Assembly (NCBI GenBank): GCA_030691635.1
Contig: JAUYEF010000221.1
Location: 13,929-77,928, forward strand
Direction: 5' to 3'
Length of the DNA stretch: 64,000 nucleotides
Source of the DNA: Bacillota bacterium
GTDB taxonomy: Bacteria; Bacillota; Sulfobacillia; JAUYEF01
In this document: positions 1-64,000 of the stretch, piece after piece
Position numbering within the stretch: position 1 is the stretch's first letter
Layout of the letters: every line of letters begins with the position of its first letter
The notes under the pieces: generated by a model
What the model saw: the letters and a program-made list of their open reading frames with translations, nothing else
Database searches by the model: none
What the model was told of the DNA's origin: nothing
Made by a program: the position numbers and the translations under genes

Positions 1-756
1 GATTCCCACGGGCCCTATCAGGTCTGCCTCAACCTTGCCTGAGATCATCATGATGATGCCTTTCGCCCAGATCACCGTGACCGCGCCTGTCTGGATGATC
101 CCAGAGATGACAGCCTGCGCCGGGTTCTGGCGTACCATCACGACCGTGGGGCGGACACCCACGTAGCCCTTCGTCGGGTCATCGGGGTTCTTCGACGACA
201 TCACGTCCAGGCTGAGGGTCCTGCCCTCCCGCTCCACGGTGAACACGACTTTCTTGTTGGGGTTTGCGTGGATGACCCTGACGATGCTGTCCCAGTCTTT
301 GACCTGTTCGCCGTTCATGGCGACGACCTTGTCGCCGGCGCGCAGGCCGGCGGCATCCGCCGGGAACCCTTTTACAGCTTCCTGTATCACCGTCGTGGGC
401 TGGCCGACTCCCGCGAACGCGAAGAGCCCGGCGAAAAGCACCGCGGCCAGTACGAAGAAGCTCAAAGGCCCGGCTCCGATGACCGCCATCCTCTGCCACA
501 CGCTCTTCTGCAGGAAGCTTCCTCCTGATGACGCATCCTCGCCCTGTTCGCCGGCCATCCGCACGTAACTGAAGAACGGCAGGAGGCGAAGAGAGAACTC
601 GGTTCCCTTACGGACGAAGGAAGCGAGCTTGGGCCCGAAACCCAGCGAGAACTCGTGCACGGTTATGCCCACTCGCTTCGCGACTACGAAGTGGCCGAAC
701 TCGTGGATGAACACCAGGAACCCGAATATGAACACGGAGACGATGAAGTTTTCCAA
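1..756 (-). CDS. rseP: RIP (site-2) zinc metalloprotease RseP/RasP, N-terminal part; the gene runs off the left edge of the window
   Basis: Absent from the ORF track because no stop lies in the window. My translation of the reverse strand from TTG at 756 gives LENFIVSVFIFGFLVFIHEFGHFVVAKRVGITVHEFSLGFGPKL..., which has the HExxH motif, followed by a PDZ-like segment (GFPADAAGLRAGDKVVAMNGEQV). The frame is open to base 1 (252 codons). It starts right after the dxr stop, as in Bacillota synteny. Confidence 0.85.
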   Translation of the reverse strand, partial: MENFIVSVFIFGFLVFIHEFGHFVVAKRVGITVHEFSLGFGPKLASFVRKGTEFSLRLLPFFSYVRMAGEQGEDASSGGSFLQKSVWQRMAVIGAGPLSFFVLAAVLFAGLFAFAGVGQPTTVIQEAVKGFPADAAGLRAGDKVVAMNGEQVKDWDSIVRVIHANPNKKVVFTVEREGRTLSLDVMSSKNPDDPTKGYVGVRPTVVMVRQNPAQAVISGIIQTGAVTVIWAKGIIMMISGKVEADLIGPVGI

Positions 757-1923
757 CTACTGGACACCCTCTCTTGCGATTCGCGCCGCCTGGGCGAAAG
801 CTGCGGCCCTTCCATACGCGTCTGCTTCCAGTATTTCCCGAATGCAGGAACTTCCCAACACCGGCGCGCCGGCCAGCACGCTTTCGACGATCTCCGCTAT
901 GTCCAGAAAGCCTATCCTGCCTGCCAGGAATTCTCGTACCGCCACCTCATTCGCGGCAGACATCACCGCAGGCAGTGCGCCGCCCGCCTCGCCGGCCTCG
1001 TAGGCCAGACGAAGCAGCGGGAAAGATCCTGTATCCGGCATCGCGAACGAAAGGCTTCTCTCACGCCACGGATCATATCGCCTGACAGGCCCCGGAATCC
1101 TTTCCGGGTACGTCAGCGCGTACTGGATGGGCAGCCGCATGTCAGGCAGGCCCATCTGCGCAAGGACCGCCCCATCGGCGAACTCCACCATAGAATGCAC
1201 TATGCTTTCACGGTGCAGAGTCACCACGATCGAGCCGTATGCGACACCAAACAGGTGAGAAGCTTCGATGACTTCCAGGCCCTTGTTCATGAGGGTGGCG
1301 GAGTCGACCGCTATCTTAGGCCCCATCCGCCAGTTTGGGTGGCAGAGCGCTTCCTCCACGGTGACGCGCGCGAGCTCTGGGCGCGTCCTGCCTGCGAACG
1401 GGCCCCCGGAAGCGGTCAGGATTATCCGCGAGACCTCGGCGGGAGACGCCGCCCGGATGCACTGGAAAACGGCGCTGTGCTCGCTGTCCACCGGGACCAC
1501 GGTGGCTCCTCGTTCGCGCGCCCTGGCCATCACATGTGCGCCCGCAGCCACGATGCTTTCCTTGTTCGCGAGCGCCACGACGAGGCCGGGTCTCATCGAC
1601 TCGTAAAGAGGCTCGAGCGCAGCCACCCCGGTTATGGCCACGACCAGAATGCTTGCATCAAGTCTGGCGAGATCCAACAGGCCTTCCGGCCCGGACAACA
1701 CAGTCGGGACCAGGCGGCGCAGCGCCTCAAGAGACTCGCCCGCCACGCCCTTCGCCACGCAGACCACCTCGGGGCGGAACAGCCGGCACTGCTCGAGTAG
1801 AAGGTCGATATTCGCCCCGCACGAGAGGCCGGAAACCACGAACCTCTCGGGGTTCCGAGCGATCACATCAAGGGTCTGGACACCTATGTTTCCGGTGGAC
1901 CCCAGGACCACGACGCCTTTCAT
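757..1923 (-). CDS. dxr: 1-deoxy-D-xylulose 5-phosphate reductoisomerase
   Basis: 388-aa ORF. N-terminal NADPH fold MKGVVVLGSTGNIGVQTLDV, then LANKESIV and the EHSAVFQC block typical of Dxr. Lies between cdsA and rseP as in Bacillota synteny. Confidence 0.95.
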   Translation of the reverse strand: MKGVVVLGSTGNIGVQTLDVIARNPERFVVSGLSCGANIDLLLEQCRLFRPEVVCVAKGVAGESLEALRRLVPTVLSGPEGLLDLARLDASILVVAITGVAALEPLYESMRPGLVVALANKESIVAAGAHVMARARERGATVVPVDSEHSAVFQCIRAASPAEVSRIILTASGGPFAGRTRPELARVTVEEALCHPNWRMGPKIAVDSATLMNKGLEVIEASHLFGVAYGSIVVTLHRESIVHSMVEFADGAVLAQMGLPDMRLPIQYALTYPERIPGPVRRYDPWRERSLSFAMPDTGSFPLLRLAYEAGEAGGALPAVMSAANEVAVREFLAGRIGFLDIAEIVESVLAGAPVLGSSCIREILEADAYGRAAAFAQAARIAREGVQ

Positions 1924-1942
1924 GCACGCCTCCAGGCCTGGT

Positions 1943-3010
1943 CTAGACCGTGCGCGAAGCTCCGGGCCAGCCAGGTATCAGGCCCGCGCGCACCACTGCT
2001 TTCAGCACTATCGCCGACAACGGGCCGATGATGATCCCGGCGGCTCCGAAAAAGCGGATGCCCAGGTACATCGATAGCAGGGTCAAGAGCGGGTGAAGCC
2101 CGGTCCGCTCCCCGATGATCTTCGTCTCCAGCACCTGCCTGGTCGCGCTCATGACGCCGTATAGCCCGAAAAGCATGACCCCGAAGACCGGGCTCCCGAA
2201 CACGAGGCTGTACAGTGCCCACGGCACGAACACTATTCCGGGCCCGACTATGGGCAGCACGTCCAGCAGGCCGGTGATTATGCCCAGCACCAGAGCATAT
2301 TCTGAGCCCATCAACGAAAGCGCCACTGTGACGATCGCCATCGTGACAAGCACAAGGATCATCTGGGCCTTGAGCAGCCCGACGGTGGACTCGAGCACCT
2401 CGGTCCTGGCCTGGGTAACTTTGCCCGTGGAGATGCCGGGGAAAACTCTCTGCAGCAGGCCAAGCAGCATGTCTTTGTCCCTGCTCACGAAATATGTCGC
2501 GATCACCGTCACGACGAACAGCCCGAACAGCGACGGCAGGCCCTTGACCCCTTCGAAGACAGCGCCCAAGAGTTTCTCCAGCGCGGTGTAGACCCGGCCA
2601 AGTTGCTGGCTCATTGTAGTCTGGAGCGGTGTCGGCAGCGCCGAAGCGAACTCGCCGATTGTCTTCGCCAGGTCTTCGACCATCCCGCTGGCCTGCTTGT
2701 AGTACTGTGGAAGGGAGCCAGAGAGGTTGAAGAGCTCCGTGAACAGCCTCGACAGGCCGATCCCGAGCACCGTGAGCATGATGCCGCATGCAAGCGCCAG
2801 CACCAGACCGCAGGCGAGCGCGCGCGAGATTCGAGCATTCTGCACAAGCCACCGCACGGCGGGCTCCATGGCCACCGCCAGCAGCACAGCGAGCACGAAT
2901 GGGAACACAAACGGCAGCACATATCCCACCAGCACAAAAGCGATGGCGCCATAGAGCAAGAGGTATGAAAGCGATACGAAGAAGCCCCTCAACCGGACAC
3001 CTCCCGTCAC
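1943..3010 (-). CDS. AI-2E family (PerM/YtvI-like) integral membrane transporter
   Basis: 355-aa polytopic membrane ORF. The C-terminal block LGIITGLLDVLPIVGPGIVFVPWALY...GLHPLLTLLSMYLG is typical of the UPF0118/AI-2E (YtvI) family. Confidence 0.75.
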   Translation of the reverse strand: MTGGVRLRGFFVSLSYLLLYGAIAFVLVGYVLPFVFPFVLAVLLAVAMEPAVRWLVQNARISRALACGLVLALACGIMLTVLGIGLSRLFTELFNLSGSLPQYYKQASGMVEDLAKTIGEFASALPTPLQTTMSQQLGRVYTALEKLLGAVFEGVKGLPSLFGLFVVTVIATYFVSRDKDMLLGLLQRVFPGISTGKVTQARTEVLESTVGLLKAQMILVLVTMAIVTVALSLMGSEYALVLGIITGLLDVLPIVGPGIVFVPWALYSLVFGSPVFGVMLFGLYGVMSATRQVLETKIIGERTGLHPLLTLLSMYLGIRFFGAAGIIIGPLSAIVLKAVVRAGLIPGWPGASRTV

Positions 3011-3783
3011 CTGAGCGCCAGGAACAAGTAGTAGGCCACGGGCGCCACGAACATCAGACTATCGAACCTGTCAAGGATCCCGCCGTGGCCTGGTATCAGC
3101 GTGCCGGCATCCTTGACGGAGCAGAATCTCTTGATACAGGATTCCGCCAGGTCGCCGGCCTGCGCCGCGAGAGAGAGTATGATACCGGCAACCACCGACA
3201 GACCCGGCCCTAAACCCGTGAAGCGGGACAGCGCCCACACGGCTGCAGCAGATCCAGCCAGGCCCGCCCAGAAGCCCTCCCAGCTCTTGTTCGGGCTCAC
3301 GGAGGGTGCCATCTTATGCCGGCCGAAGCTCTTCCCGACGAAGTAGGCAGCAACATCGCACGCCCACGTCGCCGCGACGGCAGTGGCAGCAGGCCAGACG
3401 CCCAGGTCCCTCAACAGCACGATATGGGCGAAAGTCAACGGCACGTACACTATGCAGTATATGGTCGCCGCGACGTCGGACTGCCCTACTCTTCCTCCAG
3501 AAAAGACCGGCGCCAGCATCGAAGCCGGCACCGAGAGGACCACAGCCGCGAGCAGCAAGTCGAGCCTCCCCACATGGGCGGCCGCAACGATGGCAACCAT
3601 GCCGCCGTAGGCGACCGGCGTGACAATGTGAAGACCTTTACGACGGAGCATCAGGTCAAGTTCGCCTATCGCGATGCGCGAGACGACCAGGGCCAGGGCC
3701 GATAGCGCATAGCCGCCCTTGTACAGCCCGAAGAGCACCACGGGCCCAAGCAGGAGAGCGCCGACGATCCTGGCCGAAAGCAT
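3007..3783 (-). CDS. cdsA: phosphatidate cytidylyltransferase
   Basis: 258-aa membrane ORF with the CdsA signature SPNKSWEGFWAG...KDAGTLIPGHGGILDRFDS. Directly follows uppS. Confidence 0.9.
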   Translation of the reverse strand: MLSARIVGALLLGPVVLFGLYKGGYALSALALVVSRIAIGELDLMLRRKGLHIVTPVAYGGMVAIVAAAHVGRLDLLLAAVVLSVPASMLAPVFSGGRVGQSDVAATIYCIVYVPLTFAHIVLLRDLGVWPAATAVAATWACDVAAYFVGKSFGRHKMAPSVSPNKSWEGFWAGLAGSAAAVWALSRFTGLGPGLSVVAGIILSLAAQAGDLAESCIKRFCSVKDAGTLIPGHGGILDRFDSLMFVAPVAYYLFLALR

Positions 3784-3792
3784 ATCCTCACC

Positions 3793-4542
3793 TCATGGAG
3801 CCTTGATGCCGCCGAACCGCCTGTCCCGCCGCTGGTATTCGAGTATGCATGAGCAAAACTCTTCCGGGCTGAAGTCTGGCCACAGTAACGGGCACGAAAC
3901 AAACTCCGCGTACGCCGATTGCCAGAGCATGAAGTTGGAGAGCCTGAGCTCGCCGCTCGACCGGATTATCAGGTCTGGGTCGGGCATGCCGGCCGTGTAC
4001 AAGAGCGACGAGAAATCTTTCTCGTCCAGCGCCACGGCGATTTTGCCGGCCCTGATGAGCGAACACACGGTATTCACCGCGTCCATGATCTCGGCCCGGC
4101 CGCCATAGTTGAAGGCGACCTGGAAGTTCAACCTATCGCACGCTGCCGTCTCAGCTTCGGCGCGCTCGATCGCCCGGATGAGGTCGCGGGACAGGCCCTG
4201 GCGCCTTCCTATCACACGGATCCTGACACCGTTCTCACGGTTCTGCTCTATCCCGGAGTCAAGGTATTCCCTGAGGAGATCCAGGAGGCCGCTCACCTCA
4301 GCTTCGGGTCGTTTCCAGTTCTCAGTCGAGAAAGCGAACAGCGTGAAATATGGGATCCCTATATCGCCAGCGGTCCTGACTATACGCTTGAGCGTCTCTA
4401 TCCCGGCCCTGTGCCCCGCGATCCGTGGGAGCCCCCGCTTTCTCGCCCACCGGCCGTTGCCGTCAGGCACCACGGCGACGTGCGTGGGCACGGCGTTCGC
4501 CTTGATCATATTCAGGAGGTTTTCATGTTCTTTGGATCCCAC
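3793..4542 (-). CDS. uppS: isoprenyl transferase / undecaprenyl-diphosphate synthase
   Basis: 249-aa ORF with HVAVVPDGNGRWA, FAFSTENWKRP and RSSGELRLSNFMLWQSAYAEF motifs. Confidence 0.95.
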   Translation of the reverse strand: MGSKEHENLLNMIKANAVPTHVAVVPDGNGRWARKRGLPRIAGHRAGIETLKRIVRTAGDIGIPYFTLFAFSTENWKRPEAEVSGLLDLLREYLDSGIEQNRENGVRIRVIGRRQGLSRDLIRAIERAEAETAACDRLNFQVAFNYGGRAEIMDAVNTVCSLIRAGKIAVALDEKDFSSLLYTAGMPDPDLIIRSSGELRLSNFMLWQSAYAEFVSCPLLWPDFSPEEFCSCILEYQRRDRRFGGIKAP

Positions 4543-4562
4543 GGTAGGGCCTCCCGTTACCT

Positions 4563-4586
4563 AAAACCCCCGCCGCCCGGCGGGGG
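4563..4586 (-). terminator. intrinsic terminator candidate between the frr/PASTA unit and uppS
   Basis: The minus-strand RNA reads CCCCCGCC-GGGC-GGCGGGGG (8-bp GC stem, 4-nt loop) followed by UUUU. It lies 8 nt after the stop of the 68-aa ORF. Confidence 0.55.
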
Positions 4587-4593
4587 ATACCGT

Positions 4594-4800
4594 TCACAGG
4601 ACCAGTTCTGGAAGGGCGGGAGCTACCACCAAATGAACCCGGCCGTCTGCGCCCGTCCTTTGCCGTATGACCCTGAGGGCGCCACCGGGCCTGGGCCTCC
4701 CCGGCGGCGACGACTCTTCTATGTCAAATCCGACGTCCGATTCCCGGAGCACAGCCAGAGCAGCATCCAGCCGCAGCCCCGTCACCGACGGCACGGGCAT
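4594..4800 (-). CDS. small single-PASTA-domain-like protein (hypothetical)
   Basis: 68-aa ORF whose ATG shares one base with the frr stop (TGATG), suggesting translational coupling. VPSVTGLRLDAALAVLRESDVGFDIEE...GALRVIRQRTGADGRVHLVVA resembles the PASTA fold pattern (vPdv.G....A...L...gl......g.V..Q.P..G..v). Confidence 0.45.
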   Translation of the reverse strand: MPVPSVTGLRLDAALAVLRESDVGFDIEESSPPGRPRPGGALRVIRQRTGADGRVHLVVAPALPELVL

Positions 4801-5357
4801 CAGACTTCCATGATCTCCTTCTCTTTCAGTTCGAGGACGCGCTCCAGCTCCTTGACGTACTTGTCGGTGAGCTTCTGTACCTCTTCAAGTGCGCGGTGGT
4901 ACTCGTCTTCCGATATCTCCCTGTCGTCCTCGAGGCTTTCCAGAAGCTCATTCGCGTCGCGGCGATGGTTTCTCACGGCCACGCGCTCTTCTTCGGCCTT
5001 CTTCCTGACGGTCTTGACGATGTCCTGGCGCCTCTCCTGCGTCAGCTGAGGGATCACCAGCCTGATGACGTTTGAGTCGCTGGTGGGCATTATCCCGAGG
5101 TCCGACTTCATGATGGCCTTCTCGATGTTGCCGAGCTGCGTCTTGTCCCAGGGCTGGATCACCAGGAGCCTGGGTTCCGGCACCGCTATGGTCGCCAGCT
5201 GGTTGACAGGAGTGGGAACCCCGTAGTACTGGACTATCACTTTCTCAAGTAGCGCAGGGTTGGCCCTGCCCGCTCTGACGCCCGCAAGTTCCTTCCTGAA
5301 GACCTCAGCGGTCTTCCTCATCTGGTCCTCCGTGTCTTTGAGGATCTCCTTGATCAC
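4800..5357 (-). CDS. frr: ribosome recycling factor
   Basis: 185-aa ORF starting [41 protein letters not shown] start with a GGGAGGG Shine-Dalgarno 6 nt upstream. Confidence 0.95.
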
Positions 5358-6081
5358 GTGCGTCCCTCCCCACGTAGGTACCTATGCTTTCTCCCATCAC
5401 AGCCCGCAGGATATTCCCACGCGCGCTTATGTCGAACACGATCATCGGGATCCCGTTATCCATGCAAAGGGAAGTGGCTGTGGCATCCATGACCCCCAGC
5501 CCTTTCCTTAATATGTCCATGTACTTGATGCTCTCAAAGCGCCTGGCCGCAGGGTTGGTGTTCGGGTCAGAGTCGTACACCCCGTCGGTGCCCTTCTTCG
5601 CCATGAGGATGACCTCGGCCTCGATCTCCGCGGCTCTCAGCGCGGCTGTCGTGTCGGTGGAGAAGTAAGGGTTACCGGTGCCGGCGGCGAATATCACGAT
5701 ACGGTTCTTCTCGAGATGCCGTATCGCCCTTCTTCGTATGTATGGCTCGGCGACCTCTCGCATTTCGATGGCCGTCTGGAGCCTCGTGGGCACACCCTGG
5801 TGCTCTATGGCGTCCTGCATGGCGAGCGCGTTGATCACGGTCGCGAGCATGCCCATATAGTCCGATGTGGCCCGGTCCATGCCCTTCGCGGCCCCGCGCG
5901 AGCCGCGCCAGATGTTTCCACCGCCGATGACCATCGCGACCTCGATGCCCATCTCATTGAGTTCTTTGAGCTCCAGAGCGATGGTATCGACGATCTCCCT
6001 GTCGATTCCGGTCCCTCTCGAGCCCGCAAGAGCCTCTCCGCTGATCTTGAGCACGACTCGCCGGTAACGTGGCGTGGGCAA
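5305..6081 (-). CDS. pyrH: UMP kinase
   Basis: 258-aa ORF with [21 protein letters not shown] and [20 protein letters not shown]. Its C-terminal tail extends 53 nt into frr. Confidence 0.93.
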
Positions 6082-6108
6082 TCTTCAAACCCCCCGGGGA
6101 CTCGGTTT

Positions 6109-6711
6109 CTACAGAGGCTCGGCGACTTCAAACCTCACAAAGCGCCTGATCTGCATGTTCTCGCCGAACAGCGCGATCTTCTGGTTCAGAAGGTCCCGGA
6201 CGGTGATACTGTCGTCTTTGATGAACGACTGTTCCAACAGGCACGCTTCGGCGAAGAACTTGTCCATACGACCTTCGACGATCCTGTCCACGACCTTTTC
6301 CGGTTTGCCTTCCTCGAGCGCCCGTGCTTTCTGCACGGACCGTTCACGGTCCAAGATGTCCGCCGTGATCTCTTCGCGCGACAGCCATACCGGCCTCGCC
6401 GCCGCCACCTGCATCGCGATGTCGTGGGCGAACGCTATGAACTGTGGGCTTCTGGCCACAAAGTCCGTCTCGCAGTTGACTTCAACAATTACCCCGATCC
6501 TGCCTGCAAGATGGACGTAGCTTTCTATGACTCCGGCCTGCGCGGTCCGCCCGGCCTTTTTCGCGACGGTGACCAGGCCCTTCTGTCTTAGAAACTCTAT
6601 CGCCTTGTCCACCTCGCCCGCGCACTCGAGAAGCGCCTTCTTGCAGTCCAGCATGCCGGCTCCAGTGCGCTCGCGCAGTTGCTTGACCAGTTCTGTGGTG
6701 ACTTCAGCCAC
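6109..6711 (-). CDS. tsf: translation elongation factor Ts (short form)
   Basis: 200-aa ORF starting MAEVTTELVKQLRERTGAGMLDCKKALLE. GTG start with GGAGGG 6 nt upstream. Confidence 0.93.
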   Translation of the reverse strand: MAEVTTELVKQLRERTGAGMLDCKKALLECAGEVDKAIEFLRQKGLVTVAKKAGRTAQAGVIESYVHLAGRIGVIVEVNCETDFVARSPQFIAFAHDIAMQVAAARPVWLSREEITADILDRERSVQKARALEEGKPEKVVDRIVEGRMDKFFAEACLLEQSFIKDDSITVRDLLNQKIALFGENMQIRRFVRFEVAEPL

Positions 6712-6734
6712 AGGGTTCCCTCCTGTCTGGTTCG

Positions 6735-6772
6735 AAAAACAGGGCGACCGCTTCTACAGCCGCGAGTCGCCC
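6735..6772 (-). terminator. hairpin plus U-run (attenuator or terminator candidate) between rpsB and tsf
   Basis: The minus-strand RNA reads GGGCGAC-(internal CGC...GCG)-GUCGCCC followed by UGUUUUU, just before the tsf Shine-Dalgarno. Confidence 0.45.
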
Positions 6773-6788
6773 CATGTGAGCGGTTTCA

Positions 6789-7487
6789 CTATTCTACCAC
6801 TTGCACCCCTTGCTTACCTTCGAGCACTGCGTCGGCCATCTTCGAAGTCAGCAGGCGCACGGCGCGGATGGCATCATCGTTGCCCGGTATCATGTAGTCG
6901 ATTTCGTCCGGGTCGCAGTTGGTGTCGACTATGGCGACGATCGGGATGCCGAGCCTCCTGCACTCCGCAACTGCGATCCTTTCCTTCCGCGGGTCTATCA
7001 CGAACACGGCCTCGGGGAGCCCTTTCATGCCCTTTATGCCGCCGAGGACCTTGGCGAGTTTCTCCTTCTCGTGCAAGAGCCGCGAGACTTCCTTCTTCGG
7101 CAGTTTCTCGAACTCGCCTGACTGTTCCATCTCCTCAAGCTGCACCAGACGGTCTATCCGGCGCCTGATGGTCGCGAAGTTCGTCAGCATTCCGCCCAGC
7201 CAGCGTTCGTTCACGTAGAACTGCCCGCAGCGCTGCGCCTCCTCAGCGACCGACTGCTGAGCCTGCTTCTTCGTGCCTATGAAAAGCACGCGGCCTCCGC
7301 GGAACGACACGTCGCGCACGTGGTTGTAGCAGTCCTCGATCATCTTCACTGTCTTCTGCAGGTCGATGATGTAGATGCCATTGCGCTCAGTATAAATATA
7401 GGGCTTCATTTTCGGGTTCCAGCGCCTCGTCTGGTGACCGAAATGAACCCCTGCCTCCAAGAGCTGCTTCATCGTTATGACCGACAA
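6789..7487 (-). CDS. rpsB: 30S ribosomal protein S2
   Basis: The ORF track gives 6789..7613. The conserved N-terminus (M)[26 protein letters not shown] starts at the TTG at 7487, with GGAGG 8 nt upstream. The upstream 42 codons look non-coding. Confidence 0.93.
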
Positions 7488-7628
7488 TACATACACCTCC
7501 GTGGGTTTTTTAGGGCGCTCCGCCCCGCCTCCGCCGCTTTCATCGGTCTCTCCCTGCCCCGCCGGCACCCAGAGAGCCATCAAGCAGCGTGTGAACTGCG
7601 CACGAACTGCCATCCCGTGCGCCGCTAG

Positions 7629-7973
7629 TTAGTATAGCATAACAAAAACAGCCAAAGCAAGGAAACCAATCGTAATGTCGATTATGCGCCCTTTTTGAGG
7701 GTCTTTCTCGGAGTCCGGTTTGTCGTGCTTGCCCATCTTCTTCTCATGAGATGGGCTTTCGCGGCGCCCACGCGTCCCGCCTGCCTCGCCGTCTTCGATC
7801 CGCGTGGTGTCCGCACGCTCGAGTTGCGCCACGCTGGCGTTCTTTCTTTCGAGGTCTCTCCTGAAGTCGTGCACCGCCTGTTCGCCGGCTGCGTTCGGCC
7901 GGTCGCGCGGCTGGCTCAGCCGGGCGCCCTCCTGGCTCTTCCCCACCGCTGTCTGAAGGTCAAGAGGTTTCAT
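7629..7973 (-). CDS. hypothetical tail-anchored protein, last ORF of the flagellar gene string
   Basis: 114-aa ORF that is charged and low-complexity, with one C-terminal hydrophobic helix (IIDITIGFLALAVFVMLY). It starts 13 nt after the fapA-like stop. I recognise no family. Confidence 0.4.
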   Translation of the reverse strand: MKPLDLQTAVGKSQEGARLSQPRDRPNAAGEQAVHDFRRDLERKNASVAQLERADTTRIEDGEAGGTRGRRESPSHEKKMGKHDKPDSEKDPQKGRIIDITIGFLALAVFVMLY

Positions 7974-7985
7974 CTGGTAGGCGCC

Positions 7986-9368
7986 TCACCTTCCCGAAAA
8001 GGCGATCTTGCCGTCGTCCGACATGTACGCCTGCACGTCATGCCACTGCTCTGTCACCAGGAGGCTGGACGCGCCCATCACTATGCGCGTTCCTGGGTGG
8101 ATCAAAGCGCACCTCACCCTGCCTTTTCTCGCCCGTGCGATCTCGCCGTCCATCTCATCCTTCTGAAGGCGCAGCGCTTGGGCCTCTTGTGCCAGGCCCT
8201 CCCGGTGCTGGAGCAGCTTTGACAGGCCGGCGCGGTGCGCAGAACTCGTCTTCAGGGTGGCGCGCCTCGATGAAAGCATCTCGATGGCCTGGTCGATCCG
8301 GTGGAGTTCAGCCTCTTTCCCCGACAGGATCCGGCCGGTCTCCGCCAGTCTTGCCCGCAGCGCAGGGTCCACACCGACCTCAATTGTCGTCGGCGTTGCC
8401 AGGCTGGAACCGATGACTTTCGCGCGCACCTCTTCACCCGCCTGTGTGAGGCCGCCTACGATGACCCCCTTGCCATCCGCCACCACAACCCTTGACTTCG
8501 CGGAAACGGTGCTGTGCATGACGGCGTCCCGGACGCGAATACTGCCCTGCGTCTCCACCGTCGCGTTTTCGACAAAGACGCAGGAGATGTCGCCACCTGC
8601 CCTGATGCGGCCCTTGCCGCTCCCCTGAATGCCTCTGCCCACGGTGAGGCCGCATCCTGCTTCCACGAGGTCTCCACTGACAAACCCCTTGACCTCGATA
8701 TTCCCGCAGGCTTCCAGCGAGAAGCCCTGCGCCACCGAACCCCTTACCACCACCGAGCCGACGAAGCGGATGTTACCCGTCTCCATGCCCACGTCGCCCG
8801 GCACTTCATACACCGTGAAGACGTGGATCGTGCCTGACCGGTCCACGGTCGCCTGACCGTCGACCGACGCGAACGCGCGAGCGCCGTCTTTGGAACAGCG
8901 CACGTTACTGCCCACCCGTAGGGGGAGCGTACGCGCCTGCCTCGCCAGGACGGGCTCGCCCCTGACCGAGAGCCCGTCCCGGGACTCGGAGGGCGGGATC
9001 CTGGCTGCAAGCTGGTCGCCTTCGCGGACGTTCGCGACCAGGTCCAGGTTCTTGAAGTCGACGCGACCGTCTGCAAGTTCGACCGGTCTTGCCTCCGCGT
9101 GGCGGCGGAACAGGTACTCGACAGACGAGTCGACGCCATGCACGGGCGGCGCCCCTTCCGCCACGACCAACGGCTGGCCCCACCTCTCCCCGGCTATGGC
9201 GTCCTCGATCTCGTCACGACGGACGGGGACCGTCACTCCGGCGCTCTGGATGACCGAGAGCGCGTGCTCGAGGGTCGGGGGGCCTTCCTCGTCCGGCGAG
9301 AGCACCACGATGGCTCTCATGCCGTCCGTGGTGATCTTGACCTCCACTTTGGCGACGTGCCTCTCCAA
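7986..9368 (-). CDS. FapA-family (DUF342) flagellar-assembly-associated protein
   Basis: The N-terminus (VEVKITTDGMRAIVVLSP...) and the long beta-helix-like repeats (GNIRFVGSVVVRGSV..GNIEVKGFVSG..IRAGGDISCVFVENATVETQGSIRV) followed by a coiled coil are typical of DUF342/FapA. Start chosen at TTG 9368 (GGAGG 10 nt upstream); the track ORF extends to 9491, into sigD. Confidence 0.8.
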   Translation of the reverse strand: MERHVAKVEVKITTDGMRAIVVLSPDEEGPPTLEHALSVIQSAGVTVPVRRDEIEDAIAGERWGQPLVVAEGAPPVHGVDSSVEYLFRRHAEARPVELADGRVDFKNLDLVANVREGDQLAARIPPSESRDGLSVRGEPVLARQARTLPLRVGSNVRCSKDGARAFASVDGQATVDRSGTIHVFTVYEVPGDVGMETGNIRFVGSVVVRGSVAQGFSLEACGNIEVKGFVSGDLVEAGCGLTVGRGIQGSGKGRIRAGGDISCVFVENATVETQGSIRVRDAVMHSTVSAKSRVVVADGKGVIVGGLTQAGEEVRAKVIGSSLATPTTIEVGVDPALRARLAETGRILSGKEAELHRIDQAIEMLSSRRATLKTSSAHRAGLSKLLQHREGLAQEAQALRLQKDEMDGEIARARKGRVRCALIHPGTRIVMGASSLLVTEQWHDVQAYMSDDGKIAFSGR

Positions 9369-9387
9369 CGTAGCCGGACCTCCAGTC

Positions 9388-10170
9388 TCAGGCGAGGTCG
9401 TGCTGGTACCGGGCGAGATAGCTCCTGAGCCGCAGCATCGCTCTGGTGTGCAGCTGCGATATCCGCGACTGGGAGATGCCCATGAGCACACTGATCTCCT
9501 TCGCAGTCAGCCCTTCATAGTGATACAGCGCAACCAGCATCCGCTCCCGCTCCGGTAGCCTGTCGATCGCGCGCGCGAGCACGCGCTTCCTGTCTTCTAT
9601 CTCCACCAGCCTTTCCGGGTCGGCGGCGGCGGGGTCCTCTATCATGTCGATCGCGCGGATGCCGTCATCCCCTTCAACCTCAGTGACCCACAGCTCATCC
9701 AGCGAGACCAGGATCGTGCCGGAGAGGGTCGAGAGGTGCCTGGCGAACGCCTCCGGCGACATGCCGAGTTCAAGCGCGATTTCCTCATCCGTGGCGGAGC
9801 GGCCCAGTTCCGATTCAACCTTCGCGTACGCTCTCTCCACGGCGCGCGCTTTTTGGCGTACCCCAGAGGGAACCCAGTCCAGGGCCCTGAGGCCATCGAT
9901 GATCGCCCCGCGGATACGTGCCACCGCGTAGGTCTCAAACTTGACTCCTCTGGATGGGTCGTACCTCTCGATCGCCTCCATCAGCCCGAAGATGCCCGAT
10001 GAGACAAGGTCGTCCACATCCACGTGGGGCGGGAGCGAGATCGCGACTCTGCCTGCGACATACTTGACAAGCGGCAGGTACCGGACAATGATCTCGTCCC
10101 TCAGATGCCTGTCGCCCGCGGATTTGTAGGCGGCCCAGACATCTGGCCGCACAGGCGCCTGCGCGCTCAT
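9388..10170 (-). CDS. sigD: flagellar RNA polymerase sigma factor (sigma-28 / SigD / FliA)
   Basis: 260-aa ORF with region 2 (YLPLVKYVAGRV...GLMEAIERYDPSRGVKFETYAVARIRGAIIDGLR) and the region 4 HTH (LTAKEISVLMGISQSRISQLHTRAMLRLR). Its start overlaps the flhA stop (ATGA). Confidence 0.9.
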   Translation of the reverse strand: MSAQAPVRPDVWAAYKSAGDRHLRDEIIVRYLPLVKYVAGRVAISLPPHVDVDDLVSSGIFGLMEAIERYDPSRGVKFETYAVARIRGAIIDGLRALDWVPSGVRQKARAVERAYAKVESELGRSATDEEIALELGMSPEAFARHLSTLSGTILVSLDELWVTEVEGDDGIRAIDMIEDPAAADPERLVEIEDRKRVLARAIDRLPERERMLVALYHYEGLTAKEISVLMGISQSRISQLHTRAMLRLRSYLARYQHDLA

Positions 10171-12230
10171 GAGATTCTCACCATCCCAGAAGGCTGCAGC
10201 ACCAGAGACCTGTCTACCTCTGCGTACGACACCACGTGCAACCTCGGCATCACCCGGTCGGCGAGCCGCTTCATTTGCGGCCGCGTGGCGCTCGAGCAGA
10301 GGAGCACAGGAGTCTTGCCTCCTCGCTGCACGTTCTCAATCTGCCGGACGAGGCTTTCCAGCACCCTGCGTCCGGTATCAGGGTCGATGGGCGAGCCTGG
10401 GTCCTTCGCGTTCTCAGCGATCCTGTCCTCAACTTCCGGGTCCACGGTTATCACCCCAGCGTCATCGCCATAGAGGCCCGAGACCCGTGTGATGAGCCTC
10501 CCAAGCTTCCGTCTCACGATCTCGGTGAGTAGCACGGTATCCTTGGTCTGGCGTGCGTGGTCTGCAAGCGTCTCGAGGATGGTGATGCTATCCTTCACCG
10601 GGATGCCTTCTCGGAGCAGGTTCTGCATGACTTTCTGCACCTCGCCCACGGTGAGGAGCGACGGGACCAGTTCCTCCACGACCGCCTGGTTGGTCTCCTT
10701 GACCAGATCGAGGACGTGCTGCACGTCCTGGCGCGTGAGAGTCTCGTGCCCGTGCTCGCGCACCACTTCGGCCAGGTGTGTGGCGAGCACTGAGTCCGGA
10801 TCGACGACGACAAGCCCCTCGATTTCCGCCAGGGCCTTTTCCGCCGCGCTGACCCACCACGCGACAAGGCCGAAGACCGGCTCTTTCACCTCGATCCCGG
10901 ACGCGGGCTTCTTGCCGTCAGGCCCCCCCATGCAGAGGAAATGAGCCGGGTAGAGTTCCCCGCCCGCGACCTTGGCGCCGCGCAGTTTTATCGCATACTG
11001 TCTGGGCGCAAGTTCGAACAGGTTGTCGCGGATCCTGACTGGCGGTATGACAAGGCCCATGTCGGACGCGACCTGCCTTCTTATGATTGAGACCCGTTCC
11101 AGCAGGCCTCCTCCCTGTGCCGGGTCGGCCAGGCCCACGAGGCTCGCCCCCAGCTCGATCTCCAGCGGGTCCACCTGTGTCAGCCTGAGGACTGCCTGCG
11201 GCTTCCGCGCTTCCTCCATCTCGGACTCCTTCTTCTGTTGAGCGGCCAGTTCCCCATCGCGCGCCTCTGAGCGGGCAAGTGACCGCGCCAGCAGAGCCAG
11301 ACCCGCGGCAAGCGCCAGGAACGGGATCTTCGGCAGGCCAGGCACAAAGGCGAACAACAGCATGAACCCGGCCGCGGTCCTGAGTGCCCTCGGCTGACGG
11401 ACCACCTGCGCGAGAATGTCCCTGCCAAGCCCTGTATCCGAGGCGGAGCGCGTCACCATGATGCCCGCGGCCGTGGAAAACACAAGCGCAGGTATCTGCG
11501 CAAGGATGCCCTGCCCGATCGTGAGCAGCGCGTACTTGGACAGCGCGTCCTGAGCGCTGAGCTTCTGCTGGACCATACCGACCCCGAACCCCCCCACCAG
11601 GTTGATGGCCGTCACGACGAGAGCCGCGACGGCGTCACCCTTCACGAACTTGGCCGCACCATCCATGGCGCCGTAGAAATCCGCCTCACGCTCGATCTCA
11701 CGCCTCCTCCGCCGGGCGCCGGCGTCGTCGAGCAGGCCTGAGTTGAGGTCGGCGTCAATGGCCATCTGCTTGCCCGGCATCGCGTCGAGCGTGAAGCGGG
11801 CCGCCACCTCGGCGACTCGCTCTGCCCCGCGCGTTATCACCACAAACTGGATGGTCACAAGTATAAGGAAGACTATGAACCCCACGATCGGGTTGCCGCC
11901 GACGACGAACTGCCCGAATGCCGCTACCATGTTCCCTGCGTAGCCGTGTAGCAGGATCAGCCGCGTGCAGCACACGTTCAGCGCGAGCCTGAACAGGGTC
12001 GCGACGAGCAGCACCGTCGGGAACACCGAGAACTCCAGGGCCGAAGCCGTGTACATGGAGACCAGCAGCGCCACCAGCGAAAGGCCGAGGTTCAGCGCCA
12101 GGAGGACGTCCACCACGTACCACGGAAGCGGCACAACCATCATGGCCACGACCGCCATCACGGCGACCGCCACGACTATGTCGCCGTTTCTCTCGATGAA
12201 TGTCCTGCCTGGATCCGTGGTCTGCATCAT
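10167..12230 (-). CDS. flhA: flagellar type III export apparatus protein FlhA
   Basis: 687-aa ORF with an N-terminal 8-TM domain (FPTVLLVATLFRLALNV, RVAEVAARFTLDAMPGKQMAIDADL) and a large cytoplasmic C-domain. Confidence 0.95.
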   Translation of the reverse strand: MMQTTDPGRTFIERNGDIVVAVAVMAVVAMMVVPLPWYVVDVLLALNLGLSLVALLVSMYTASALEFSVFPTVLLVATLFRLALNVCCTRLILLHGYAGNMVAAFGQFVVGGNPIVGFIVFLILVTIQFVVITRGAERVAEVAARFTLDAMPGKQMAIDADLNSGLLDDAGARRRRREIEREADFYGAMDGAAKFVKGDAVAALVVTAINLVGGFGVGMVQQKLSAQDALSKYALLTIGQGILAQIPALVFSTAAGIMVTRSASDTGLGRDILAQVVRQPRALRTAAGFMLLFAFVPGLPKIPFLALAAGLALLARSLARSEARDGELAAQQKKESEMEEARKPQAVLRLTQVDPLEIELGASLVGLADPAQGGGLLERVSIIRRQVASDMGLVIPPVRIRDNLFELAPRQYAIKLRGAKVAGGELYPAHFLCMGGPDGKKPASGIEVKEPVFGLVAWWVSAAEKALAEIEGLVVVDPDSVLATHLAEVVREHGHETLTRQDVQHVLDLVKETNQAVVEELVPSLLTVGEVQKVMQNLLREGIPVKDSITILETLADHARQTKDTVLLTEIVRRKLGRLITRVSGLYGDDAGVITVDPEVEDRIAENAKDPGSPIDPDTGRRVLESLVRQIENVQRGGKTPVLLCSSATRPQMKRLADRVMPRLHVVSYAEVDRSLVLQPSGMVRIS

Positions 12231-13396
12231 GGGGCCATCGCCCCCGACGATTGCCTGGAGCCTTCCGGCCTGAGACGGTACACAAAGGCAAGGACCTCAG
12301 CGACGGCATGGTAGAGGACCGGCGGTATCAGTTCACCGACATCGACGGACCGGAACAGCGCCCGGGCGACCGGCGCATTCTCGACCACCGCCACCCTGTG
12401 CCTCGTAGCCTGCTCCTTGATGCGCAGCGCAAGCTGGCCGGCGCCCTTTGCGATGACCACCGGGGCGGGGGTCTTTGAGGCTTCGTACTGCAGCGCTACG
12501 GCGAAGTGCTCAGGGTTCACGACCACGACGTCGGCCTTTCGCACCGCAAGGATCATCCTTCCCCTGGCAAGCTGCCGCTGCCGCGACCTGAGGCGTTGCC
12601 GTACCTCAGGCCTGCCCTCAGTCTCCTTGATCTCGTCTAGCATCTCTCTTCGGGTCATCATCAGGCTGGTCTCATTCTCGCGCCACTGCAGGAAGTAGTC
12701 GCCGGCAGCGATTGCCGCCAGCCCAAGGCAACACCGCAGCGCCAACGACCAGATGATGCCACCTGCGAAGATGAAGGCCTCCCGCAGCGGCGCGCCGGCC
12801 AGCCCTGGCAGTATCGCCGCAGCCGCCCTGCCTGCCTGGCCAACAGCCTCTGCGATAACGAGCGTTTTCAGGACCGCCTTCAGCAGGTCCAGGAGCGCTT
12901 TTCTCGAGAAAATCCGGGCGAGCCCGCGCAGCGGTGAAAGCCGCGACAACTTCGGCGATACCGGCTCGGCCGAAAAGGAAAACCCCACCTGAGCGACCTC
13001 CCCGGCGAGCGAAGCCAGCGTCAACAGGGCGAGCACAGGCAGGACCGCGAAGCCCGCGCCCGCGAGGCAGGATTCCATCAGCCGGCGGAACCCGGCCGCA
13101 TCGCTCACACTGCCTGCCTGGGACCATATGTCCCGGGCAAGCGACTGCAGCCCGGTCGCGCCACGAGTCCATGACCAGCGGAGAGCGACGGAACCGGAAA
13201 GGATGACGGCGACGAGACCGACCTCGCCCGAATGAACGACCTGGCCGCGGCGTCTCGCCTCTTGCCTTCGCCGCTGAGTCGGCATCTCGCGTTTTTCCTC
13301 AGAGAACAACTGCAGGTCCAGCGAGTCCAGCCTCCTTGTCCACGCACGTTCCTCCGGATCGCCCACGGCCGCTCTCGGGCCCGGACCGCATTCCAT
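12227..13396 (-). CDS. flhB: flagellar export apparatus switch protein FlhB
   Basis: LDLQLFSEEKREMPTQRRRQEARRRGQVVHS at the N-terminus and the autocleavage region VVVNPEHFAVAL (NPxH). The exact start is uncertain: ATG 13396 was taken, and the conserved part begins about 25 codons later. Confidence 0.9.
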   Translation of the reverse strand: MECGPGPRAAVGDPEERAWTRRLDSLDLQLFSEEKREMPTQRRRQEARRRGQVVHSGEVGLVAVILSGSVALRWSWTRGATGLQSLARDIWSQAGSVSDAAGFRRLMESCLAGAGFAVLPVLALLTLASLAGEVAQVGFSFSAEPVSPKLSRLSPLRGLARIFSRKALLDLLKAVLKTLVIAEAVGQAGRAAAAILPGLAGAPLREAFIFAGGIIWSLALRCCLGLAAIAAGDYFLQWRENETSLMMTRREMLDEIKETEGRPEVRQRLRSRQRQLARGRMILAVRKADVVVVNPEHFAVALQYEASKTPAPVVIAKGAGQLALRIKEQATRHRVAVVENAPVARALFRSVDVGELIPPVLYHAVAEVLAFVYRLRPEGSRQSSGAMAP

Positions 13397-13403
13397 CGCT
13401 CGC

Positions 13404-14192
13404 CTAGGGTGCCAGCGTCTCCACTAAGGCGAAAAGCCAGTCGCGGCTCGTGCTGAACGCCCCGGCGAGCGCGCGTAGCATGGGCCCGATGCTCGAGGCC
13501 AGGACGGCCAGGCCCAGGAGCACGCGGATGGGCAGGCCCATGACAAGGATGTTGAGCTGGGTCACTGCCCGCGACACGATGCCCATCGCGCATGCGGCGA
13601 GGAGGGATGCCACGAGGACCGGCAGGGCCAGCCTGAGCCCAAGGTCGAACGATTCGCAAAACCTGTCGAACACCCATTGCGGGATGCCCTGGTCCCAGCG
13701 GGCGGTCCTGACCGGGAACGCGGCGGGTATGTGCAGCACTCCCGCGAGCAGAAAGTGGTGGCCGTCCATCGCCAGGAACAGCGCAAGCCCGCATAGCTGG
13801 AAGAACCCACCCATCAGGGGCACCTGCACACCGTGAGCAGGGTCGAGAACGTTGGTCATGCCATAGCCCATCTCTGAATCGAACACGTGGCCCGCCACCT
13901 GGACGGCTACGAACACAAGCGAAGACACAAACCCGGCGAGCATGCCGAAGAACGATTCCGCCAGCGCCATGGCCACGAGCCCTCCCGGACTCGACGGGGA
14001 TATGGTCGCGGGCACGCCCGCCTGCACCGCAGGAGACAGGGCGAGGGAGAGGCACAGTACCAGCGCCGCCTTGACCTGGACCGGTATGTACCGGCCAGAG
14101 AAGAAAGGACCGGTGGCGAACAGCCCGCTGAGGCGAGAGGCGAGCGCCAGGACCACCGGCAGCAAGGGGTGGAGTAGTCCGACATCGAGCAT
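13404..14192 (-). CDS. fliR: flagellar export apparatus protein FliR
   Basis: 262-aa polytopic membrane ORF lying between fliQ and flhB. Confidence 0.85.
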   Translation of the reverse strand: MLDVGLLHPLLPVVLALASRLSGLFATGPFFSGRYIPVQVKAALVLCLSLALSPAVQAGVPATISPSSPGGLVAMALAESFFGMLAGFVSSLVFVAVQVAGHVFDSEMGYGMTNVLDPAHGVQVPLMGGFFQLCGLALFLAMDGHHFLLAGVLHIPAAFPVRTARWDQGIPQWVFDRFCESFDLGLRLALPVLVASLLAACAMGIVSRAVTQLNILVMGLPIRVLLGLAVLASSIGPMLRALAGAFSTSRDWLFALVETLAP

Positions 14193-14206
14193 TCATCTCT
14201 CCCCTT

Positions 14207-14473
14207 TCACCTGATGAAGCTGGGGAGAGCGAGCAACAGGCCGGACGTGAAGGCGACGAGTTTCTCCAGCATCCAGGGTCCGAAGAACAAAAGAGCGGCG
14301 AACGAAGCCAGTATCTTTGGGACGAAGACGAGCGTCTGTTCGTGGATCTGTGTCGTGGCCTGGAACAGGCTGACAAGTAGTCCCACCGCCAGGCTCGCGA
14401 CGATGATGGGCGCCGAGACCAGCAGCGCCACGCGCAGAGACTGTCGCCCGAGTTCCATGACTATGTCCGGCAT
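14207..14473 (-). CDS. fliQ: flagellar export apparatus protein FliQ
   Basis: 88-aa two-TM ORF (LLVSAPIIVASLAVGLLVSLFQATTQIHEQTLVFVPKI). Confidence 0.85.
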   Translation of the reverse strand: MPDIVMELGRQSLRVALLVSAPIIVASLAVGLLVSLFQATTQIHEQTLVFVPKILASFAALLFFGPWMLEKLVAFTSGLLLALPSFIR

Positions 14474-14485
14474 GTAATCCTCCCC

Positions 14486-15250
14486 CTAGCGAAAGCTCGA
14501 AACCAGAGACCGCGTGACAAGGTGCCAACCGTCGGCCAGCACAAACATCAGTATCTTGAACGGTAGAGACACCATCATCGGCGGCAGCATCAGCATCCCC
14601 ATGCTCATCAGCGTGCTGGCCACCACCATGTCGATCACGATGAACGGCAGGAAGACGACGAAGCCCATCTGGAACGCGGTCTTCAGCTCGCTGATCACGA
14701 AGGCCGGTATCACGGCCTTCATGGGCGCTTCGTCTCCGGCTCTGACGTCGACCCCAGTGAGGTCCGCGAACAGCGCGAGGTCCTTCTCCCTCGTCTGCCT
14801 GAGCATGAACTGTCTCACCGAACCCTCCGAGTACTTGAGCGCTTCGTTGAGTTTGATGTTTCCGGCAAGGTAGGGGCCGATGGCGTGAGAGTCGATATCC
14901 GACCATGTCGGCGCCATGACAAACACCGTGAGCACGAGCGCGAGCCCTATGAGCACCTGGTTCGGCGGCACCTGCTGAGTCGCGAGGGCGCTGCGGGTGA
15001 ACGAGAGCACCACGACGATCCTCACAAAGCTTGTCAGCAGCACCAGGATGGCAGGGGCCAGCGAGAGCACGGTAAGCAGCGCGAGCACCTGCAGCGCCTG
15101 GGCCATCTCTTCTGGCTTCTCCACCGCCTTGAGGCTGATCTCTACCGATGGAACGGTGACCGGTTGAGCCAGGCATGTTCCTGCGGCGCACAGCACCGGC
15201 AACAAAGCTATGAGGCACGCCACGGGATGCTTGCGAAGAGCGCCCAGCAT
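14486..15250 (-). CDS. fliP: flagellar export apparatus protein FliP
   Basis: Contains LLTSFVRIVVVLSFTRSALATQQVPPNQVLIGLALVLTVFVM and AFVISELKTAFQMGF. Start set at ATG 15250, 1 nt after the fliO stop; the track ORF extends to 15400. Confidence 0.9.
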   Translation of the reverse strand: MLGALRKHPVACLIALLPVLCAAGTCLAQPVTVPSVEISLKAVEKPEEMAQALQVLALLTVLSLAPAILVLLTSFVRIVVVLSFTRSALATQQVPPNQVLIGLALVLTVFVMAPTWSDIDSHAIGPYLAGNIKLNEALKYSEGSVRQFMLRQTREKDLALFADLTGVDVRAGDEAPMKAVIPAFVISELKTAFQMGFVVFLPFIVIDMVVASTLMSMGMLMLPPMMVSLPFKILMFVLADGWHLVTRSLVSSFR

Positions 15251-15251
15251 A

Positions 15252-15602
15252 TCAGTCCACGCTCCTCTGGCGGCGCCGCAGAGCGCGGCGGAGCGCCTGG
15301 CCGAACCCCGGGGCCGGCGCATGGACAGGCTCGCTTTCCACTTCGTCGAGCTCGTGCCTCGACATCTCACCGAGCCGGAAAAGCCCTTTGTCGGAGACAC
15401 CCAGCACGATCACTCGTGGCCCGGCGGACAGCAGGACCACCTGCTTCGACGGCCCGAGATACGCCCTGTCCAGTACCTTGAGAAGCCCGCCAGGACGCCC
15501 GCCGCGCTGCGCAAGCAGCCTTGAGCAGACAACGGATGCCGCCAGCACCCCGATGAGAAGCAAGGCCATCTCCACGATCTCCCTGAAAGCCACCTGAGTC
15601 AC
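15252..15602 (-). CDS. fliO: flagellar biosynthesis protein FliO (FliZ in Bacillus nomenclature)
   Basis: 116-aa ORF with one N-terminal TM helix and a LKVLDRAYLGPSKQVVLLSAGPRVIVLGVSDKGL core. Lies between fliN and fliP. Confidence 0.6.
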   Translation of the reverse strand: MTQVAFREIVEMALLLIGVLAASVVCSRLLAQRGGRPGGLLKVLDRAYLGPSKQVVLLSAGPRVIVLGVSDKGLFRLGEMSRHELDEVESEPVHAPAPGFGQALRRALRRRQRSVD

Positions 15603-16057
15603 CTCATGGTCGCCAGCCGCTCCGGCCGGCTTACTACCTCGCTGATACGAACGCCGAAGTTCTCGTCGATGACCACGACCTCGCCGCGGGCGAGCAGTCT
15701 CCCGTTGACCATCACATCGACCGGCTCGCCTGCCTGGCGGTCGAGCTCGACGACAGAGCCCGGCACCATGGCGAGCACTTCCCTGACGAGCTTCTTGGTG
15801 CGGCCGAGTTCCACGGCGACCTCCACCGGTATGTCAAGCACCAGGTCTATCGCCATGGGCCCAGACGCCCCTTCAGCCGGCGGAGGGGGTTCGTCGAACT
15901 CCTCGAATTCCTGGACGGCCTGGGACCCGGGACTGGGATCTTCCTGTACGCCCCCGGCCGGCGCGCTCCCGGCCGGCGCGCTCTCGGCCGTCGTGGTCTC
16001 GGCCGGCGCTCGCAGCAACTCGTCGATCTCTTCCTGTGAGAGAGGGGACTTACTCAT
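15599..16057 (-). CDS. fliN: flagellar motor switch protein FliN (no CheC-like domain)
   Basis: C-terminal SpoA/FliN domain (LDIPVEVAVELGRTKKLVREVLAMVPGSVVELDRQAGEPVDVMVNGRLLARGEVVVIDENFGVRISEV). The N-terminus carries LSQEEIDELL. Confidence 0.85.
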   Translation of the reverse strand: MSKSPLSQEEIDELLRAPAETTTAESAPAGSAPAGGVQEDPSPGSQAVQEFEEFDEPPPPAEGASGPMAIDLVLDIPVEVAVELGRTKKLVREVLAMVPGSVVELDRQAGEPVDVMVNGRLLARGEVVVIDENFGVRISEVVSRPERLATMR

Positions 16058-17054
16058 GTGGGTCCTCCTTGATCAGACTCTCTACGCGGATGCAAAGCCT
16101 TCGGCCCGACCGGCCGGGGGTGGCCAGGAACTTCGGTATGCCCTCGACCAGGACCGTGACGGGGCCCGCGGCCCGTGACTCGAGTTCGATGATGTCGCCA
16201 GACTCGATCTCCAGGATGTCACGCACACGAAGGTGCGCATGCCCGAGTTCCGCCGACACTCGGACCTCCACGCGCTTCAGCCGTGCCAGGAGGGTCTCGG
16301 TATCGGTCTTGCCGGGGCTCCGCCTTGACGCCGCAAACCAGTTCCGGGCCGAAAGCCTCGGCAGCACAGGCTCGAGCGTCATGAAAGGGATGCTGAAAGT
16401 CATGGAGCCGAGCGCTTTGCCGACTCTCATGTCGTACTTGATCACGACCGTCATCTCGTTGGCGGCTATGTTCTGGACGAAGCTCGGGTTGCTCGTCACG
16501 CTCTCGATTCTGGGCTCGACAGCCGCCAGCGACCGCCAGCCTTCTCTCACAGAAGACAGGATGCCTTCCATCAGCTTGTTTACGATGGCGATTTCGATCT
16601 CGGTGAGCCCCCGGCCGACATCTCGCACAAGTCCAGGACCGCCGAACAACCGGTCCACCATGACGAGCGCCACCGGGATATCCAGCGAAACGAACATCGG
16701 TCCCTTCAGGGGCTCCATGCCGATGGTGGCTATGTACCCCGGGCTGGGAAGCAGGCCGGTGAATTCCTCGAAGGTCATCGCGTCGACGGAGGACACGGCG
16801 ACGGTGGTCATCGCTCGCACCTGGGCCCCAAGGTACGTGGAGCAGAGCCGCGCGATATTCTCGTGGAGCATCTCCACGGTCCGGATCTGGTCGCGAGAGA
16901 ACTTGTCCGGCCTCTTAAAGTCATATACCCGGACAAGCCTTCTCTTGGGCCCGTTAGGGCCTTCCGGAGAGCTCGCAGCCTGGGCCGCCCTGTCGTTGTC
17001 CATGAGAGAGATGATGAGCGCATCCAGGTCCTTCTGAGTCAGTATCTCGGGCAC
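16050..17054 (-). CDS. fliM: flagellar motor switch protein FliM
   Basis: (M)PEILTQKDLDALI N-terminus, FKRPDKFSRDQIRT and a C-terminal SpoA-like domain. Start set at GTG 17054 (GGAGG 7 nt upstream). An alternative GTG at 17078 overlaps the fliL stop. Confidence 0.9.
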   Translation of the reverse strand: MPEILTQKDLDALIISLMDNDRAAQAASSPEGPNGPKRRLVRVYDFKRPDKFSRDQIRTVEMLHENIARLCSTYLGAQVRAMTTVAVSSVDAMTFEEFTGLLPSPGYIATIGMEPLKGPMFVSLDIPVALVMVDRLFGGPGLVRDVGRGLTEIEIAIVNKLMEGILSSVREGWRSLAAVEPRIESVTSNPSFVQNIAANEMTVVIKYDMRVGKALGSMTFSIPFMTLEPVLPRLSARNWFAASRRSPGKTDTETLLARLKRVEVRVSAELGHAHLRVRDILEIESGDIIELESRAAGPVTVLVEGIPKFLATPGRSGRRLCIRVESLIKEDPHE

Positions 17055-17077
17055 TCTCCCACCTCCCTCCGCGGCCA

Positions 17078-17503
17078 CTACTGGATCGCAAACTCGACGA
17101 AATAGATGGCTGAGATGCCGCCGTTAGCGAGCACCTTGTTGGTCCCTGCGACGAGATCGGCACCGAGACGCCTCATGCCCTCCGGACCTGCCAGGTCCGC
17201 GATCGTCTTGTTCCTGAGGACCATGAGCACCTGGTCACGGACCTGTGACGCCTTGACCTGCAGCTCTTTGGCCGCTTCCTCGGAGGAGGCTTCCATGTCG
17301 ATCTGGATCCTGACGAAGCGCCTGTTGTCTGCGCCCGCAAGGTTGGTGACGAACTCTCCCATCTTGACCAGCACCGGGCCGGCGGGCGGCGGCTCCGCGC
17401 GCCGCCTCTGCACATAGAAGTAGCCGCCTGCCGCAGCCAACGCCAGCACGACCGCGATTCCCAGCATGATCGCCCTTGACGCCTTCCTGGGTCTGACGCT
17501 CAC
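17078..17503 (-). CDS. fliL: flagellar basal-body-associated protein FliL
   Basis: 141-aa ORF with one TM helix, then FVTNLAGADNRRFVRIQIDMEA...IYFVEFAIQ. Confidence 0.75.
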   Translation of the reverse strand: MSVRPRKASRAIMLGIAVVLALAAAGGYFYVQRRRAEPPPAGPVLVKMGEFVTNLAGADNRRFVRIQIDMEASSEEAAKELQVKASQVRDQVLMVLRNKTIADLAGPEGMRRLGADLVAGTNKVLANGGISAIYFVEFAIQ

Positions 17504-18273
17504 TTCGGTCCCCCCTGTCCCGGCTTCTCGATCTCCCTGGGCTCCGTCCTCGACTGTTCGGTGCTCAGGATCACTATGTCCACCCTGCGGTTGAGCCGGC
17601 GCCCTGCCTCATCATCGTTGGGCGAGACAGGACGGTACTCCCCATAGCCCGCAATCGAGAGTCGCGAGGGAGGCAGGTCGAAGGCCACCGACAGATGCTG
17701 GAGGACCGCCACCGCCCTCGCGGCGGAAAGGTCCCAGTTGGTCGGAAACCGCAGCGTGTTGATCGGGAGGTAATCCGTGTGCCCCTCGATCCGGATGTCG
17801 TTCGGGATTCCCTTGATGGCCTCCCCGACTTTGTCGAGCGCAGCTATCGCCCCGGGCTTGAGGTCCGCCTTGCCGAGGTCGAACAGCACCTGGTCCCGGA
17901 AGCGTATCACGAGACCCCTGGGGTCCTGCTCCGCGGCCATCACCTCACCCAGGCCGCTCTCGACTATGTAGGCCTGGATGCGGCTCTGGATCTCGAGCAG
18001 CTGGGTCTCCGGCGAGGCTTCAGGAGCTATGGGGGCCGGCTCGACCGGCCCAGCGCCTGGGAGGACACCTGAACCCTTGCTCACGGGTCCCCCGCTCGGC
18101 GCTGTGCCGAATGTGGACTGGAGCGAGAAAGCTATCTTCTCGAACTTCCTCACGTTCAGCGTCGACAGCGCAAACAACAGCACAAAGAAAGTCATCAAGA
18201 GCGTGACCATATCGCCGTACGTCGTCAGCCAGTTGAGCTGCACGGGAGGATCCTCACTCCGCGATCGCCTCAC
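17500..18273 (-). CDS. motB: flagellar stator protein MotB (OmpA-like C-terminal domain)
   Basis: WLTTYGDMVTLLMTFFVLLFALS plug/TM region with the conserved Asp, and an OmpA-like end (IRIEGHTDYLPI...NWDLSAARAVAVLQHL...NRRVDIVI). Confidence 0.85.
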   Translation of the reverse strand: MRRSRSEDPPVQLNWLTTYGDMVTLLMTFFVLLFALSTLNVRKFEKIAFSLQSTFGTAPSGGPVSKGSGVLPGAGPVEPAPIAPEASPETQLLEIQSRIQAYIVESGLGEVMAAEQDPRGLVIRFRDQVLFDLGKADLKPGAIAALDKVGEAIKGIPNDIRIEGHTDYLPINTLRFPTNWDLSAARAVAVLQHLSVAFDLPPSRLSIAGYGEYRPVSPNDDEAGRRLNRRVDIVILSTEQSRTEPREIEKPGQGGPK

Positions 18274-19102
18274 GCGCGTCTCCCCCCCTTCCCTGTCCTT
18301 GTCCCTGCCCTCTGGTGGACGACCGCGTCTTGGGTGCGAGGAACGCGTTGAGCTTCTCCTCGACGATCCGCGGGTTATCGCCGGCCTGTATGGACAGGAT
18401 GCCTTCGACCATTACTTCCCGGATCAGGACCTCCTCGGCGCTCCTGCCTTTGAGCTTGTTGGAGAGAGGCGTGAACACCACGTTTGATAGCACAGACCCG
18501 TAGAACGTGGTGACCAGCGCGACCGCCATGCCTGGGCCGATCTTCTCTGGAGCATCGAGTGTGCCCAGCATCTGGATCAGGCCGATCAGCGTGCCTATCA
18601 TCCCGAAGGCGGGGGCCAGCGCCGCCCCGGTGTCGAACATGGCGGCGCCCGACTTGTGCCGGTTCTCCAGGAAACTCAGGTCTGTCTCCAGGATGTTCCT
18701 GACCAGCTCAGGATCGGTCCCATCGACGACAAGTTGCACGCCCTTTTTCAGGAAGGCATCCTGGGCCTTCGCCGCCTCATCCTCAAGCGCCAGGAGCCCT
18801 TCGCGCCTCGCCTTCTGTGCGTAGGCCACCAGAGTGGCGATCAGCTCAGCGGGGGGCATCATCTTGGTCCGGAAGGCGTTTCTCAAGATGCCCGGGACCG
18901 ATTTCACTCGTTCGAGCGGGTAGCTCGCGAGGACCGCGGCGAATGTGCCCCCCATGGTTATCAGGAACGATGGAAAGTCGACGAAAGCTTTCAGGGAGGT
19001 GGCGAACGACATGCCTGAGGCGGCGCCCCCGGCCACGATGCCCCAGCCGAGCAGCAACACACCCGATACAAGCCCTGCGACCGTGGAGATGTCCATTACC
19101 AT
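18254..19102 (-). CDS. motA: flagellar stator protein MotA
   Basis: 282-aa ORF with 4 TM helices and the MotA/ExbB-type C-terminal block (AFGMIGTLIGLIQMLGTL...GPGMAVALVTTFYGSVLSN). Confidence 0.85.
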   Translation of the reverse strand: MVMDISTVAGLVSGVLLLGWGIVAGGAASGMSFATSLKAFVDFPSFLITMGGTFAAVLASYPLERVKSVPGILRNAFRTKMMPPAELIATLVAYAQKARREGLLALEDEAAKAQDAFLKKGVQLVVDGTDPELVRNILETDLSFLENRHKSGAAMFDTGAALAPAFGMIGTLIGLIQMLGTLDAPEKIGPGMAVALVTTFYGSVLSNVVFTPLSNKLKGRSAEEVLIREVMVEGILSIQAGDNPRIVEEKLNAFLAPKTRSSTRGQGQGQGRGGDAREAIAE

Positions 19103-19299
19103 TCCTGCTCCACTTCCGCATGTATTACCGCTCTGCGGTACGCGAGCGTGCGCTGCGAGATCTGGGTGACCGTCTCCTGGACGATGATGCGCTTGCCCGT
19201 TGTGAGCGTCACCACCGTGTCGGGGGTGGCCTCAACCGTCTCGATCAGCTCGGCGTTTATCACAAGCTCCGAGCCGTCAAGTCTCGTGACCATGATCAT
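19096..19299 (-). CDS. flbD: flagellar protein FlbD
   Basis: 67-aa ORF MIMVTRLDGSELVINAELIETVEATPDTVVTLTTGKRIIVQE, the typical FlbD pattern. Lies upstream of motA as in Clostridia-type operons. Confidence 0.75.
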   Translation of the reverse strand: MIMVTRLDGSELVINAELIETVEATPDTVVTLTTGKRIIVQETVTQISQRTLAYRRAVIHAEVEQEW

Positions 19300-19321
19300 C
19301 CACCAAACCTCCCCGTCAGGC

Positions 19322-20548
19322 CTACCGTTTCAGATTCGCCAGCTCCTGGAGCATCTCGTCCGACGCCGTGATGATCCGGGAACTCGCCTGGAAACCGCGC
19401 TGCGTGATGATCATGTTGGTGAACTCAGCCGCGAGGTCCACGTTTGACATCTCCAGAGACGCGGGGGCGATCGCTCCGGTGCCGCTCGAGCCGGGCGCGT
19501 CCACCCTGCACAGCCCGGCGTTTGCCGTCTCGATGGATAGGCCTTCGCCTATCTTCAGGAGCCCGGCCGGGTTGGGGAAAAACGCTAGCGCCACCTGCGC
19601 GATGGGCTGGTTGGCGCCGTTCGAGTACGCTCCGGTGATGACGCCCTGTGAGTCCACCGTGAAGGACTTCAGCACACCGGGCCCCGAGCCGTCGGAACCG
19701 CTCAGCTCTGCGGTGGAAACGCCGTCTGGCGACGAGAACTGCGTCATCTCGTCGAACTGTGGGTCGATCACGATGTCCTCCGCCGCGGGCGCGGCTATCG
19801 TGATCAGGCCTTCGTCCTCAGAGTCGAAGGCGCCGTCTGGGCCGAATATGATGGTGCCCGTGCTCCCGGGCGCCACTCCGGCGCCTGTCGCCGTCCATGT
19901 CCACTCACGAAGCCCGGCCGTTTTCTCGAAACTGACGGTCACATCGTGTGAGTTGCCGAGCGAGTCGTAAGCCCCGAAGGCGACATTCACCTGCGTGCCC
20001 ACCGGGGCCCCGGAGTCCAGGTTCCGGGTAAACTGCGCCGCTTCCGTGGGCTTCGCGGGGATTCCCTTGCCCATCGGAATCCTGAGGTCGGTCATGGTCT
20101 CGCGATTCCGCGTTCCGAACTCGCCCGATGCGGCCATCCAGCCTTTCACGCGCATCCCCTGTACGCTCACCAGGTAGTCCTGCCCGTCTCTCCTGAGGTC
20201 GCCGGCGCGCGAGTAGTACTTGCCGGAGCCGTCGCTGAGGATGAAGAACCCGTCTCCCTGTATCGCCATGTCCGTCATGAGGCCGGTGGTCTGGACATTC
20301 CCTGGAATGTTGACCGAGTCGATGCTCCCGAGAGCCATCCCCAGGCCGATCTGCATGGGGTCCTGGCCCCCGGCGTACTCCCCGGGCGATGAGCCGCCTC
20401 TGAGCGTCTGGCTGAAGACCTCCTGGAAGTTGACCCTGCTCGACTTGAACGCCACGGTATTGATATTGGCGATGTTGTTGCCGATCACGTCCATCCTTGT
20501 CTGGTGATTCCTGAGACCGGAGATCCCGGAAAACAACGAACGCATCAT
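19322..20548 (-). CDS. flgE: flagellar hook protein FlgE
   Basis: MMRSLFSGISGLRNHQTRMDVIGNNIANINTVAFKSSRV N-terminus and a conserved C-terminus (LEMSNVDLAAEFTNMIITQRGFQASSRIITASDEMLQEL). Confidence 0.9.
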   Translation of the reverse strand: MMRSLFSGISGLRNHQTRMDVIGNNIANINTVAFKSSRVNFQEVFSQTLRGGSSPGEYAGGQDPMQIGLGMALGSIDSVNIPGNVQTTGLMTDMAIQGDGFFILSDGSGKYYSRAGDLRRDGQDYLVSVQGMRVKGWMAASGEFGTRNRETMTDLRIPMGKGIPAKPTEAAQFTRNLDSGAPVGTQVNVAFGAYDSLGNSHDVTVSFEKTAGLREWTWTATGAGVAPGSTGTIIFGPDGAFDSEDEGLITIAAPAAEDIVIDPQFDEMTQFSSPDGVSTAELSGSDGSGPGVLKSFTVDSQGVITGAYSNGANQPIAQVALAFFPNPAGLLKIGEGLSIETANAGLCRVDAPGSSGTGAIAPASLEMSNVDLAAEFTNMIITQRGFQASSRIITASDEMLQELANLKR

Positions 20549-21042
20549 GCGTAACCGACCTCCCTTTGTCCGGTCAACCTGTGCCTGCCGTGCGCGCCTC
20601 GGGCCCCCTCGTTGAGGTCCAGCCCACCGATGATGACGGCGCTATCAATGTTGGTGAAGACCCCTTCCTTGAGCCGCGAGCCACCCAGGGCGGTGATCAC
20701 CGTGCGGTTGGGGACGCTGACCACGAAAGCCAGTCCGTCCATCAGCACTAGCGACTCCCTCGCCCCCTTTTCTCCTGCCGCGTCGATCGCCCCGGCCAGG
20801 CGCTCAATGTCCGGGCGTGTCAGGCTGCGGCCTGCCTGCTCCAACCTCGCCCAGGCATGACCGGAAAGGCTCATGCCGCAATCGCTGCAGCACCTCCTGA
20901 GTTCGGCCTCGAAACTGGCGCTGCACTCCCGGTGGCCGGCCGCCCGGGAGTGCCGGCTGCCCGCTGTGGGAGATGCCGGAGCCCCTGGCGAAGCGGTTGG
21001 GGCCTTAGCGCCCGGCGCCATCCGAACGTGGTCCGGCTGCAT
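20545..21042 (-). CDS. flagellar operon protein of the TIGR02530-like family
   Basis: C-terminal half LSGHAWARLEQAGRSLTRPDIERLAGAIDAAGEKGARESLVLMDGLAFVVSVPNRTVITAL...VFTNIDSAVII matches my recollection of this small family, which is found between flgD and flgE in Firmicutes. The N-terminal 55 aa are low-complexity. Confidence 0.6.
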   Translation of the reverse strand: MQPDHVRMAPGAKAPTASPGAPASPTAGSRHSRAAGHRECSASFEAELRRCCSDCGMSLSGHAWARLEQAGRSLTRPDIERLAGAIDAAGEKGARESLVLMDGLAFVVSVPNRTVITALGGSRLKEGVFTNIDSAVIIGGLDLNEGARGAHGRHRLTGQREVGYA

Positions 21043-21441
21043 CTAAGAACCCTCCTTCCATATTGCCGACAGAGCGTTCATGGGCACTCTCTGGCCACAG
21101 ACCTCAACCAGCATGCCTGCATCTCCTGTGACGAGTGCGGTGATCTCTCCCTCCACGGGCCCGCCTGTTGTCTCGGCGCGGGCATACAGGCCGATCAGGG
21201 TGGCGGCCTTGAACAGGTCCTGACCTCCACCAGCCATGCGTTCGAGAAGCGCGTTGCCACGCTTGATCTCATCGAGCTCGGAGAACTGGGCGGCCTGCGA
21301 GATGAACTCTGCCTCCTCGAGAGGCTTCAGCGGGTCCTGGTGCTGGAGTTCGACCACAAGCAGCCTCAGGAAGTCCCGGGTCTCGAGTCCAAGGCTGCGG
21401 GTGTACCCCCTGGCCTCGGCGTTTACCGGTGACACTTGCAT
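21043..21441 (-). CDS. flgD: flagellar hook capping/assembly protein FlgD
   Basis: LGLETRDFLRLLVVELQHQDPLKPLEEAEFISQAAQFSELDEI is the FlgD signature. Start set at ATG 21441 (GAGGAG 7 nt upstream); the track ORF extends to 21648, antisense-overlapping fliK. Confidence 0.8.
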   Translation of the reverse strand: MQVSPVNAEARGYTRSLGLETRDFLRLLVVELQHQDPLKPLEEAEFISQAAQFSELDEIKRGNALLERMAGGGQDLFKAATLIGLYARAETTGGPVEGEITALVTGDAGMLVEVCGQRVPMNALSAIWKEGS

Positions 21442-21454
21442 CGTCATTCTCCTC

Positions 21455-22594
21455 TCATGCGATGGTGTCGAGAATCCTTGATGCTCCGGGCAACAGAGAG
21501 ACGCTATGTTCGGACGGCGAATCGCGCGAACGTTCCGGCCCACAGGCATGCTGGTGGCCCGGAGTGAATGCCCTGCCACCAGAGTCCGAGTCCTGCCCCG
21601 TCTGGCCGCCCGCCCATGACAGCGACAGGCCGACCGACATATGCTCAACCGCCACCCCTGTACGGGCCAGGTCCTGGGTCAGGCCGCCGAAGCCCTGCCT
21701 GAGCGCGCCGAGCGCGCCCTGCGTGTTCACCCGGAACGAGGCCACCAGGCCCTTCGGCGCGGATACAAGGCGCAGCCAGACGCTCCCGAGGTTCTCTGGC
21801 TCCAGCACCATCCGTATCTCGGGATGGCTGGATGCGTTGCCAGGCTCGGACATCCTCGCCGCCCGCGCGGCAGCCGTGCCGCTTGTCGCCGGGCCGCCGT
21901 GGCCCTCACGCGGCGCAAGAACGGTTTCCGGGGACGACGTTGGTGGCAGGGCCTGCGCTGCGGACTGGGCTGCGGTCGCTTCACCGCGGTCCGCCTTCAC
22001 GGCAGCCGCCGTGCGGGTTGCGGATACCGGAATCGTCTTTTCTGGATCCGCGCGGTCCTCTAGGCCGCCTGGCAAGTCCTGTGCGGGGGTGCCGCGGGGC
22101 CAATGGTCCAGCAAGCCATCTGAAGGAGTTCCACCGGAGAAGCGGTCAGGACCTGACGAGTCCTTCACCTGGCCCTCAAGTTCTGTGGCGTACCGCGCCG
22201 AGCGCACAGCCGCTGTATGCCTGGGCACGGGCTGGGTGGACACCTCTTCCGTTCCCTGCGTCACAATGGCGGTACCGGCGACCGCACCTGCAGGGCTTTG
22301 GAGCGTGGGCGACGCGGGTGCAGCGCCGTCCGGGTCAAGCTGGCCGGACTGCGACTGCTCGCCGGGCACAGGCAGGACTCGCCCCGCCTGCCGCACGACG
22401 TCGCTGGCCTGCGCCGGAGCGGGCGTGGGAGTCTCCCCCGCTCCGCCCATGAGGCAGCCCAGCAGCAGGCACGCAAAGCTCAGGCCCAGGACGTCTGCCG
22501 GGCCCGCTCCGGCGCAGGCCGTGGCGCGGCCGGCCGGTGCCCCAGGAGCCGGTGCGATACCCGGCGGTGATGCCGGACATGTGATGTTTTCCAT
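21455..22594 (-). CDS. fliK: flagellar hook-length control protein FliK
   Basis: 379-aa ORF with a Pro/Ala/Gly/Thr-rich N-terminal ruler and a C-terminal Flg_hook-like domain (EIRMVLEPENLGSVWLRLVSAPKGLVASFRVNTQGALGALRQGFGGLTQDLARTGV). Confidence 0.7.
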   Translation of the reverse strand: MENITCPASPPGIAPAPGAPAGRATACAGAGPADVLGLSFACLLLGCLMGGAGETPTPAPAQASDVVRQAGRVLPVPGEQSQSGQLDPDGAAPASPTLQSPAGAVAGTAIVTQGTEEVSTQPVPRHTAAVRSARYATELEGQVKDSSGPDRFSGGTPSDGLLDHWPRGTPAQDLPGGLEDRADPEKTIPVSATRTAAAVKADRGEATAAQSAAQALPPTSSPETVLAPREGHGGPATSGTAAARAARMSEPGNASSHPEIRMVLEPENLGSVWLRLVSAPKGLVASFRVNTQGALGALRQGFGGLTQDLARTGVAVEHMSVGLSLSWAGGQTGQDSDSGGRAFTPGHQHACGPERSRDSPSEHSVSLLPGASRILDTIA

Positions 22595-23035
22595 CTATCT
22601 CACCTCCCTTCGCGCCCTGAACATGTCGTCGAGTTCGCGGCCATCCTCACGGTTGGCCCGGTACAGGTGGTCCGCCGCGCGTCTCCGCCTCAACCTTTCG
22701 AGCGTCTTCCTGTCGCGCCGCGCCACAAGCAGGGTATCCTGCGATCCGGCCACTTCTCGTGAGGCAGCCGCGACCAGCACGTTCTGGGCCCGCTCCAGCA
22801 GGTCAAGCCCCGACATATGTTCTTCTTCCCATCCGGCGGCGGATGTCGAGAAGGACGCACCGAGCACGAGACAAAGCCTTCGCCTCGACGCCTCCGCTCG
22901 AGCGCGTGTGTTCTGTCGCTGGCCCTGTGCGTGAGATAGGGCCAGCCTTGCGGCGACCAGCCGGGTCTCGCAGACGCGCTCCCGGGCCTTCCGGACGTCC
23001 AGGACTCGCTCAAGCCTGAAGACGAACCGCCTCAA
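22595..23035 (-). CDS. fliJ: flagellar export chaperone FliJ
   Basis: 146-aa predicted coiled coil starting MRRFVFRLERVLDVRKARERVCETRL. Lies immediately after fliI. Confidence 0.65.
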   Translation of the reverse strand: MRRFVFRLERVLDVRKARERVCETRLVAARLALSHAQGQRQNTRARAEASRRRLCLVLGASFSTSAAGWEEEHMSGLDLLERAQNVLVAAASREVAGSQDTLLVARRDRKTLERLRRRRAADHLYRANREDGRELDDMFRARREVR

Positions 23036-23048
23036 CGCGACACCTCAC

Positions 23049-24395
23049 CTAGAACGGGCAGCCGGCCCGTCCAGAGATTTCCGCCAGCCGCTCGACGGCT
23101 TCCGCGAAACTCGACTTCTCCCGTAGACCCTGGCTGAGATAGGCCCTGACATCGCCTGTCAGCGCGATCGCGAAATCTATCCTGGGATTCGAACCCGGCA
23201 CATAGGCGCCGATATTGATCAAGTCCTGCGCGTCGCGGTAGGTGGCAGAGACAGCCCTGAGCACCTGCGCGGAGCGCTGGTGCTCGGCGGAAGTGACGTG
23301 CGGCATGGCCCTGGACACGCTGGCCAGCACATCGACCGCGGGGTACTGGCCGAGCGATGCTATCTCCCGCGACAGCACGATATGGCCGTCCAGCGTGCCC
23401 CGAATCGCGTCTGAGATGGGCTCGTTGAAGTCGTCGCCGTCCACCAGCACCGTGTAGAACGCGGTTATCGTGCCGCGCGCCGCGGCCCCCGTCCGCTCGA
23501 GAAGCCGAGGCAAGGTTGAAAATACAGATGGTGTGTAGCCTCTCGTGGCGGGCGGCTCGCCAGCGGCCAGGCCCACCTCACGCTGCGCCATGGCGAACCT
23601 GGTGACGGAATCCATCACGAACAGCACATCGAGTCCCTGGTCCCGGAAGTATTCGGCGATGGTCGTGGCAACGAAGGCGGCCTTCACCCGGATGAGCGGC
23701 ATCTGGTCGGAAGTGGCGCAGACCACACATGACCTCGCGAGGCCCTCTGGCCCCAGCTCGCGCTCGACGAACTCGCGCACTTCCCTCCCGCGTTCCCCAA
23801 CCAGGGCCACGATGCTAACGTCGGCGGCCGTGTTTCGCGCCATCATCCCGAGCAGCATGCTCTTGCCAACACCGCTGCCGGCGAAAATCCCGAGCCGCTG
23901 TCCTCTGCCGCAGGTCAGCGGGCCGTCTATGCACCTGACCCCCACCGGCAGAGGCTCGGCGATGGGCTTCCTCTCAAGCGGTTTCGGCGGCGATGCCTGC
24001 ACCGGGTACCACGCATCCACGTGTAGGGGACCTTTGCCATCCACTGGACGGCCGAGACCGTCGAGAACGCGTCCCAGCACTCCAGGGCCGACACCGACCT
24101 TCAGCGGCGACCCGCCTGCTATGACTCGCACTCCGGGTTCGATGCCGCCCATCTCGCCGAGCGCCATGAGCACGGTCTGGTCCCCGGAAAAGCCGACAGT
24201 CTCGGCCATGAGCGCCTCGCCGCCCCGGCCGGCTATCTCACAGATCTCACCTACCTGCGTCCTGGGGCCGCGGCTTTCGATCGTAAGCCCGATGACCTTG
24301 CTGACCCTCCCGGAGACAACGACCGGGTCAAGGCCCTCAAGCCTCCTGAAGTACTTTGATAGGTCGATCCGGCCGGGTGCGCTGGCCTCAGCCAT
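23049..24395 (-). CDS. fliI: flagellum-specific ATPase FliI
   Basis: Walker A GIFAGSGVGKSMLLGMM, Walker B VLFVMDSVTRFA, and F1-ATPase-like architecture. Start set at ATG 24395; the track ORF extends to 24446. Confidence 0.95.
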   Translation of the reverse strand: MAEASAPGRIDLSKYFRRLEGLDPVVVSGRVSKVIGLTIESRGPRTQVGEICEIAGRGGEALMAETVGFSGDQTVLMALGEMGGIEPGVRVIAGGSPLKVGVGPGVLGRVLDGLGRPVDGKGPLHVDAWYPVQASPPKPLERKPIAEPLPVGVRCIDGPLTCGRGQRLGIFAGSGVGKSMLLGMMARNTAADVSIVALVGERGREVREFVERELGPEGLARSCVVCATSDQMPLIRVKAAFVATTIAEYFRDQGLDVLFVMDSVTRFAMAQREVGLAAGEPPATRGYTPSVFSTLPRLLERTGAAARGTITAFYTVLVDGDDFNEPISDAIRGTLDGHIVLSREIASLGQYPAVDVLASVSRAMPHVTSAEHQRSAQVLRAVSATYRDAQDLINIGAYVPGSNPRIDFAIALTGDVRAYLSQGLREKSSFAEAVERLAEISGRAGCPF

Positions 24396-25071
24396 GGCGG
24401 TCGACACCTCCAAACGCGGTGGCCACGCGCTCGAGCTGGGTGGCAATTCGCTCGTCGATCATGCCTCTTGATGTCTCGATCACGCAGTCGCCCGGCTCGA
24501 GCGCCGGGTCTTCCTCAAACCTCAGGCTTGCCGTGCGGCCATTCGTCCCTGGGCCTGAGCAGAGAGGCGCGAGGACCGTCGCGCTTGACGGGGAGACCCG
24601 CACGGTCACTGCCGTCCCATCTTCCACGCGGGCGATCGCGTCTTTCACCAGGCTCACAGCGGCTGCAGGGTCAAGTCCGATTTCCCGTTTCAGGATGAGC
24701 GAAGCCACCTCTATCGCCAGCCTGGCCACCTGCGGCTCCGCCTCCCTTATCGCGACCCGCCGCTGCTCTGCCGCCAGGTCCAGCTCCCTGTGGGCCTCGT
24801 CGACGCGCGATTGCGCCTCATGCGCCCCGGCCTCATAGCCCTGCTTCCTTCCCTCTTCGAAACCCCGCTCTTCTGCCGCCAGGGCCGCTGCGCGGGCCGA
24901 GTCCATAGCCTTCCGGATTATCTCCTCCGCGCGCTCCCGGGCCTTCCGCAGCAGGTCCGATGGCCTGCATGGCGCCTGGGCGCCGGCGACCTCCAGCAGC
25001 GCGACCGGCCACGGCCCGGCGCCCGGCCGCCCTGCCCGCGACTTGTGGAGCCTAGACGACAATCTCGTCAC
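24388..25071 (-). CDS. fliH: flagellar assembly protein FliH
   Basis: 227-aa ORF with a charged coiled-coil middle (EEGRKQGYEAGAHEAQSRVDEA) and a FliH/YscL-like C-terminus (LAIEVASLILKREIGLDP...IDERIATQLERV). Lies between fliG and fliI. Confidence 0.7.
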   Translation of the reverse strand: MTRLSSRLHKSRAGRPGAGPWPVALLEVAGAQAPCRPSDLLRKARERAEEIIRKAMDSARAAALAAEERGFEEGRKQGYEAGAHEAQSRVDEAHRELDLAAEQRRVAIREAEPQVARLAIEVASLILKREIGLDPAAAVSLVKDAIARVEDGTAVTVRVSPSSATVLAPLCSGPGTNGRTASLRFEEDPALEPGDCVIETSRGMIDERIATQLERVATAFGGVDRHG

Positions 25072-26077
25072 CCCCGCCGCGTGCGATTATGATCTCGCCC
25101 TCTTCTTCCAGTCGCCTGACCTGATTGACTATCCGCGTCTGTGCCTCTTCAACATCCCTGAGCCTGACCGGGCCGAGGAACTCAATGCTCTCGAGCAGGT
25201 TCTCGGCTGCTCGCTTGGACATGTTCGCCTGGATCTTCCGCTTCAGGTCTTCGCTGGCGGTTTTCAGGGCCATCGGCAGATCGCGGTTAAGGTCCACCTC
25301 GCGCAGCACGCGCTGGACGGCCCTGTCGTCGAGGTACAAGATATCTTCGAAGAGGAACATCCTCCGCTTTATCTCATCCGTGAGGTCCGGGTCCTCGACT
25401 GACAGCATCTCGAGGATGTTTTTCTCTGTGGCCCGGTCGACACGGTTCAGCACCTCGACGACTGCGCCGATGCCTCCCGCGGCCGCGAACCCGCGGGTCA
25501 CGAGTGACGCGAACTTCTTCTCCAGCACGGACTCGACTTCGTGTATGACCTCCGGAGACGTGCGGTCCATGATGGCGACGCGCTTCGCCACATCAACCTG
25601 CCGTTCCGGAGGAAGCGCGGAGAGCACGACGGATGCCTGGTCCGGGTGCAGGAAGGCCACTATCAGCGCGATCGTCTGTGGGTGCTCTCCCTGGATGAAG
25701 TTGATGAGCTGGGCGGGGTCGGTGCCCCGCACGAACTCGAACGGCCTGAGTTGCAGCGTTGACGTCAGTCTTGAGACGATGTCGTGGGCTTTTTGCGGCC
25801 CGAGCGCCTTTTCCAACACCTCCTGGGCGTAGTCCATGCCGCCTGACGCAAGGTATTCCTGTGCCATGCACAGCTCGTGGAACTCCTCGAACACCCTGTC
25901 CTTGGTTTCTGTTTCCACACGAGCCGTGGTCGCTATCTGGAGCGCGATCCTTTCGATTTCCTCATCACGGAGGTGCTTGAGCACTTTCGAAGATGTCTCT
26001 GGCCCCAGCGAGATGAGCAGCACGGCCGCTTTCTCGTGGCCCGCGAGAGGCGCCGGCTGTTTCAGCACCGGCGTCAT
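25052..26077 (-). CDS. fliG: flagellar motor switch protein FliG
   Basis: 341-aa ORF with GHEKAAVLLISLGPETSSKVLKHL, EDPDLTDEIKRRMFLFEDI and RAAENLLESIEFLGPVRLRDVEEAQ. Confidence 0.93.
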   Translation of the reverse strand: MTPVLKQPAPLAGHEKAAVLLISLGPETSSKVLKHLRDEEIERIALQIATTARVETETKDRVFEEFHELCMAQEYLASGGMDYAQEVLEKALGPQKAHDIVSRLTSTLQLRPFEFVRGTDPAQLINFIQGEHPQTIALIVAFLHPDQASVVLSALPPERQVDVAKRVAIMDRTSPEVIHEVESVLEKKFASLVTRGFAAAGGIGAVVEVLNRVDRATEKNILEMLSVEDPDLTDEIKRRMFLFEDILYLDDRAVQRVLREVDLNRDLPMALKTASEDLKRKIQANMSKRAAENLLESIEFLGPVRLRDVEEAQTRIVNQVRRLEEEGEIIIARGGGDEIVV

Positions 26078-27657
26078 CGCCTATCCTCCAGCATCCACGT
26101 GCGTATCAGTTGGGCGGCGCTTTCCGGGCTTTGCCTCGCCGCTCGTTCGACGATCTCTTTGAGCCGACGCTTCTTCTCCTGTTCGCGGTCCACCAGGGGC
26201 GGGAGTGTCTCGAGGCTGTCGCGCGCCGCCTGCGCCGCTGCCATGATAGCCTGTGCGGGGTCGAGTCCTGGGCGGTCCCTGGACGCCGCGGTCTTGCGCC
26301 GACTGATCAGGGCGGCCAGGAGCAGGAGCAACACCGCCGCAGCGCCACCAGCCGCAAGCATCCAGGGCTCGATCCCGGCCGCCGTGGGCTGCTTTGGCTG
26401 CTCCTCCATCTGCTTCTTGATGGCATCGAGCATCGAGGTGTCGAAGGCGATTCCAGTGACGGCGATGGTGTCCCGGCGTACTGTGTCAAAGCCGATCGCA
26501 GCGGCCACCGTCTTTTCAATAGCCTGCCTGCTCGCCTCGTCCAGAGCCTTGTTGACGACCACGGCGACGGACAACCGCTTTACCGACCCGGGCGCGATGA
26601 CGGTCCTCTCCTTGACCTCGCTGATCTCGTAGTTCCGGGTCGTGTCCCGCTTGTGCCAGTCGCTGGAACCCACCGGTCCAGGCGTCTGGTACTGCGGGAT
26701 GTTGGAGGTCGTCCCAGGGACTCCGGATGGCGCGGCGCCCTCGCCTTTGAACGTCTCCTCGAGTTCCTGCATGCTCCTGAGGATGCCGTCGGCGGCCGGC
26801 TGGTACAGGGTCCGGTCTATGGTCTTCTGGTCCATGTCAAGTTCCGCTCGTACTCTCGTGACCACGTTTCCGGGGCCCAGGACACGCTCCAGCAGCGACT
26901 GCAGGCCTTTCTCCAGTTCCGCCTGGAACGTCTCCTGGGTCCCGAGGCCCGACGCATATGGCCCCGCGCCACCTACGTCCGGCTGCGGATCACCGGACAG
27001 GAGCCTGCCGTACAGGTCGATGACCGCCACGTCCTCCGGCTTGAGGCCCTCCACGCTCCTCGAAACCAGGTGGACGATCCCTTTCACCTGGATCCGCGAG
27101 AGCTCGGAATGTGGGGCAAGCTTGAGAAAGACGGCCGCGGTCGCCGGTTTTGCCCTGGACGCGAAGTACGTGTTCTCCGGAATGGCCACGTGGACTCGAG
27201 CGTCCTCCACGCCCTCGATCTCCCGGATCGTGCGCACGAGTTCGCCGCTCAGGGCGCGGAGGTAGCTTATCCTCCTGTCGAAATCCGTCGTGCCCAGAGA
27301 CGCCTTGTCCAGGAGTTCGAAACCGGCGACGCCCCCCTTCGGGAGCCCCTCTCCGGCCAGGTAGAGGCGCGTGCTGGGGATGGAGTTCGCCAGGACCATG
27401 ATGGTGCTGCCGCCCGCCGACAGGCGGTAAGGGATCTTGCGCTGCTCCAGCTTCTGGATGATCTCAGACGCGTCACCGGAGTCAAGCCCCGAGAAGAGCA
27501 TCTCGTAGCGGCTGTTGCCAGCATAGGAGACTGCCCAGAGGTAGACCAGCCCGCCGAGCAGAGCTGCAAGCGCCAGGCCGAGCCCGGCTCTAGCGCCCTG
27601 CGGCAGGCTCGAGATTCGCTTTCTGGCCTCGCCGGCCAGACCCAAGAGACCGTTCAA
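26074..27657 (-). CDS. fliF: flagellar MS-ring protein FliF
   Basis: 527-aa ORF with an N-terminal TM helix, YscJ/FliF ring domains (YEMLFSGLDSGDASEIIQKLEQRKIPYRL) and a second TM helix near the C-terminus. Confidence 0.93.
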   Translation of the reverse strand: MNGLLGLAGEARKRISSLPQGARAGLGLALAALLGGLVYLWAVSYAGNSRYEMLFSGLDSGDASEIIQKLEQRKIPYRLSAGGSTIMVLANSIPSTRLYLAGEGLPKGGVAGFELLDKASLGTTDFDRRISYLRALSGELVRTIREIEGVEDARVHVAIPENTYFASRAKPATAAVFLKLAPHSELSRIQVKGIVHLVSRSVEGLKPEDVAVIDLYGRLLSGDPQPDVGGAGPYASGLGTQETFQAELEKGLQSLLERVLGPGNVVTRVRAELDMDQKTIDRTLYQPAADGILRSMQELEETFKGEGAAPSGVPGTTSNIPQYQTPGPVGSSDWHKRDTTRNYEISEVKERTVIAPGSVKRLSVAVVVNKALDEASRQAIEKTVAAAIGFDTVRRDTIAVTGIAFDTSMLDAIKKQMEEQPKQPTAAGIEPWMLAAGGAAAVLLLLLAALISRRKTAASRDRPGLDPAQAIMAAAQAARDSLETLPPLVDREQEKKRRLKEIVERAARQSPESAAQLIRTWMLEDRR

Positions 27658-27673
27658 AAGGCCTTCACCCCGG

Positions 27674-27958
27674 TCAGACCTGCATTCGCATTATCTCTAG
27701 ATAGGCCTCGAGCATCTTGTTCCTCACGGAGATCGCGAGCTGCAGCCCGAGCGTGGCCTTTTCGCTTGCGATCACGGCTGTGTGGATGTCGGCGTCTTCC
27801 TGGGATAGCAGTGAGAGGACGGCCGCGTCGGCCTGGTCCTCAAGAGCCCCAGCCTTCTCAATCGCAGTCTCCAGGGCTTCTCTGAAGCCGCCCCGCGTGG
27901 CCTGCTGGGCCGCTTCAGGATACCCCATTCCCACCCGGCCCAATGGCTGTACCGGCAC
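27674..27958 (-). CDS. fliE: flagellar hook-basal body protein FliE
   Basis: 94-aa ORF ending ASEKATLGLQLAISVRNKMLEAYLEIMRMQV. Confidence 0.8.
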   Translation of the reverse strand: MPVQPLGRVGMGYPEAAQQATRGGFREALETAIEKAGALEDQADAAVLSLLSQEDADIHTAVIASEKATLGLQLAISVRNKMLEAYLEIMRMQV

Positions 27959-27969
27959 GCGTAACCCCC

Positions 27970-28374
27970 CTATCCTCTACCGATCTCGAGAGCTTTGGAA
28001 GCAAGCGCCTTCGCCGTGCTCACCAGGGTGGCGTTGGCCTCGTATGCCCTCATAGCGGTGATGAGGTCCACCATCTCTCTGACCGGTTCGACATTGGGAA
28101 ACATCACGTAGCCGTCGCTGCCGGCGTCAGGATGCCCAGGGTCGTGGACTCTTTTCAGCGGCGACTGGTCATCTCTCACGGCCACGACTCTGACCCCCTT
28201 TGGACCGTCCGCGCCGGTATCCTCGGCGAAGACCGGCATCTTCCGCCGGTAGGGCCCGCCGGCCTCAGTCCTTGTGCTGTTCGCGTTGGCTATGTTTGAG
28301 GCGATGATATCCATCCTCAGCCTTTCGGCCGTCATTCCCGAGGCGCCCGCATCCATCGTCCGGAACACGCGCAC
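27970..28374 (-). CDS. flgC: flagellar basal-body rod protein FlgC
   Basis: 134-aa ORF with SGMTAERLRMDIIASNIANANSTR and a YPNV-like motif (MFPNVEPVREMVDLITAMRAYEAN). Confidence 0.9.
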   Translation of the reverse strand: MRVFRTMDAGASGMTAERLRMDIIASNIANANSTRTEAGGPYRRKMPVFAEDTGADGPKGVRVVAVRDDQSPLKRVHDPGHPDAGSDGYVMFPNVEPVREMVDLITAMRAYEANATLVSTAKALASKALEIGRG

Positions 28375-28376
28375 GT

Positions 28377-28766
28377 CTACCGCCTCCCTTCAGTTATCGC
28401 CAGGCGCAGTCTCTGGAACTTGTCGCTCAACTGGCGGGAGAGCGCGGCGAAGTACACAGAGTTTTCGGCGGCCTGGACCATCTCATACTCGATGTCCACG
28501 CTGTTGCCGTCTGTGCGGGCGCTGGAGTTCTGGCGCACAAGCCCCGGCTCGCCCTCGACCGCCCGGGGAGCCATGTGCCTTTCGTGAGTACCCGCAAGCG
28601 TGCGCCGGGAACGCATCGCATCGCACAGCGCTGTGGCGAACTCCACGTCGAGCCGTTTGTAGTTGGGCGTGTTGGCGTTCGCGACATTGTGCGAGAGCGC
28701 CCAGGACCTCAGAGAGGATGCGTCTAAGGCCTGTTCCAACAGGCTGAAGGCCGAGCCTTGCGGCAT
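28377..28766 (-). CDS. flgB: flagellar basal-body rod protein FlgB
   Basis: LSHNVANANTPNYKRLDVEF rod-protein signature. Start set at ATG 28766 (GGGAGGG 8 nt upstream). The 11 upstream codons of the track ORF overlap the terminator-like hairpin. Confidence 0.88.
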   Translation of the reverse strand: MPQGSAFSLLEQALDASSLRSWALSHNVANANTPNYKRLDVEFATALCDAMRSRRTLAGTHERHMAPRAVEGEPGLVRQNSSARTDGNSVDIEYEMVQAAENSVYFAALSRQLSDKFQRLRLAITEGRR

Positions 28767-28785
28767 CTTCGGTTCCCTCCCAGAC

Positions 28786-28819
28786 AAAAAGCCCTCCATC
28801 CGATTAAGGAAAAAGGGCT
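28786..28819 (-). terminator. terminator-like hairpin of the flgB riboswitch expression platform
   Basis: The minus-strand RNA reads AGCCCUUUUUCC-UUAAUC-GGAUGGAGGGCU. That is 12 stem positions: 11 pairs (two of them G.U) and one mismatch. It is followed by a U-run (UUUUG). It lies between the aptamer and the flgB Shine-Dalgarno. Confidence 0.55.
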
Positions 28820-28825
28820 CACAAA

Positions 28826-28925
28826 GCGTGCTGGTCCTTCGGCAACCCGGCGGTCATGGCCATCTGGCTTTAGACCCGTAGCTTTGCGTCCCCACCTTTC
28901 GGTGGGTTTGCCCTTTCGATAACCC
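28826..28925 (-). promoter_or_regulatory. c-di-GMP-I (GEMM-I) riboswitch aptamer in the flgB leader
   Basis: The minus-strand RNA reads CGAAAGGGCAAACCCACCGAAAGGUGGGGACGCAAAGCUACGGGUCUAAAGCCAGAUGGCCAUGACCGCCGGGUUGCCGAAGG. It contains the GEMM-I hallmarks: GCAAA, a GAAA-capped hairpin, GACGCAAAGC, and CGGG...GCCGGGUUGCCG. The core is 37/41 identical to the second copy at 48.19 kb, with an A-U to G-C covariation in the GAAA hairpin stem. Confidence 0.85.
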
Positions 28926-29027
28926 CGGTATGGTCTTTGGAATGCGGAGGTATGTTTCTACATCAGTCTGATAACTCCTTCTCACGGATAAAGATTTTCT
29001 TACGTTTCTGAGCCATCTAGGCGCGCC

Positions 29028-29060
29028 AACACAGAAGGCGGCGCTTTTGACGCCGCCTTC
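29028..29060 (-). terminator. intrinsic terminator candidate downstream of codY
   Basis: The minus-strand RNA reads GAAGGCGGCG-UCAAAAG-CGCCGCCUUC (10-bp stem) followed by UGUGUU, about 33 nt after the codY stop. Confidence 0.55.
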
Positions 29061-29093
29061 CGCTATTCACAACCTCTGTCTATGAGCCGGCCG

Positions 29094-29873
29094 TCACCTC
29101 AACTTCTTTAGTTCCTCGACCAGCCTGTCGTTCAGCACTTTGATGTAAGTGCCTTTCATTCCCAACGAGCGCGATTCCACAACGCCCGCGCTTTCGAACT
29201 TCCTCAGCGCATTCACGATGACCGACCTGGTGATGCCGACCCGGTCCGCGATCTTGCTCGCAACCAGGAAACCCTCATGGCCTTCGAGCTCATCGAAAAT
29301 GTGCTGCACGGCTTCCAGTTCCGAGTAGGACAGTGTGCCTATGGCCACCTGGACTGAGGCCTTCTTCCTCGCCTCTTCCTCAACCCTTTCGGTCTTCGAC
29401 CTGAGGATCTCGGTGCCCACCACGGTGGCGCCGTACTCGGCGAGCACTAGGTCTTCGTCGTCGAAGTCGCCGTGGTACTTGGCTAAGAGCAGCGTGCCCA
29501 GCCTTTCGCCGCCGCCGATGACCGGCACTATGGTCGTGACCTTTGCCTCATACCCGCAATCGAGACCTTTGTCAAAGAGACACTTCTGCTCGTCTCTCTT
29601 GATGTTGGTAGATGTCTCGTCGATTTTGAGCAGGCGGTCGTTGTAGTCGCTAGGGAACGACTCGGCCTTGAGCACCTGGTCCTGCATTACTCCGCACTCG
29701 AACTCGTCCAGGAGCGCGTGCCCGAGGATCTTGCCCCTGCGCGACAATATATAGACGTTGGCGTTGACGAGTTCGCTCAGCGCTTTGGCCATCTCCTTGA
29801 AGTTCACAGGCCGTCCCGCCGATCTCTGAAGCAATTTATTGATGCGACGTGTTTTTTCGAGTAGGCTTTCCAT
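29094..29873 (-). CDS. codY: GTP/BCAA-sensing global transcriptional regulator CodY
   Basis: 259-aa ORF starting [18 protein letters not shown], with a GAF-like N-domain and a C-terminal wHTH ([44 protein letters not shown]). Confidence 0.95.
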
Positions 29874-29927
29874 GGTCCAGTGTCTCCTTTCTCCTTCTGT
29901 TACTACTAGCGCTCCCCCACACCAAGG

Positions 29928-31328
29928 CTACAGTATATACCTGGACAAGTCGATATTGTCGATAATGTCTCCTAGCCTTGAGCGCACATATGCGCTGTCT
30001 ACCGCCACGGTTTTCTGGGCGCCTTCCGGCGCGTCGAAGGCGACCTCTTCCAGGATCTTCTCAAGCACAGTGTGGAGCCGCCGGGCGCCGATGTTCTCCG
30101 TCTGCTGGTTGACCTTGTCGGCTAACTCCGCGATGGCATCCAGGCCGTCGTCCGTGAACAATACTTCGACCCCTTCTGTTGACAGCAACGCCGTATACTG
30201 CTTTGTTAGTGAGTTCTGTGGCTCAACCAGTATCCTGCGGAAATCCTCCTTCCCCAGCGGCTCAAACTCCACCCGGATCGGAAACCGGCCCTGAAGCTCA
30301 GGTATCAGATCGGATGGTTTCGAAACATGGAACGCTCCTGCCGCTATGAACAGTATGTGGTCCGTCTTGACCGGACCGTGCTTCGTCATCACCGTGGATC
30401 CTTCGATGATCGGGAGTATATCTCGCTGGACGCCTTCGCGCGACACGTCGGGGCCGTAGCCACCCTCGCGCCCTGCGATCTTGTCGATCTCATCAATGAA
30501 TATGATGCCATTTTCTTCCGCTTGCTTGATCGCCATGCTCGACACAGCGTCTGGGTCGATCAATTTCTGAGCTTCCTCGGCAAATAGAATCTTTCTGGCT
30601 TCCGACAGAATAACCTTACGTATTTTCTTTTTCTTAGGCAATAATCCTCCCAGTGCGTCTTGGATGTTTATTCCCATTTCCTGAACGTTGGACCCGTCGA
30701 AAATCTCTAGCATGGGCACTGCTGAGTCTTCGATCTCTATCTCCACGACCGCGGCTTCCAGCTCCCCCGCCTCAAAGCGCCTCTTCGTGATCCTGCGTTC
30801 GGCCGCTGCAAGACGCATTCTCTCTTCGAACTTCTCCACATCCTCCTGGTCCTGCCGCTGCGGGCCGCCGAACAGCATCTCAAACGGGTTCCTCGTGGCG
30901 GCATCACGCTTCGGCAACGGGCTGAGGCAATCGAGCAGGCGTTCCTGCACCTGCGCCTGGGCCGCTATGCGCACCTCTTCCGTCTTCTCAGTCTTCACCA
31001 TCCGGATGGCTGTGTCGACCAGGTCTCTGACCATCGAATCCACATCTCTGCCCACGTAGCCAACCTCGGTGAACTTGGTGGCCTCGACCTTCACGAACGG
31101 GGCCGAGACCAGTTTCGCCAGCCTCCTCGCGACCTCGGTCTTCCCGACGCCGGTGGGACCTATCATCAGGATGTTCTTGGGAGTCACCTCATCCCGCATG
31201 GCGGCGTCGAGCTGCATGCGCCGGTGCCTGTTGCGCAGCGCGACGGCGACCGCCCGTTTGGCCTTGCCCTGCCCTATGATGTACTTGTCCAGCGCCTTCA
31301 CAATCTCCCGGGGTGTGAGGTCGTCCAC
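29928..31328 (-). CDS. hslU: ATP-dependent protease ATPase subunit HslU
   Basis: 466-aa ORF with [31 protein letters not shown], Walker [16 protein letters not shown], and IFIDEIDKI. Confidence 0.95.
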
Positions 31329-31871
31329 CTATGAGACCTCCTCTACGGTGACCGAGCTGTTCGTGAATATGCAGATCTGCGACGCGATCAGCAACGATTC
31401 CCTGGCTATCTCCGTGGCGTCAAGGCCTGAGTGCGCGAGCAGGGCTTTGGCTGCCGCGAGCGCGTACGGTCCGCCAGACCCGATCGCAACCACGCCATCG
31501 TCGGGCTCGATTACCTCGCCTCCGCCTGAGATCATGAAAAGCGACTGCTTGTCCATAGCGATCAGCATAGCCTCAAGCCTCCGCAGCACTCTGTCTTGCC
31601 GCCAGTCTTTGGCCAGCAACATAGAGGCGCGCTGCAGGCTTCCTCTCGACTCCTCAAGTTTCGACTCAAGCCTGTCGAACAGGGAGAAAGCGTCGGCCAC
31701 AGAGCCGGCGAAGCCCACGATCACTTTCCCCTGGTATATGCGCCTGATCTTCTTTGCCGTGCTCTTGATGATGGTATTGCTGGAAGGCACGGTCACCTGG
31801 CCGTCCCCCGCCATGGCAGCCTTGCCGTCCTTGCGCACAGCGATTATGGTCGTTCCCATCATAGCAGGCAT
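31329..31871 (-). CDS. hslV: ATP-dependent protease peptidase subunit HslV
   Basis: 180-aa ORF with N-terminal [22 protein letters not shown] (catalytic Thr). Confidence 0.95.
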
Positions 31872-32845
31872 CAGTCCTCGTCCTCCCGGTTGTCACCCGT
31901 CTTGCCCGACCTGGGGTGAGCTCTGTCATACACCTTTCTCAGGCCCTGCATGGACACGTGGGTGTAGATCTGAGTCGTCGAGATGCTCGCGTGCCCCAGC
32001 ATCTCCTGGACCGACCGCAGGTCGGCGCCTCCATCAAGCAGGTGTGTCGCAAACGAATGCCGCAGCGTGTGCGGCGTGACATGTTGCGGCTGGCCTGACG
32101 CGAGGCCGTACTTGTCCACGATCCGCCTGATGCTGCGCACGCTCAACCTCGTTCCAGAGGTGTTCAGGAAAAGCGCCTTCTCCGAGAGGCGCCGAGTCTT
32201 CGCACGTTTCTGCAAGAGCGCCAGCCGGCCGGTCCCCAGATAGTCCCCAAGTGCCGAGAGCGCCACCGAACCGACCGGGACGAACCGCTCTTTGTTCCCC
32301 TTCCCCACCATCTGCACATAACCGAGCGAGTAGTCGACGTCGGTTATGTCGAGGCTCGAAAGCTCGCTGACACGCAGGCCGCACCCGTACAGCATCTCCA
32401 GCATCGCCCTGTCGCGAAGACCCGCGGGGCTTTTGTCCGACGCCGCCTCCACGAACGAACGGGCCTGTTCCTGGTACAGAAACGCAGGCAACGTGCGTTC
32501 GATCTTCGGCGCGCTGACTTCTCTGGCGGGACTCTTCTGGATGGCATGGACCTTTTCCAGAAACTTATAGAAACTACGCACAGTGGAGTGTTTGCGGGCT
32601 ATGGAGCGCCGTGAGTAACCCTGGTCGGTGAGCGTCTTGAGGTACTGCCTCAGATCGCCGGCGTCAAGCGTCGTCAAGTCCGGGCCATGTCCGGTTTTCT
32701 GCATGATGGCCTGAAACTGCCGGAGGTCAACGGAGTAGCTGTCCAGCGTTCTGGGAGACGCGTGCTTCTCGGCAGCCAGGTATGTGAAGAACTGCTCCAG
32801 GTAGTCTGTTGTTTCAGCAGCGAAAGAGGCCACTAGCAGCGCCAC
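31871..32845 (-). CDS. xerC: tyrosine recombinase XerC (CodV-type)
   Basis: 324-aa ORF with the core-binding domain ([26 protein letters not shown]) and catalytic residues in ...[39 protein letters not shown]. Lies in conserved codV-hslVU-codY synteny. Confidence 0.9.
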
Positions 32846-32870
32846 CTATGAAATGATAAATAACGTGTAC

Positions 32871-32899
32871 ATAGTATCATATTCGCACAGTTTGTTCAA
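32871..32899 (-). promoter_or_regulatory. sigma-A-type promoter candidate for xerC-hslVU-codY
   Basis: The minus strand reads TTGAAC-17 nt-TACTAT with an extended -10 TG (TGATACTAT). It lies in the only AT-rich gap between trmFO and xerC. Confidence 0.45.
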
Positions 32900-32916
32900 G
32901 GGATCAAATGAGTCAT

Positions 32917-34239
32917 TCACAGAATTCTTTGAACGGCTTCCAGCGCCCTGACTGCCATGATCTCATGGGTCCTGCGTTTCCCGCGCACCCGCGCCTCGAC
33001 CGGCGGAAGCAGACCCCAGTTTGAGTTCATGGGTTGAAGAGGCCCCGTCCTGGGTGTGGCGATGTACCTCACCAGGGCGCCCATCATGGTCTCTGCGGGC
33101 ATGACCAGCGGCTCTTTGCCGAGGGCGATGCGCGCCGCGTTGTGCCCGGCGAGCCAGCCGGTCGCGGTGGATTCGACGTACCCTTCGACACCGCAGAGCT
33201 GTCCCGCAAACAGCACATCCGGCCGCTTCTTCGACTGCATGGAGGGATGTAGAACGCGCGGCGCGTCGAGATAGGTGTTCCGGTGCATCACTCCGTACCG
33301 GAGGAACTCGGCGTTCCGGAGGGCAGGCACGAGCCTGAAGACGCGGTCCTGCTCGCCCCATTTGAGAGACGTCTGGAAGCCGACGATGTTGTACATCCTG
33401 CCGTCGCTGTCATCCTGCCTCAGCTGCACGACCGCATAAGGTCTCTTCCCTGTCCGCGGATCGGTGAGCCCGACCGGTTTCATCGGACCGTACCTGAGCG
33501 TGTCCGTGCCTCGCCTGGCGATTTCCTCCACGGGAAGGCACCCTTCGAAGAAGCCTGTGGGTTCGAAGGCGTGCGGGACCGCCTTCTCGGCCGCCAGCAG
33601 AGATTCACGGAACACAGAATACTGGTCCTCGTCAAGCGGGCAGTTGATATAGTCTCCGCCCTCCGGACCGGTCACGTCTCCTGAGTGCCCGTACCTCGAG
33701 CCGAAGAACGCGTGTTCTTCGTCTATGGAATCCCTGGACACGATGGGGGACGCGGCGTCAAAGAAGTAGAGCGCTTGCTCTCCGGTGAAGCTGGCGATGT
33801 CCTTGGCAAGAGGGGGAGATGTAAGGGGTCCGGTGGCAACGATCACAGGGCCTCCGGTGGCACAGGGGATGCGCGGCGCCTCTTCCCGGACGACGGTCAC
33901 AAGGCTCTGGCTGGAGATCTTCTCGGTGATTTCGCGCGCGAATGCCCAGCGGTCGACTGCCAGCGCGCCGCCTGCAGGGAGATGCGACCTGTCGGCGGAC
34001 GCGAGCACCACGCTGCCCAGCACGCGCAGCTCCTCCTTGAGCAGCCCCGAAGCGTTCTTTACTGAGCTGGAGCCGAGCGAGTTGCTGCAGACGAGTTCCG
34101 CGAAGTCCCCTGAATGATGCGCGGGTGTCATCACTCCGGGGCGCATCTCATAGAGGTCTACTCTCACTCCGGCAACGCATACCTGCCAGCACGCCTCACA
34201 GCCGGCAAGTCCCGCGCCGAGTATGGTGACCTTGCTCAC
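32917..34239 (-). CDS. trmFO: methylenetetrahydrofolate--tRNA-(uracil-5-)-methyltransferase TrmFO (Gid)
   Basis: 440-aa ORF with the FAD fold VTILGAGLAGCEA, NSLGS, and GQLCGVEGYVESTATG. Confidence 0.93.
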   Translation of the reverse strand: MSKVTILGAGLAGCEACWQVCVAGVRVDLYEMRPGVMTPAHHSGDFAELVCSNSLGSSSVKNASGLLKEELRVLGSVVLASADRSHLPAGGALAVDRWAFAREITEKISSQSLVTVVREEAPRIPCATGGPVIVATGPLTSPPLAKDIASFTGEQALYFFDAASPIVSRDSIDEEHAFFGSRYGHSGDVTGPEGGDYINCPLDEDQYSVFRESLLAAEKAVPHAFEPTGFFEGCLPVEEIARRGTDTLRYGPMKPVGLTDPRTGKRPYAVVQLRQDDSDGRMYNIVGFQTSLKWGEQDRVFRLVPALRNAEFLRYGVMHRNTYLDAPRVLHPSMQSKKRPDVLFAGQLCGVEGYVESTATGWLAGHNAARIALGKEPLVMPAETMMGALVRYIATPRTGPLQPMNSNWGLLPPVEARVRGKRRTHEIMAVRALEAVQRIL

Positions 34240-34242
34240 TGG

Positions 34243-36360
34243 CTATTCCTCACCCTCAACCCTTGCCTCTCCCGGTTCGTCCCTGTAGCCGCACTCTTTG
34301 TTGGAGCACGCAATGTGCGTCCTGCCTCTGGCGCGTTTTTCGACAAGGAGAGAGCCGCATTCAGGGCACGCCTGCGCGAGCGGCCTGTCCCAAGAGATGA
34401 AGTTACAGGCAGGGTAGTTGCTGCAGCCGTAGAAGGTCCGGCCCTTCTTGGTTTTCCTGACGACAAGAGCTCCCCCGCACTGGGGGCACGCGACATCCAG
34501 CTCTTGCACGATCGGCCTGGTGTTCCGGCATTCGGGGAAACCAGGGCATGCCAGGAACTCCCCGTAGCGCCCGTGTTTCTTCACCATGAAGCGGCCGCAC
34601 TTGTCGCACTTTACTTCCGTGGGCTCATCCTTTATCTCGAAGCCCCCGATCCGTTCCTCCGCGACCTTCAAGAGTCGTGAGAAGTTCGCGTAGAAGCCCG
34701 CGATGACATCGCGCCATTCGGCCTCGCCGGCCTCGATCTTGTCGAGCTGCTGTTCCATCTGGGCCGTGAACTCCACGTCAACCACGTAGGGGAAGTACTC
34801 GCTGAGGATCTGGGTCACGACATTTCCCAGGTCGGTCGGCATGAAGCGCCGGTCCTGCTTCATCACATACCGGCGCGCCGCGAGGGTCTCCACTATGGGA
34901 GCGTATGTGCTCGGCCTTCCGATGCCCCTCTCCTCCAGAGCTTTGACCAGCATCGCCTCGGTGAACCTGGAAGGCGGCTGCGTGAAGTGCTGGCGCGGCT
35001 CGATCGCCATGACCAAAAGCTCATCGCCCTCCTCCACCGGAGGTAGAGCCCCTTCAGCATCCTCCTTGCTCTCCTCATCCACGCCTTCCTTATAGATGAC
35101 CAGGTGCCCCGGGAACTTGAGCACGGAACCTGTGGCCCGCAGCCTGGACTCTCCAGCCACTATGTCGACCGTCATCGCATTGTAGACCGCCGCCTGAATG
35201 TTGCTGGCCACAAACCGCTCCCATATCAGACGGTAGAGCCTGTGCTGGTCGGGTGTCAAGTACTGCTTCACGGACTCCGGCTCTCTGGGCACAGACGTCG
35301 GCCTGATGGCCTCATGAGCGCCCTGCTGGCCCGGGCGCTTTTCGTCCTGCCGCTGTTCCGCCGATGCATACTCGCTTCCGTACCGGCCGGTGATGAATGT
35401 CAGCGCCTCTTGCCTGGCTTCTTCGGCTATGCGGACGGAGTCCGTCCTGATGTATGTCACGAGGCCGGCCTGGCCTCCAGGCCCGAGGTCGACGCCTTCA
35501 TACAGCTGCTGGGCTACGCTCATGGTCCGCCGTACACCGAAGCCGAGACTCCGCGACGCTTCCTGCTGCAGAGTGCTGGTCGTGAACGGCGGCGCGGGCG
35601 CCCTGCGCCTCTCACGCACCTTCACGCCGGAAGCCACAAACCGCTTCTTCTCAAGGGCCGAAGCTATGTCTCTGGCCTCCTGCCCTGTAGCAACCTCGGC
35701 GTGGTCACCGTTTGTGCCCACGAACCTGGCCTCGAAAACCGTGTCTTCCTTGACCGGACGGACCCTGGCGGTGATCGTCCAGTATTCTCTCGAAACAAAA
35801 CCCTGGATCTCAGCCTCTCGATCGACAACCATCTTCAGAGCAGCGGACTGCACGCGGCCTGCGGAGAGACCTGGCCGGACTTTCTTCCAGAGCAACGGGC
35901 TGAGGTTATAGCCGACCAGCCTGTCCAGCACTCTTCTCGCCTGTTGGGAGTCCACGACGCGCTCGTCGATCGGCCGCGCCGCTTTCAGAGCTTTGGACAC
36001 AGCGTCCTTCGTGATCTCGTGGAATTCCACCCTGCACTTCGAGCGGTCGTCGATCTCGAGAGAGGCGGCGAGATGCCATGAGATCGCCTCCCCCTCACGG
36101 TCAGGGTCGGTCGCCAGCAAGACCCGGGAGGCTTTGGACTTGGCCTTTCTCAGCTCCTTCAGGATCTCCCCTTTGCCCCGGATGGTGATGTACTTGGGTT
36201 TGAAACCCTCTTCCACATCCACACCCAGCTGGCTCCGGGGCAAGTCCCGCACGTGCCCCAGGGACGCCTTGACCAGAAAGCGCCTGCCCAAGAACTTCTC
36301 TATGGTCTTTGCCTTCGCGGGTGACTCGACTATGATGAGTGGTTTCGGATTTGCCGTCAA
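34243..36360 (-). CDS. topA: DNA topoisomerase I
   Basis: 705-aa ORF with the TOPRIM start LIIVESPAKAKTIEKFLG, the active-site region LVTYIRTDS, and C-terminal Cys4 zinc ribbons (CDKCGRFMV...CPGFPEC, CPQCGGALV, CPECGSLLV). Confidence 0.95.
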   Translation of the reverse strand: MTANPKPLIIVESPAKAKTIEKFLGRRFLVKASLGHVRDLPRSQLGVDVEEGFKPKYITIRGKGEILKELRKAKSKASRVLLATDPDREGEAISWHLAASLEIDDRSKCRVEFHEITKDAVSKALKAARPIDERVVDSQQARRVLDRLVGYNLSPLLWKKVRPGLSAGRVQSAALKMVVDREAEIQGFVSREYWTITARVRPVKEDTVFEARFVGTNGDHAEVATGQEARDIASALEKKRFVASGVKVRERRRAPAPPFTTSTLQQEASRSLGFGVRRTMSVAQQLYEGVDLGPGGQAGLVTYIRTDSVRIAEEARQEALTFITGRYGSEYASAEQRQDEKRPGQQGAHEAIRPTSVPREPESVKQYLTPDQHRLYRLIWERFVASNIQAAVYNAMTVDIVAGESRLRATGSVLKFPGHLVIYKEGVDEESKEDAEGALPPVEEGDELLVMAIEPRQHFTQPPSRFTEAMLVKALEERGIGRPSTYAPIVETLAARRYVMKQDRRFMPTDLGNVVTQILSEYFPYVVDVEFTAQMEQQLDKIEAGEAEWRDVIAGFYANFSRLLKVAEERIGGFEIKDEPTEVKCDKCGRFMVKKHGRYGEFLACPGFPECRNTRPIVQELDVACPQCGGALVVRKTKKGRTFYGCSNYPACNFISWDRPLAQACPECGSLLVEKRARGRTHIACSNKECGYRDEPGEARVEGEE

Positions 36361-36420
36361 ACGCTCGCCCCCGGAATGTCAGAATCCTTCATATTATGTA
36401 TCTCAGCCAGGCGATCCAGA

Positions 36421-37656
36421 TCAGACAACCTCGTACGAGCCGTCCGTAAGGCGCCTGGCCAGCCCTCTTATCTCCAGCATTCCCAACGCTCTCGCGCATT
36501 CTACCGGATCGATTCCCGCCTGGGCCACGATTTCGTCGAAACCGCTGCTGCCCTGCCTCAGGGCTCCGAACACGCGCGCTTCAGCATCGCCTGTGCCGCC
36601 AACCTGGACCTGGAGTTGCATCTGCCCGCCCGCTGTACGGTGGGACGCAAGGCCGGCGGCCTCCAGCACGTCCGAGGCCCGGGTGACGACGGCGGCGCCA
36701 TCTTTGATGAGCTGGTGGCACCCTTCACTCGTCAGCGCGAATATGCTTCCAGGCACCGCGAGCACCTCACGGCCCTGCTCAAGCGCGAATTCCGCCGTGA
36801 TCAGCGCTCCGCTGCGGGCCGGCGCCTCCACGATGACCACGGCATCGCTGAGGCCGCTTATGATGCGGTTCCGGGCCGGGAAATGCTCGGCGCACGGCCT
36901 GGTGCCCGGGTTGTACTCGCTGACCACCGCCCCACCTGAGGCGAGAATGGCATCTCTGAGCAAATCGCGCTCGCTCCCGAGGGATACATCCAGCCCACAG
37001 GCAAGTACCGCGAGAGTGCGCCCCCGCAACTTCACCACTGCCTCGTGCGCCGCGCCGTCAATGCCATGTGCCATGCCGCTCACGACTTCGATTCCGCACT
37101 GCGCCAGGTCCCTGCACAGGTCCCTGGCGACTCTGCGGCCGTAGCTGCTCGCCCGTCGGGTCCCGATGACCGCGACCCTCCTGGCGCTCGGCGCAACGTC
37201 GCCCTTGGTCCACAGCACCGGCGGCGGATCCGGTATCTCGCGCAGCCGGCACGGGTAGCGGCCGTTCTCAAAGCACACGGCCTCCATGCCCTGTGCTCGC
37301 GCAGATGCGAGCAGCCGTTCGATACGTAATGTTACACTAGCGTTGTTCCGTGAGTCAACGATGCGGCCTGCCAGGCCTGGGCACGAACGAGCCCAGAAGG
37401 CGAGATCACGCTGCGGGGCCGACCATGCGGCCGCGGCGCTCCCGAAGCGTGCGACGAGCGAGCGAAAGCGCCTGGGGCCTATACCCGGGACTGAGGCCAG
37501 CGCAAGCGAAACCACTTCAGAATCCACAGTACACCTTCTCCTCAGCGCCTCCTCCGCAAAACCAAAGGGCGGGCTCCTTCGCCCACCCTTCACGACCATG
37601 CAAGCAAACCGGATATCGTGGATGATCCTAGCGGCCGCCGGGCTTCGGCGTCCCAC
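36421..37656 (-). CDS. dprA: DNA-processing protein DprA (Smf)
   Basis: SAM-like N-terminus (LALASVPGIGPRRFRSLVARFGS), a Rossmann-like core (VAVIGTRRASSYG...VVSGMAHGIDGAAH) and a C-terminal wHTH. The track start (37656) overlaps the upstream gene by 29 nt; the true start may be internal (for example ATG 37599). Confidence 0.85.
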   Translation of the reverse strand: MGRRSPAAARIIHDIRFACMVVKGGRRSPPFGFAEEALRRRCTVDSEVVSLALASVPGIGPRRFRSLVARFGSAAAAWSAPQRDLAFWARSCPGLAGRIVDSRNNASVTLRIERLLASARAQGMEAVCFENGRYPCRLREIPDPPPVLWTKGDVAPSARRVAVIGTRRASSYGRRVARDLCRDLAQCGIEVVSGMAHGIDGAAHEAVVKLRGRTLAVLACGLDVSLGSERDLLRDAILASGGAVVSEYNPGTRPCAEHFPARNRIISGLSDAVVIVEAPARSGALITAEFALEQGREVLAVPGSIFALTSEGCHQLIKDGAAVVTRASDVLEAAGLASHRTAGGQMQLQVQVGGTGDAEARVFGALRQGSSGFDEIVAQAGIDPVECARALGMLEIRGLARRLTDGSYEVV

Positions 37657-39073
37657 CCGCCGGCGCCGCCGGGGGTACGCCCATCGTAGCGCCGGGCGCG
37701 GTGGCCCCGGGCCCCTGCGCGGTGCTCTGCGCAGCCGGGGCCGGCTTCATCTTCTCCTGGATGACGCTCCACAGCCCCGGGTCCTCATATCCCAGGCGCC
37801 AGATGGCGATGCCTCCCAGCTTGTACTTTGACACCAGGTCGATCTTGAACGCCGCGCTCTTCGCGTCTTCGTAGTAAGCTATCCTGCGCTGGCGTCCAGA
37901 CACATAGGTGTAAAACGGGACTCTGGCAACGTCGTCCCATCCGGCCTGTACCTGGCCGGTCTTGACCAGTTCCACCGCCTCATAGGAGCGAACGGACTTG
38001 GAGAGCCGCGAACCGACAGGCCAATCGTAGCCATATGCCGGGAGCCCCATCAGTATCTTGTGCGACGGTATGGCCGAGGTGGCGAACTTGAGCATCATCT
38101 CGACCCATTCCACGCTGGCCACCGGTCCGGGCAGAGCCGTGGACCAGTGCTCGTCATAGGTCATTATCATCACGCGATCGGCGATCTTGCCCAGGGACCA
38201 GTAGTCGAAAGCCGCCGACCAGGAGTTGCTCGGATCTTCCCTTTTCTTGGCCGGCACAGAGATCGTCATCATGAACCCTTCTGGCTTGATCCGCTGCGCC
38301 AGGGCGCCGACGAAGTCCGTGTACATCTGGCGGTCCGCGGGGTCAACGTTTTCGAAGTCTATGTTCACGCCGTAGAACCCGCCGTTTTTGAGTATCTTTG
38401 CTATGTTCTCGATGGTCTTGCCCCTGACGCCGGCGTTTGCCAGCACTGTGTGCACGGTGTTCTTGTCGAACTTGCCCCCGTATATGTTGCTGACAAGCGC
38501 AAGAGGCTTGGCGCCCGTGCTCTTGGCGGCCTCCATGAGCGCGCCGCAGTCGCCCCCGACCACTTCGCCGCTGGGTGTCACTGAATAGATGGCTGCCGCG
38601 ACGCCATCGATGATGCCCTTGCCGTGTTTCTTGAGCGAGTCTCGAGACAGCATGTCAGCCGCGTGGTACTGGCAGTAGTAGGCCACGACCTCGGGTCCCG
38701 TCGCGCTCAACGGTGCGGCGGGCGGAAGTTCTACGGGCGGCGTGCTGGAGGGAGCCGGCGGCATAGTGGAGCCCGGCGCAGGGGAGTTCTTGACGGTAAG
38801 CGCTCGCTGGGTCATGGGGCCCACAACGCCGTCCGCGCGTACGCCGGAGGCGCGCTGGAACCCCACGACGGATGCCCTGGTCATCGACCCGAAATAGCCG
38901 GTGACAGGCCCGGAGTAGAAGCCTGCTTTCGCCAGGGACTGCTGGAGGCTCCTGACCAGAGGGCCTGTGTCGCCCCTCTGAAGCACTGCCGCCTGGACTC
39001 CTGACGGAACGATGAACAGGAGCGCCATCACAGCGGCCACCAGCGAAATGTTGCGCCCACGGGAAAACGACAA
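37628..39073 (-). CDS. secreted GH18 glycoside hydrolase with an N-terminal peptidoglycan-binding domain (YaaH/SleL-like)
   Basis: Signal peptide, then a PG_binding_1 repeat (GDTGPLVRSLQQSLAKAGFYSGPVTGYFGSMTRASVVGFQ), the GH18 catalytic motif YGVNIDFENV, and a Pro/Ala-rich tail. TTG start with a GGAGAGGGGG Shine-Dalgarno region. Confidence 0.75.
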   Translation of the reverse strand: MSFSRGRNISLVAAVMALLFIVPSGVQAAVLQRGDTGPLVRSLQQSLAKAGFYSGPVTGYFGSMTRASVVGFQRASGVRADGVVGPMTQRALTVKNSPAPGSTMPPAPSSTPPVELPPAAPLSATGPEVVAYYCQYHAADMLSRDSLKKHGKGIIDGVAAAIYSVTPSGEVVGGDCGALMEAAKSTGAKPLALVSNIYGGKFDKNTVHTVLANAGVRGKTIENIAKILKNGGFYGVNIDFENVDPADRQMYTDFVGALAQRIKPEGFMMTISVPAKKREDPSNSWSAAFDYWSLGKIADRVMIMTYDEHWSTALPGPVASVEWVEMMLKFATSAIPSHKILMGLPAYGYDWPVGSRLSKSVRSYEAVELVKTGQVQAGWDDVARVPFYTYVSGRQRRIAYYEDAKSAAFKIDLVSKYKLGGIAIWRLGYEDPGLWSVIQEKMKPAPAAQSTAQGPGATAPGATMGVPPAAPAGGTPKPGGR

Positions 39074-39266
39074 GACCCGCCCCCCTCTCCAGCTTGACCT
39101 AATGCTGATTATAATCTCGGCATCTTCCAGCTGTCACTTAACAGGGCGAGCCTCTGAGGCAGGTAGATTCGCTTGAGATGGTACTGGTGTCCAAAAATGT
39201 CACCAGATGCATGTTCTTGACGATTTAGGGGCATCTCAACATGGGAAGTTGCGCCAGGCGCCACTG

Positions 39267-41048
39267 CTAAAGGTCGTCTGACGCCGCCACGTTCTGGTGC
39301 TTGAACTGCATTTCGTACAGCTTCGAGTAGACTCCGCGCTTCTCCAGCAGGTCAAAATGCCGGCCGCGCTCGACGATCCTGCCCAGGTCGAGCACCAGTA
39401 TCTCGTCCGCGCTGCGTATTGTCGAAAGCCTGTGGGCGATGATTATGGACGTGCGCCCTGCGAGCAGTTTCTCGAGACCCCGCTGGATGATGAGCTCGGT
39501 GTAAGCGTCGACACTCGACGTCGCCTCGTCAAGGATGAGAATCCTTGGATCCCTCAAGAGAGCGCGTGCGAAGGCGATCAGCTGCCTTTGCCCGATGGAC
39601 AATCTGGCGCCGCGCTCGTGGACGGGCGTGTCGTACCCCTGCTCCATCTTGAGTATGAACTCGTGCGCCCCCACGCTTGTCGCGGCGGCGATCATCTCCG
39701 CGTCGGTGGCTTCCGGCCTGCCGTACTTGATGTTGTCCCGGACGGTTCCGGAGAACAGGAAAGTGTCCTGCAGCACGATTCCCATCTGGCCCCGCAGCGA
39801 GTTCACGGTCGCTTCACGGATGTCGTGCTCATCAACCAGGATGGCGCCCTTCTGCGGATCGTAGAACCTGCCCAGCAGGTTCGCGATGGAGCTCTTGCCT
39901 GCTCCAGTGGCTCCAACAAGGGCGATCCTCTGGCCCGGCTCAGCTCGGAAACTTATGTCCTCCAGCACAGGGACCTGCGGGTTGTAGCCGAACGTGACAT
40001 CTTTGTACTCGATCAGGCCTTGGATGGCGCCGAGCCCCGTCGCCCCCGGGGCGTCCCGGATCTCCGGGACCTCGTCCATGATGCCGAAGATCTTCTCGCA
40101 GGCGGCCATCGTCGACTGGAGCATGTTGTACACGTGGCTCAGGTCCTGGATGGGCTGGAAGAAACGGCCCAGGTACGAAGAGAACGCCACCAGCACGCCC
40201 ACGGTGATGCGGCCTTCGAGTATGCCGGCGCCAGCGTACCAGAGCACCAGGGCTCCGCCCACAGCCCCCACCATTTCCACAAACGGCGAGAAGACCGAGA
40301 ACAGCCATACGGCCTTCATGTTCGCGTAATAGTTGTCGCGGTTGACCTTATCGAACCGCTTAGCGTTTTCTGCTTCGCGGACGAACGACTGCGTGACCCT
40401 GACGCCCGAGATGCTTTCCTGCAGGTTCGCATACACCTGCGCTATCTTCGCCCGCACCGCATCGTACGCTATACGCACCTTGCCCCGGAATGAGGTCGCC
40501 GCCCAGATGAGCACGGGCATCGTGACGAACGAGATTAGAGCGAGCCGGGCATCCATGAACAGCATCACCGCGACGATGCCCAGAAGGGTGACGACGTCGT
40601 TGATGATGTGCACGAACCCTTCAGAGATGAGCTCCTCCATCGCGTTGACGTCGTTGGTCACGCGCGACATGATGACGCCTGCGGGCCGAGAGTCGAAGAA
40701 CCGGAAACTCAACCTCTGGAGATGGGAGAAGAGCTCCTGTCTTATCTGGTAGATGGCGCGCTGGCCGACCCAGGTCATGAGGTATGTCTGCCAGTATCCG
40801 CAAAACCAGTTTGCGCCCTGGATGGCGACGAACAGCACAGCTATCCTCACGAGGCCGCCCACATCCCGGTTCACGATATGCGTGTCGAGCGCCACTTTGA
40901 TGAGGTACGGGCCCGCGAGCTGCGCGAGAGACGCGCCGAACATGGCGAGGCACGAAAGGGTCACACGGCCCCGGTAAGGGCGCAAGTATGCCATGAGCCG
41001 TCTGAAGAGTGTCGAGTCATACGGTCTCGTGCCGGTGTCGTCCCCCAT
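39267..41048 (-). CDS. ABC exporter, fused permease/ATPase (MdlB/MsbA-like), subunit 2
   Basis: Six-TM domain plus NBD with Walker A GATGAGKSSI, the signature LSIGQRQLIAFARA, and Walker B ILILDEATS. Start set at ATG 41048, downstream of the preceding gene's stop; the track ORF extends to 41141. Confidence 0.85.
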   Translation of the reverse strand: MGDDTGTRPYDSTLFRRLMAYLRPYRGRVTLSCLAMFGASLAQLAGPYLIKVALDTHIVNRDVGGLVRIAVLFVAIQGANWFCGYWQTYLMTWVGQRAIYQIRQELFSHLQRLSFRFFDSRPAGVIMSRVTNDVNAMEELISEGFVHIINDVVTLLGIVAVMLFMDARLALISFVTMPVLIWAATSFRGKVRIAYDAVRAKIAQVYANLQESISGVRVTQSFVREAENAKRFDKVNRDNYYANMKAVWLFSVFSPFVEMVGAVGGALVLWYAGAGILEGRITVGVLVAFSSYLGRFFQPIQDLSHVYNMLQSTMAACEKIFGIMDEVPEIRDAPGATGLGAIQGLIEYKDVTFGYNPQVPVLEDISFRAEPGQRIALVGATGAGKSSIANLLGRFYDPQKGAILVDEHDIREATVNSLRGQMGIVLQDTFLFSGTVRDNIKYGRPEATDAEMIAAATSVGAHEFILKMEQGYDTPVHERGARLSIGQRQLIAFARALLRDPRILILDEATSSVDAYTELIIQRGLEKLLAGRTSIIIAHRLSTIRSADEILVLDLGRIVERGRHFDLLEKRGVYSKLYEMQFKHQNVAASDDL

Positions 41049-41065
41049 GTGGATGTGGAATCCCA

Positions 41066-42862
41066 CTATCTCTCGCCTCCCCTCATCGCGGTCTCTTGTT
41101 CGTCGTCCTGCCCCGCGGCGGCTTTCTGGTCCTCCTGCCACTTGAACTGCAGGTCGTAGATCTCTCGGTAGAACCCGCTGCGGTCCATCAACTCATCATG
41201 GGTCCCGCGGTCCACGATCTTGCCGTCCTGGAGCACAACGATGGCGTCCGCGTTCTTCACGGTAGAGAGCCTCTGGGCGATGACGAATGTCGTGCGGCCC
41301 TTCCGCAAGTCGGCCAGAGCCTGCTGGATGAGGTGCTCCGTCTCCGTGTCCACGCTCGACATGGAATCGTCCAGGATGAGTATCCGCGGATCGGTCAACA
41401 AAGCCCTGGCGATCGCGACACGCTGCTTCTGTCCGCCGGACAGGCCCACGCCGCGCTCGCCGACGACGGTTTGGTACTGGTTTTTCAGCGTCATGATGAA
41501 ATCGTGGATCCTGGCGGCCCTGGCCGCCGACTCGACTTCCTCCAGAGCGGCGTCAGGGCGCCCGTACGCGATGTTCTCATGGATCGATGTGGAGAACAGG
41601 AAGGTCTCCTGAAGCACTACCCCAACCTGGCGTCTGAGGGCGTCAAGGTCCATGCTGCGTATATCGATGCCGTCGATGAGGATCCGGCCTCCGGTCACAT
41701 CGTAAAACCTCGGGATCAGCTGGATGATGGTGCTCTTTCCAGAGCCCGTCGCGCCCAGGAGCGCGACTGTCTGCCCCGGTTCCGCCTCCAGGTCGATGCC
41801 TTCGAGCACGTGCCGCTCGTCCTCTTGCCCGTACGAGAAGCTCACACCCTCAAAGACCACACGGCCTTTGAGCAGGCCCGGGTCTATGGCGCCGGGCGCA
41901 GCCTCGACCGCGGGCCTGGTGTCGAGGATCTCGAACACACGGTCGCCGGAGGCCACCGCACGCTGGAACAAGTTCGCCACCCAGCCGACCATCCGTAGCG
42001 GGACCACAAGCATCATGAGGTAGCTGTTGAACGCGACTAAAGACCCGACCGTGATCTCTCCCCGGATGACCTGCGACCCGCCGTACCACAGGATCATGCT
42101 GGTGCCCAGGGCCGATATGAAGTTCATCATCGGGAAGTAGTAGGCCCACATCCTCATGGCGTACAGCTGGCGCTGGAAGAAGGACCAGTTCACTTCGTGG
42201 AACTTCGCCTTCTCGGCCTCCTCCTGCGCGAAAGCCCTCACCACTCGGACCCCAGTCACGTTCTCCTGGAGGACCGCAGTCATGCGGGCGACTTCTTCCT
42301 GGATGCTCCTGTAAGCCGGGCGGACCTTGGACGAGAACCGGAAGATCACATAGGTCAAGAACGGCAGGGTCGCGAGCGACAGCAGCGTGAGCTTCCAGTC
42401 CAGCCGGAACATCAGCGCAAGTGTCAGGGTGAACGAGCTGACGGCTGAAAGCATGTTGACGATGCCGAAGCCGAGCAGCCTCCGCAAGGTTTCGACATCA
42501 CTCGTCACGCGGGACATGAGCTGGCCGGTCTGGGCGTCGTCATAGTAGCTGAACGACAGCCGCTGCAGGTGGCCGTACAGCACATTCCGCAAGTCGTATA
42601 TCACTTTCTGCGCGGTGGTCTCCATGCTGTATCTCTGTCCGAAGTGAGAGAGGGCGCGCAGCACGGAAATCGCGACTATCAGCGACACATAGGGGAGCAG
42701 CAGCTCATACTTCGACGCGAGCAGCGAGTTGTCGATCAGGAGCCGGACGACCCAGGGTCTGACCGCATTGGCCGATTCGGCCAGCAGCATTGAGGTGATG
42801 CCGACCGCGACTATGGCTTTGTATCCTTTCATGTAAGACAACAGGCGGAGAATCGTCTTCAC
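41066..42862 (-). CDS. ABC exporter, fused permease/ATPase, subunit 1 (probable heterodimer partner)
   Basis: TM domain plus NBD with GATGSGKSTI, LSGGQKQRVAIARA and ILILDDSMS. Start set at GTG 42862 (purine-rich AGGGGAAAGG ending 5 nt upstream); the track ORF extends to 42931. Confidence 0.85.
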   Translation of the reverse strand: MKTILRLLSYMKGYKAIVAVGITSMLLAESANAVRPWVVRLLIDNSLLASKYELLLPYVSLIVAISVLRALSHFGQRYSMETTAQKVIYDLRNVLYGHLQRLSFSYYDDAQTGQLMSRVTSDVETLRRLLGFGIVNMLSAVSSFTLTLALMFRLDWKLTLLSLATLPFLTYVIFRFSSKVRPAYRSIQEEVARMTAVLQENVTGVRVVRAFAQEEAEKAKFHEVNWSFFQRQLYAMRMWAYYFPMMNFISALGTSMILWYGGSQVIRGEITVGSLVAFNSYLMMLVVPLRMVGWVANLFQRAVASGDRVFEILDTRPAVEAAPGAIDPGLLKGRVVFEGVSFSYGQEDERHVLEGIDLEAEPGQTVALLGATGSGKSTIIQLIPRFYDVTGGRILIDGIDIRSMDLDALRRQVGVVLQETFLFSTSIHENIAYGRPDAALEEVESAARAARIHDFIMTLKNQYQTVVGERGVGLSGGQKQRVAIARALLTDPRILILDDSMSSVDTETEHLIQQALADLRKGRTTFVIAQRLSTVKNADAIVVLQDGKIVDRGTHDELMDRSGFYREIYDLQFKWQEDQKAAAGQDDEQETAMRGGER

Positions 42863-42973
42863 TAATGCCTTTCCCCTTGGACCGTCACGAGTGGCTGCCC
42901 AGAAAATGCTTATTCGACAGCGGGCAGTCAACTCCTTCGGGTGCCGAACTTAAGCGCCTCCAGGCTAATCTCA

Positions 42974-43018
42974 GCGCCTTCTGTTTGTGCGCCTTCTGTT
43001 TGTGCGCTTTCCGTCCTC
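42974..43018. repeat. 15-bp tandem repeat (2 perfect copies plus 1 degenerate) in the etfA / ABC-exporter intergenic region
   Basis: GCGCCTTCTGTTTGT GCGCCTTCTGTTTGT GCGCTTTCCGTCCTC, read directly. Confidence 0.8.
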
Positions 43019-43088
43019 GCGAGCTCACTCCTAGAAGAATACCAGTTTTACGGCTGTTTTCCAACACGATGCGCTCCGCGCACGCCGC

Positions 43089-43150
43089 GGTGTTCCACTG
43101 TCGAACGCCGGACCGCTCCGGCGTTCCACCATCGAACGCAAGACCGCATC
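43089..43150. repeat. two tandem copies of a 31-nt unit (24/31 identical); the junction forms a 9-bp inverted repeat
   Basis: GGTGTTCCACTGTCGAACGCCGGACCGCTCC / GGCGTTCCACCATCGAACGCAAGACCGCATC. The hairpin GAACGCCGG-ACCGCT-CCGGCGTTC lies at 43103..43126. Confidence 0.7.
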
Positions 43151-43276
43151 TGCGTCTGCCTGGAGAACGCGAAGCCGCGACTGTGTTCGTGTGTGGCACG
43201 TGCAGTCGCGGCCGCAGATCCATACTTCTTTCCCAACGGTACTAACGATCGCCTCAGATTCTCAGAGGCCGGTACA

Positions 43277-44482
43277 CTAGCCCCGGCTACGTCTGGCCCT
43301 GATCTCGGCGATGAGCGCCGGGACCACTTCGAAGAGGTCGCCGACGATCCCGTATGTCGCGAATTTGAAGATGGGCGCGTCGGCGTCCTTGTTGATCGCC
43401 ACGATGATGTCGGACGAGCTCATCCCCGCGAGGTGCTGGATGCTGCCCGATATGCCTGCGGCGATATAGACCTTGGGCCCGACGGTCTTGCCCGTCTGCC
43501 CGACCTGGATGCTGTAAGGCACCCACCCCGCGTCCACCGCCGCCCTCGATGCCGCGAGGGCGCCACCGAGTTCCCGGGCCAGATCCCTCAGCATGTCGAA
43601 GTTCTTGGGGTTAGCGAGGCCTCGGCCGCCCGAGACTATGATGTCCGCATCCTCGAGGTTCACTGTCTCGGTCTCTTCGATGAACTCGAGCAACTCCGTC
43701 CTCGAAGAGAACGGCCGGCTGACCTCGGGCCGGATGACTTCCCCGGCACGCGACGGGTCCGGTTCAAGCCGTTTCATCACCCTGGGCCGGACAGTGGCCA
43801 TCTGCGGCCGGGCTCTACGCGTCAGGATGGTGGCCATTATGTTGCCGCCGAACGCCGGGCGCGTCTGCTGGAGCAGCCCGTCCTCTGAGATCTCCAGCCC
43901 CGTGCAGTCGGCGGTGAGGCCGGTTTTCAGACGACCCGCCAGTCTGGGAGCCAGAGACCTTCCCTGGGAAGTGGCCCCGAAGAGCACGACCGAAGGCCGG
44001 TGCTCCCTGATCATCTCAGCCATCGCATGTGTGTATGGCTCGTCGCGGAAGTCCTTGAGTTCCGGGTCTTCAACAAGGTAAACCCTATCGGCGCCGGCCG
44101 TGATGAGGTCCTCCGCGAGTCCGGCCACCTCATGTCCCAACAGGACTGCCGCAACCGCGGCGGGGCCGCGGGCCAGCCGCCTCGCAGCGCCCAGAAGTTC
44201 AAAGGACACGCCGGCAGGCTTGCCCCGCCTGTGCTCGGCGTAGACCCATATGTCGTCGGACGCCTCTCCAAGGCTCGGCATCTCACGGGCGGACCCTCCG
44301 GTGCACTGTATCGACATGGCGCCCACAGGACAGGCATCGAGGCAAGCGCTGCAGAGGTTACACCGTTCGTCAACCACCACGCCCTCGTCGCCGGTGGAAA
44401 GCGCGCCAAGAGGGCAGGCACTTACGCATAAACGGCACAAGGTGCAGGCGTGGGTGTCGATGATCAGGCTGGAGGATTTCAC
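43277..44482 (-). CDS. etfA: electron transfer flavoprotein alpha subunit with an N-terminal 2x[4Fe-4S] ferredoxin domain
   Basis: 401-aa ORF. Two CxxCxxCxxxCP motifs (CTLCRLCVSACP, CNLCSACLDACP) are followed by the EtfA fold (YIAAGISGSIQHLAGM...IVAINKDADAPIF). Confidence 0.88.
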   Translation of the reverse strand: MKSSSLIIDTHACTLCRLCVSACPLGALSTGDEGVVVDERCNLCSACLDACPVGAMSIQCTGGSAREMPSLGEASDDIWVYAEHRRGKPAGVSFELLGAARRLARGPAAVAAVLLGHEVAGLAEDLITAGADRVYLVEDPELKDFRDEPYTHAMAEMIREHRPSVVLFGATSQGRSLAPRLAGRLKTGLTADCTGLEISEDGLLQQTRPAFGGNIMATILTRRARPQMATVRPRVMKRLEPDPSRAGEVIRPEVSRPFSSRTELLEFIEETETVNLEDADIIVSGGRGLANPKNFDMLRDLARELGGALAASRAAVDAGWVPYSIQVGQTGKTVGPKVYIAAGISGSIQHLAGMSSSDIIVAINKDADAPIFKFATYGIVGDLFEVVPALIAEIRARRSRG

Positions 44483-45261
44483 CTGATCACCCCCTCAAGT
44501 TTGGACAGCAGGTACTGGGCCGCTTCGCAAGCCGGGATATCCAGCACCTCTCCCCTCTTGCGGATTTCGGGCGAGAATACCCGGACGACTTCGGTGGGTG
44601 ATCCCCCGAGCCCCAGCCGGGCGGTATCGGCGCCGATGTCCTGAGGGCCCCATACGGGGATCCTCGCGCTCTTGGCCTTTATCTTGCCGCGGAGAGACGG
44701 GAGTCTCGGCTCGTTGATCTCCTTGACCACTGTGAACAGGGCCGGAAGCGGGACTCTCACCTTCTCGTATCCACCCTCGACGAGTCTCTCGACAACCGCA
44801 GACCCTCCGTCAAGCGTCATCTTCCTGACGTAGGTGGCGTGCGGTACGTCGAGTTCTTCGGCGACCCCCGGTCCCACCTGCGCGGTATCACCGTCCCAAG
44901 CCTGCTTGCCGCAGAGCACGATATCCGCGCCCAGTTTCTTTATGGCAAGGGACAGAGCGTATGCGGTGGCCAGTGTGTCGCTGCCCGCAAAAGCTCTGTC
45001 CGTCAGCAGGACCGCTTCGTCGGCCCCCACAGCCAGGCACTCCTTCAGGGCCTCTACGGCCTGAGGCGGCCCCATGCTGAGGACCGTCACCTTTCCGCCC
45101 GCTCTCTCCCTTATCCGGATTCCTTCCTCGAGCGCATAGGTATCGAACGGGTTGACTATCGAAGGCACGCCCTCACGCACGAGCGTCTTCGTCTCTGGAT
45201 CGATCTTCACGTCCGTCGTGTCCGGGACCTGTTTGACGCAAACGACTATGTTGTACGGCAA
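44479..45261 (-). CDS. etfB: electron transfer flavoprotein beta subunit
   Basis: 260-aa ORF starting MPYNIVVCVKQVPDTTDVKIDPETKTLVREGVPSIVNPFD. Confidence 0.9.
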   Translation of the reverse strand: MPYNIVVCVKQVPDTTDVKIDPETKTLVREGVPSIVNPFDTYALEEGIRIRERAGGKVTVLSMGPPQAVEALKECLAVGADEAVLLTDRAFAGSDTLATAYALSLAIKKLGADIVLCGKQAWDGDTAQVGPGVAEELDVPHATYVRKMTLDGGSAVVERLVEGGYEKVRVPLPALFTVVKEINEPRLPSLRGKIKAKSARIPVWGPQDIGADTARLGLGGSPTEVVRVFSPEIRKRGEVLDIPACEAAQYLLSKLEGVIR

Positions 45262-45266
45262 TGATG

Positions 45267-46433
45267 CTACTGCCCCCGTTTCCCTTTTCTCGCGCTTTCC
45301 TTCACCAGGGCGCCACCGATAACGTTTCTCTGTATCTGGTTGGTTCCCTCGTATATCTGGGTTATCTTGGCGTCCCGCATGAGCTTCTCGACGGGGTAGT
45401 CGCGCATGTACCCGTACCCTCCGAATACCTGCACAGCGTCGGTCGTCACCTTCATGGCCACGTCCGACGCGAACAACTTACACATGGCGGCTTCTTTCGA
45501 GTACTCCTGGGCGCCCGAATCTATGTGGCGCGTGGTCTGGTAGAGCAGCGCTTTCGCGGCCTCGGTCTGAGTCGCCATGTCGGCAAGCAAGTGCTGGACT
45601 GCCTGGAATGAGGAAATCACCTGGCCGAACTGCCGTCTGGTCCTCGCATACTCGACGCACAGGTCGATGGCGTTCTCACAGATTCCCACCGCCTGCGCGG
45701 CCACGCCCGGCCTGGCTCTGTCGAGGGTCTTCAGGGTGATGAGATAGCCGTGGCCCTCGCGCCCAAGCAGGTTTTCCTTGGGGATCCGGCAGTCCTGGAA
45801 CACGAGTTCGCGCGTGGCCGACGCCCGTATCCCCATCTTTTTTTCCTTCTTACCGAAGGTGAAGCCAGGCGTGCCTCTCTCGACGATGAAGGTGCTGGCC
45901 CCTCTGGCGCCCCGCGATCTGTCTGTGACCGCGACCACAGTGTATATGGGCGCCTCGCCACCGTTCGTTATCCACTGTTTAGTGCCATTGAGGACGTAGA
46001 AGTCGCCATCCTTCGTAGCATGAGTCCTTATCCCTGCCGCGTCACTGCCCGCGTCGGCCTCGGTAAGCGCGAAGGCACACAGGTCGCCCCTGGCGATTCT
46101 CGGCAGGTACCGCGCTTTCTGCTCCTCTGAACCGAACATCACAAGAGGTATGGAACCCAAGAAGCCGGCTGCGTACGTCACCGCCACGGCGGCACAGGCC
46201 CGCGCGAGTTCCTCCACCACTATGCAGGTCTCCGTCACGCCCATGCCCAGACCGCCGTACTGCTCCGGAACAGGAACGGCAAACAGGTCTGACTGCTTCA
46301 GAACCTCGAGTATCTCGTAAGGGAACTCTTCTTCCTCGTCAAGCCTGGCCGCTTCCGGCCGCACCTTTTCCTCCGCGATACGCCGGGCAAGATCCCGGAT
46401 CATCATCTGCTCTTCGTTGAACGCCGGTTCCAA
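45267..46433 (-). CDS. acyl-CoA dehydrogenase (butyryl-CoA dehydrogenase-like)
   Basis: 388-aa ORF with ALTEADAGSDAAG, FGQVISSFQAVQHLLADM and QVFGGYGYMRDYPVEKLMRDAKITQIYEGTNQIQ. TTG start with GGAGG 7 nt upstream. Confidence 0.9.
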   Translation of the reverse strand: MEPAFNEEQMMIRDLARRIAEEKVRPEAARLDEEEEFPYEILEVLKQSDLFAVPVPEQYGGLGMGVTETCIVVEELARACAAVAVTYAAGFLGSIPLVMFGSEEQKARYLPRIARGDLCAFALTEADAGSDAAGIRTHATKDGDFYVLNGTKQWITNGGEAPIYTVVAVTDRSRGARGASTFIVERGTPGFTFGKKEKKMGIRASATRELVFQDCRIPKENLLGREGHGYLITLKTLDRARPGVAAQAVGICENAIDLCVEYARTRRQFGQVISSFQAVQHLLADMATQTEAAKALLYQTTRHIDSGAQEYSKEAAMCKLFASDVAMKVTTDAVQVFGGYGYMRDYPVEKLMRDAKITQIYEGTNQIQRNVIGGALVKESARKGKRGQ

Positions 46434-46528
46434 GGGCGCACCTCCGTCTTAGCGGTTGGTGTTAAGAGCTATAGTTTAACACAGACTGGATGAAACAGCC
46501 AATGCATGAAGAACGGCTTGAGAGCCTA

Positions 46529-47914
46529 CTAGCAGGGAATTTTCAGACCGGCAAAGCACGCGGCGACGGTGGAGAGCTGGTCTTGCGGGACCGTCCGCAC
46601 ATCCATCACGAGCCTGCCCTCGTGCAGGCGGGCGATGACCGGCGGAGACGCCTGCCTGAGCTTTTTCGCGAGTGATGCCGCGCTTTCTCCTGGGACCTCC
46701 ACAGAGACGAGCCACGACTCGAGCCATACACCGGGGAACGACCCCCCGCCGGGACACGACTGGCCCCGCAGCACGCAGAATCTTCCCTGAGGTACCGCTT
46801 CCTTCAACATGCTCGCCAGGGATCCGGCCATATCCTCAAGTTTCTCGCCCGGCCTGGTAAGCATCTCGAGGACAGGTATGTCCTCCAGCGGCCTGCCGAA
46901 AGCGTAGATTCGAAGGGTCGCGGAGAGGGCGGCCAGCGTGGTCTTGTCCGGCCGCAGAGCCCTGGCGAGAGGGTGACGCTTCACTCGCGCGAGATACTGT
47001 GCCTTCCCGGCGATGATCCCGGCCTGTGGCCCGCCGAGCAGCTTGTCTCCGCTGAAAGTGACAATATCGCAGCCCAGGGCGATAATCTCAGGGACCAGCG
47101 GCTCATCCCCCAGGTCCATCCCCGGGAGCCCAGTCATCAGGCCGCTGCCACAGTCATAAAGCAGTGGTATGCCCTTGGACTGGGCGAGCGCCTGCAGCTC
47201 TCCGGCTGCGGCCGACTCCACAAACCCGATGATCCGGTAGTTGCTTGGGTGCACCTTCAGGATGGCAGCCGTGTCCGGGGTGATGGCCTTTTCGTAGTCG
47301 GCAAGCCGGGTCCGGTTGGTCGTGCCGACCTCTATGAGTTTTGCCCCGCTCTGCTCCATGATCTCTGGAATCCGGAACGACCCGCCGATCTCAACCAGCT
47401 CCCCCCTCGCCACGATCACCTCACGTCCCCGCGCGAGCGCGGAAAGAGAGAGAAGCACCGCTCCAGCGTTATTGTTGCAGACGATAGCGGATGCCGCTCC
47501 GGTGACTCGCGTGACCAGTTCCTCCACATGGACCTGCCTGGACCCGCGTTGGCCCGTCACAAGGTCGGTTTCAAGGTCGCAGTACAGGGACGCCCTCTCC
47601 ATCGCCTCGATCGCCTGCCTGGGCAGCGGGGCGCGGCCCAGGTTCGTGTGAATGACCACGCCTGTCGCGTTTATCACCGGTGAAGGTGTAGCGCGCGCCA
47701 TACGCTGCGCGAGCAGGGCGCACTCCTTGGCGATCGTTTCCACTGCGGGCGCCGGGCCCTCGCCTTCCTCGAGCTGGCGTCTCAGGTCCTGCAGCACTTG
47801 CCTGCAGGCGGCTATGATGGCCTCTCGCGGCACCCCTGGGATTTCCCGCAGCGCGGGCTGCGATAGGATCGAATTGACCGAGGGTATCTCACGCATTGTG
47901 GTCCCAAGCCCCAA
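46529..47914 (-). CDS. selA: L-seryl-tRNA(Sec) selenium transferase
   Basis: 461-aa ORF with INATGVVIHTNLGRAPL and the PLP-lysine block FSGDKLLGGPQAGII. TTG start with GGAGG 8 nt upstream. Confidence 0.88.
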   Translation of the reverse strand: MGLGTTMREIPSVNSILSQPALREIPGVPREAIIAACRQVLQDLRRQLEEGEGPAPAVETIAKECALLAQRMARATPSPVINATGVVIHTNLGRAPLPRQAIEAMERASLYCDLETDLVTGQRGSRQVHVEELVTRVTGAASAIVCNNNAGAVLLSLSALARGREVIVARGELVEIGGSFRIPEIMEQSGAKLIEVGTTNRTRLADYEKAITPDTAAILKVHPSNYRIIGFVESAAAGELQALAQSKGIPLLYDCGSGLMTGLPGMDLGDEPLVPEIIALGCDIVTFSGDKLLGGPQAGIIAGKAQYLARVKRHPLARALRPDKTTLAALSATLRIYAFGRPLEDIPVLEMLTRPGEKLEDMAGSLASMLKEAVPQGRFCVLRGQSCPGGGSFPGVWLESWLVSVEVPGESAASLAKKLRQASPPVIARLHEGRLVMDVRTVPQDQLSTVAACFAGLKIPC

Positions 47915-48055
47915 CCGTCCGACCTCCCACTCCGGGGTCTACCTGTCTTATCAATTATACATTATCCCCGCCGGCTCTTGCCTTCTGCACCAATAGTGTC
48001 CACACGCAGGTGGATAAGTTGCGCCCCGGGCATAGAAAGAGCCAGATTGGCGGCT

Positions 48056-48082
48056 TACATTTCGGCGATAGCCTGCCGATAA
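48056..48082 (+). promoter_or_regulatory. sigma-28 (SigD/FliA)-type promoter candidate upstream of the tad riboswitch
   Basis: TACATTTC-N11-GCCGATAA compared with the enteric sigma-28 consensus TAAAGTTT-N11-GCCGATAA. Equivalently, TACA-N15-GCCGATAA compared with the B. subtilis SigD consensus TAAA-N15-GCCGATAT. The -10 element is perfect or near-perfect, the -35 is weak, and the spacing is exact. Confidence 0.3.
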
Positions 48083-48184
48083 AGAACTTGGAGACACCAC
48101 AATCTCCATCATCATTTCCAGCAGGCGAAGCGCTCTATTCTTCTAAAGGCAGGACACAGTTTCACCAGCAAGGCTTGACCTCAA

Positions 48185-48282
48185 AACGACAAAGGCAAAC
48201 CCGCCGAAAGACGGGGACGCAAAGCCACGGGTCTGTGACGGGATCGTTTGCCGTTATGACGGCCGGGTTGCCGAAAGGTCAG
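48185..48282 (+). promoter_or_regulatory. c-di-GMP-I (GEMM-I) riboswitch aptamer in the tad-operon leader
   Basis: CGACAAAGGCAAACCCGCCGAAAGACGGGGACGCAAAGCCACGGGTCTGTGACGGGATCGTTTGCCGTTATGACGGCCGGGTTGCCGAAAGG. It has the same hallmark blocks as the flgB copy, with a variable P3 apex (ACGG...CCGT). It lies 120-150 nt upstream of the first tad ORF. Confidence 0.85.
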
Positions 48283-48431
48283 GGGAAAGATGCCCCTCAC
48301 CCGTCGCCTCCTCCGGCTGTCACCGGGAAGACCCCCTTACCAGGATCTCTCCGGCATCGCCCAGCGCAGCAGCAACGAGCGGCAACAGGAACCGGACCCA
48401 TTTCATGCCACCGGATGAGGGCGGGGATCGC

Positions 48432-48839
48432 ATGGTGCTCGACGCAATCAGACGTATGCTGCACAATCAGGACGGTCAGGCTCTCGTCGAAATCGCCCTG
48501 CTTCTTCCCATCGTCTGCCTGCTGCTGTTCGGCATAACGGAGTTCGGACGTGCCTACCAGGCCTACCTCGCCCTGGGGCATGCCGCGAGAGAGGGGGCGC
48601 GGATCGGCTCGCTCGGGGGCTTGGACAGCGAAATCGACACGACCGTGAGGAACTGCGCTTCCGGGCTGAATACGGCGAGCATCGTGGTAGCCATAACCCC
48701 ATCGGAGCCGGAACGGCTTACGGGGACGGTGGTCACAGTCCAGGTCAGCTACTCCTTCCCCATCGTTGTGCCTATCATCTCCAACATCTCGGGTACGACC
48801 ATACCTCTTTCCGTAAGTCTCAGTATGCGTGTCGAGTAA
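48432..48839 (+). CDS. TadE-like pseudopilin / pilus assembly protein
   Basis: The N-terminus ...HNQDGQALVEIALLLPIVCLLLFGITEFGRAY is the TadE-family motif (G-x4-E followed by a hydrophobic helix). Start set at ATG 48432 (GAGGG upstream); the track ORF starts at 48405. Confidence 0.75.
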   Translation: MVLDAIRRMLHNQDGQALVEIALLLPIVCLLLFGITEFGRAYQAYLALGHAAREGARIGSLGGLDSEIDTTVRNCASGLNTASIVVAITPSEPERLTGTVVTVQVSYSFPIVVPIISNISGTTIPLSVSLSMRVE

Positions 48840-48852
48840 AGGAGGAGTCTCC

Positions 48853-49764
48853 ATGTGGCGACACATGTCTGGACAGGACGGGTACGTGTTGCCCGTCTTC
48901 GTTGTGTTCATGACCGTCGTCATCGGGATTGGGGCCATCACGCTTGACGCCGGGAGAATGTACACGACCAAACTGATGCTGAGGAACATCTCGGATGCAG
49001 CGGCTCTTGCGGGCGTGGCCTCGCTCCCCGGGAGCACCTCTAATGCGATCGCAACGGCCATAGAGTACGCGGTGCTAAACGGCGCAGACCCGGACAAAGT
49101 CCTGGTGGAGGTGAGCAGCAACAACGACAAACTCATGGTTGCCGTCACCAAGACCTTGCAGCTCAATTTTGCGGGGCTTATCTCTGCCGGTACCGTTAAC
49201 ATCAGTGCCACTTCCACCGCAGGAATCGGCGTCACCAGGCAGGCCAGAATGGCACAGCCATTCGGCATTGAGGACGCAGTTTTCGTGATCGGTGAATCCT
49301 ACGTATTGAAAGTCTCACCCCATAGCTCAGACCCGCCCCCGTACGGCAACTTCTATGCGCTGGCACTCGGCCTTCCAGGCGCTAAGACTTATAGTCAGAA
49401 CATAATGTACGGCTACGACGGCTGGATATCGGTTGGGGACATGATCGAAACCGAGCCGGGTAATATGGATGGTCCCACTTCAGACGGTGTGCGGTACCGC
49501 ATCAACCAGGACCCGGGCGCCACATTCGACAAATTCGTCCCGTCATCGCCAAGGGTCATCCTTATCCCCATTGTCGATTCGTTCGAAGTGAATGGACGAA
49601 CGACAGTCAGGATCGAGGGCTTCGCCAGTTTCTTCCTCGAGAGTTATAACCTCTCTCAAGACGAGATCGTCGGGCGGTTTATGCGCAGGATCGTCCCGGG
49701 GGACGCTGCCTGGGACGGTGGAGTCGCTGACTACGGCACCTCTACAGTAAAACTGATGAGATAG
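48853..49764 (+). CDS. TadG-like (Tad_N domain) pilus assembly protein
   Basis: GYVLPVFVVFMTVVIGIGAITLDAGRMYTTKLMLRNISDAAALAG matches the putative Flp-pilus-assembly TadG N-terminal domain. Start set at ATG 48853 (AAGGAGG 7 nt upstream); the track ORF starts at 48829. Confidence 0.7.
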   Translation: MWRHMSGQDGYVLPVFVVFMTVVIGIGAITLDAGRMYTTKLMLRNISDAAALAGVASLPGSTSNAIATAIEYAVLNGADPDKVLVEVSSNNDKLMVAVTKTLQLNFAGLISAGTVNISATSTAGIGVTRQARMAQPFGIEDAVFVIGESYVLKVSPHSSDPPPYGNFYALALGLPGAKTYSQNIMYGYDGWISVGDMIETEPGNMDGPTSDGVRYRINQDPGATFDKFVPSSPRVILIPIVDSFEVNGRTTVRIEGFASFFLESYNLSQDEIVGRFMRRIVPGDAAWDGGVADYGTSTVKLMR

Positions 49765-49774
49765 GAGAAGACGC

Positions 49775-50497
49775 ATGGAGAAATCTCGACTATTGAGGGC
49801 AATCGTAATACCGCTGCTCATCGGTGCTGTGGCTACCGCGCTCGTCGCCTGGTACATCCAGAGCGAGGAGAAACGGCTTTCGCCGAGCGACATGATACCC
49901 GTCGTCGTCGCCTCCAGGCCGGTCCCTGCGAAAACGATCCTGACTTCGGACGTGCTCAGCGTCAAGGGCGTGCCCCGTGCCTACGCGCCTCCCAATACTC
50001 TGACGAAAATCGAGGATGCCGTGGGCCGCGTTACGACTGTGGCGCTCAGCGAAGGCGAGCCGCTGATGGCTGCGCGTGTCGTCCAGAAGGAGAAGGCCGT
50101 GGGGCTCTCTTATTATATTCCGCAGGGCATGAGGGCCGTGACGATGTCCGTGAACGAGATCATCGGCAACGCCGCGTTCCCGGAGCCGGGCGACAGCGTG
50201 GATGTCCTTGGAACGTTCAACTTAGCCGGGCAGGACAAGACAATGACGGTGCTCGAGCGTTTGCCCATCCTGGCCGTCGTCCGCGACACCGAGGCCAAGG
50301 GCCTGCAGCAAAGAGAGCTAAAGGGCTACAGCTCTCTCACCCTTGCCGTCACGCCTCAGCAGGCAGCCACGCTGGTTTGGGCGGAGGAACGGGGCCGCTT
50401 GCGACTACTCCTCAGGCCTAAGGATTCCACCGACTACGTCGGTCACATCGAGGCCAACTTCCAGACGCTGTTTGGTGTTCAGAAGCCGCCGAAGTAA
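49775..50497 (+). CDS. cpaB: Flp pilus assembly protein CpaB/RcpC (SAF domain)
   Basis: 240-aa ORF with an N-terminal TM helix, a SAF-like segment (VVVASRPVPAKTILTSDVLSVKGVP) and the RcpC-like remainder. AGGAG Shine-Dalgarno. Confidence 0.75.
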   Translation: MEKSRLLRAIVIPLLIGAVATALVAWYIQSEEKRLSPSDMIPVVVASRPVPAKTILTSDVLSVKGVPRAYAPPNTLTKIEDAVGRVTTVALSEGEPLMAARVVQKEKAVGLSYYIPQGMRAVTMSVNEIIGNAAFPEPGDSVDVLGTFNLAGQDKTMTVLERLPILAVVRDTEAKGLQQRELKGYSSLTLAVTPQQAATLVWAEERGRLRLLLRPKDSTDYVGHIEANFQTLFGVQKPPK

Positions 50498-50554
50498 AGG
50501 CCTTTGGCCAGAGCGGCCCGGTACATCATCTGACCAGATCCCGGGGGTAAATCC

Positions 50555-51805
50555 TTGGAACGAACACGTGTCTTAATCGCTACGCGCGACCCGTCGAGGT
50601 TCGAGAAGATGATCCCCACAATCGTGGCCACAGGACGGTTCACAGTCGTGGGAATCGCGAGCAATGCAGAGACGGCGCTGGATGAATGCAAGAGGCTCAA
50701 CCCACACGTCCTGATTGCGGGCACCGATTTCCAGTCGCCCGACGTATGGCACCTGGTCAGGAAGGCCCAGGCGCTACACAATGTGGCGGTAGTGCTTGTC
50801 GGCGGATCGCAGGACACAGCTTTTCTGAGACGGGCCATGCAGTCAGGGGCGAAGGATTTCCTGTTCGAACCCCTCAAGGCCGAAGAGGTCATCGCATCTT
50901 TAGATCAGGTCCGAGATTCGGGGGGCCTGGCCAACGGGGCCGAGCCTTTGGAGGCAAAGCCACAGGGCAAGATCATCACCATCTTCGGCACAAAGGGTGG
51001 AGTGGGCAAGAGTTTCATCGCGGCGAACGTCGCCAGTAGCGCCCAAATACAGTCCAAGAAGCGCTGCGTGATAGTGGACCTGGACCTGGAGTTCGGTTGC
51101 CTGGCGGCTCTCTTCGGCCTGAGGCCCCGAGCCTCTATAGTAGATCTGTGCAGGACAGAGGGGCAGATCGAACCCGAGACCGTGGAGAAAGTGCTGATGC
51201 AGGCACAGCCCAGCCTGGACTTGCGTGTGCTGGTCTCCCCGCCCACACCGGACCTCGCCGCCGAGGTTGAGGGCGAGGGACGCAGGGTGAAAGGGCGGAG
51301 CTACGTCACGGATATCCTTTCGTGCCTGAAGCAGTCATACGACTACATCTTCGTCGACACGGCATCGAGCTTCCGTGAGACCAACATCGCCGCCCTGGAC
51401 ATGTCGGACGTGATCCTGGTGGTGACGGCTCCCGATATCCCGACCCTCCAGAATACCGGCAAGTGCCTTGACATCTTGCTTGAGGCGTTCAAGTACCCTC
51501 AGGAGAAGGTCCTGGTGGCCCTCAACAGAGCCGACGGAGGCGCCGGGCTGACCACTGAGGACATCGCCAGGGGCCTGCAGTACAGCATCAAGTACGAGCT
51601 GCCCAGTGATGGGCGGAATGTCACCTGGTCGGCCAACTGCGGTCGCCCACTTATCGTGGAGCGTCCGAAGACACCTGTCGCCGAAGCTGTGAACGCCATG
51701 GCGAGCGGACTCATCTGGCAAGTGACGAACGAACGGGCGAAAGACAAGCCTGCCAGAAGCCACCGGAGGCGTGGCGTGCTCGACTGGCTTACGTCGCGCA
51801 AGTAA
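50555..51805 (+). CDS. TadZ/CpaE: receiver-like domain fused to a ParA/MinD-type ATPase
   Basis: The N-terminal CheY-like fold (RVLIATRDPS...VLIAGTDF...VVLVGG) is followed by the deviant Walker A IITIFGTKGGVGKSFIAANVA. Confidence 0.8.
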   Translation: MERTRVLIATRDPSRFEKMIPTIVATGRFTVVGIASNAETALDECKRLNPHVLIAGTDFQSPDVWHLVRKAQALHNVAVVLVGGSQDTAFLRRAMQSGAKDFLFEPLKAEEVIASLDQVRDSGGLANGAEPLEAKPQGKIITIFGTKGGVGKSFIAANVASSAQIQSKKRCVIVDLDLEFGCLAALFGLRPRASIVDLCRTEGQIEPETVEKVLMQAQPSLDLRVLVSPPTPDLAAEVEGEGRRVKGRSYVTDILSCLKQSYDYIFVDTASSFRETNIAALDMSDVILVVTAPDIPTLQNTGKCLDILLEAFKYPQEKVLVALNRADGGAGLTTEDIARGLQYSIKYELPSDGRNVTWSANCGRPLIVERPKTPVAEAVNAMASGLIWQVTNERAKDKPARSHRRRGVLDWLTSRK

Positions 51806-51822
51806 CCTAGGAGGGTGACCCA

Positions 51823-53286
51823 GTGGCAACACTCTACAGCCGTCTGAAGAGCATCGAAGAGATGAAGAGCCGGTCGGTCAGGGACCAGTCCAGTTCTGCC
51901 GTTCCAAAACCCGAGACGATCGCCGCGGCGTTCCCGTCGAATATCGTCCCGATTCCTGACCAGGATGGCCTGGTGGACCTCGTTCCACTACCTGCGCCCC
52001 GGGCGCAGCAGAAGCATCAGGCTACCGCGACCCCGAACCCGTCTCTTGTCTCAAGGCTGCAGGACAAGCTCCTCAGCGAAGTCGATCTCACGTCGGCCAC
52101 ACGGTCCGTCATGGTCGACGATTCCCAGAGAGATAAGATCCGGCAGAAGGTCACGGAGATCCTGTCGCAGGAAGAAGGCGTCTCCCCGCTCGAGCGTGAC
52201 CAGGTGACGGAGTCGTTGATGGCCGAGATAGTGGGCTTCGGTCCCATACAGCCGCTGCTCGACGACCCGACGATCACAGAGATCATGGTCAACAAACCTA
52301 ACCAGGTGTACATAGAGCGGGCGGGCAAGATTCACCAGACAGACGTTCAGTTCCGCGACCAAAAGCACATAATGCAGGTCATAGAGAAGATCTGCGCGCC
52401 GCTCGGCCGGAGAATCGACGAGTCGAGCCCGATGGTGGACGCAAGGCTGCCGGACGGTTCTCGTGTCAATGCGATCATTGGGCCGCTGGCGTTGAGGGGG
52501 CCGTGCCTTACGATCCGTAAGTTCTCTCGCAAGCCTTTGACGATCGGCGACCTGGTCAAGTTCGGCACACTCTCAAGGAACATGGCGATGTTCCTCGAGG
52601 CGACCGTGCGCTCTCGCGTCAACGTCATAGTGTCCGGCGGCACCGGCAGCGGCAAGACCACGACGCTCAACGTGCTGTCGTCATTCGTGCCGAACGACGA
52701 GCGTATAGTGACGATCGAGGACGCAGCCGAGCTCCAGCTCGGCCAGGAACATGTCGTGGCGCTGGAAGCGCGCCCGTCGAACCTTGAGGGCCGTGGTGAG
52801 ATCACCATCCGGCAGCTCGTCAAGAACGCACTGCGCATGAGGCCCGACCGTATCGTTGTCGGTGAGGTGCGTTCAGGGGAGGCGCTGGACATGCTCCAGG
52901 CGATGAACACCGGCCACGACGGCAGTCTGACTACGGGACACGCGAATAGCCCCAGGGATATGCTTTCCAGGCTTGAGACCATGGTGCTGATGGCAGGCAT
53001 CGAGCTGCCGATCAGGGCCATCAGGGAGCAGATCGCGTCGGCCCTTGATGTGATCGTCCACCAGGCCAGGTTCAAGGACGGTTCGCGGCGGGTTACGCAC
53101 ATCACAGAGCTCCAGGGTATGGAAGGCGACATCATCTTGCTGCAGGATATCTTCGTGTTTGAACAGACCGGCATAGACCCTGAGGGTAAGATCCTCGGCC
53201 GCTACCGGGGAACGGGCATAAGGCCGAAATGCTTTGAGCGGTTCCTGGCATACGGGATAGATCTCCCGTTGCACGTTTTCGAGTGA
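51823..53286 (+). CDS. Tad secretion ATPase TadA/CpaF
   Basis: 487-aa ORF with Walker A VSGGTGSGKTTTLNVL, Asp/His boxes (IVTIEDAAELQL; GHDGSLTTGHAN) and RPDRIVVGEVRSGEA. GTG start with GGAGGG 7 nt upstream. Confidence 0.92.
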   Translation: MATLYSRLKSIEEMKSRSVRDQSSSAVPKPETIAAAFPSNIVPIPDQDGLVDLVPLPAPRAQQKHQATATPNPSLVSRLQDKLLSEVDLTSATRSVMVDDSQRDKIRQKVTEILSQEEGVSPLERDQVTESLMAEIVGFGPIQPLLDDPTITEIMVNKPNQVYIERAGKIHQTDVQFRDQKHIMQVIEKICAPLGRRIDESSPMVDARLPDGSRVNAIIGPLALRGPCLTIRKFSRKPLTIGDLVKFGTLSRNMAMFLEATVRSRVNVIVSGGTGSGKTTTLNVLSSFVPNDERIVTIEDAAELQLGQEHVVALEARPSNLEGRGEITIRQLVKNALRMRPDRIVVGEVRSGEALDMLQAMNTGHDGSLTTGHANSPRDMLSRLETMVLMAGIELPIRAIREQIASALDVIVHQARFKDGSRRVTHITELQGMEGDIILLQDIFVFEQTGIDPEGKILGRYRGTGIRPKCFERFLAYGIDLPLHVFE

Positions 53287-53296
53287 GGTTATATCT

Positions 53297-54277
53297 ATGA
53301 AGGAACTCCTGCTCGGCGCGGTATTTGTTCTCGTCTACTACGCAGCGGTGTCGGTTTTCGGCGGCCGCATCGCGCCTCAAGAAGAGGTCCAGAACCAGCT
53401 GAGACGGCAGGTCCAGATGCGGTCCACGCGCGAGCCGCTGCAGACGCAGTCGCTCGTCGCGGAGTCTCCGCGTGCGGGGCATGTGAGGCAGAAATTCTTC
53501 TCGAAGATCGACAAACAGCTGTTGACCCGGCGGGGCACGTCCGATATCGCGGCAAAGCTCAGGAAAGCCGACATCAAGCTGCAGGCGTCTGAGTTCATCC
53601 TGTCCTGCGCCGGGTCGGCGATCGGGCTCGTGGGTCTGGCTACGGCGTTCCGGCTAGGGCCGCAGCTACGGTTGGCAGCGCTGGTGATGGGAGTGTGGCT
53701 TCCGTTCTTCGTCGTCAATTTCAAGATAAACCAGCGTGTGCATGCTTTCGACGCACAGCTGTCGCCCTGTCTCGCCATGCTGTCCAATGCGTTGAAGTCA
53801 GGGTACTCCATTCACCAGGCAATAGACGTTGTTTCCCGGGAAATGCCGGCGCCTCTCTCCAAGGAATTTGGCCAGATAATGAAGGAATCGAAACTCAACA
53901 TAGCGCTCGAGGATTCTTTGCGCAACATTGCCCGAAGGATGCCCAGCTCCGACCTTGACCTTGTTGTGACAGCCGTGTTGATCCAGAGGCAGGTCGGCGG
54001 CAATCTCGGCGAGGTGCTCGACGCGATCAACTCGACCATACGCGACAGGATCAAGATCAAGGGCGAGATCAGGACGCTCACGGCCCAGGGGCGCATTTCC
54101 GGGTGGATCGTCGGAGCCCTCCCGTTCATACTTGCGGTGATGCTGTTCTCGTTGAACCGCGAATACGTCTCTGTGCTGTTCAGCCACCCGCTCGGCCTGT
54201 CGATAATAGGCCTTGGCCTGGTCATGCAGGTGATGGGAATCATGCTGATCCGGAGGATTGTGAATGTCGAGGTGTAG
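53297..54277 (+). CDS. type II secretion system F-family platform protein TadB
   Basis: 326-aa membrane ORF with the T2SSF domain (ALKSGYSIHQAIDVVSREMPAPLSKEF...LVVTAVLIQRQVGGNLGEVLD). Confidence 0.85.
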   Translation: MKELLLGAVFVLVYYAAVSVFGGRIAPQEEVQNQLRRQVQMRSTREPLQTQSLVAESPRAGHVRQKFFSKIDKQLLTRRGTSDIAAKLRKADIKLQASEFILSCAGSAIGLVGLATAFRLGPQLRLAALVMGVWLPFFVVNFKINQRVHAFDAQLSPCLAMLSNALKSGYSIHQAIDVVSREMPAPLSKEFGQIMKESKLNIALEDSLRNIARRMPSSDLDLVVTAVLIQRQVGGNLGEVLDAINSTIRDRIKIKGEIRTLTAQGRISGWIVGALPFILAVMLFSLNREYVSVLFSHPLGLSIIGLGLVMQVMGIMLIRRIVNVEV

Positions 54278-54280
54278 GCC

Positions 54281-55213
54281 GTGATGGACAAGACTGGCTT
54301 GATGATGGTGGTCTTCGCGGCCGGAACTCTGATGGCGTTCTTGTTCTTCTCAGGCAGGCCAATCCCTGAGATAAGCAAGCGTGCGTCAGAGATACGGAAG
54401 CAGAAGACCCCAGAAGAGGTCGAGGCCGAGGAACTGGCCAGACCGTTCTCCGAGCGGGTTATCACGCCTTTGATCGATTCCCTGTCGACGGTCACCCAGA
54501 GGATGATGCCGGGCACCATGATGGCCCGGTTGAGGACGAGGCTGCAAGAAGCAGGCCGTCCGGTGAGCGTCGAGCGGTTCCTGGGGCTGAAGATGATAGC
54601 CGCCGCAGCCACACTGGCGTTGTTCTTGTCGGTCCTTTTGCCTACCCAGCCGGCGGAGAAGCGGCCGATGTCGCTGCTCCTGGGCATCGTCTGCGCTCTA
54701 TCGGCTTTCAACCTGCCGGACTTCTGGCTCTCCCGGAAGGGCGAGCATCGTAAGGTCGCCATGAGGCGGTACCTCGCCGAAGTCATGGACCTGCTCTGCG
54801 TCTCAGTCGAGGCAGGGCTCGGCTTCGACGGCGCCGTCCAGAAAGTGGCCGAGAAGTTCAGAGAGCCGGTTGCCGGCGAATTCAAAAGTTACCTGATAGA
54901 GGTGCGCCTGGGTAAGAGCCGCTCAGAGGCGCTGCGAAACCTGGCCAAGAGGACAGGGCTTCCGGAGATGCAGACGTTCGTGGCGGCGATTGTCCAGGCA
55001 GACCAGCTGGGCGTCAGCATAGCGACCGTTCTGAGGACTCAATCGGACGCATTACGGACGAAGAGGCGCCAGCAGGCAGAAGAGCGGGCGATGAAGGCAC
55101 CCATCAAGATGCTCATTCCGCTGGTGTTCTTCATCTTCCCCACTCTGTTTCTCGTGCTGCTGGGCCCGGCGGCCATCCACTTCATGACGACGCTCAAAGG
55201 CACAATACCTTAG
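54281..55213 (+). CDS. type II secretion system F-family platform protein TadC
   Basis: 310-aa membrane ORF with the T2SSF domain (LPDFWLSRKGEHRKVAMRRYLAEVMDLLCVSVEAGLGFDGAVQKV...FVAAIVQADQLGVSIATVL). Confidence 0.85.
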   Translation: MMDKTGLMMVVFAAGTLMAFLFFSGRPIPEISKRASEIRKQKTPEEVEAEELARPFSERVITPLIDSLSTVTQRMMPGTMMARLRTRLQEAGRPVSVERFLGLKMIAAAATLALFLSVLLPTQPAEKRPMSLLLGIVCALSAFNLPDFWLSRKGEHRKVAMRRYLAEVMDLLCVSVEAGLGFDGAVQKVAEKFREPVAGEFKSYLIEVRLGKSRSEALRNLAKRTGLPEMQTFVAAIVQADQLGVSIATVLRTQSDALRTKRRQQAEERAMKAPIKMLIPLVFFIFPTLFLVLLGPAAIHFMTTLKGTIP

Positions 55214-55273
55214 ACTCAGGACCATGTTGAACCACTGAGGTTTCATCGGGAGTCGCGGTCATACCCCTGTGAA

Positions 55274-55299
55274 AGGTCCCGGGCGGGCACCCGGGACCT
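55274..55299 (+). terminator. hairpin terminator candidate after tadC
   Basis: AGGTCCCGGG-CGGGCA-CCCGGGACCT (10-bp perfect stem) followed by TCTCCTTT, 60 nt after the tadC stop. Confidence 0.5.
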
Positions 55300-55332
55300 T
55301 CTCCTTTGCCGGCCTCACAGTCATTGCCGGTG

Positions 55333-55412
55333 CTCAAACCTGCAGCTCCTCAACGCAGACGGTCCTCAGTGCGACGGGTCCTCCTGTCGAAGAGCCCTCA
55401 ACGCGAGCGGTC
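55333..55412. repeat. five tandem copies of a degenerate 16-nt unit (CTCAnnGCnnnCGGTC)
   Basis: CTCAAACCTGCAGCTC / CTCAACGCAGACGGTC / CTCAGTGCGACGGGTC / CTCCTGTCGAAGAGCC / CTCAACGCGAGCGGTC, read directly. The 16-nt period is not a multiple of 3. The array spans the stop (55398) of the convergent polyferredoxin gene. Confidence 0.7.
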
Positions 55413-56167
55413 CGTGACATCGTCCCCACCCGCGCTGCGTCGACCGAACGCAAGAACCATCTGAGGGCACGCCTCCACGCACTGGAGGCAGCCTATGCAG
55501 TCAGGGCTCAAGACTCTCCCCCGTTTCCGGATATGGGCTGCCACATTGACTCCTTTTGGGCACGCCTTGCTGCAGGTGCCGCAACCCACACATGCCGCGA
55601 GCGAGCGGACGTGGCGGCCTGACAGCAGGCCGCCGAGACCGATGGCTGCGCCGAACGGGCATATGTACCGGCACCAGGCCCGGGTGCCGAGGGCCCGCAC
55701 CATGACGATGGTGAGCGCGGTAACCGCGAGAGCGAGCGGACCCGTAACGCCGCCCAGTGGGGGCGGCTCACCAAGCCTCATGACGAGACGCGCAGGCGGG
55801 TCCTCGAGTAGCTGGGCCAGAGTAAGGTAGGCCATGCCCGCCAGTAGGCCATACCGGACGCCGTACAGCAGGCGCGCCGGTCTGGCCACAGCAGGCCGCA
55901 GGCGGGCGGCCCATGGTGCCAGGAAGTCCTGGAAGGACCCCCAGGCGCAGACCCAGCCGCAGTACCTGGGCCCGAGCACGGACGCGGAAACCAGAACCCC
56001 AAGCCAGATAGTGTCGCTGCTGTGATGACACCGGACTGGAAAGTGCTGAGGAACACCAGAGGCGAGAGCTTCCCCAATAAGCGCATTCTCCCCACATACC
56101 AGTAGAGCGACTGGATAGAAAGGAAGATCAGGAAGGCGATTTGCATGAGCCGTCTTCGCACAAGCAC
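55398..56167 (-). pseudogene. membrane polyferredoxin (COG0348-like 4Fe-4S binding protein), apparently interrupted by a one-base frameshift
   Basis: The N-terminal part is in one frame (VLVRRRLMQIAFLIFLSIQ...LSPLVFLSTFQSGVITAATLSGLG, starting at GTG 56167 with GGAGG 6 nt upstream). The rest is in another frame (WLGVLVSASVLGPRYCGWVCAWGSFQDFL...WCRYICPFGA...CVGCGTCSKACP...CIGCLQCVEACP). The frames switch near the GGGG run at about 56000. The track's 354-aa ORF N-terminus is antisense to udk. Confidence 0.55.
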
Positions 56168-56364
56168 TGGCGTCCTCCGTCGAATCCTTCGTTCTGGGCG
56201 GTATGGAGGCGTCTTCGGCGGTGGTCCGGGCTCTTCCTTCAATCCAGCGCCGGTGGCATGGGTTGGGACACAAAGGCCGGCCGGCGCCGCCAGAATGTTT
56301 GGAGCGGGGGCGTGGCGAATAGAGGTCTGGGCTTTTACCACCACGGGCGCGAGGGAGGCACGAC

Positions 56365-57000
56365 ATGCTCATCATAGGCATAGCCGGGGGAACGGGTTCG
56401 GGAAAGACCACGGTAGCCCAGGCAATCGTGAACAGGCTTGGCGCACCCAACGTGTCGCTCATCTCCCAGGACTCATACTACCTGGATCGCCCCGATTTGC
56501 CATTTGCTGAGAGGGCCAGCCTGAACTACGATCACCCAGGCGCCTTCGAGAATTCGCTTCTGATCTCTCATCTGAGAACGCTGAAAGACCAGCAGGAGGT
56601 CGACGTCCCGGTCTACGATTTCTCCCAGCACCTGAGGCAGAGGAGCACGGTCAGGGTGCATCCCAGGCCGGTCCTGGTGGTGGAGGGCATCCTGGTGCTG
56701 GCGGATGAAAGCCTCCGGAACCTGTTCGATATCAAGATTTTCGTCGACACGGACCCTGATGTCCGCGTGCTGCGGCGCGTCACGCGAGACATAGAAGAGC
56801 GGGGCAGGACCCTCGAATCCGTGCGCAGGCAGTACCTGGAAACGGTGAAACCCATGCACGACGCATTCGTGGAGCCGTCAAAGAGGTATGCGGACATCAT
56901 TGTGCCAGAGGGCGGCCTGAACGAGATAGCCATCGGTCTCGTGACCTCGCGGCTGGCCCAACACGTCAAAGACATGGCAGAACAAAAGGGCCGCCCGTGA
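56365..57000 (+). CDS. udk: uridine kinase
   Basis: 211-aa ORF with MLIIGIAGGTGSGKTTVAQAI, SQDSYY, YDHPGAFE and VVEGIL. Confidence 0.93.
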   Translation: MLIIGIAGGTGSGKTTVAQAIVNRLGAPNVSLISQDSYYLDRPDLPFAERASLNYDHPGAFENSLLISHLRTLKDQQEVDVPVYDFSQHLRQRSTVRVHPRPVLVVEGILVLADESLRNLFDIKIFVDTDPDVRVLRRVTRDIEERGRTLESVRRQYLETVKPMHDAFVEPSKRYADIIVPEGGLNEIAIGLVTSRLAQHVKDMAEQKGRP

Positions 57001-57087
57001 TGCTCTCTGGACGGCCCACCGCCTGAATGAAACCGGGCGCACGATGGCTGAGACCGCCGCCCGGGGTATCTGCTTGCTTTGTGGCGC

Positions 57088-57858
57088 CTACTTTATGGTG
57101 AACTCCACGTTGACCACCGCGGTTATCTCTTTCTCCAGCGATGACGTGTCGTTGATGCCATAGTCCGACACCTCATTCGAGTTGAGCCGCGTGATCTGGA
57201 AAACACCCATCTTGGCCGACCTCACGTAACCCAGCGTGCCGCCTGTCGCCGTCACGATCTTCTCAGCGCGGGCTTTGGCGTCCCTCGAAGCCTCGGCCAG
57301 CATATCCACCTTCAGGTCGTTGAGCTTCGTATAGAAGAACTGGACCGGGTACGACTGGAAAAGCACGCCCTGGTTGATGAGCTGAGTGGACTCGCGCGAA
57401 ACCACGGCCGTCTTCTGGACATCCTTGGAGGACACCTCAACGGTCTGCCGCAGGATGTACCCCGAAATCTCGCGGGCGAGCTCGCCTCGTATGGGCATCC
57501 CTGTCTTGGCGAGGATCTCCTGAGTCTTGGGATCGATCTCGTACAGCACCTCCGTCGACACCGCCGAGAACATTATCTGGTTCTCAGCGATGCCCTGCTT
57601 CAGGAGGTAGTCCTTGACCTTGGCGGCTGCCTCTTTCAGCCCTGCGTAGGCGACCTTCATGTCCTTGTCCTGGTAAGAGAAGTTTCCGTTCCATACCGCA
57701 AGGTCCGAGACAATCTGCTTTTTCGCCGAGCCTGTGACCGTTATGGACTTGCGGGCGTTGACGAAAGTGTCAAGCGGCCTGGCCACGATTAGGGTGCACA
57801 CTATGAGTGCAAGCGACGCGATGGCGACCGATACAACCGTGCTCTTGCCGGTGTTCAT
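57088..57858 (-). CDS. SIMPL-domain (DUF541) membrane-anchored protein
   Basis: N-terminal TM anchor, then ITVTGSAKKQIVSDLAVWNGNF...VTATGGTLGYVRSAKMGVFQIT, typical of the SIMPL/BP26 family. Start set at ATG 57858 (AGGAGG 6 nt upstream). Confidence 0.65.
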   Translation of the reverse strand: MNTGKSTVVSVAIASLALIVCTLIVARPLDTFVNARKSITVTGSAKKQIVSDLAVWNGNFSYQDKDMKVAYAGLKEAAAKVKDYLLKQGIAENQIMFSAVSTEVLYEIDPKTQEILAKTGMPIRGELAREISGYILRQTVEVSSKDVQKTAVVSRESTQLINQGVLFQSYPVQFFYTKLNDLKVDMLAEASRDAKARAEKIVTATGGTLGYVRSAKMGVFQITRLNSNEVSDYGINDTSSLEKEITAVVNVEFTIK

Positions 57859-57951
57859 CCCACACCTCCTTTCCTTCTGAGTTCCATAGACAGGGACGAC
57901 GCCGCGCGGCACATGTTCCGCCGCCGGCAGGCCATTCCACCGGGAAACCGT

Positions 57952-59493
57952 TCACGTCGCGTCGACCGCCCACTGCATACGGTAGCTGATGGCTTCTGTG
58001 ATATGTTCGGCCCTCACGGTGGGGCTTTCCTCCGTGTCCGCTATCGTGCGGGCAATGCGCAGCACCTTGTGGGCCGACCTCAGGCTCAGCCGGAGCCTGT
58101 CAAAGGCCGACGCGAACAGGCCTGACGTCGCCGCATCCAGCGAGCACGCCGTCATCAGCGCGTCTCCTTCCAGGGAAGCATTCAGGCACGGCCGGCATGT
58201 GCCGAGACCCCGGTTGCGCCTGACCTGACGGCGTTTTACCGCTTCGACTCGCCGGGCGACAGTGGCCGAGTCCTCGGCAGGAGGTCCGGATGTGGCTTCT
58301 TCCCAATCCTGCCTCGGTACCTCGACCTGGATGTCTATCCGGTCAAGGACTGGGCCGGACACCTTGTGCCTGTACCGCCGGACTTCCGCTGGGCTGCATG
58401 TGCACGCGCCGGAACCGCTGAGACCGCACGGGCAGGGGTTGGTGGCCCCCACCATCTGGAAGCGCGCAGGCAGGACAAGCCTGGCCCCGGCCCGGCTCAG
58501 GTTCACCACCCCTTCTTCCAGAGGCTGACGAAGCGCCTCGAGCGCGTCACGCCGGAATTCCGGAAGTTCATCCAGAAACAGCACGCCCCGGTGCGCCAGG
58601 CTCACCTCGCCCGGCCTGCCGCGAGCAGAACCGATCAGGCCCGCGAGCGATACACTGTGGTGTGGCGAGCGGAAAGGTGGAGTTGCCACGACGCCGACGC
58701 CGTGCGGGAGCAGGCCGGCCACGCTGTACGCCACGCTGACCTCAAGCGCGTCTTCAGGATCCAGCGCGGGAAGCAGGCCGGGAAGCGCCCGCGCCAGCAT
58801 CGTCTTGCCTGCGCCGGGAGGACCCGTGAGCAGCATGTGATGTCCCCCGCAGGCGGCGATCTCGACCGCCCTCTTGGGCTTGGCGAGTCCCCTCACCGCG
58901 GATATGTCGTGCGACCGGTCTACCCCGCGTGCCGGGCAGACCGGCGCTTGTAGCGCAGACCTTTCGTCGCGCCAGGCGCCAGGCCCGGCCTGCAGCAACT
59001 CGATGGCCTGCACCAGGCGGGTGGCGCTCCTCCCCACAAGGCCCGTGGGGACCCGCACTTCGGCAAGGTTGTCCGGATGGACGATAGCGCGGGTGAGGCC
59101 GGCGCGGGCGGCGGCAGCCGCGACGGGAAGCACGCCCCGGACCGGGCGGAGTGAGCCGTCCAGCGCGAGTTCAGCCAGCAGCAGCGCCGCTTCTGGCTCG
59201 GCGATCGGTGCCTGCCCAGAGCACGCAAGCACACCGGTCGCGATCGCAAGATCGAAAGAGGTGCCTTCTTTGCGGACGTCACCAGGGGCCAGGTTGACCG
59301 TGATGCGCCTCAGGGGAAACTCGTAGCCTGCGTTGCGGATGGCAGACCTGACGCGCTCCCGCGCCTCTCGCGCAGGCAGGTCCGGTTGGCCCACGATGTC
59401 GAGCTGAGGGAGGCCGGGAGCGATGTCCACCTCAACCGTGATTACCCGGCCTTCAAGACCGCAGGTCGTACCCGAGATAGTCTTGCATAGCAA
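57952..59493 (-). CDS. comM: YifB/ComM-family Mg-chelatase-like AAA+ ATPase
   Basis: 513-aa ORF with a Lon-like N-domain (GLEGRVITVEVDIAPGLPQLDIVGQPD), Walker A LLTGPPGAGKTMLARAL, GVLFLDELPEF, and a C-terminal Mg_chelatase_C region. Confidence 0.9.
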   Translation of the reverse strand: MLCKTISGTTCGLEGRVITVEVDIAPGLPQLDIVGQPDLPAREARERVRSAIRNAGYEFPLRRITVNLAPGDVRKEGTSFDLAIATGVLACSGQAPIAEPEAALLLAELALDGSLRPVRGVLPVAAAAARAGLTRAIVHPDNLAEVRVPTGLVGRSATRLVQAIELLQAGPGAWRDERSALQAPVCPARGVDRSHDISAVRGLAKPKRAVEIAACGGHHMLLTGPPGAGKTMLARALPGLLPALDPEDALEVSVAYSVAGLLPHGVGVVATPPFRSPHHSVSLAGLIGSARGRPGEVSLAHRGVLFLDELPEFRRDALEALRQPLEEGVVNLSRAGARLVLPARFQMVGATNPCPCGLSGSGACTCSPAEVRRYRHKVSGPVLDRIDIQVEVPRQDWEEATSGPPAEDSATVARRVEAVKRRQVRRNRGLGTCRPCLNASLEGDALMTACSLDAATSGLFASAFDRLRLSLRSAHKVLRIARTIADTEESPTVRAEHITEAISYRMQWAVDAT

Positions 59494-59754
59494 AGCCTAC
59501 CAGCTTCTCTTGCCACCAGTCCGGACAAGTATAGCACGGTCGGCTAGGACCGGCGGGTCGAACGCTGTCAGGCCGGCCGGAGACTGCGCACGTTCAGGGC
59601 GCCGGAAGGGCCCAGAGGCATGAAAACGCGTCATTCATTTGGAACAAAGGTAATACTCCTGCAATGGGGACTGATTTTCCGCCCCGAAAGGAATTGGGCG
59701 CTGCTTCAGCCAATATGAACAGCAGTCTTGACGGACGGGCCGGAGGTGACGACC

Positions 59755-60231
59755 GTGGCCAACACGTCCTATCTGCGGAGAGTGGTTGAGCCGTTTGTCA
59801 GGCAGGAGCTGGGCCGGCGCTTCAACACGGTGTTTTTGCCGAAAGTGACGGGCCTGGTGAGCGGCGGGCAGCGCGAGTTCAATGCGGTTTCGCACAGCGG
59901 CGAGATCGTGGCCTCCATAACCAGCGCCGGCGGCAAGACGGTCTCCGGCAATGTCTCGTCGGGCAAAGTCCGGGGCGCCGAGTCGGAGCTCTACTACCTG
60001 ACACTGGTATCTGCAGCCACTAGGCTCCTGGTCGTCACATCGCCGGAGTTCTTTCGCATGCTGGTCAAGAAGCTCGAAGGCAGGCTGGCTCCTGGGATTT
60101 CCGTGGAGCTGATAGAACTCCCTGAGGAGATGGCGGAAGAGGTTGCCCGGGTCCAGGCCGAAGCGAGCGTCGAGATGTCGCCGGCGACGAGACGGTACCA
60201 GGACCAGCTGCCCACTCGCCGGCGCGAATGA
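59755..60231 (+). CDS. hypothetical protein (no family assigned)
   Basis: ORF (M)ANTSYLRRVVEPFVRQELGRRFNTVFLPKVTGLVSGGQREFNAVSHSGEIVASITS...ELYYLTLVSAATRLLVVTSPEFF. GTG start at 59755 with GGAGG 8 nt upstream; the track ORF starts at TTG 59728. The composition is coding-like, whereas the overlapping 366-aa minus ORF is Arg-rich junk. Confidence 0.5.
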   Translation: MANTSYLRRVVEPFVRQELGRRFNTVFLPKVTGLVSGGQREFNAVSHSGEIVASITSAGGKTVSGNVSSGKVRGAESELYYLTLVSAATRLLVVTSPEFFRMLVKKLEGRLAPGISVELIELPEEMAEEVARVQAEASVEMSPATRRYQDQLPTRRRE

Positions 60232-60341
60232 GCAGGAAATAGCCGAGGGCTCATCAAACCATACTCCAAGACCTGTATCTGCCTGCAAAGCCGCATTACC
60301 TCGAAGCGGACCACCCTTTCGGAAGCCAGGGGGCATTCTCC

Positions 60342-61007
60342 GTGATATATGAGCCGCGCAGGGTCTCAAGGCACCGCCGTAGGCCGAGATACTTCCTGTA
60401 CGTGATGGTCGTGCTCGTGGTGGCGGGCGGCTACTGGTTCTTGGCCGGGCCGGGAAGGCCGGCCGCGGTGACTCCGAAACCCGAGGCATCACCGGCTCCA
60501 GCCTCGAAGACGCCCGCCGGCCAGACCACACCCGCCGGCCCGGTCGAGCCGCCCAAGGATCCGGAGCCACAGCGGGCGCCGCCCGCCCAGGAGCCTGCAG
60601 CGCCAAAGCCCGAGCCGGTCCAAGAGCCTGTCCGAGCGCCCACAACCGAGCCATCCGAGAAGCCCAAGCGACCGGCGGCTGTGACGCCTGCGCCGCAGCC
60701 GCAGCCGGTGCCGGAGCCTCCCCAGGCTCAACCAAAGCCGCCTCTAGAACTGCTCGACTGGAAATTCGTGAGCGACCAGAACTCCCGGTTCCTTGAGGCG
60801 ACCGTCAAGGACAACGCCAACGTCAACTACCAGTACGTCCAGGCCGAGGTCAGCCTCTATGATGACGTCGGAAGATACCTCGGCACCAGAGTGGCCAGCA
60901 CGACGACCGCGGGAGGCTGGTTGCCGGCCGGAGGAACCTGGAGGTTCAGGCTGCTCATCATGGACGCCAGAGCGGTGAACTGCGTCTTCAAGATCAGCGG
61001 GCACTAG
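60342..61007 (+). CDS. membrane-anchored protein with a Pro-rich linker and a C-terminal FxLYD-like domain
   Basis: TM helix (YFLYVMVVLVVAGGYWFLAG), about 100 aa of Pro/Ala/Glu/Lys-rich linker, then FLEATVKDNANVNYQYVQAEVSLYDDVGRYLG...LPAGGTWRF, which resembles the FxLYD domain. Confidence 0.55.
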   Translation: MIYEPRRVSRHRRRPRYFLYVMVVLVVAGGYWFLAGPGRPAAVTPKPEASPAPASKTPAGQTTPAGPVEPPKDPEPQRAPPAQEPAAPKPEPVQEPVRAPTTEPSEKPKRPAAVTPAPQPQPVPEPPQAQPKPPLELLDWKFVSDQNSRFLEATVKDNANVNYQYVQAEVSLYDDVGRYLGTRVASTTTAGGWLPAGGTWRFRLLIMDARAVNCVFKISGH

Positions 61008-61227
61008 GCCGCAGGCCAGAGCCCGCGCCCAGGTTGTGCACTTGCGATTTCATCCTGCGATTCTCAAAGGAGTGACGCCGCGTGGTGGTTCGGTTCGGGA
61101 TGCCGTCGCGAGGCGTCGGCCTGCCTCTCACACTTCCCCTCACCCGCTAGCGGGATAGGTCTGCCCTTTTCCGGCCTGCGCCTTTCGTCTGAGGCCGGTA
61201 CAAGGGTCCACAAAAAGCTTTGCCTGC

Positions 61228-62460
61228 ATGAGGGGAGTGTGTTTCAGCGTGATGTGGCCATTCTACGTCTATGGTTTTCTGTCGTCGGCCATGCTCGACC
61301 AGTTTGTGTGGATGGCGTACTTGATGAACAGAGGATATTCGACCTCCGACCTGGGCCTGGCCATGCTCAGTTTCGGCGCCGCGTATATCGCCTGCAGCGT
61401 CCCGTCGAGTTACCTGTCGGACCGCGCCGGCAGGCGCCAGTTCTTGGTCCTGGGGCCGGTCTTCAAGATCGCCAGCGCCTTCTTGTTCATCGACGCGCGA
61501 TCTCTGGGTGTGGTCCTGGCGGGCACCGCCTGCGCTGGGGTGGCTTTCTCGGTCATCGCCGACACCGATCATGCGTGCCTTCATGATGTCCTGGTGTTTC
61601 GCGGGCTGGAGAGGCATGTTAACGACCGGCTGTCCCGGTTCGCGGCAACGCAGGTTCTGGGCAACACACTGGGGGGATTCCTCGGCGGGCTGCTGGCGAG
61701 GGCGTCGTACCAGCGGCTATACTGCGCCGAAGCGGCAGTATCCGCCCTGGCCGCATTCGCCGGCCTTTTCGTCCCGACCGTCCCCGTGTCGTGGATGAGA
61801 GGCCGGGCGGGTGGTGGCATCGCCCACCGTGCCACCGGTGCGCGGACCGCCCTTGGGACCATCAGCCGCCAGGGCCCTCGCTTCGTAGGGTTCCTGGCGC
61901 TCACCGTCGCCAGCTGGACCGCATACGGCCTCGGGCGCGACCTCATCCAGCCTGTCATGGCGATACACGACATAGACCCTGCCGTGATCGCGGCGGTGTT
62001 CACCGCAGGAGGCCTTTTCACCATCGCCGGCAGGCGCGTCGCGGGCCATCTCGACGCTCACGAACACGGAACAGGGTTCGTGCTTCACATGATCCCTTTC
62101 GCCGCGGCGACCATGGCAGCAGGTTTGCTGGGCACGGCCGGCCGGCGACCGGGGCTTGTCTGGGTTCTGGCCATGACGGTGAGCCTTGCGTTTGGACGGC
62201 TGGTCTGCTCGTTTTCAGGCCATGTCCAGGAAGTATGGCTGCTGAGACGCGCCCCGGCCGGCATGAAAGCCACCACACTGTCGCTGGCCGGGTCGGCCAC
62301 CATCCTCATCAACAGCATCTGCTTCTATCTCCTGGGGCTGGCCTCCATGCAGCACGGTGTATCGATGCCGCTGTTTATCCTCGGGGTCACCTGCCTGGGG
62401 TTACACATTCTCTGGCAGAGATGGCTCCGTGGCGACGGCACGGGCGTTCCTGAGGCGTAG
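61228..62460 (+). CDS. MFS-type transporter
   Basis: 410-aa ORF with about 12 hydrophobic segments and an MFS loop 2-3 motif (YLSDRAGRRQFLVLG). Confidence 0.6.
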   Translation: MRGVCFSVMWPFYVYGFLSSAMLDQFVWMAYLMNRGYSTSDLGLAMLSFGAAYIACSVPSSYLSDRAGRRQFLVLGPVFKIASAFLFIDARSLGVVLAGTACAGVAFSVIADTDHACLHDVLVFRGLERHVNDRLSRFAATQVLGNTLGGFLGGLLARASYQRLYCAEAAVSALAAFAGLFVPTVPVSWMRGRAGGGIAHRATGARTALGTISRQGPRFVGFLALTVASWTAYGLGRDLIQPVMAIHDIDPAVIAAVFTAGGLFTIAGRRVAGHLDAHEHGTGFVLHMIPFAAATMAAGLLGTAGRRPGLVWVLAMTVSLAFGRLVCSFSGHVQEVWLLRRAPAGMKATTLSLAGSATILINSICFYLLGLASMQHGVSMPLFILGVTCLGLHILWQRWLRGDGTGVPEA

Positions 62461-62488
62461 AACTCAAGGCGGACATCTCGAATAGGCT

Positions 62489-62758
62489 GTGATGAAGTCT
62501 CTCACCGGGGAGGCGGCGCCCGTGAGAATTGAGTTCAACCTGGCTGACCAGGACATAGACTTTGAGTGCCCGACCTGCCGGAACAAGTTCCGGGCCAGAG
62601 CTCAGGACCTGCTCGACCCAGAGAAGACCACTGCGTGTCCCGCCTGTGGCCAGCTCTTCCGCAGCAAGACCAGCATCGATGATGTCCAGCGATCGGTGAC
62701 GAAAGCTGCCGAGAAGGCGGTTGCGCGCCGTGTCAAGAAGCGTAGGAAGCGGAAGTAA
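62489..62758 (+). CDS. small zinc-ribbon protein with a basic C-terminal tail
   Basis: 89-aa ORF with CPTC...17 aa...CPAC (MJ0042-like zinc finger) and a KKRRKRK tail. Confidence 0.5.
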   Translation: MMKSLTGEAAPVRIEFNLADQDIDFECPTCRNKFRARAQDLLDPEKTTACPACGQLFRSKTSIDDVQRSVTKAAEKAVARRVKKRRKRK

Positions 62759-62898
62759 GGTCCATGGTTGCAGTGGTTCTTCTAAGCCCCACTGCCGGCT
62801 CACGGCCGGCCGCAAGTTGCTCACCTGCCGCGGCGTCATATCCTGTCATCGAGCCCACCTACCGCAAATACAGATTCAGGTAGGGAACCTCTAGTGAG

Positions 62899-63909
62899 GT
62901 GGGCTGGTTGAACATTGCAGGGCAGCGCCGACGTTGGACGACGGGCCTCGCATGCCTCTTGACCGTAGGAGTCGCTCTGGTGTGGTCAGTCCTGGTTGAA
63001 CCCGGGCCGCGGCACAGCTGGCAAGCCTCCACCGTCCCCCCCGTTCTCGTGTCCAGCAAGGAGAGGCTGGCGGGCCCGACTTGCGATGATGACAGGGACC
63101 TCTACCTGTGCGATCCCCATCTGGCCGGCGACGACGTGTACGAATTGCAGGCAAGGCTTCTTGAGCTGGGCTTCTACTCAGGTCGTCTCAACTCCACGTA
63201 CGACCTTCCCACAGCCGATGCCGTAAGGTCTTTCCAGCGCAGCAAGGGCCTGGCGGCTTCGGGCCGGATGACATCACATCTATGGTACATGCTCGGAGAA
63301 GGGCCGGTAGTGCGGGCGGGTCCGGCGGCATCAAAGCCGGCGGGCGAGATATCCCTTGAGATAGACACAAGGAAACTCACGCTGACTGTGCTTGTGGACG
63401 GGGTCCCTTACAAGAAGTACCCGGTCGCCATAGGCAAGGCGACGACGGCCACACCCACCGGTGAGTTCATGGTGAAGAACAAGCGTATGGAGCCCGGGGG
63501 GCCTTTTGGGGCGTGCTGGATGGGACTCAACATACCCTGGGGCACGTACGGCGTCCACGGCACCAACAGGCCCTACTCGATAGGCACCATGGCATCCAAG
63601 GGCTGCATAAGGATGTTCAACCAGCACGTGTCCGAGGTATTCCCATGGGTGAGCATCGGGACCCGCGTCAAGATCACCGGGGCCGAGCCTCGAGCGGCGA
63701 TGTCGAGGACGTTGAAGAAAGGCGACGCGGGCACAGATGTTCAGTACCTGCAGTTCAGGGTGCGACTCATGGGGTTCGACGCAGGCCCCCTCGACGGGCG
63801 GTTCGGTAAAGACTTGCTTACCTCCATGCTCCAGATCCAGAAGTTCTACGGCTTGCCCGTGACCGGTGTGGCCGGGCCCAACGAGTTTCACATCCTGGGC
63901 ATCAAGTAG
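62899..63909 (+). CDS. L,D-transpeptidase (YkuD domain) flanked by peptidoglycan-binding domains
   Basis: Signal anchor, PG_binding_1 (GDDVYELQARLLELGFYSGRLNSTYDLPTADAVRSFQ), the YkuD catalytic block (VHGTNRPYSIGTMASKGCIRM), and a second PG_binding_1 (GTDVQYLQFRVRLMGFDAGPLDGRFG). Confidence 0.85.
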   Translation: MGWLNIAGQRRRWTTGLACLLTVGVALVWSVLVEPGPRHSWQASTVPPVLVSSKERLAGPTCDDDRDLYLCDPHLAGDDVYELQARLLELGFYSGRLNSTYDLPTADAVRSFQRSKGLAASGRMTSHLWYMLGEGPVVRAGPAASKPAGEISLEIDTRKLTLTVLVDGVPYKKYPVAIGKATTATPTGEFMVKNKRMEPGGPFGACWMGLNIPWGTYGVHGTNRPYSIGTMASKGCIRMFNQHVSEVFPWVSIGTRVKITGAEPRAAMSRTLKKGDAGTDVQYLQFRVRLMGFDAGPLDGRFGKDLLTSMLQIQKFYGLPVTGVAGPNEFHILGIK

Positions 63910-63927
63910 GCGCTTGGGGGAATCCGC

Positions 63928-64000
63928 ATGCGAAAGGCGTTGAGAGTACTGATCGCAGCGATGCTGCTGGTCGCCATTTCCGGCACAATCGTCTACCTGC
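63928..64000 (+). CDS. start of an ORF with an N-terminal signal/TM segment; truncated by the window end
   Basis: ATG 63928 translates as MRKALRVLIAAMLLVAISGTIVYL... and is open to the window end. There is too little sequence to name it. Confidence 0.3.
   Translation, partial: MRKALRVLIAAMLLVAISGTIVYL

Follow-up and report, generated by a model that had tools for sequence, protein, structure and literature searches.

The closest described counterpart of the leader element analysed here is Cd1 (Cdi-1-3), a class-I c-di-GMP aptamer in the flgB leader of Clostridioides difficile: it is an OFF switch that gives a terminated product, and sigD is among the genes of the operon (PMC6366702). In published work c-di-GMP is an inhibitor both of swimming motility and of the expression of flagellar genes (PMC6366702). 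The picture of Cd1 that has been established by NMR, ITC and Markov modelling is one in which the aptamer and the terminator coexist, and in which an antiterminator that competes with both of them is only transiently stable (PMC9262584). The flgB gene of C. difficile has a SigA promoter, a 496-nt UTR and an invertible flagellar switch (PMC7438776). Another class-I riboswitch, Bc1, belongs to the Bacillus cereus group; it has a long expression platform and two rho-independent terminators, 28 bp apart, ahead of a gene other than flgB (PMC11218506).

Our analysis concerns a window of 64,000 nucleotides from the MAG of an uncultured Bacillota bacterium, in which flgB is preceded by an element that is essentially an ordinary further example of the device already established by C. 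difficile Cd1. We consider it most probable that this element is a class-I c-di-GMP riboswitch by which transcription of the flagellar operon that begins with flgB is switched OFF. The outcome is a confident regulatory assignment for a 21-kb operon in a MAG; current understanding is not overturned, and the finding will not surprise specialists. It does indicate that c-di-GMP riboswitch control of an early flagellar operon is not confined to C. difficile, and, as a variant that is naturally compact (the flgB ATG is 71 nt from the end of the aptamer) and has a different predicted antiterminator strand, it can be set beside Cd1.

We compared the two systems from published descriptions and not by direct sequence alignment. 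In both, a class-I aptamer lies on the coding strand ahead of flgB, the first gene of an operon that exceeds 20 kb and includes sigD; both have a downstream intrinsic terminator that is compatible with the aptamer, an OFF response being expected here; and in both a second c-di-GMP riboswitch stands before a pilus locus in the same genome. The antiterminator that we predict here would, like that of Cd1, be transient and compete with aptamer and terminator. A preliminary description of this DNA had named Cd1 as the precedent, and the published account (PMC6366702) agrees. On the other hand, our host is an uncultured Bacillota (window G+C ~62%) with a codY-flgB gene order, its leader is short, with no room for an invertible flagellar switch, and the antiterminator that we predict captures 5' and core strands of the aptamer, whereas that of Cd1 uses the 3' strand of P1 (PMC9262584). 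The features of the C. difficile leader that are missing here define the C. difficile locus and not the riboswitch class. The likeness to Bc1 lies in a class-I aptamer in Bacillota, which in Bc1 acts through rho-independent termination; here there is one terminator, and the downstream gene is flgB.

A short leader between codY and a 27-gene flagellar operon

The leader lies within a gap of 327 nt (earlier given as 330 nt) between codY (29094-29873) and flgB; its features are collected in Table 1. Further upstream is hslU, and the ORFs beyond it look, when their translations are read by eye, like hslV, xerC and trmFO. B. subtilis shares this order, codY-flgB included. An exact-sequence look-up of CodY gave no match, and exact protein clusters trace the window to a MAG labelled 'Bacillota bacterium'. 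In the genome collection, which contains no close relative, the best match to CodY (72%) is from a Symbiobacterium MAG. The arms of the hairpin that directly follows codY (GGCGGCG/CGCCGCC) are kept in four of five lineages, the sequence of L086 differing at this point. This hairpin is likely to be the codY terminator, parting the flgB leader from upstream transcription; because it probably ends the codY transcript, the flgB leader is likely to be a transcription unit of its own.

Table 1. Coordinates of features in and around the flgB leader, in window numbering
Feature	Position	Strand	Basis
Flagellar operon, 27 genes	7629..28766	-	Pfam and NCBIfam matches, ORF layout
flgB Shine-Dalgarno GGGAGGG (28781-28775) and ATG (28766-28764)	28764..28781	-	sequence
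U-tract UUUUGU after the hairpin	28784..28789	-	sequence
Intrinsic-terminator hairpin	28790..28819	-	folding, conservation
Predicted AT2, 3' strand: linker segment GCUUUGUG	28820..28827	-	alignment, pair counts
P1 helix closing the aptamer	28833..28924	-	aptamer-constrained folds
c-di-GMP-I (GEMM-I) aptamer	28838..28922	-	RF01051, helix covariation
Predicted AT2, 5' strand: CGCAAAGC, in the aptamer core, holding the A47 equivalent	28881..28888	-	folds
Predicted AT1, 5' strand: GAAAGGGC, inside the aptamer, holding the G20 equivalent	28910..28917	-	folds
Promoter-like motif AGGAGTT-N13-AGAA	28956..28979	-	conservation
codY 3' hairpin, directly after codY	29033..29061	-	dG -26.9 kcal/mol, z -4.7

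The genes of the operon are, in order, flgB, flgC, fliE, fliF, fliG, fliH, fliI, fliJ, fliK, flgD, a TIGR02530 gene, flgE and flbD; motA, motB, fliL, fliM, fliN, fliO, fliP, fliQ, fliR, flhB and flhA; and finally sigD (9388-10170), a FapA-family gene and a 114-aa ORF without a family match, after which come rpsB and tsf. FlgB is recognised by TIGR01396 (97.2 bits, cut-off 59) and the sigD product is placed in the FliA/WhiG family by TIGR02479 (264.8 bits, cut-off 189.6); the earlier count of 27 genes from flgB down to 7629, sigD included, is upheld. When spacing was taken after re-picking sigD, flgD and fliO-flhB, with start codons unrefined, consecutive genes either overlapped or were separated by gaps of at most 22 nt. 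Terminator-like sites within the operon occur at the level of chance (12, against 9.3 +/- 3.3 expected). This tight packing and the lack of an excess of internal terminators are consistent with the view that the whole flagellar regulon would depend on the leader element, internal promoters being possible.

We also noted that flhA and the FliA/WhiG sigma gene are direct neighbours that overlap by 4 nt (window 7629-10170, minus strand), and that flhF, flhG and che genes are absent; the B. subtilis fla/che operon differs in this respect (flhF, flhG, che). No GGDEF, EAL or PilZ domain was found among the scanned ORFs, which are part of those in the 64-kb window.

A conserved class-I c-di-GMP aptamer

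The identity of the aptamer was shown as follows. Rfam cmscan returned an RF01051 match of 88.7 bits, far above the gathering score of 35 (E 3.1e-16), and this match spans positions 1-87 of the 87 in the model, i.e., it is not truncated. P2 is a CCCACC-GAAA-GGUGGG hairpin with a GNRA-type tetraloop, after which GGGUCUAAAGCC...GGCCAUGACC aligns to the RF01051 consensus; the core reads GACGCAAAGC, and P3, with strands CGGG and GCCGGGUUGCCG, bears a receptor-like bulge (CUAAAG/CAUGA). The preliminary description had called a class-I c-di-GMP riboswitch from its GEMM-I blocks (GCAAA, the GNRA-capped hairpin, the core and the two P3 strands); all of them are found on the minus strand, and the call is strengthened by the full-length match, by canonical nucleotides at the ligand-contact positions and by helix covariation: in a set of 12 homologous aptamers, 10 of the 21 pairs show compensatory changes. 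In the RF01051 alignment these contact positions are g28912, a28885 and c28842, which we take to be the equivalents of G20, A47 and C92 of Vc2. The equivalence to G20 is backed by PMC9262584.

P1 is formed by pairing of UCG (28919-28917) with CGA (28841-28839) and of GGUU (28924-28921) with GACC (28836-28833); it is present in every aptamer-constrained fold, both of the window and of its relatives, and its 3' ACC is invariant. Common ground with Vc2 and RF01051 comprises the match over the whole model, the G/A/C ligand contacts, the tetraloop (GAAA) and the receptor-like bulge in P3; a difference from Vc2, most studies of which used the aptamer in isolation, is that our element has a clear terminator-type expression platform. 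One further detail of the sequence is that in GACCGCC (28849-28852, minus strand) a C replaces the well-conserved A of the RF01051 consensus GAC-AG-CC; L095 shares this C, and L001 has a G at the same position.

Evidence that the element is conserved was derived from contigs to which FlgB relatives could be traced, at identities of 99, 86, 74, 68 and 64%. The call had been expected to weaken if relatives lacked the element; all 11 of the 11 contigs carry the aptamer (73.6-90 bits), and the gap is ~330 nt throughout. In an alignment of five lineages, column identity from the aptamer through to the ATG is 89%, well above the 64-86% identity of FlgB, and the aptamer itself is nearly invariant. 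At a greater distance, 3 of 16 codY loci (mostly labelled Bacillota) have an aptamer of the c-di-GMP-I clan right after codY, as judged by Rfam, and 5 of 80 metagenomic flgB loci, an unbiased sample with FlgB identities of 33-48%, also carry an aptamer; in this survey Rfam was applied to 20 loci and a regular expression for the core to the remainder. The scan of metagenomes with a FlgB profile gave distant relatives only, and was used as a survey, being unsuited to the study of within-lineage covariation.

A terminator compatible with the aptamer, and a predicted competitor of both

The leader hairpin was confirmed by direct folding: it reads AGCCCUUUUUCC-UUAAUC-GGAUGGAGGGCU, with a loop of 6 nt and a stem in which 11 of 12 positions are paired, two of them as G-U, the exception being a U-U mismatch. 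The dG of -17.4 kcal/mol (z -4.21) was not equalled by any of 200 shuffles. The preliminary description had reported just such a hairpin, with 11 pairs, one mismatch and a U-run, followed by the flgB Shine-Dalgarno sequence and ATG, an order that the sequence bears out; the 16 nt that it placed between aptamer and hairpin holds when counted from the block quoted at the time, and becomes 18 nt when counted from the Rfam aptamer end. U28790 is the last base of the stem and, together with the U-tract, gives a run that reads UUUUUGU; TTTTTGT is invariant in 5 of 5 lineages. In the pair counts for these five lineages, 85% of the cells of the terminator are paired, as compared with 38-67% in slid controls, and there are zero compensatory changes. 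In 28500-29400 a simple terminator and promoter scan found no sigma-70 promoter and passed over the leader hairpin, presumably on account of the U-U mismatch inside the stem.

A hairpin and a U-run follow the aptamer in all 13 flgB-linked lineages, and in the distant ones (8 of 8) the hairpin is strong and lies before the flgB ribosome-binding site. The flgB leaders of distinct sequence that have this layout of aptamer plus terminator number at least 13, of which five belong to close relatives of one another; their lineages are diverse and for the most part uncultured, and those with a name are labelled Bacillota. In L061 (4950-4990) and L106 (610-650), the 3' strand of P1, CGGUAG, can pair with a downstream GCUAC/ACUAC to give a small hairpin ahead of the main terminator, which suggests that the expression platform of these two differs and has multiple hairpins.

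Another structure to emerge from the folding is one that appears when the leader is folded free of ligand: GAAAGGGC pairs with GCCCUUUU (AT1), and CGCAAAGC pairs with GCUUUGUG (AT2). In this way GCCCUUUU, which is the terminator 5' arm (28818-28811, minus strand), doubles as the AT1 3' strand. Across the five lineages, 92.5% of the cells of AT1 are paired, and 95% of those of AT2, in which there is one change from G-U to G-C, at the pair G28887/U28821; for AT1+AT2 together the value is 93.8%, and the slid-partner controls for terminator and antiterminator gave 19-69%. The same pair counts contain zero compensatory changes for the antiterminator, a shuffle test of the linker-aptamer duplex was not significant (z -0.6 to -2.2), and no consistent pattern was seen when AT1/AT2-like pairing was sought in the eight distant lineages. 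The 5' strands would be conserved anyway, because they are part of the invariant aptamer core; the independent conservation evidence for the putative antiterminator is that GCUUUG and GCCCUU are invariant inside an otherwise variable linker. AT1+AT2 is a structure that we predict from conservation and energetics.

The direction of switching, which could not be decided by eye, was approached by folding with and without aptamer constraints. When the consensus pairs and a short P1 were enforced, the folds always contained the terminator, with which the aptamer shares no nucleotides: the two can coexist. At the stage before the terminator 3' arm is made, the minimum-energy fold is AT1+AT2 in 5 of 5 lineages (-44.6 to -51.6 kcal/mol), and it is ahead of the aptamer fold at this same stage (-28.8 to -33.2 kcal/mol) by 15-18 kcal/mol. 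AT1+AT2 keeps a lead of >5 kcal/mol up to the appearance of the final 5 nt of the 3' arm; from then on, the terminator is ahead by only ~2.4 kcal/mol. At full length, the terminator is part of the most stable fold even when there is no ligand, so regulation would have to be kinetic. When two states are taken to be at equilibrium, a bonus of at least 6 kcal/mol from the ligand is estimated to tip the balance to aptamer plus terminator. Since AT1+AT2 uses the equivalents of G20 and A47, it would exclude ligand binding. Bearing in mind that aptamer and terminator are compatible, and that the sole strong alternative consumes both the terminator 5' arm and the binding core, the OFF direction is favoured: we predict a kinetically controlled switch, in which high c-di-GMP would terminate transcription before flgB.

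We hypothesize the following order of events. Transcription would probably start at a conserved promoter-like motif, ~25 nt upstream of the aptamer. If the emerging aptamer has c-di-GMP bound to it, its binding core and the helices P1 to P3 would be locked, leaving the downstream GCCCUUUUUCC free to pair with GGAUGGAGGGC; this hairpin and the U-tract would then end transcription before flgB. If there is no ligand, the newly made linker segment and the terminator 5' arm would instead invade the aptamer, pairing with the strands that carry the equivalents of A47 and G20, respectively. The resulting transient antiterminator would withhold the 5' arm during the passage of the polymerase over the U-tract, and read-through would allow transcription of the 27-gene operon, its flagellar sigma factor included.

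Some of these data could also be accommodated if the aptamer binds c-di-GMP and the hairpin and U-tract are a constitutive or leaky attenuator, or a structure that stabilises the 5' end, with control exerted by another route (Rho, RNA stability or translation) and no ligand-set choice between terminator and antiterminator. Such an arrangement, which we consider unlikely, would fit with a full-length minimum that is the terminator whether or not the aptamer is formed, with an antiterminator that has neither covariation nor a significant shuffle test, and with the second aptamer of the window (see below), which has no intrinsic terminator. It sits less well with the recurrence of hairpin and U-run after the aptamer in 13 of 13 flgB-linked lineages; it is further opposed by the flgB Shine-Dalgarno sequence, which is free in every folded state, and by the case of Cd1, whose energetics are the same and for which action through termination has been demonstrated (PMC9262584). 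CCUCC (28950-28946), which pairs with that Shine-Dalgarno sequence in the full-length fold, was considered as an anti-Shine-Dalgarno element and rejected: it is not conserved.

The opposite wiring, an ON switch in which c-di-GMP binding would prevent formation of the terminator and raise flagellar gene expression, is in our estimation highly unlikely. The terminator co-forms with the aptamer in all constrained folds, its sole strong competitor destroys the aptamer, and published work has c-di-GMP inhibiting flagellar genes and swimming motility (PMC6366702); these points outweigh the precedent that highly similar GEMM-I aptamers can be wired either way, the pilM riboswitch being an ON switch (PMC9262584).

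Identity of the ligand

That c-di-GMP is the ligand of the flgB-leader aptamer is something that we infer from the nucleotides at the contact positions and from the company that the aptamer keeps. The best model is RF01051 itself, the equivalent of G20 is a G and not an A, the equivalents of A47 and C92 are canonical, and the gene context is that of Cd1, a validated c-di-GMP switch. It would be very improbable, on this evidence, for the aptamer to sense a different cyclic dinucleotide (e.g., 3'3'-cGAMP, as in GEMM-Ib) or some other ligand. What speaks for that possibility is that cGAMP riboswitches were first annotated as c-di-GMP-I, that position 20 is a selectivity factor and not a hard filter (PMC9262584), and that a C stands in place of the conserved A in the GAC-AG-CC segment. 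A match without function, be it a relic in decay or a resemblance due to chance, is effectively refuted by conservation, the element being almost invariant where FlgB is down to 64% identity; the E value of 3e-16 also speaks against it.

A promoter-like motif upstream of the aptamer

Within the window, the promoter-like motif at 28979-28956 sits in an invariant alignment block; it is a candidate for the flgB promoter. Its extended consensus is AGAAGGAnTTw-N9-TGTmGAA. All 13 lineages with the riboswitch (the window, L001, L009, L061, L082, L086, L087, L090, L095, L097, L099, L106 and L131) have the motif, 25-74 nt before the aptamer, as compared with 0.13 expected from shuffles, and it also occurs in 13 of 75 flgB loci that have no riboswitch. 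It appears to resemble the consensus of sigma-H promoters; in this the candidate differs from the SigA promoter of C. difficile flgB.

A second aptamer ahead of a Tad pilus locus

We also observed a second aptamer of the c-di-GMP-I clan (48185-48276, plus strand; 76.3 bits, with RF03167 as its best model), upstream of a Tad/Flp pilus locus (48432-55213) that consists, in order, of tadE (start at 48432), a TadG-like gene, cpaB/rcpC, a gene for a TadZ-like ATPase with a receiver domain, cpaF, tadB and tadC. This aptamer is kept upstream of tadE in two relatives (L174, 958-1050; L175, 960-1051), one on the contig of the flgB relative L090 and the other from the metagenome sample of L087; it is absent from one distant Tad locus. 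It has a long P1; there is no intrinsic terminator, and folding fits neither ON nor OFF decisively.

Assignment of this second aptamer to the c-di-GMP-I-GGC variant (RF03167) was considered and rejected: it reads ACGCAAAGCC, with the canonical A at the variant-defining position, and its alignment to RF03167 has a mismatch at the A47 equivalent (model ACGCGAA, with G there). We take a G at this position to define RF03167, on our own reading of the model consensus. That RF03167 scores higher is probably due to the P1 included in this model and to the variable loop of P3.

A flagellar switch is paired with a pilus switch in C. difficile too; there, the pilus-linked aptamer is of class II and precedes pilA1, whereas here it is of class-I type and precedes the Tad locus. 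The Tad-locus aptamer and the common promoter motif are leads on the co-ordination of motility and adhesion. We suggest tentatively, and with more doubt than conviction, that the two class-I-type aptamers, ~19 kb apart, form a reciprocal motility-adhesion circuit. Within it, the flgB OFF switch may use an antiterminator that sequesters ligand-contacting nucleotides, unlike Cd1, the Tad-locus aptamer may act without an intrinsic terminator, and the flagellar unit would be driven by the conserved sigma-H-like promoter and not by SigA. Were this circuit real, flagellar synthesis would be tied to a transition-state sigma factor in many riboswitch-bearing lineages.

Directly after the second aptamer is a 42-aa ORF (48290-48418, plus strand) with an SD-like AGGGGA and a coding-like GC3; we rejected it as a gene, its ATG being lost in relatives, which also have a 2-nt indel that breaks the frame; the purine-rich stretch is instead the 3' strand of P1 of the aptamer. 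The divergent neighbour of this riboswitch and its tad locus is selA, the gene for selenocysteine synthase (46529-47914, minus strand), which is kept in both L174 and L175.

Follow-up and report, generated by a model that had tools for sequence, protein, structure and literature searches.

Do the flagella and the pili encoded at this locus answer to the same second messenger, and in which direction? The window analysed here, 64 kb of DNA, comes from an uncultured Bacillota lineage known only from metagenomes. A sequence-only reading had called two paralogous c-di-GMP aptamers of one class, 19 kb apart on opposite strands, and had proposed that they switch flagella OFF and Tad pili ON at high c-di-GMP. 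Both aptamer calls hold (E about 1e-16), the two RNAs facing outward with 19.3 kb between them (Table 1). In the Rfam scan of the 64 kb, aptamer 1 matched RF01051 (c-di-GMP-I) at 88.7 bits (gathering threshold 35, E 3e-16), aptamer 2 was best matched by RF03167 (c-di-GMP-I-GGC) at 76.3 bits (gathering threshold 59, E 2.5e-16), and nothing else was found. Both are thus class I, although the best model for aptamer 2 is not RF01051; their paralogy stands at the level of the family but not beyond it, since they are only 65% identical, which points to old, separate associations and not to a recent duplication.

Covariation analysis of 14 aptamers gave 99% of cells paired and 11 pairs changed on both sides, a result equalled by 0 of 500 shuffles. 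Relatives whose FlgB shares 64-86% identity keep 90-98% identity in aptamer 1; for aptamer 2 the figure is 86-97% across orthologues in which TadE is 81-93% identical and the surrounding leader has diverged with indels. Both aptamers are conserved far above the adjacent proteins. The two leaders are present together on the same contigs in relatives, and each arrangement is likewise conserved across related contigs from metagenomes. We consider it likely that both RNAs belong to class I (GEMM-I) of the c-di-GMP riboswitches and have canonical ligand pockets, each being cis-regulatory for one surface-organelle operon.

Table 1. Features of the two leaders and their operons (positions in the window).
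Feature	Position	Strand	Evidence or remarks
fliA/sigD (sigma-28)	9388..10170	-	TIGR02479 FliA_WhiG, 264.8 bits (cutoff 189.6)
Flagellar early-gene operon, flgB to flhA, then fliA	9388..28766	-	Pfam and NCBIfam; roughly 19-21 kb
flgB, 129 aa	28377..28766	-	Pfam Flg_bb_rod; ATG 28766; RBS GGGAGGG 28781-28775
Intrinsic terminator	28784..28820	-	Hairpin 28820-28789, U-run UUUUUGU 28790-28784
Linker GCUUUGUG	28820..28827	-	Candidate anti-aptamer strand; complementary to aptamer core CGCAAAGC (28888-28881)
Aptamer 1 (flagellar leader)	28838..28922	-	c-di-GMP-I; equivalents of G20 28912, A47 28885, C92 28842
codY terminator-like hairpin	29034..29060	-	10-bp GC-rich stem, UGUGUU tail; read from sequence, conserved in relatives
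Nearly invariant block	48100..48147	+	Alignment; about 40 nt upstream of aptamer 2
Aptamer 2 (Tad leader)	48185..48276	+	Equivalents of G20 48194, A47 48221, C92 48271
Hairpin H1 (GGUCAGGGG...CCCCUCACC)	48277..48301	+	Directly 3' of aptamer; RNAalifold pairs 103-111 with 119-127
Leader segment L1 (CGUCGCCUCCUCCGGCUG)	48302..48319	+	RNAalifold pairs 86-93 with 138-145
Variable hairpin H2	48323..48354	+	Compensatory changes at columns 152/178, 153/177, 155/175
Invariant element GAGCGGCAAC	48377..48386	+	Alignments; RNAalifold pairs 205-212 with 261-268, all invariant
Invariant start-site block GGCGGGGAUCGCAUGGUGCUC	48420..48440	+	SD and ATG 48432
tad operon, 7 genes	48432..55213	+	Pfam; TadA family match in NCBIfam; orthologous loci
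tadE-like	48432-48839	+	ATG 48432; first gene of tad operon
tadG-like	about 48853-49764	+	Pfam
cpaB	49775-50497	+	Pfam
tadZ/cpaE	50555-51805	+	Pfam
tadA/cpaF	51823-53286	+	Pfam, NCBIfam TadA family
tadB	53297-54277	+	Pfam
tadC	54281-55213	+	Pfam

In aptamer 1 the tetraloop is GAAA and the receptor (CUAAAG...CAUG) of canonical type. For aptamer 2 of the window, as for three close relatives, the best Rfam model is RF03167, a result that would be expected of a true 'GGC' variant with changed ligand specificity. However, the discriminating position of that model (consensus GACGC-G-AA) reads A, the canonical base, in 14 of 14 aptamers examined, and the equivalents of G20, A47 and C92 are all canonical. 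The orthologous aptamer of leader L125 has a canonical receptor and scores 89.9 bits as RF01051, so the label follows the P3 architecture and not the pocket. The label therefore stems from the unusual P3/tetraloop-receptor region, and changed specificity is highly improbable. In that region a C48204.A48211 mismatch adjoins the GAAA loop and the 5' half of the receptor is non-canonical (CUGUGA), which could weaken binding; GEMM GAAA tetraloops with variable, possibly novel receptors were already reported (PMC1950547). Such changes might also mark an aptamer that is decaying or inactive, leaving the tad operon effectively constitutive or otherwise regulated, and 5 of 16 c-di-GMP riboswitches in C. 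difficile are non-functional (PMC6366702). We think this unlikely: the bases contacting the ligand are intact, the mismatch position is C-G, U-G or U-A in relatives and the base pair is thus maintained, and the aptamer has kept its identity while TadE diverged and the leader gained indels.

Each aptamer heads a single operon, as had been claimed. Aptamer 1 lies between codY and an operon of flgB, flgC, fliE, fliF, fliG, fliH, fliI, fliJ, fliK, flgD, flgE, flbD, motA, motB, fliL, fliM, fliN, fliP, fliQ, fliR, flhB, flhA and fliA; fliA overlaps the stop codon of flhA, so the sigma-28 gene is within the operon, to which FapA (about 7986-9380) and a 114-aa ORF (7629-7973) may also belong. FlgB homologues are 129 aa long and 64-99% identical. 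The codY hairpin stands between codY and the flgB leader, and a leader directly after codY was found at 3 of 80 CodY loci sampled. An in-frame ATG further upstream, at 28799, was rejected as the flgB start, being inside the terminator. The absence of a PilZ gene from the operon was confirmed: none of about 65 ORFs scanned has a PilZ domain, and the 64-kb window contains neither PilZ nor GGDEF nor EAL genes.

The expression platforms are also unlike, as proposed. The terminator hairpin of the flagellar leader (-17.4 kcal/mol, z -4.47, 0 of 200 shuffles as good) is kept in all relatives aligned, and the order of aptamer, hairpin with U-run and flgB is also found in three distant lineages (L001, L009 and L061); on the plus strand at 48277-48431 there is no terminator-like site. 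The 5' arm of the terminator, GCCCUUU, can pair instead with aptamer J1/2, AAAGGGC (28916-28910). GCUUUG of the linker is invariant in 5 relatives, and the linker/core helix is present in the free MFE of 4 of 5 flgB leaders. With the aptamer enforced, P(terminator) was about 1 in all five orthologous flgB leaders, against 0.32-0.97 in the free fold; the antiterminator is the MFE in the window and L090, and the free ensemble still forms the terminator at P 0.94-0.97 in L091 and L096. The energy of the antiterminator duplex was matched in 60 of 500 shuffles, and its complementarity is therefore suggestive, not significant. Because of this, and of the terminator in the free ensemble of some relatives, the OFF call leans on kinetics and analogy. 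A consensus scan found no promoter for either leader.

In its anatomy the flgB leader matches C. difficile Cd1, an OFF terminator switch; the antiterminator and the ligand response are what we infer. Transcription would begin past the codY terminator. Without ligand, the linker and the GCCCUUU arm would pair with the junction strands CGCAAAGC and AAAGGGC, forming the antiterminator. With c-di-GMP, the junctions would be locked in the pocket, the -17 kcal/mol hairpin and U-run would form and transcription would halt before flgB, silencing the early flagellar genes and, via fliA, the late ones. Leader anatomy and precedent both lend good support to flagella being OFF at high c-di-GMP.

Downstream of aptamer 2, the assignment to a Tad pilus stands for seven tad genes but does not extend to a pilin: tblastn with Flp found no flp gene for the operon, which also has no prepilin peptidase gene. 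The block upstream of aptamer 2 is probably a promoter or operator, and shows no match to the sigma-70 consensus. The 155 nt after the aptamer are non-coding, because ATG 48290 is not conserved and indels break the frame. A conserved alternative fold pairs segments of this leader with the aptamer 3' half: the 3' part of L1 pairs with the P3 3' strand CGGCCGGG (48260-48267), and GAGCGGCAAC has two complementary partners, the aptamer 3' strand GUUGCCG (48267-48273) and the start-codon region UGGUGCUC. H1 is conserved and survives one-sided changes. Aptamer and leader pairings would then compete. Since there is no terminator and the leader is complementary to the aptamer 3' half, control most likely acts on tadE translation initiation or mRNA fate. 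Predicted start-site accessibility barely changed with the aptamer state (free versus enforced, 0.32/0.32, 0.36/0.33, 0.33/0.33, 0.47/0.25 and 0.46/0.39 in five orthologous leaders), which weakens the case for regulation at translation.

Whether the Tad operon responds to c-di-GMP by turning ON or OFF stands at roughly even odds. In a reciprocal toggle, high c-di-GMP would terminate flgB transcription and switch the tad operon ON. An ON mechanism is possible because the start-site block, unchanged in every relative, carries in GGCGGGGA-U-CGCA a copy of the aptamer P2 3' strand and junction (GGCGGGGACGCA in relatives): in the apo state the block (GGCGGGGAUCGC) would pair with the P2 5' strand (GC...CCCGCC, with CCCGCC at 48200-48205), and ligand would restore native P2 and free the ribosome-binding site. 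Without constraints, this decoy pairing is the MFE of L083, and in the window it is 5.3 kcal/mol less favourable than the MFE, these being the two sequences with the C.A mismatch in native P2; it lies, however, 9-12 kcal/mol above the MFE in three relatives with perfect P2, and as an ungapped match the repeat is not significant (81 of 200 shuffles). C-di-GMP usually promotes adhesion, a prior that favours the toggle and counts against shutting off an adhesin. Precedents are pilA1 of C. difficile, which is ON, and ON switches of class I such as Bc2 (PMC6366702). The flagellar half of the proposed reciprocity is supported, with the terminator predicted to form in 5 of 5 leaders once the aptamer is enforced and with fliA in the operon, but the Tad half is not: enforcing the aptamer raised start-site accessibility in none of the five leaders, and the Tad leader of L125 has OFF-type logic. 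We regard the toggle as tentative, somewhat short of an even chance.

Doubtful too, but still a serious contender, is control in the same direction, with both leaders OFF and high c-di-GMP shutting flagella and Tad pili as one surface-exploration module. Ligand would close the Tad aptamer and release L1, whose anti-SD-like part CCUCCUCC would mask the start region and the SD. In the free consensus fold the partner of L1 is the aptamer 3' strand; the CCUCC-rich segment freed by the enforced aptamer pairs with the start region in L086, L081 and L083 (rising from 0 to 0.34, 0.10 and 0.19), and the SD unpaired probability drops in 4 of 4 Tad leaders. L125, the only related Tad leader with a readable terminator, runs aptamer, terminator, flp, and its antiterminator consumes the P3 loop and 3' strand of the aptamer (28 of 500 shuffles as good). 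C. difficile has seven functional class-I switches, every one of them OFF (PMC6366702). Yet the effects are small: in the window the L1 shift is marginal (0.00 to 0.04) and accessibility does not change. Moreover, complementarity of L1 to the SD, read from the alignment, is strong only in the subclade of the window, L086 and L123, and thermodynamic folding is unreliable for GC-rich 290-nt RNAs.

C. difficile Cd1 (Cdi-1-3) likewise combines a class-I aptamer with an intrinsic terminator past it, in the 5' UTR of an early flagellar operon of roughly 20 kb that has flgB first and sigma-28 (sigD) inside; it is experimentally OFF, as expected for the flagellar leader here (PMC6366702). Here, in contrast, the host is of a high-GC uncultured Bacillota lineage, the leader directly follows codY and no flagellar invertible switch was seen. 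Cdi-2-4 too is a c-di-GMP riboswitch at the head of an operon for type IV filaments, and its Firmicute host also has a riboswitch-controlled flgB operon, but Cdi-2-4 is class II on pilA1 (type IVa, ON), whereas aptamer 2 is class I, without a terminator, on Tad (type IVc) machinery whose first gene codes for a tadE-like pseudopilin instead of the major pilin. GEMM terminators described by Weinberg et al. in 2007 overlap the aptamer 3' stem, implying ON (PMC1950547); the flgB terminator here stands apart from the aptamer, an arrangement with OFF-type logic. The pairing is less novel than first thought. GEMM was tied to both flgB and cpaA/pulF in 2007 (PMC1950547, Table 2), so the two riboswitches extend a known pattern. 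V. cholerae carries one aptamer class twice per genome, Vc1 and Vc2, on different platforms and with opposite outputs (PMC6366702). The genes regulated there are gbpA and tfoY, and opposite outputs are a proposal here; Vc1 and Vc2 exert control without termination, and this gives the Tad leader a precedent (PMC6366702).

Scanning the whole window at Rfam gathering thresholds returned exactly two matches, both c-di-GMP-I (GEMM-I) aptamers. Aptamer 1 lies in the leader of the flagellar gene flgB and aptamer 2 in the leader of the Tad pilus operon; they point outward from opposite strands, 19.3 kb apart, which bears out the arrangement proposed by the sequence-only reading. For aptamer 2 the top-scoring model of the clan was RF03167, and overlapping lower-scoring clan matches were suppressed, so that its RF01051 score is not displayed. 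An alignment of 14 aptamers contains 21 base pairs, of which 11 are changed on both sides; 99% of the cells hold standard pairs (a percentage biased by the fitting of the alignment to the model). None of 500 shuffles equalled this outcome, and slid controls were 23–46% paired. The two-hairpin c-di-GMP-I architecture is thus backed by covariation. Both window aptamers contain AAAG-G-GC, GACGC-A-AAGC and GGGUUG-C-CG, in which the set-off bases are invariant in all 14 sequences. These correspond to the pocket positions G20, A47 and C92 of Vc2, the V. cholerae class-I reference aptamer, and both aptamers carry the canonical bases there.

Features of the window, with positions and supporting values
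Feature	Position	Strand	Remarks
114-aa ORF	7629-7973	-	no family match
FapA-family gene	7986-9491	-	
FliA/WhiG sigma-28 gene, 260 aa	9388-10170	-	overlaps flhA stop codon; TIGR02479 264.8 bits (cutoff 189.6)
flgB start	ATG 28766	-	RBS GGGAGGG; homologues 129 aa
Hairpin of flgB leader	28820-28789	-	-17.4 kcal/mol; z -4.47; 0/200 shuffles as good
Aptamer 1, c-di-GMP-I (RF01051)	28922..28838	-	88.7 bits (threshold 35); E 3e-16
Conserved block upstream of aptamer 1	28945-28995	-	AGAAGGAGTTATCAGAC...TAGAA
Conserved block upstream of aptamer 2	48100-48147	+	~45 nt; may be a promoter or operator
Aptamer 2, c-di-GMP-I-GGC (RF03167)	48185..48276	+	76.3 bits (threshold 59); E 2.5e-16
tadE-like gene, start	ATG 48432	+	all close homologues 135 aa
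ORFs of 366 aa and 86 aa	59635-61004	-	no Pfam match

That aptamer 2 is a GGC variant, as its Rfam label would have it, was rejected. Where c-di-GMP-I has A47, the RF03167 consensus carries a conserved G (GACGC-G-AA), presumably the middle letter of 'GGC'. At this column the window has A48221, where the match line is blank, and all orthologues of aptamer 2 likewise have an A. Aptamer 1 combines a GAAA tetraloop with a canonical-type receptor (CUAAAG...CAUG). Aptamer 2 also has the tetraloop, with CUGUGA and UAUG as the 5′ and 3′ halves of its receptor, both invariant within the close clade. Members of this clade, with that receptor and a longer P3 loop, are assigned to RF03167 (75.6–78.4 bits), while the orthologous Tad aptamer of the relative L125, with the canonical CUAAAG/UAUG, is assigned to RF01051 (89.9 bits); the 'GGC' label therefore tracks the architecture of helix P3 and not the ligand pocket. 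About half of GEMM RNAs have a GAAA tetraloop and, in the second hairpin, a receptor into which it docks, and variable receptors have been described (PMC1950547). Beside its tetraloop aptamer 2 has a C.A mismatch (48204/48211, + strand), which recurs in a more distant relative (L083, L084), the position being C-G, U-G or U-A in intermediate relatives. The two window aptamers are 65% identical, and aptamer 2 is 76% identical to the L125 Tad aptamer and 86–97% to its orthologues, indicating that each aptamer–operon pairing is old and that a recent local duplication did not give rise to the two.

An intrinsic terminator stands between aptamer 1 and the flgB start codon: the aptamer is followed by a linker with an invariant GCUUUG, a strong hairpin conserved in relatives, and UUUUUGU. 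No terminator was found in the Tad leader of the window, and the earlier assignment of a terminator to the flagellar side only is correct. With the aptamer enforced and its junctions left unpaired, the predicted terminator probability was ~1 in all five orthologous flgB leaders, against 0.32–0.97 in free folds, a modest contrast. The free minimum-energy fold (MFE) in the window and in the related locus L090 is an antiterminator, in which GCCCUUU of the terminator 5′ arm pairs with AAAGGGC of junction J1/2, stacked on a pairing of GCUUUGUG with CGCAAAGC of J2/3; this complementarity was matched in 60 of 500 shuffles and is suggestive only. As the ligand pocket is formed from both junction strands, binding should free the terminator arm, an OFF logic. 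Flagella OFF at high c-di-GMP is therefore likely, a call that rests on this anatomy, on its conservation and on the precedent of Cd1, the C. difficile class-I riboswitch on flgB, which is experimentally validated as OFF and has sigD within its operon (PMC6366702). A longer flgB ORF starting at ATG 28799 was rejected, since it would begin inside the terminator and exceed the length of the homologues. In the flgB leader of a member of the Fermentithermobacillaceae (L061, 10258–10300), CGGUAG, directly behind the aptamer, has two complementary partners, CUACCG in the aptamer 3′ strand and ACUACUG further downstream; that platform looks like a relay type, unlike the one in the window.

Downstream of flgB follow flgC, fliE, fliF, fliG, fliH, fliI, fliJ, fliK, flgD, flgE, flbD, motA and motB, and then fliL, fliM, fliN, fliP, fliQ, fliR, flhB and flhA. 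The fliA reading frame overlaps the flhA stop codon, which places the sigma-28 gene inside the riboswitch-headed operon, and in this the window switch resembles Cd1. Unlike the B. subtilis fla/che operon, the window lacks flhF, flhG and che genes between flhA and rpsB. The interval from fliA to rpsB holds a 114-aa ORF and a FapA-family gene, possibly the last genes of the flagellar operon. None of the window ORFs scanned contained a PilZ, GGDEF, EAL or prepilin-peptidase domain, in agreement with the earlier statement that the flagellar operon has no PilZ brake gene. Upstream of aptamer 1 are codY, hslU, hslV, xerC, trmFO, topA and dprA, a classic Firmicute neighbourhood. Scans of both leaders gave no sigma-70 promoter and no CodY box (0 matches at up to 3 mismatches). 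Each aptamer is preceded by a conserved block: the one upstream of aptamer 1 is present in all relatives and matched neither the sigma-70 nor the CodY-box consensus; the one upstream of aptamer 2, again with no sigma-70 consensus, hardly varies among relatives, in contrast to its diverging flanks.

Aptamer 2 is followed by tadE-like, tadG-like, cpaB, tadZ/cpaE, tadA/cpaF, tadB and tadC genes, ending at 55213. Domain matches (T2SSE at 235 bits and TIGR03819 at 346 bits, below its curated cutoff of 373, for the ATPase; two T2SSF; AAA_31/ParA with a weak receiver domain; RcpC with SAF; TadE; Tad) identify these as the core set of a Tad/Flp (type IVc) system, comprising predicted TadA/CpaF, TadB, TadC, TadZ/CpaE, CpaB and TadE/G-like pseudopilins. 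The pilin gene flp was found in the window neither by motif scan nor by tblastn with the L125 Flp (noise only, best E 0.18), and the window ORFs scanned gave no Peptidase_A24 match for a prepilin peptidase (TadV/CpaA); in this genome both genes must lie outside the window. The distant relatives L125 (905–1084) and L128 (3754–3933) have a 59-aa flp directly upstream of tadE, from which it follows that the window clade has lost or moved flp from this position.

The 155 nt from aptamer 2 to the tadE start codon are non-coding. A 43-aa ORF in the leader, starting at ATG 48290 behind a good RBS, was discarded, as its ATG is absent in all relatives and indels break the frame. Two further candidates fared no better: a rut site for Rho loading, suggested by the C-rich composition of 48293–48365 (49% C, 21% G), is conserved in neither L081 nor L083, and the leader as a decayed flp gene has no support, there being no tblastn similarity. 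The free RNAalifold consensus of five orthologous Tad leaders is an alternative fold and not the aptamer. In it strand L1 (48312–48319) pairs with the 3′ strand of aptamer helix P3 (48260–48267), this helix being capped by the conserved hairpin H1; a variable hairpin, H2, shows compensatory changes, and the start-codon region has the invariant GAGCGGCA as its partner. By this modelling, a structure that competes with aptamer 2 exists in the Tad leader.

The sequence-only reading coupled flagella OFF to Tad ON in a reciprocal toggle; the flagellar half stands as likely, the Tad half at about even odds. The mean unpaired probability of the start region in free and aptamer-enforced folds of the five leaders was 0.32/0.32, 0.36/0.33, 0.33/0.33, 0.47/0.25 and 0.46/0.39, and accessibility of the SD dropped in four of four Tad leaders once the aptamer was enforced, with the CCUCC-rich L1 (CCUCCUCC) then becoming a partner of the start region. 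In these models, accessibility and L1 lean toward OFF. The L125 leader, where aptamer, terminator, flp and tadE follow one another, would also have an OFF-type logic: in a prefix fold, before the terminator 3′ arm is made, the aptamer P3 loop and 3′ strand pair with the terminator 5′ arm (a complementarity matched in 28 of 500 shuffles).

An ON switch would result if the start of tadE paired with the aptamer. In its invariant start block, GGCGGGGAUCGC, tadE closely repeats the 3′ strand of helix P2 plus junction; across 48420–48440 the block reads GGCGGGGAUCGCA, compared with an aptamer strand (48210–48221, +) that is GGCGGGGACGCA in relatives and GACGGGGACGCA in the window. Pairing of the block with CCCGCC of the P2 5′ strand is the unconstrained MFE in L083; it is less stable than the MFE by 5.3 kcal/mol in the window and by 9–12 kcal/mol in those relatives whose P2 is perfect. 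In such a scheme GGCGGGGAUCGC, ~210 nt away, would compete with the P2 3′ strand for the 5′ strand, c-di-GMP would tip the competition to the aptamer and free the ribosome-binding site, and the C.A mismatch and altered tetraloop receptor would set a threshold apart from that of the canonical flagellar aptamer. We regard this long-range 'strand-mimic' translational ON switch, as part of a two-threshold motile/sessile toggle built from one aptamer class, as improbable. No consistent switch emerged when the Tad leader was folded, whether as single sequences or as a consensus; from sequence, we place the chances of ON and OFF about level.

Use of the same aptamer class for both outputs, to which the earlier reading pointed, has precedents. 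The 2007 GEMM paper lists flgB and cpaA/pulF among the gene families repeatedly found downstream of the aptamer (PMC1950547). In C. difficile, pilA1 is turned ON via a class-II riboswitch and the functional class-I switches are all OFF; Bc2 is a class-I ON switch, and the two class-I switches of V. cholerae differ in the sign of their output and do not act by termination. Direction cannot be extrapolated between contexts (PMC6366702). With these two papers, precedent exists for the concept, for the association with each gene and for employing one class twice with opposite outputs. Two points are specific to the window: its flgB switch stands next to codY, in a high-GC Bacillota lineage about which little is known, and the class-I leader of its Tad operon, which lacks the pilin gene, has no terminator. 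The window is a clean natural case in which flagellum and Tad pilus both take c-di-GMP input at the RNA level, through leaders that lie 19 kb apart, are conserved across related genomes and have no protein effector close to them. Should the leaders act oppositely, class-I aptamers alone would suffice for a Firmicute motile/sessile toggle, here with a Tad pilus; should both be OFF, swimming and Tad-mediated surface exploration would be shut down jointly by c-di-GMP. Known principles would be extended in either case, with no new one added.

Within 185,579 GTDB species representatives, which do not include the source genome, no protein exceeds 72% identity to CodY of the window (best match a Symbiobacterium MAG), and an exact-sequence look-up of this CodY gave no match. 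FlgB is 99% identical to a protein of an unclassified 'Bacillota bacterium' MAG. Metagenomic relatives (TadE 81–93%, FlgB 64–86% identity) keep both leader–operon arrangements, and in two of them a single contig carries both leaders, the genes between them also being the same. When a covariance model made from these aptamers was applied to 80 CodY loci across Firmicutes, it placed an aptamer directly after codY in only three (L001, L009 and L061), each with the order aptamer, hairpin and U-run, flgB. On the Tad side, L125 (TadE 61%) has an aptamer; none was found in L128 (TadE 48%), which has flp and tadE, and a metagenome scan with TadE gave distant N-terminal matches only and no useful leaders. 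Elsewhere in the window, the 366-aa and 86-aa ORFs may be foreign DNA or not real genes, their third-position GC being 0.54–0.60 compared with about 0.78 elsewhere.

Follow-up and report, generated by a model that had tools for sequence, protein, structure and literature searches.

A class I c-di-GMP riboswitch aptamer followed by a terminator-less platform in a Tad pilus operon leader

Does the region between selA and the divergent tad operon carry a genuine c-di-GMP riboswitch, and how might such a riboswitch act on a pilus operon when no terminator follows it? The question is raised by a 64-kb stretch of bacterial DNA (the window), for which an original prediction had proposed a second class I c-di-GMP riboswitch in a gap of 490 nt upstream of the first tad gene. 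The gap is in fact 517 nt long (47915-48431). The span proposed for the riboswitch and its downstream region, 48185-48432, takes in the first base of the start codon (ATG at 48432) with its end coordinate. The sequence strings quoted in support were found where they had been placed (GGCAAACCCGCCGAAAGACGGGGACGCAAAGCCACGGGTCT at 48194-48234, GACGGCCGGGTTGCCGAAAGG at 48258-48278).

The operon behind the gap consists of seven tad genes, which were assigned with Pfam (Table 1) and are found in identical order in four related loci (L080, L082, L083 and L089). The TadA-family NCBIfam match reached 345.7 bits, which is under that model's curated cut-off of 373.15. Since the close TadE homologues are all 135 aa long, ATG 48432 was fixed as the start codon; the best TadE match in the genome collection is 54% identical. 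Of the 11 genome loci with the most similar TadE, 7 have an aptamer upstream of the TadE-like gene, against 0 of 68 more distant ones, and a scan with our purpose-built covariance model R1 detected it upstream of TadE-like genes in 12 of 80 metagenome loci. Gene callers placed no gene in the leader in five relatives. An upstream ORF located 3' of the G-run (ATG 48290 to TGA 48418, 42 aa) was discarded because its ATG is missing in all relatives. The idea that the leader conceals an intact or degenerate flp was likewise rejected: tblastn with the Flp protein of L091 and a motif scan gave no match to flp either there or across the 64-kb window. A permissive Rfam search of 47915-48190 and 48277-48460 for other known RNAs, such as the pilus-associated 6C motif, returned only noise (E of at least 0.67).

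The scan of the gap with Rfam cmscan gave a full-length match to the GEMM-I/c-di-GMP-I clan (CL00126) at 48185-48276 on the plus strand (76.3 bits, E 2.5e-16), which bears out the proposed class I assignment, and R1 scored the same copy at 105.3 bits. The aptamer is on the strand of the TadE-like gene and ends 156 nt before ATG 48432. Its pocket can be described in Vc2 numbering: G20 corresponds to G48194, A47 to A48221 and C92 to C48271, and the interhelical pair C44-G83 to C48218-G48262. The pocket numbering itself follows published work (PMC4744006, PMC5888326, PMC7288161). Given these canonical ligand-contact bases, binding of c-di-GMP by 48185-48276 is predicted, and by its sequence the segment is a genuine, conserved class I c-di-GMP riboswitch aptamer in the tad operon leader.

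Conservation of the aptamer points in the same direction. It is near-invariant in seven related metagenomic leaders despite their diverging flanks. In an alignment of 22 tad-associated aptamers, which was fitted to the model, 98.3% of the cells in helices are paired and compensatory changes occur at 13 of 21 pairs (0 of 500 shuffles as high; slid controls at most 44%). Pairs in P2, in P3 and at the GC/GC junction covary across these 22 sequences, and P2 pair 20-27 occurs as C-G, U-A, U.G and C.A. The paralogous aptamer upstream of flgB shares 37 of 41 core positions with the tad copy, exactly as had been claimed. Of the four differences, those at core positions 10 and 19 together make up the compensatory change that had been noted (G-C in the tad copy, A-U in the flgB copy); the difference at position 18 leaves P2 of the tad copy with a C.A mismatch, and that at position 33 replaces C-G by U.G. 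The P3 apex is self-complementary (GACGG/CCGUU), as described before. Near-invariance between diverged flanks, together with covariation, supports the view that the two copies are functional paralogues rather than the result of a recent duplication. It could be argued that the tad aptamer is a relic, stranded after the loss of flp and terminator and now devoid of a regulatory role, since the window clade is without the flp gene and the terminator that come after the aptamer in relatives, and the pairings of its platform are not above chance. We consider this very improbable: the aptamer has remained near-invariant although the neighbouring sequence has a mean column identity of only about 79-82%, its invariance spans leaders whose TadE proteins are 75-93% identical, and the states of P2 pair 20-27 preserve pairing.

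The identity of the ligand needs a closer look, as the best-scoring Rfam family for the tad aptamer is RF03167 (c-di-GMP-I-GGC; 76.3 bits, gathering score 59), which ranks above RF01051 for this aptamer and for its close relatives in Rfam scans; of overlapping matches within a clan, cmscan displays the top-scoring one. The name GGC, from the 2017 work of Weinberg et al., reportedly lists positions 20/47/92. Taken at face value, this ranking would favour a specificity variant that does not sense c-di-GMP, be it c-di-GMP-I-GGC or a cGAMP-type GEMM-Ib. However, the GGC variant needs a G in place of A47, and where the RF03167 consensus reads GACGC-G-AA the tad aptamer reads GACGC-A-AA, with A48221 as in RF01051 and a blank in the cmscan match line at that column. 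The cGAMP type in turn needs an A at position 20, G20A being the change that confers cGAMP binding (PMC7288161), and the tad aptamer has G48194. Moreover, 5'-truncated copies of the same leader type (L087 and L090) score 68 and 62.7 bits on RF01051, well above the gathering score of 35. Both variant readings were therefore rejected, and we assign hardly any probability to them. Because the G/A/C pocket is canonical and does not have the variant's G at position 47, we judge the RF03167 label to be an artefact of model competition and the pocket to be, by its sequence, that of the parent class. The higher score of RF03167 is explained by its treatment of the P3 apex, which it models as a loop, in keeping with the unusual receptor of this clade. 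For users of Rfam this is a practical warning, as clan competition labels a canonical-pocket aptamer and its relatives as a GGC specificity variant.

The receptor reads UCUGUG...UUAUGA in the tad aptamer, where UCUAAG...(C/U)AUGA is usual, so that the AA platform is changed to GU. This GU is confined to the window clade, and AA is present in every other tad-associated aptamer (alignment A4). The combination of a GAAA tetraloop in P2 with an 11-nt-type receptor in P3 is a feature of about half of GEMM RNAs. Non-canonical receptors in GEMM were noted by Weinberg 2007 (PMC1950547).

Table 1. Coordinates of the features in the window, with the basis of each assignment.
Feature	Coordinates	Strand	Basis or remark
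fliA/sigD (sigma-28)	9388..10170	-	TIGR02479 FliA_WhiG, 264.8 bits (cut-off 189.6)
U-tailed terminator after flgB aptamer, AGCCCT...AGGGCTTTTTG	about 28825-28785	-	read from sequence
Paralogous c-di-GMP-I aptamer upstream of flgB	28838..28922	-	RF01051, 88.7 bits
Predicted sigma-28 (FliA/SigD)-type promoter	48055..48082	+	invariant block in 6 close relatives (alignment A7)
Stem-loop UUGGAGA-CACCACAA-UCUCCA, predicted leader 5' end	48088..48108	+	hairpin listing (minus strand); conserved in A7
5' flank CUUGACCU, proposed 5' strand of extended P1	48174..48181	+	pairs with AGGUCAGG, 48276-48283
c-di-GMP-I (GEMM-I) aptamer	48185..48276	+	Rfam 76.3 bits; R1 105.3 bits; covariation
P2 with GAAA loop	48200-48215 (GAAA, 48206-48209)	+	
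P3 of tad aptamer	48223-48269	+	
Upper P3, clade-specific variant of 11-nt GAAA-tetraloop receptor	48232..48260	+	alignment A4
Hairpin H1, GGUCAGGGG-AAAGAUG-CCCCUCACC	48277..48301	+	every MFE and RNAalifold consensus
C-rich tract CCCGUCGCCUCCUCCGG	48300..48316	+	predicted pairing with ribosome-binding region
Hairpin H2	48323..48354	+	position kept, sequence variable; compensatory changes at 3 pairs (RNAalifold)
Hairpin H3 and invariant element E (CGAGCGGCAAC, 48376-48386)	48359..48386	+	
Ribosome-binding region CCGGAUGAGGGCGGGGAUCGC and ATG (48432-48434)	48411..48434	+	GGCGGGGAT and ATGGTG invariant in clade
TadE-like, head of seven-gene tad operon	48432-48839	+	Pfam
TadG-like	48829-49764	+	Pfam
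CpaB/RcpC	49775-50497	+	Pfam
TadZ-like REC+ParA ATPase	50555-51805	+	Pfam
CpaF/TadA ATPase	51823-53286	+	Pfam
TadB	53297-54277	+	Pfam
TadC	54281-55213	+	Pfam

For the aptamer to control the operon, it has to be part of the tad transcript. The predicted promoter (48056-48082) is located 103 nt upstream of the aptamer, which agrees with the original prediction in that tad transcription is not expected to begin downstream of 48282. It comprises the -35 element TACA at 48056-48059, a 15-nt spacer and the -10 element GCCGATAA at 48075-48082 (8/8 match). GCCGATAA is the sigma-28 -10 consensus and is found at -15 to -8 in P. aeruginosa fliC (PMC12784957). The pattern TAMA-N15-GCCGATAW matches the loci of the clade only, and the two other GCCGATAT matches in the window are both inside ORFs. 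Transcription would accordingly start near 48090, giving a leader of roughly 340 nt, and the stem-loop at its predicted 5' end may act as a stabiliser. No sigma-70-type promoter was detected in 47700-48900 and hence none between the aptamer and the gene. A second candidate, TTTCCA-N15-TATTCT at about 48125-48150, was rejected for its wrong spacing and poor -35 element.

A matching sigma factor is encoded in the same window. The fliA product contains Sigma70 regions r2, r3 and r4 and is likely to be the sigma factor for the predicted tad promoter. Its gene adjoins flhA in a chain of minus-strand ORFs, the flagellar cluster downstream of the flgB riboswitch, and we infer that it is co-transcribed with flgB. 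Since a sigma-28 promoter precedes the tad leader and fliA lies behind the flgB riboswitch, a feed-forward circuit is suggested. A precedent is C. difficile, where the flgB operon includes sigD and the riboswitches of class I act as OFF switches (PMC11477304).

How the aptamer would act on the downstream genes is less apparent. No U-tailed terminator was found on the plus strand in 47700-48900, confirming that none precedes the tadE-like ORF; the flgB copy is followed by a canonical terminator, so that the two platforms do differ as proposed. The short hairpin and the tract reported downstream of the aptamer are both present (AGGGGAAAGATGCCCCT at 48281-48297, CCTCCTCC at 48307-48314). In all window-type leaders, the 5' flank finds its best duplex partner 2-4 nt 3' of the aptamer, and relatives keep the flank pairing with other sequence (CCUCCAA/UUGGGGG, CCUCCA/UGGAGG); the energy of the extended-P1 duplex is not above shuffles. 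The 5' arm of H1 overlaps the 3' strand of the extended P1, and a hairpin is found at this position in 7/7 leaders though its sequence changes. According to the RNAalifold consensus, the C-rich tract pairs with 48411-48427. Element E has two possible partners by complementarity: its CGGCAAC could pair with GUUGCCG (48267-48273) in the 3' strand of the aptamer, and its CGAGCG..CA with UG.UGCUCG at the start codon. Outside the Shine-Dalgarno (SD) region, the platform has no invariant run longer than GAGCGGCAAC; in six leaders this run ranks among the top two duplex sites, and in window-type MFEs it is paired with the start region.

Folding of these elements gave small differences between the modelled states, and in both states most of the SD is base-paired. 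Closing the P1 extension made the SD core less accessible in 5 of 7 leaders. The conformer that pairs E with the aptamer has nearly the same energy as the aptamer fold, and its SD is more open in 5 of 6 leaders. Sequestration of the SD was no stronger than in composition-matched shuffled platforms (observed 0.03-0.37 unpaired, shuffle mean about 0.2). The duplex of E with the aptamer 3' strand was not above shuffles either, a perfect 7-mer complement being present in 16-28% of them. Equilibrium folding of the whole leader, with the aptamer enforced or not, was dominated by long-range pairings and displayed no clear switch (z-score 0.24).

Evidence on the sign also comes from more distant relatives in which the aptamer is followed by a U-tailed terminator and an flp pilin gene (L091, L096, L001, L003, L004, L008, L103 and L105). 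Here, the terminator contains a complement of the aptamer 3' strand (0/300 shuffles in L004, 13/300 in L096 and L001, 26/300 in L105), and enforcing the aptamer converts the MFE structure of L004 and L105 from an antiterminator into a terminator. In L091 (0/200 shuffles) and L001 (1/200), a long-range helix joins the 5' flank to sequence beyond the terminator; it is possible only in read-through RNA with P1 open. In these models the related flp-tad leaders look like terminator-based OFF switches. The comparison indicates that the window clade has lost both the terminator and the flp gene.

The explanation that we favour, though tentatively, is an OFF switch in which c-di-GMP lowers tad translation through the terminator-less platform of a sigma-28-transcribed leader. 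Transcription would proceed from the promoter described above. Binding of c-di-GMP would close P1 and its extension (48174-48181 with 48276-48283), and in the ligand-bound RNA the C-rich tract and/or CGAGCGGCAAC would be free to occlude the weak ribosome-binding site and the start codon (48411-48441). Translation of tad would drop, and Rho might add polarity by acting on the C-rich untranslated leader. In the ligand-free RNA, the G-run beside the aptamer would fold into H1, and the invariant element could capture the 3' strand of the aptamer and so leave the start region more accessible. Such a switch would have the sign of the terminator riboswitches that related bacteria carry before their flp-tad operons. 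Control by the flgB riboswitch probably extends to fliA, and if so, c-di-GMP would shut tad down twice, by less sigma-28 and by the leader. Several points speak against this explanation: the platform folds no better than its shuffled counterparts, most of the SD is paired in either modelled state, L095 shows the opposite sign in one model, and the 5' flank resembles an anti-SD (CCUC/CCUCC) and could occlude the SD with P1 open, which would make an ON switch. The OFF sign may also not be inherited, because the platform of the window clade cannot be aligned with the terminator platforms of its relatives. A further point against it is that c-di-GMP usually promotes adhesion pili in other bacteria.

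In an ON switch, which we regard as somewhat unlikely, the ligand-free flank (GACCUC/GCCUCC) and the C-rich tract would pair with the ribosome-binding site, and c-di-GMP would open this site by locking the flank into the extended P1 and rearranging H1, so that Tad pili are made as c-di-GMP rises. The general tendency of c-di-GMP to favour adhesion speaks for it, as do the SD region being the flank's second-best duplex partner in 5/7 leaders (+134 to +138) and the L095 model, in which forcing the aptamer opens the SD further (0.55 vs 0.04). Class I riboswitches of both signs are known, Vc1/gbpA being activating (PMC4744006). However, the flank-SD duplex is no better than shuffles, the modelled direction is opposite in the majority of leaders (5/7 with the P1 extension closed, 5/6 for the E-aptamer conformer), related flp-tad leaders look like OFF switches, and a motility-type promoter fits co-repression with the flagella. 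Alternatively, the ligand might decide the fate of the transcript rather than the initiation of translation, by exposing or hiding 48293-48400 as a Rho loading site, or by exposing a ribonuclease site, and thereby causing premature termination or decay without an intrinsic terminator. The absence of such a terminator and the composition of this segment, which is C-rich and G-poor (48 C and 26 G in 108 nt), would suit this reading, and Rho- or RNase-dependent outputs are documented for the ribB and lysC riboswitches, according to work cited in PMC11218506. Yet the C-richness may just mirror a genome of 62.5% G+C, and the invariant SD and start region point to an involvement of translation, so that we think control of transcript fate quite improbable and retain the OFF switch at the level of translation as our working explanation.

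A broader reading would be a two-tier c-di-GMP RNA circuit, with the second riboswitch in the tad leader, a terminator-less platform that evolved from a terminator-type ancestor after the loss of flp, and the invariant 11-nt element toggling between the aptamer 3' strand and the start codon; as a whole, this combination seems doubtful to us. Provided that the predicted sigma-28 promoter and the link to fliA are borne out, this region would offer compact natural feed-forward wiring between two riboswitches and a tractable case of platform rebuilding after a gene deletion. Should the tad switch be ON, it would form an incoherent feed-forward loop with the sigma-28 promoter and might give a brief pulse of Tad at the motile-to-sessile transition. 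Independent of the sign, a well-supported c-di-GMP-I riboswitch is added to the regulation of Tad pili in an uncultured high-G+C Bacillota-like lineage, and one genome is seen to use one aptamer class with two expression platforms, with a terminator at flgB and without one at tad. Knowledge of the riboswitch class itself is unchanged.

Compared with known systems, the tad-leader aptamer is an ordinary addition to a well-known RNA family, unusual only in the absence of a terminator. With RF01051 members such as V. cholerae Vc2 and C. difficile Cd1 upstream of flgB, it shares the three-helix architecture, the GAAA tetraloop of P2, the receptor region of P3, the G20/A47/C92 pocket with the C44-G83 pair, and a 5' UTR location ahead of genes for a surface appendage; cpaA, flgB and other genes of pili and flagella have been associated with GEMM from the outset (PMC1950547). 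It differs from them in the missing intrinsic terminator, the 156-nt C-rich platform that ends at a weak SD, the GU in place of the AA platform of the receptor, and the C.A mismatch in P2. A poorly conserved P3 apex is common to the tad aptamer and c-di-GMP-I-GGC (RF03167), whereas the variant-defining G after GACGC is an A here. The terminator-type relatives have a homologous aptamer (RF01051, 79-94 bits), homologous tad genes with TadE 46-61% identical, and the same pairing of the 5' flank with sequence just 3' of the aptamer. Only they possess the U-tailed terminator, a strong AAGGAGGUG SD, flp before tadE and the long-range flank helix, and only the window clade has the sigma-28-type promoter. 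Bc1 of B. thuringiensis and the E. coli ribB and lysC riboswitches resemble the tad leader in their long platforms and in a possible joint control of translation and transcript fate; Bc1 has two terminators, however, and ribB and lysC sense other ligands. A parallel in wiring is the C. difficile circuit (PMC11477304), where a class I riboswitch with a terminator also precedes flgB and the FliA/SigD gene is in the same-strand flagellar cluster. There, the type IV pili are under a class II ON riboswitch, whereas here a predicted SigD-type promoter is placed before a pilus operon that bears a class I riboswitch of its own.

Exactly two riboswitch matches, both from clan CL00126, were returned by cmscan (Rfam) for the whole window: one upstream of flgB (the flgB copy) and one before the Tad pilus operon (the tad copy). 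The latter is genuine: a class-I c-di-GMP riboswitch whose binding pocket is canonical. The original prediction had placed a second riboswitch of this class here, and the strings it quoted were located at 48194-48234 and 48258-48278. Its identity of 37/41 over the 41-nt core shared with the flgB copy was reproduced, as was the compensatory G-C/A-U change at core positions 10 and 19; in addition, core position 18 leaves P2 of the tad copy with a C.A mismatch, and at position 33 C-G has become U.G. Also as described, there is a short hairpin, AGGGGAAAGATGCCCCT (48281-48297), and a tract, CCTCCTCC (48307-48314), and no U-tailed terminator was found on the + strand at 47700-48900, as had been proposed. 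The intergenic gap, given as 490 nt, measured 517 nt. GEMM elements were tied to pili and flagella genes (cpaA and flgB among them) already at their first description (PMC1950547), and the kind of riboswitch is known; noteworthy are the terminator-less platform (the leader between aptamer and start codon), the variant receptor and the link to sigma-28.

Features of the window and of related loci (L-numbers; coordinates within the respective locus)
Feature	Coordinates	Strand	Remarks
flgB copy	28838-28922	-	RF01051, 88.7 bits; upstream of flgB
tad copy	48185-48276	+	RF03167, 76.3 bits, E 2.5e-16, full length
selA	46529-47914	-	divergent, upstream of leader
TadE-like	48432-48839		first of seven downstream genes
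TadE/G-like	48829-49764
CpaB/RcpC	49775-50497
TadZ	50555-51805		receiver domain + ParA-like
CpaF/TadA ATPase	51823-53286
TadB	53297-54277
TadC	54281-55213
Tetraloop-receptor variant	48232-48260		GU in place of the 11-nt motif's AA platform; invariant in 7 leaders
H1	48277-48301		RNAalifold hairpin
H2	48323-48354		RNAalifold internal hairpin
H3	48359-48383		RNAalifold internal hairpin
Closing helix	48300-48316 with 48411-48427		C-rich tract with ribosome-binding region (RNAalifold)
Sigma-28-type promoter (predicted)	48055-48082	+	upstream of tad leader
FliA/WhiG-family sigma factor	9388-10170	-	TIGR02479, 264.8 bits, cut-off 189.6
L011 aptamers	655-743; 3404-3504	-; +	opposite-strand one ~2.7 kb upstream
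L160 aptamers	3-88; 559-645
Long-range helix, L091	683-697 with 868-882		also L001, L103, L008, L096, L003

The top Rfam model for the tad copy is the c-di-GMP-I-GGC variant (RF03167), even without the first 14 nt. The name GGC reportedly denotes the bases at positions 20/47/92 (Weinberg et al. 2017). In the conserved core, the printed consensus lines of the two models differ only in RF01051 GACGC-A-AAg vs RF03167 GACGC-G-AAg; with GACGC-A-AAG the window has the A, and that column was left unmatched by cmscan. The ligand contacts of Vc2 include G20, A47 and C92 (PMC4744006; PMC5888326), and with the numbering fixed by the contact list C46 A47 A48 A49 G50 (PMC7288161) their equivalents are G48194, A48221 and C48271. 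GGC-variant specificity was thus rejected, the position 47 equivalent being A, not G; so was cGAMP-type specificity, as the G20A exchange that confers cGAMP binding (PMC7288161) is not present at G48194. Furthermore, leader copies of this type that are truncated at the 5' end reach 68 and 62.7 bits with RF01051 (gathering score 35). RF03167 treats the P3 apex as a loop and outscores the parent model because this suits the unusual receptor region of the clade. For these reasons we assign the element to the parent class. Clan competition likewise puts the aptamers of L080, L082, L085, L088, L089 and L009 in the GGC variant, all with A47 like the window; the attraction of aptamers with atypical P3 apexes is an annotation pitfall.

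The start codon of tadE was set at ATG 48432 because close homologues are all 135 aa long. The protein collection contains no entry identical to TadE; its closest relatives, at 75-93% identity, are metagenomic, those further away carry the names Bacillota, Firmicutes or Clostridia, and the G+C content of the window is 62.5%. No flp-like (Flp pilin) gene was detectable across the 64-kb window, and no Pfam match to a prepilin peptidase or secretin was obtained among the seven operon genes (48432-55213). On the selA side an invariant block, AATTATACATTAT, occupies 47951-47961; its minus strand is TGTATAAT, where the selA promoter likely has an extended -10 element. A window-specific upstream ORF of 42 codons (48290-48418, +) begins 5 nt past the G-run; its ATG is missing from all relatives, and it is probably meaningless.

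The arrangement selA <-> aptamer -> tadE recurs in seven distinct leaders (window, L080, L082, L085, L088, L089, L095), with 145-156 nt between aptamer and start codon; the aptamer is near-invariant, and the flanks fall to ~80% column identity. At P2 pair 20-27, the window, L088 and L082 have C.A; L085, L080 and L089 have C-G; and L095 has U-A. All seven share the receptor variant UCUGUG...UUAUGA, whereas all other tad-associated aptamers have UCUAAG...(C/U)AUGA; non-canonical receptors in GEMM RNAs have been on record since 2007 (PMC1950547). Among 79 genome loci retrieved with a TadE alignment, 7 of the 11 with the highest similarity have the aptamer and 0/68 of the more distant remainder do; 12/80 metagenome loci carry it. 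Co-variation, which had been suggested as a check, is evident in the helices of 22 distinct tad-associated aptamers: 98.3% of cells are paired and 13/21 pairs show compensatory changes, values equalled by 0/500 shuffles (slid controls, <=44% paired), although fitting the alignment to the model makes the statistics lean towards structure. In some related loci (L011, L160), two GEMM-I aptamers lie near tad genes.

More distant relatives (TadE identity 46-61%) carry flp between aptamer and tadE. In L091, L096, L001/L097, L003, L103, L004/L114, L008 and L105, a U-tailed terminator 25-30 nt past the aptamer is followed by a strong AAGGAGGUG ribosome-binding site, flp (PF04964 in L091) and tadE. The terminator hairpin is complementary to the aptamer 3' strand, clearly above shuffles in L004 (0/300), moderately in L096 and L001 (13/300 each) and L105 (26/300), and weakly in L091 (41/300); the complementarity in L003, L103 and L008 does not exceed that of shuffles. 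Enforcing the aptamer in L004 and L105 flips the minimum-energy fold from antiterminator to terminator, and by these models the flp-tad leaders look like OFF switches. A covarying long-range helix connects the aptamer 5' flank with a segment past the terminator that immediately precedes the flp ribosome-binding site (13 bp in L091, 0/200 shuffles; 11 bp in L001, 1/200); because it requires P1 to be open and transcription to have read through, it fits OFF logic. Both flp and terminator have been lost from the window clade.

For its platform, an RNAalifold consensus of the seven leaders gave three hairpins (H1-H3) and a closing helix. A predicted extension of P1 joins the 5' flank to the G-run immediately 3' of the aptamer, which doubles as the H1 5' arm; the pairs of this extension keep one position with varied sequence (CUUGACCU/AGGUCAGG, CCUCCAA/UUGGGGG, CCUCCA/UGGAGG). 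The longest invariant run apart from the SD, GAGCGGCAAC (48377-48386), lies in an 11-nt element, E, whose CGGCAAC is complementary to aptamer GUUGCCG (48267-48273) and whose CGAGCG..CA is complementary to the start-codon region. In the folding model, blocking the G-run to mimic closed P1 lowered SD accessibility in 5/7 leaders; forcing E onto the aptamer gave a conformer that differed from the aptamer fold by no more than a few kcal/mol and had a more open SD in 5/6 leaders. Together, these models suggest a four-strand OFF design.

Same-composition shuffled platforms sequester the SD equally well and form equally good duplexes with the aptamer 3' strand (a perfect 7-mer complement occurs in 16-28% of shuffles), the 5' flank pairings of window-type leaders lie inside the shuffle range, the z-score for folding of the whole leader is 0.24, and the SD is mostly paired in all modelled states. 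Since platform pairings stay within the shuffle range, we infer the sign and level of control mainly from the analogy with the relatives and from promoter context. An ON switch is a live alternative to the OFF design. Another is an output via Rho or transcript decay, for which the 48 C vs 26 G in 48293-48400 would speak.

As to promoter context, TACA-N15-GCCGATAA was found at 48056-48082 (+) inside a block invariant in six relatives; the two remaining GCCGATAT matches in the window are both within ORFs. GCCGATAA matches the -10 consensus of sigma-28, which occupies -15..-8 in P. aeruginosa fliC (PMC12784957); from this position transcription is predicted to start at ~48090, where a conserved hairpin (48088-48108) has its foot. 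The FliA/WhiG-family gene adjoins flhA in a chain of minus-strand flagellar genes starting behind the flgB riboswitch. Promoter and sigma factor gene suggest a feed-forward loop linking the two riboswitches.

Downstream of the flagellar cluster, rpsB (by Pfam) and tsf, pyrH, frr, uppS, cdsA, dxr and a rseP-like gene (judged from N-terminal sequences) follow in this apparent order (757-7613, -), resembling the Bacillus subtilis fla/che-sigD-rpsB neighbourhood. A canonical terminator (AGCCCT...AGGGCTTTTTG, 28785-28837, -) belongs to the flgB riboswitch; the terminator loop holds CCUUAAUCGG, resembling the complement of the aptamer's CCGAAGG. This riboswitch probably works as an OFF switch, as does C. 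difficile Cd1. Riboswitches of class I turn expression off in C. difficile, where the flgB operon includes sigD (PMC11477304); if this wiring holds here, c-di-GMP would hit tad twice, once by way of the sigma-28 supply and once via the leader of tad.
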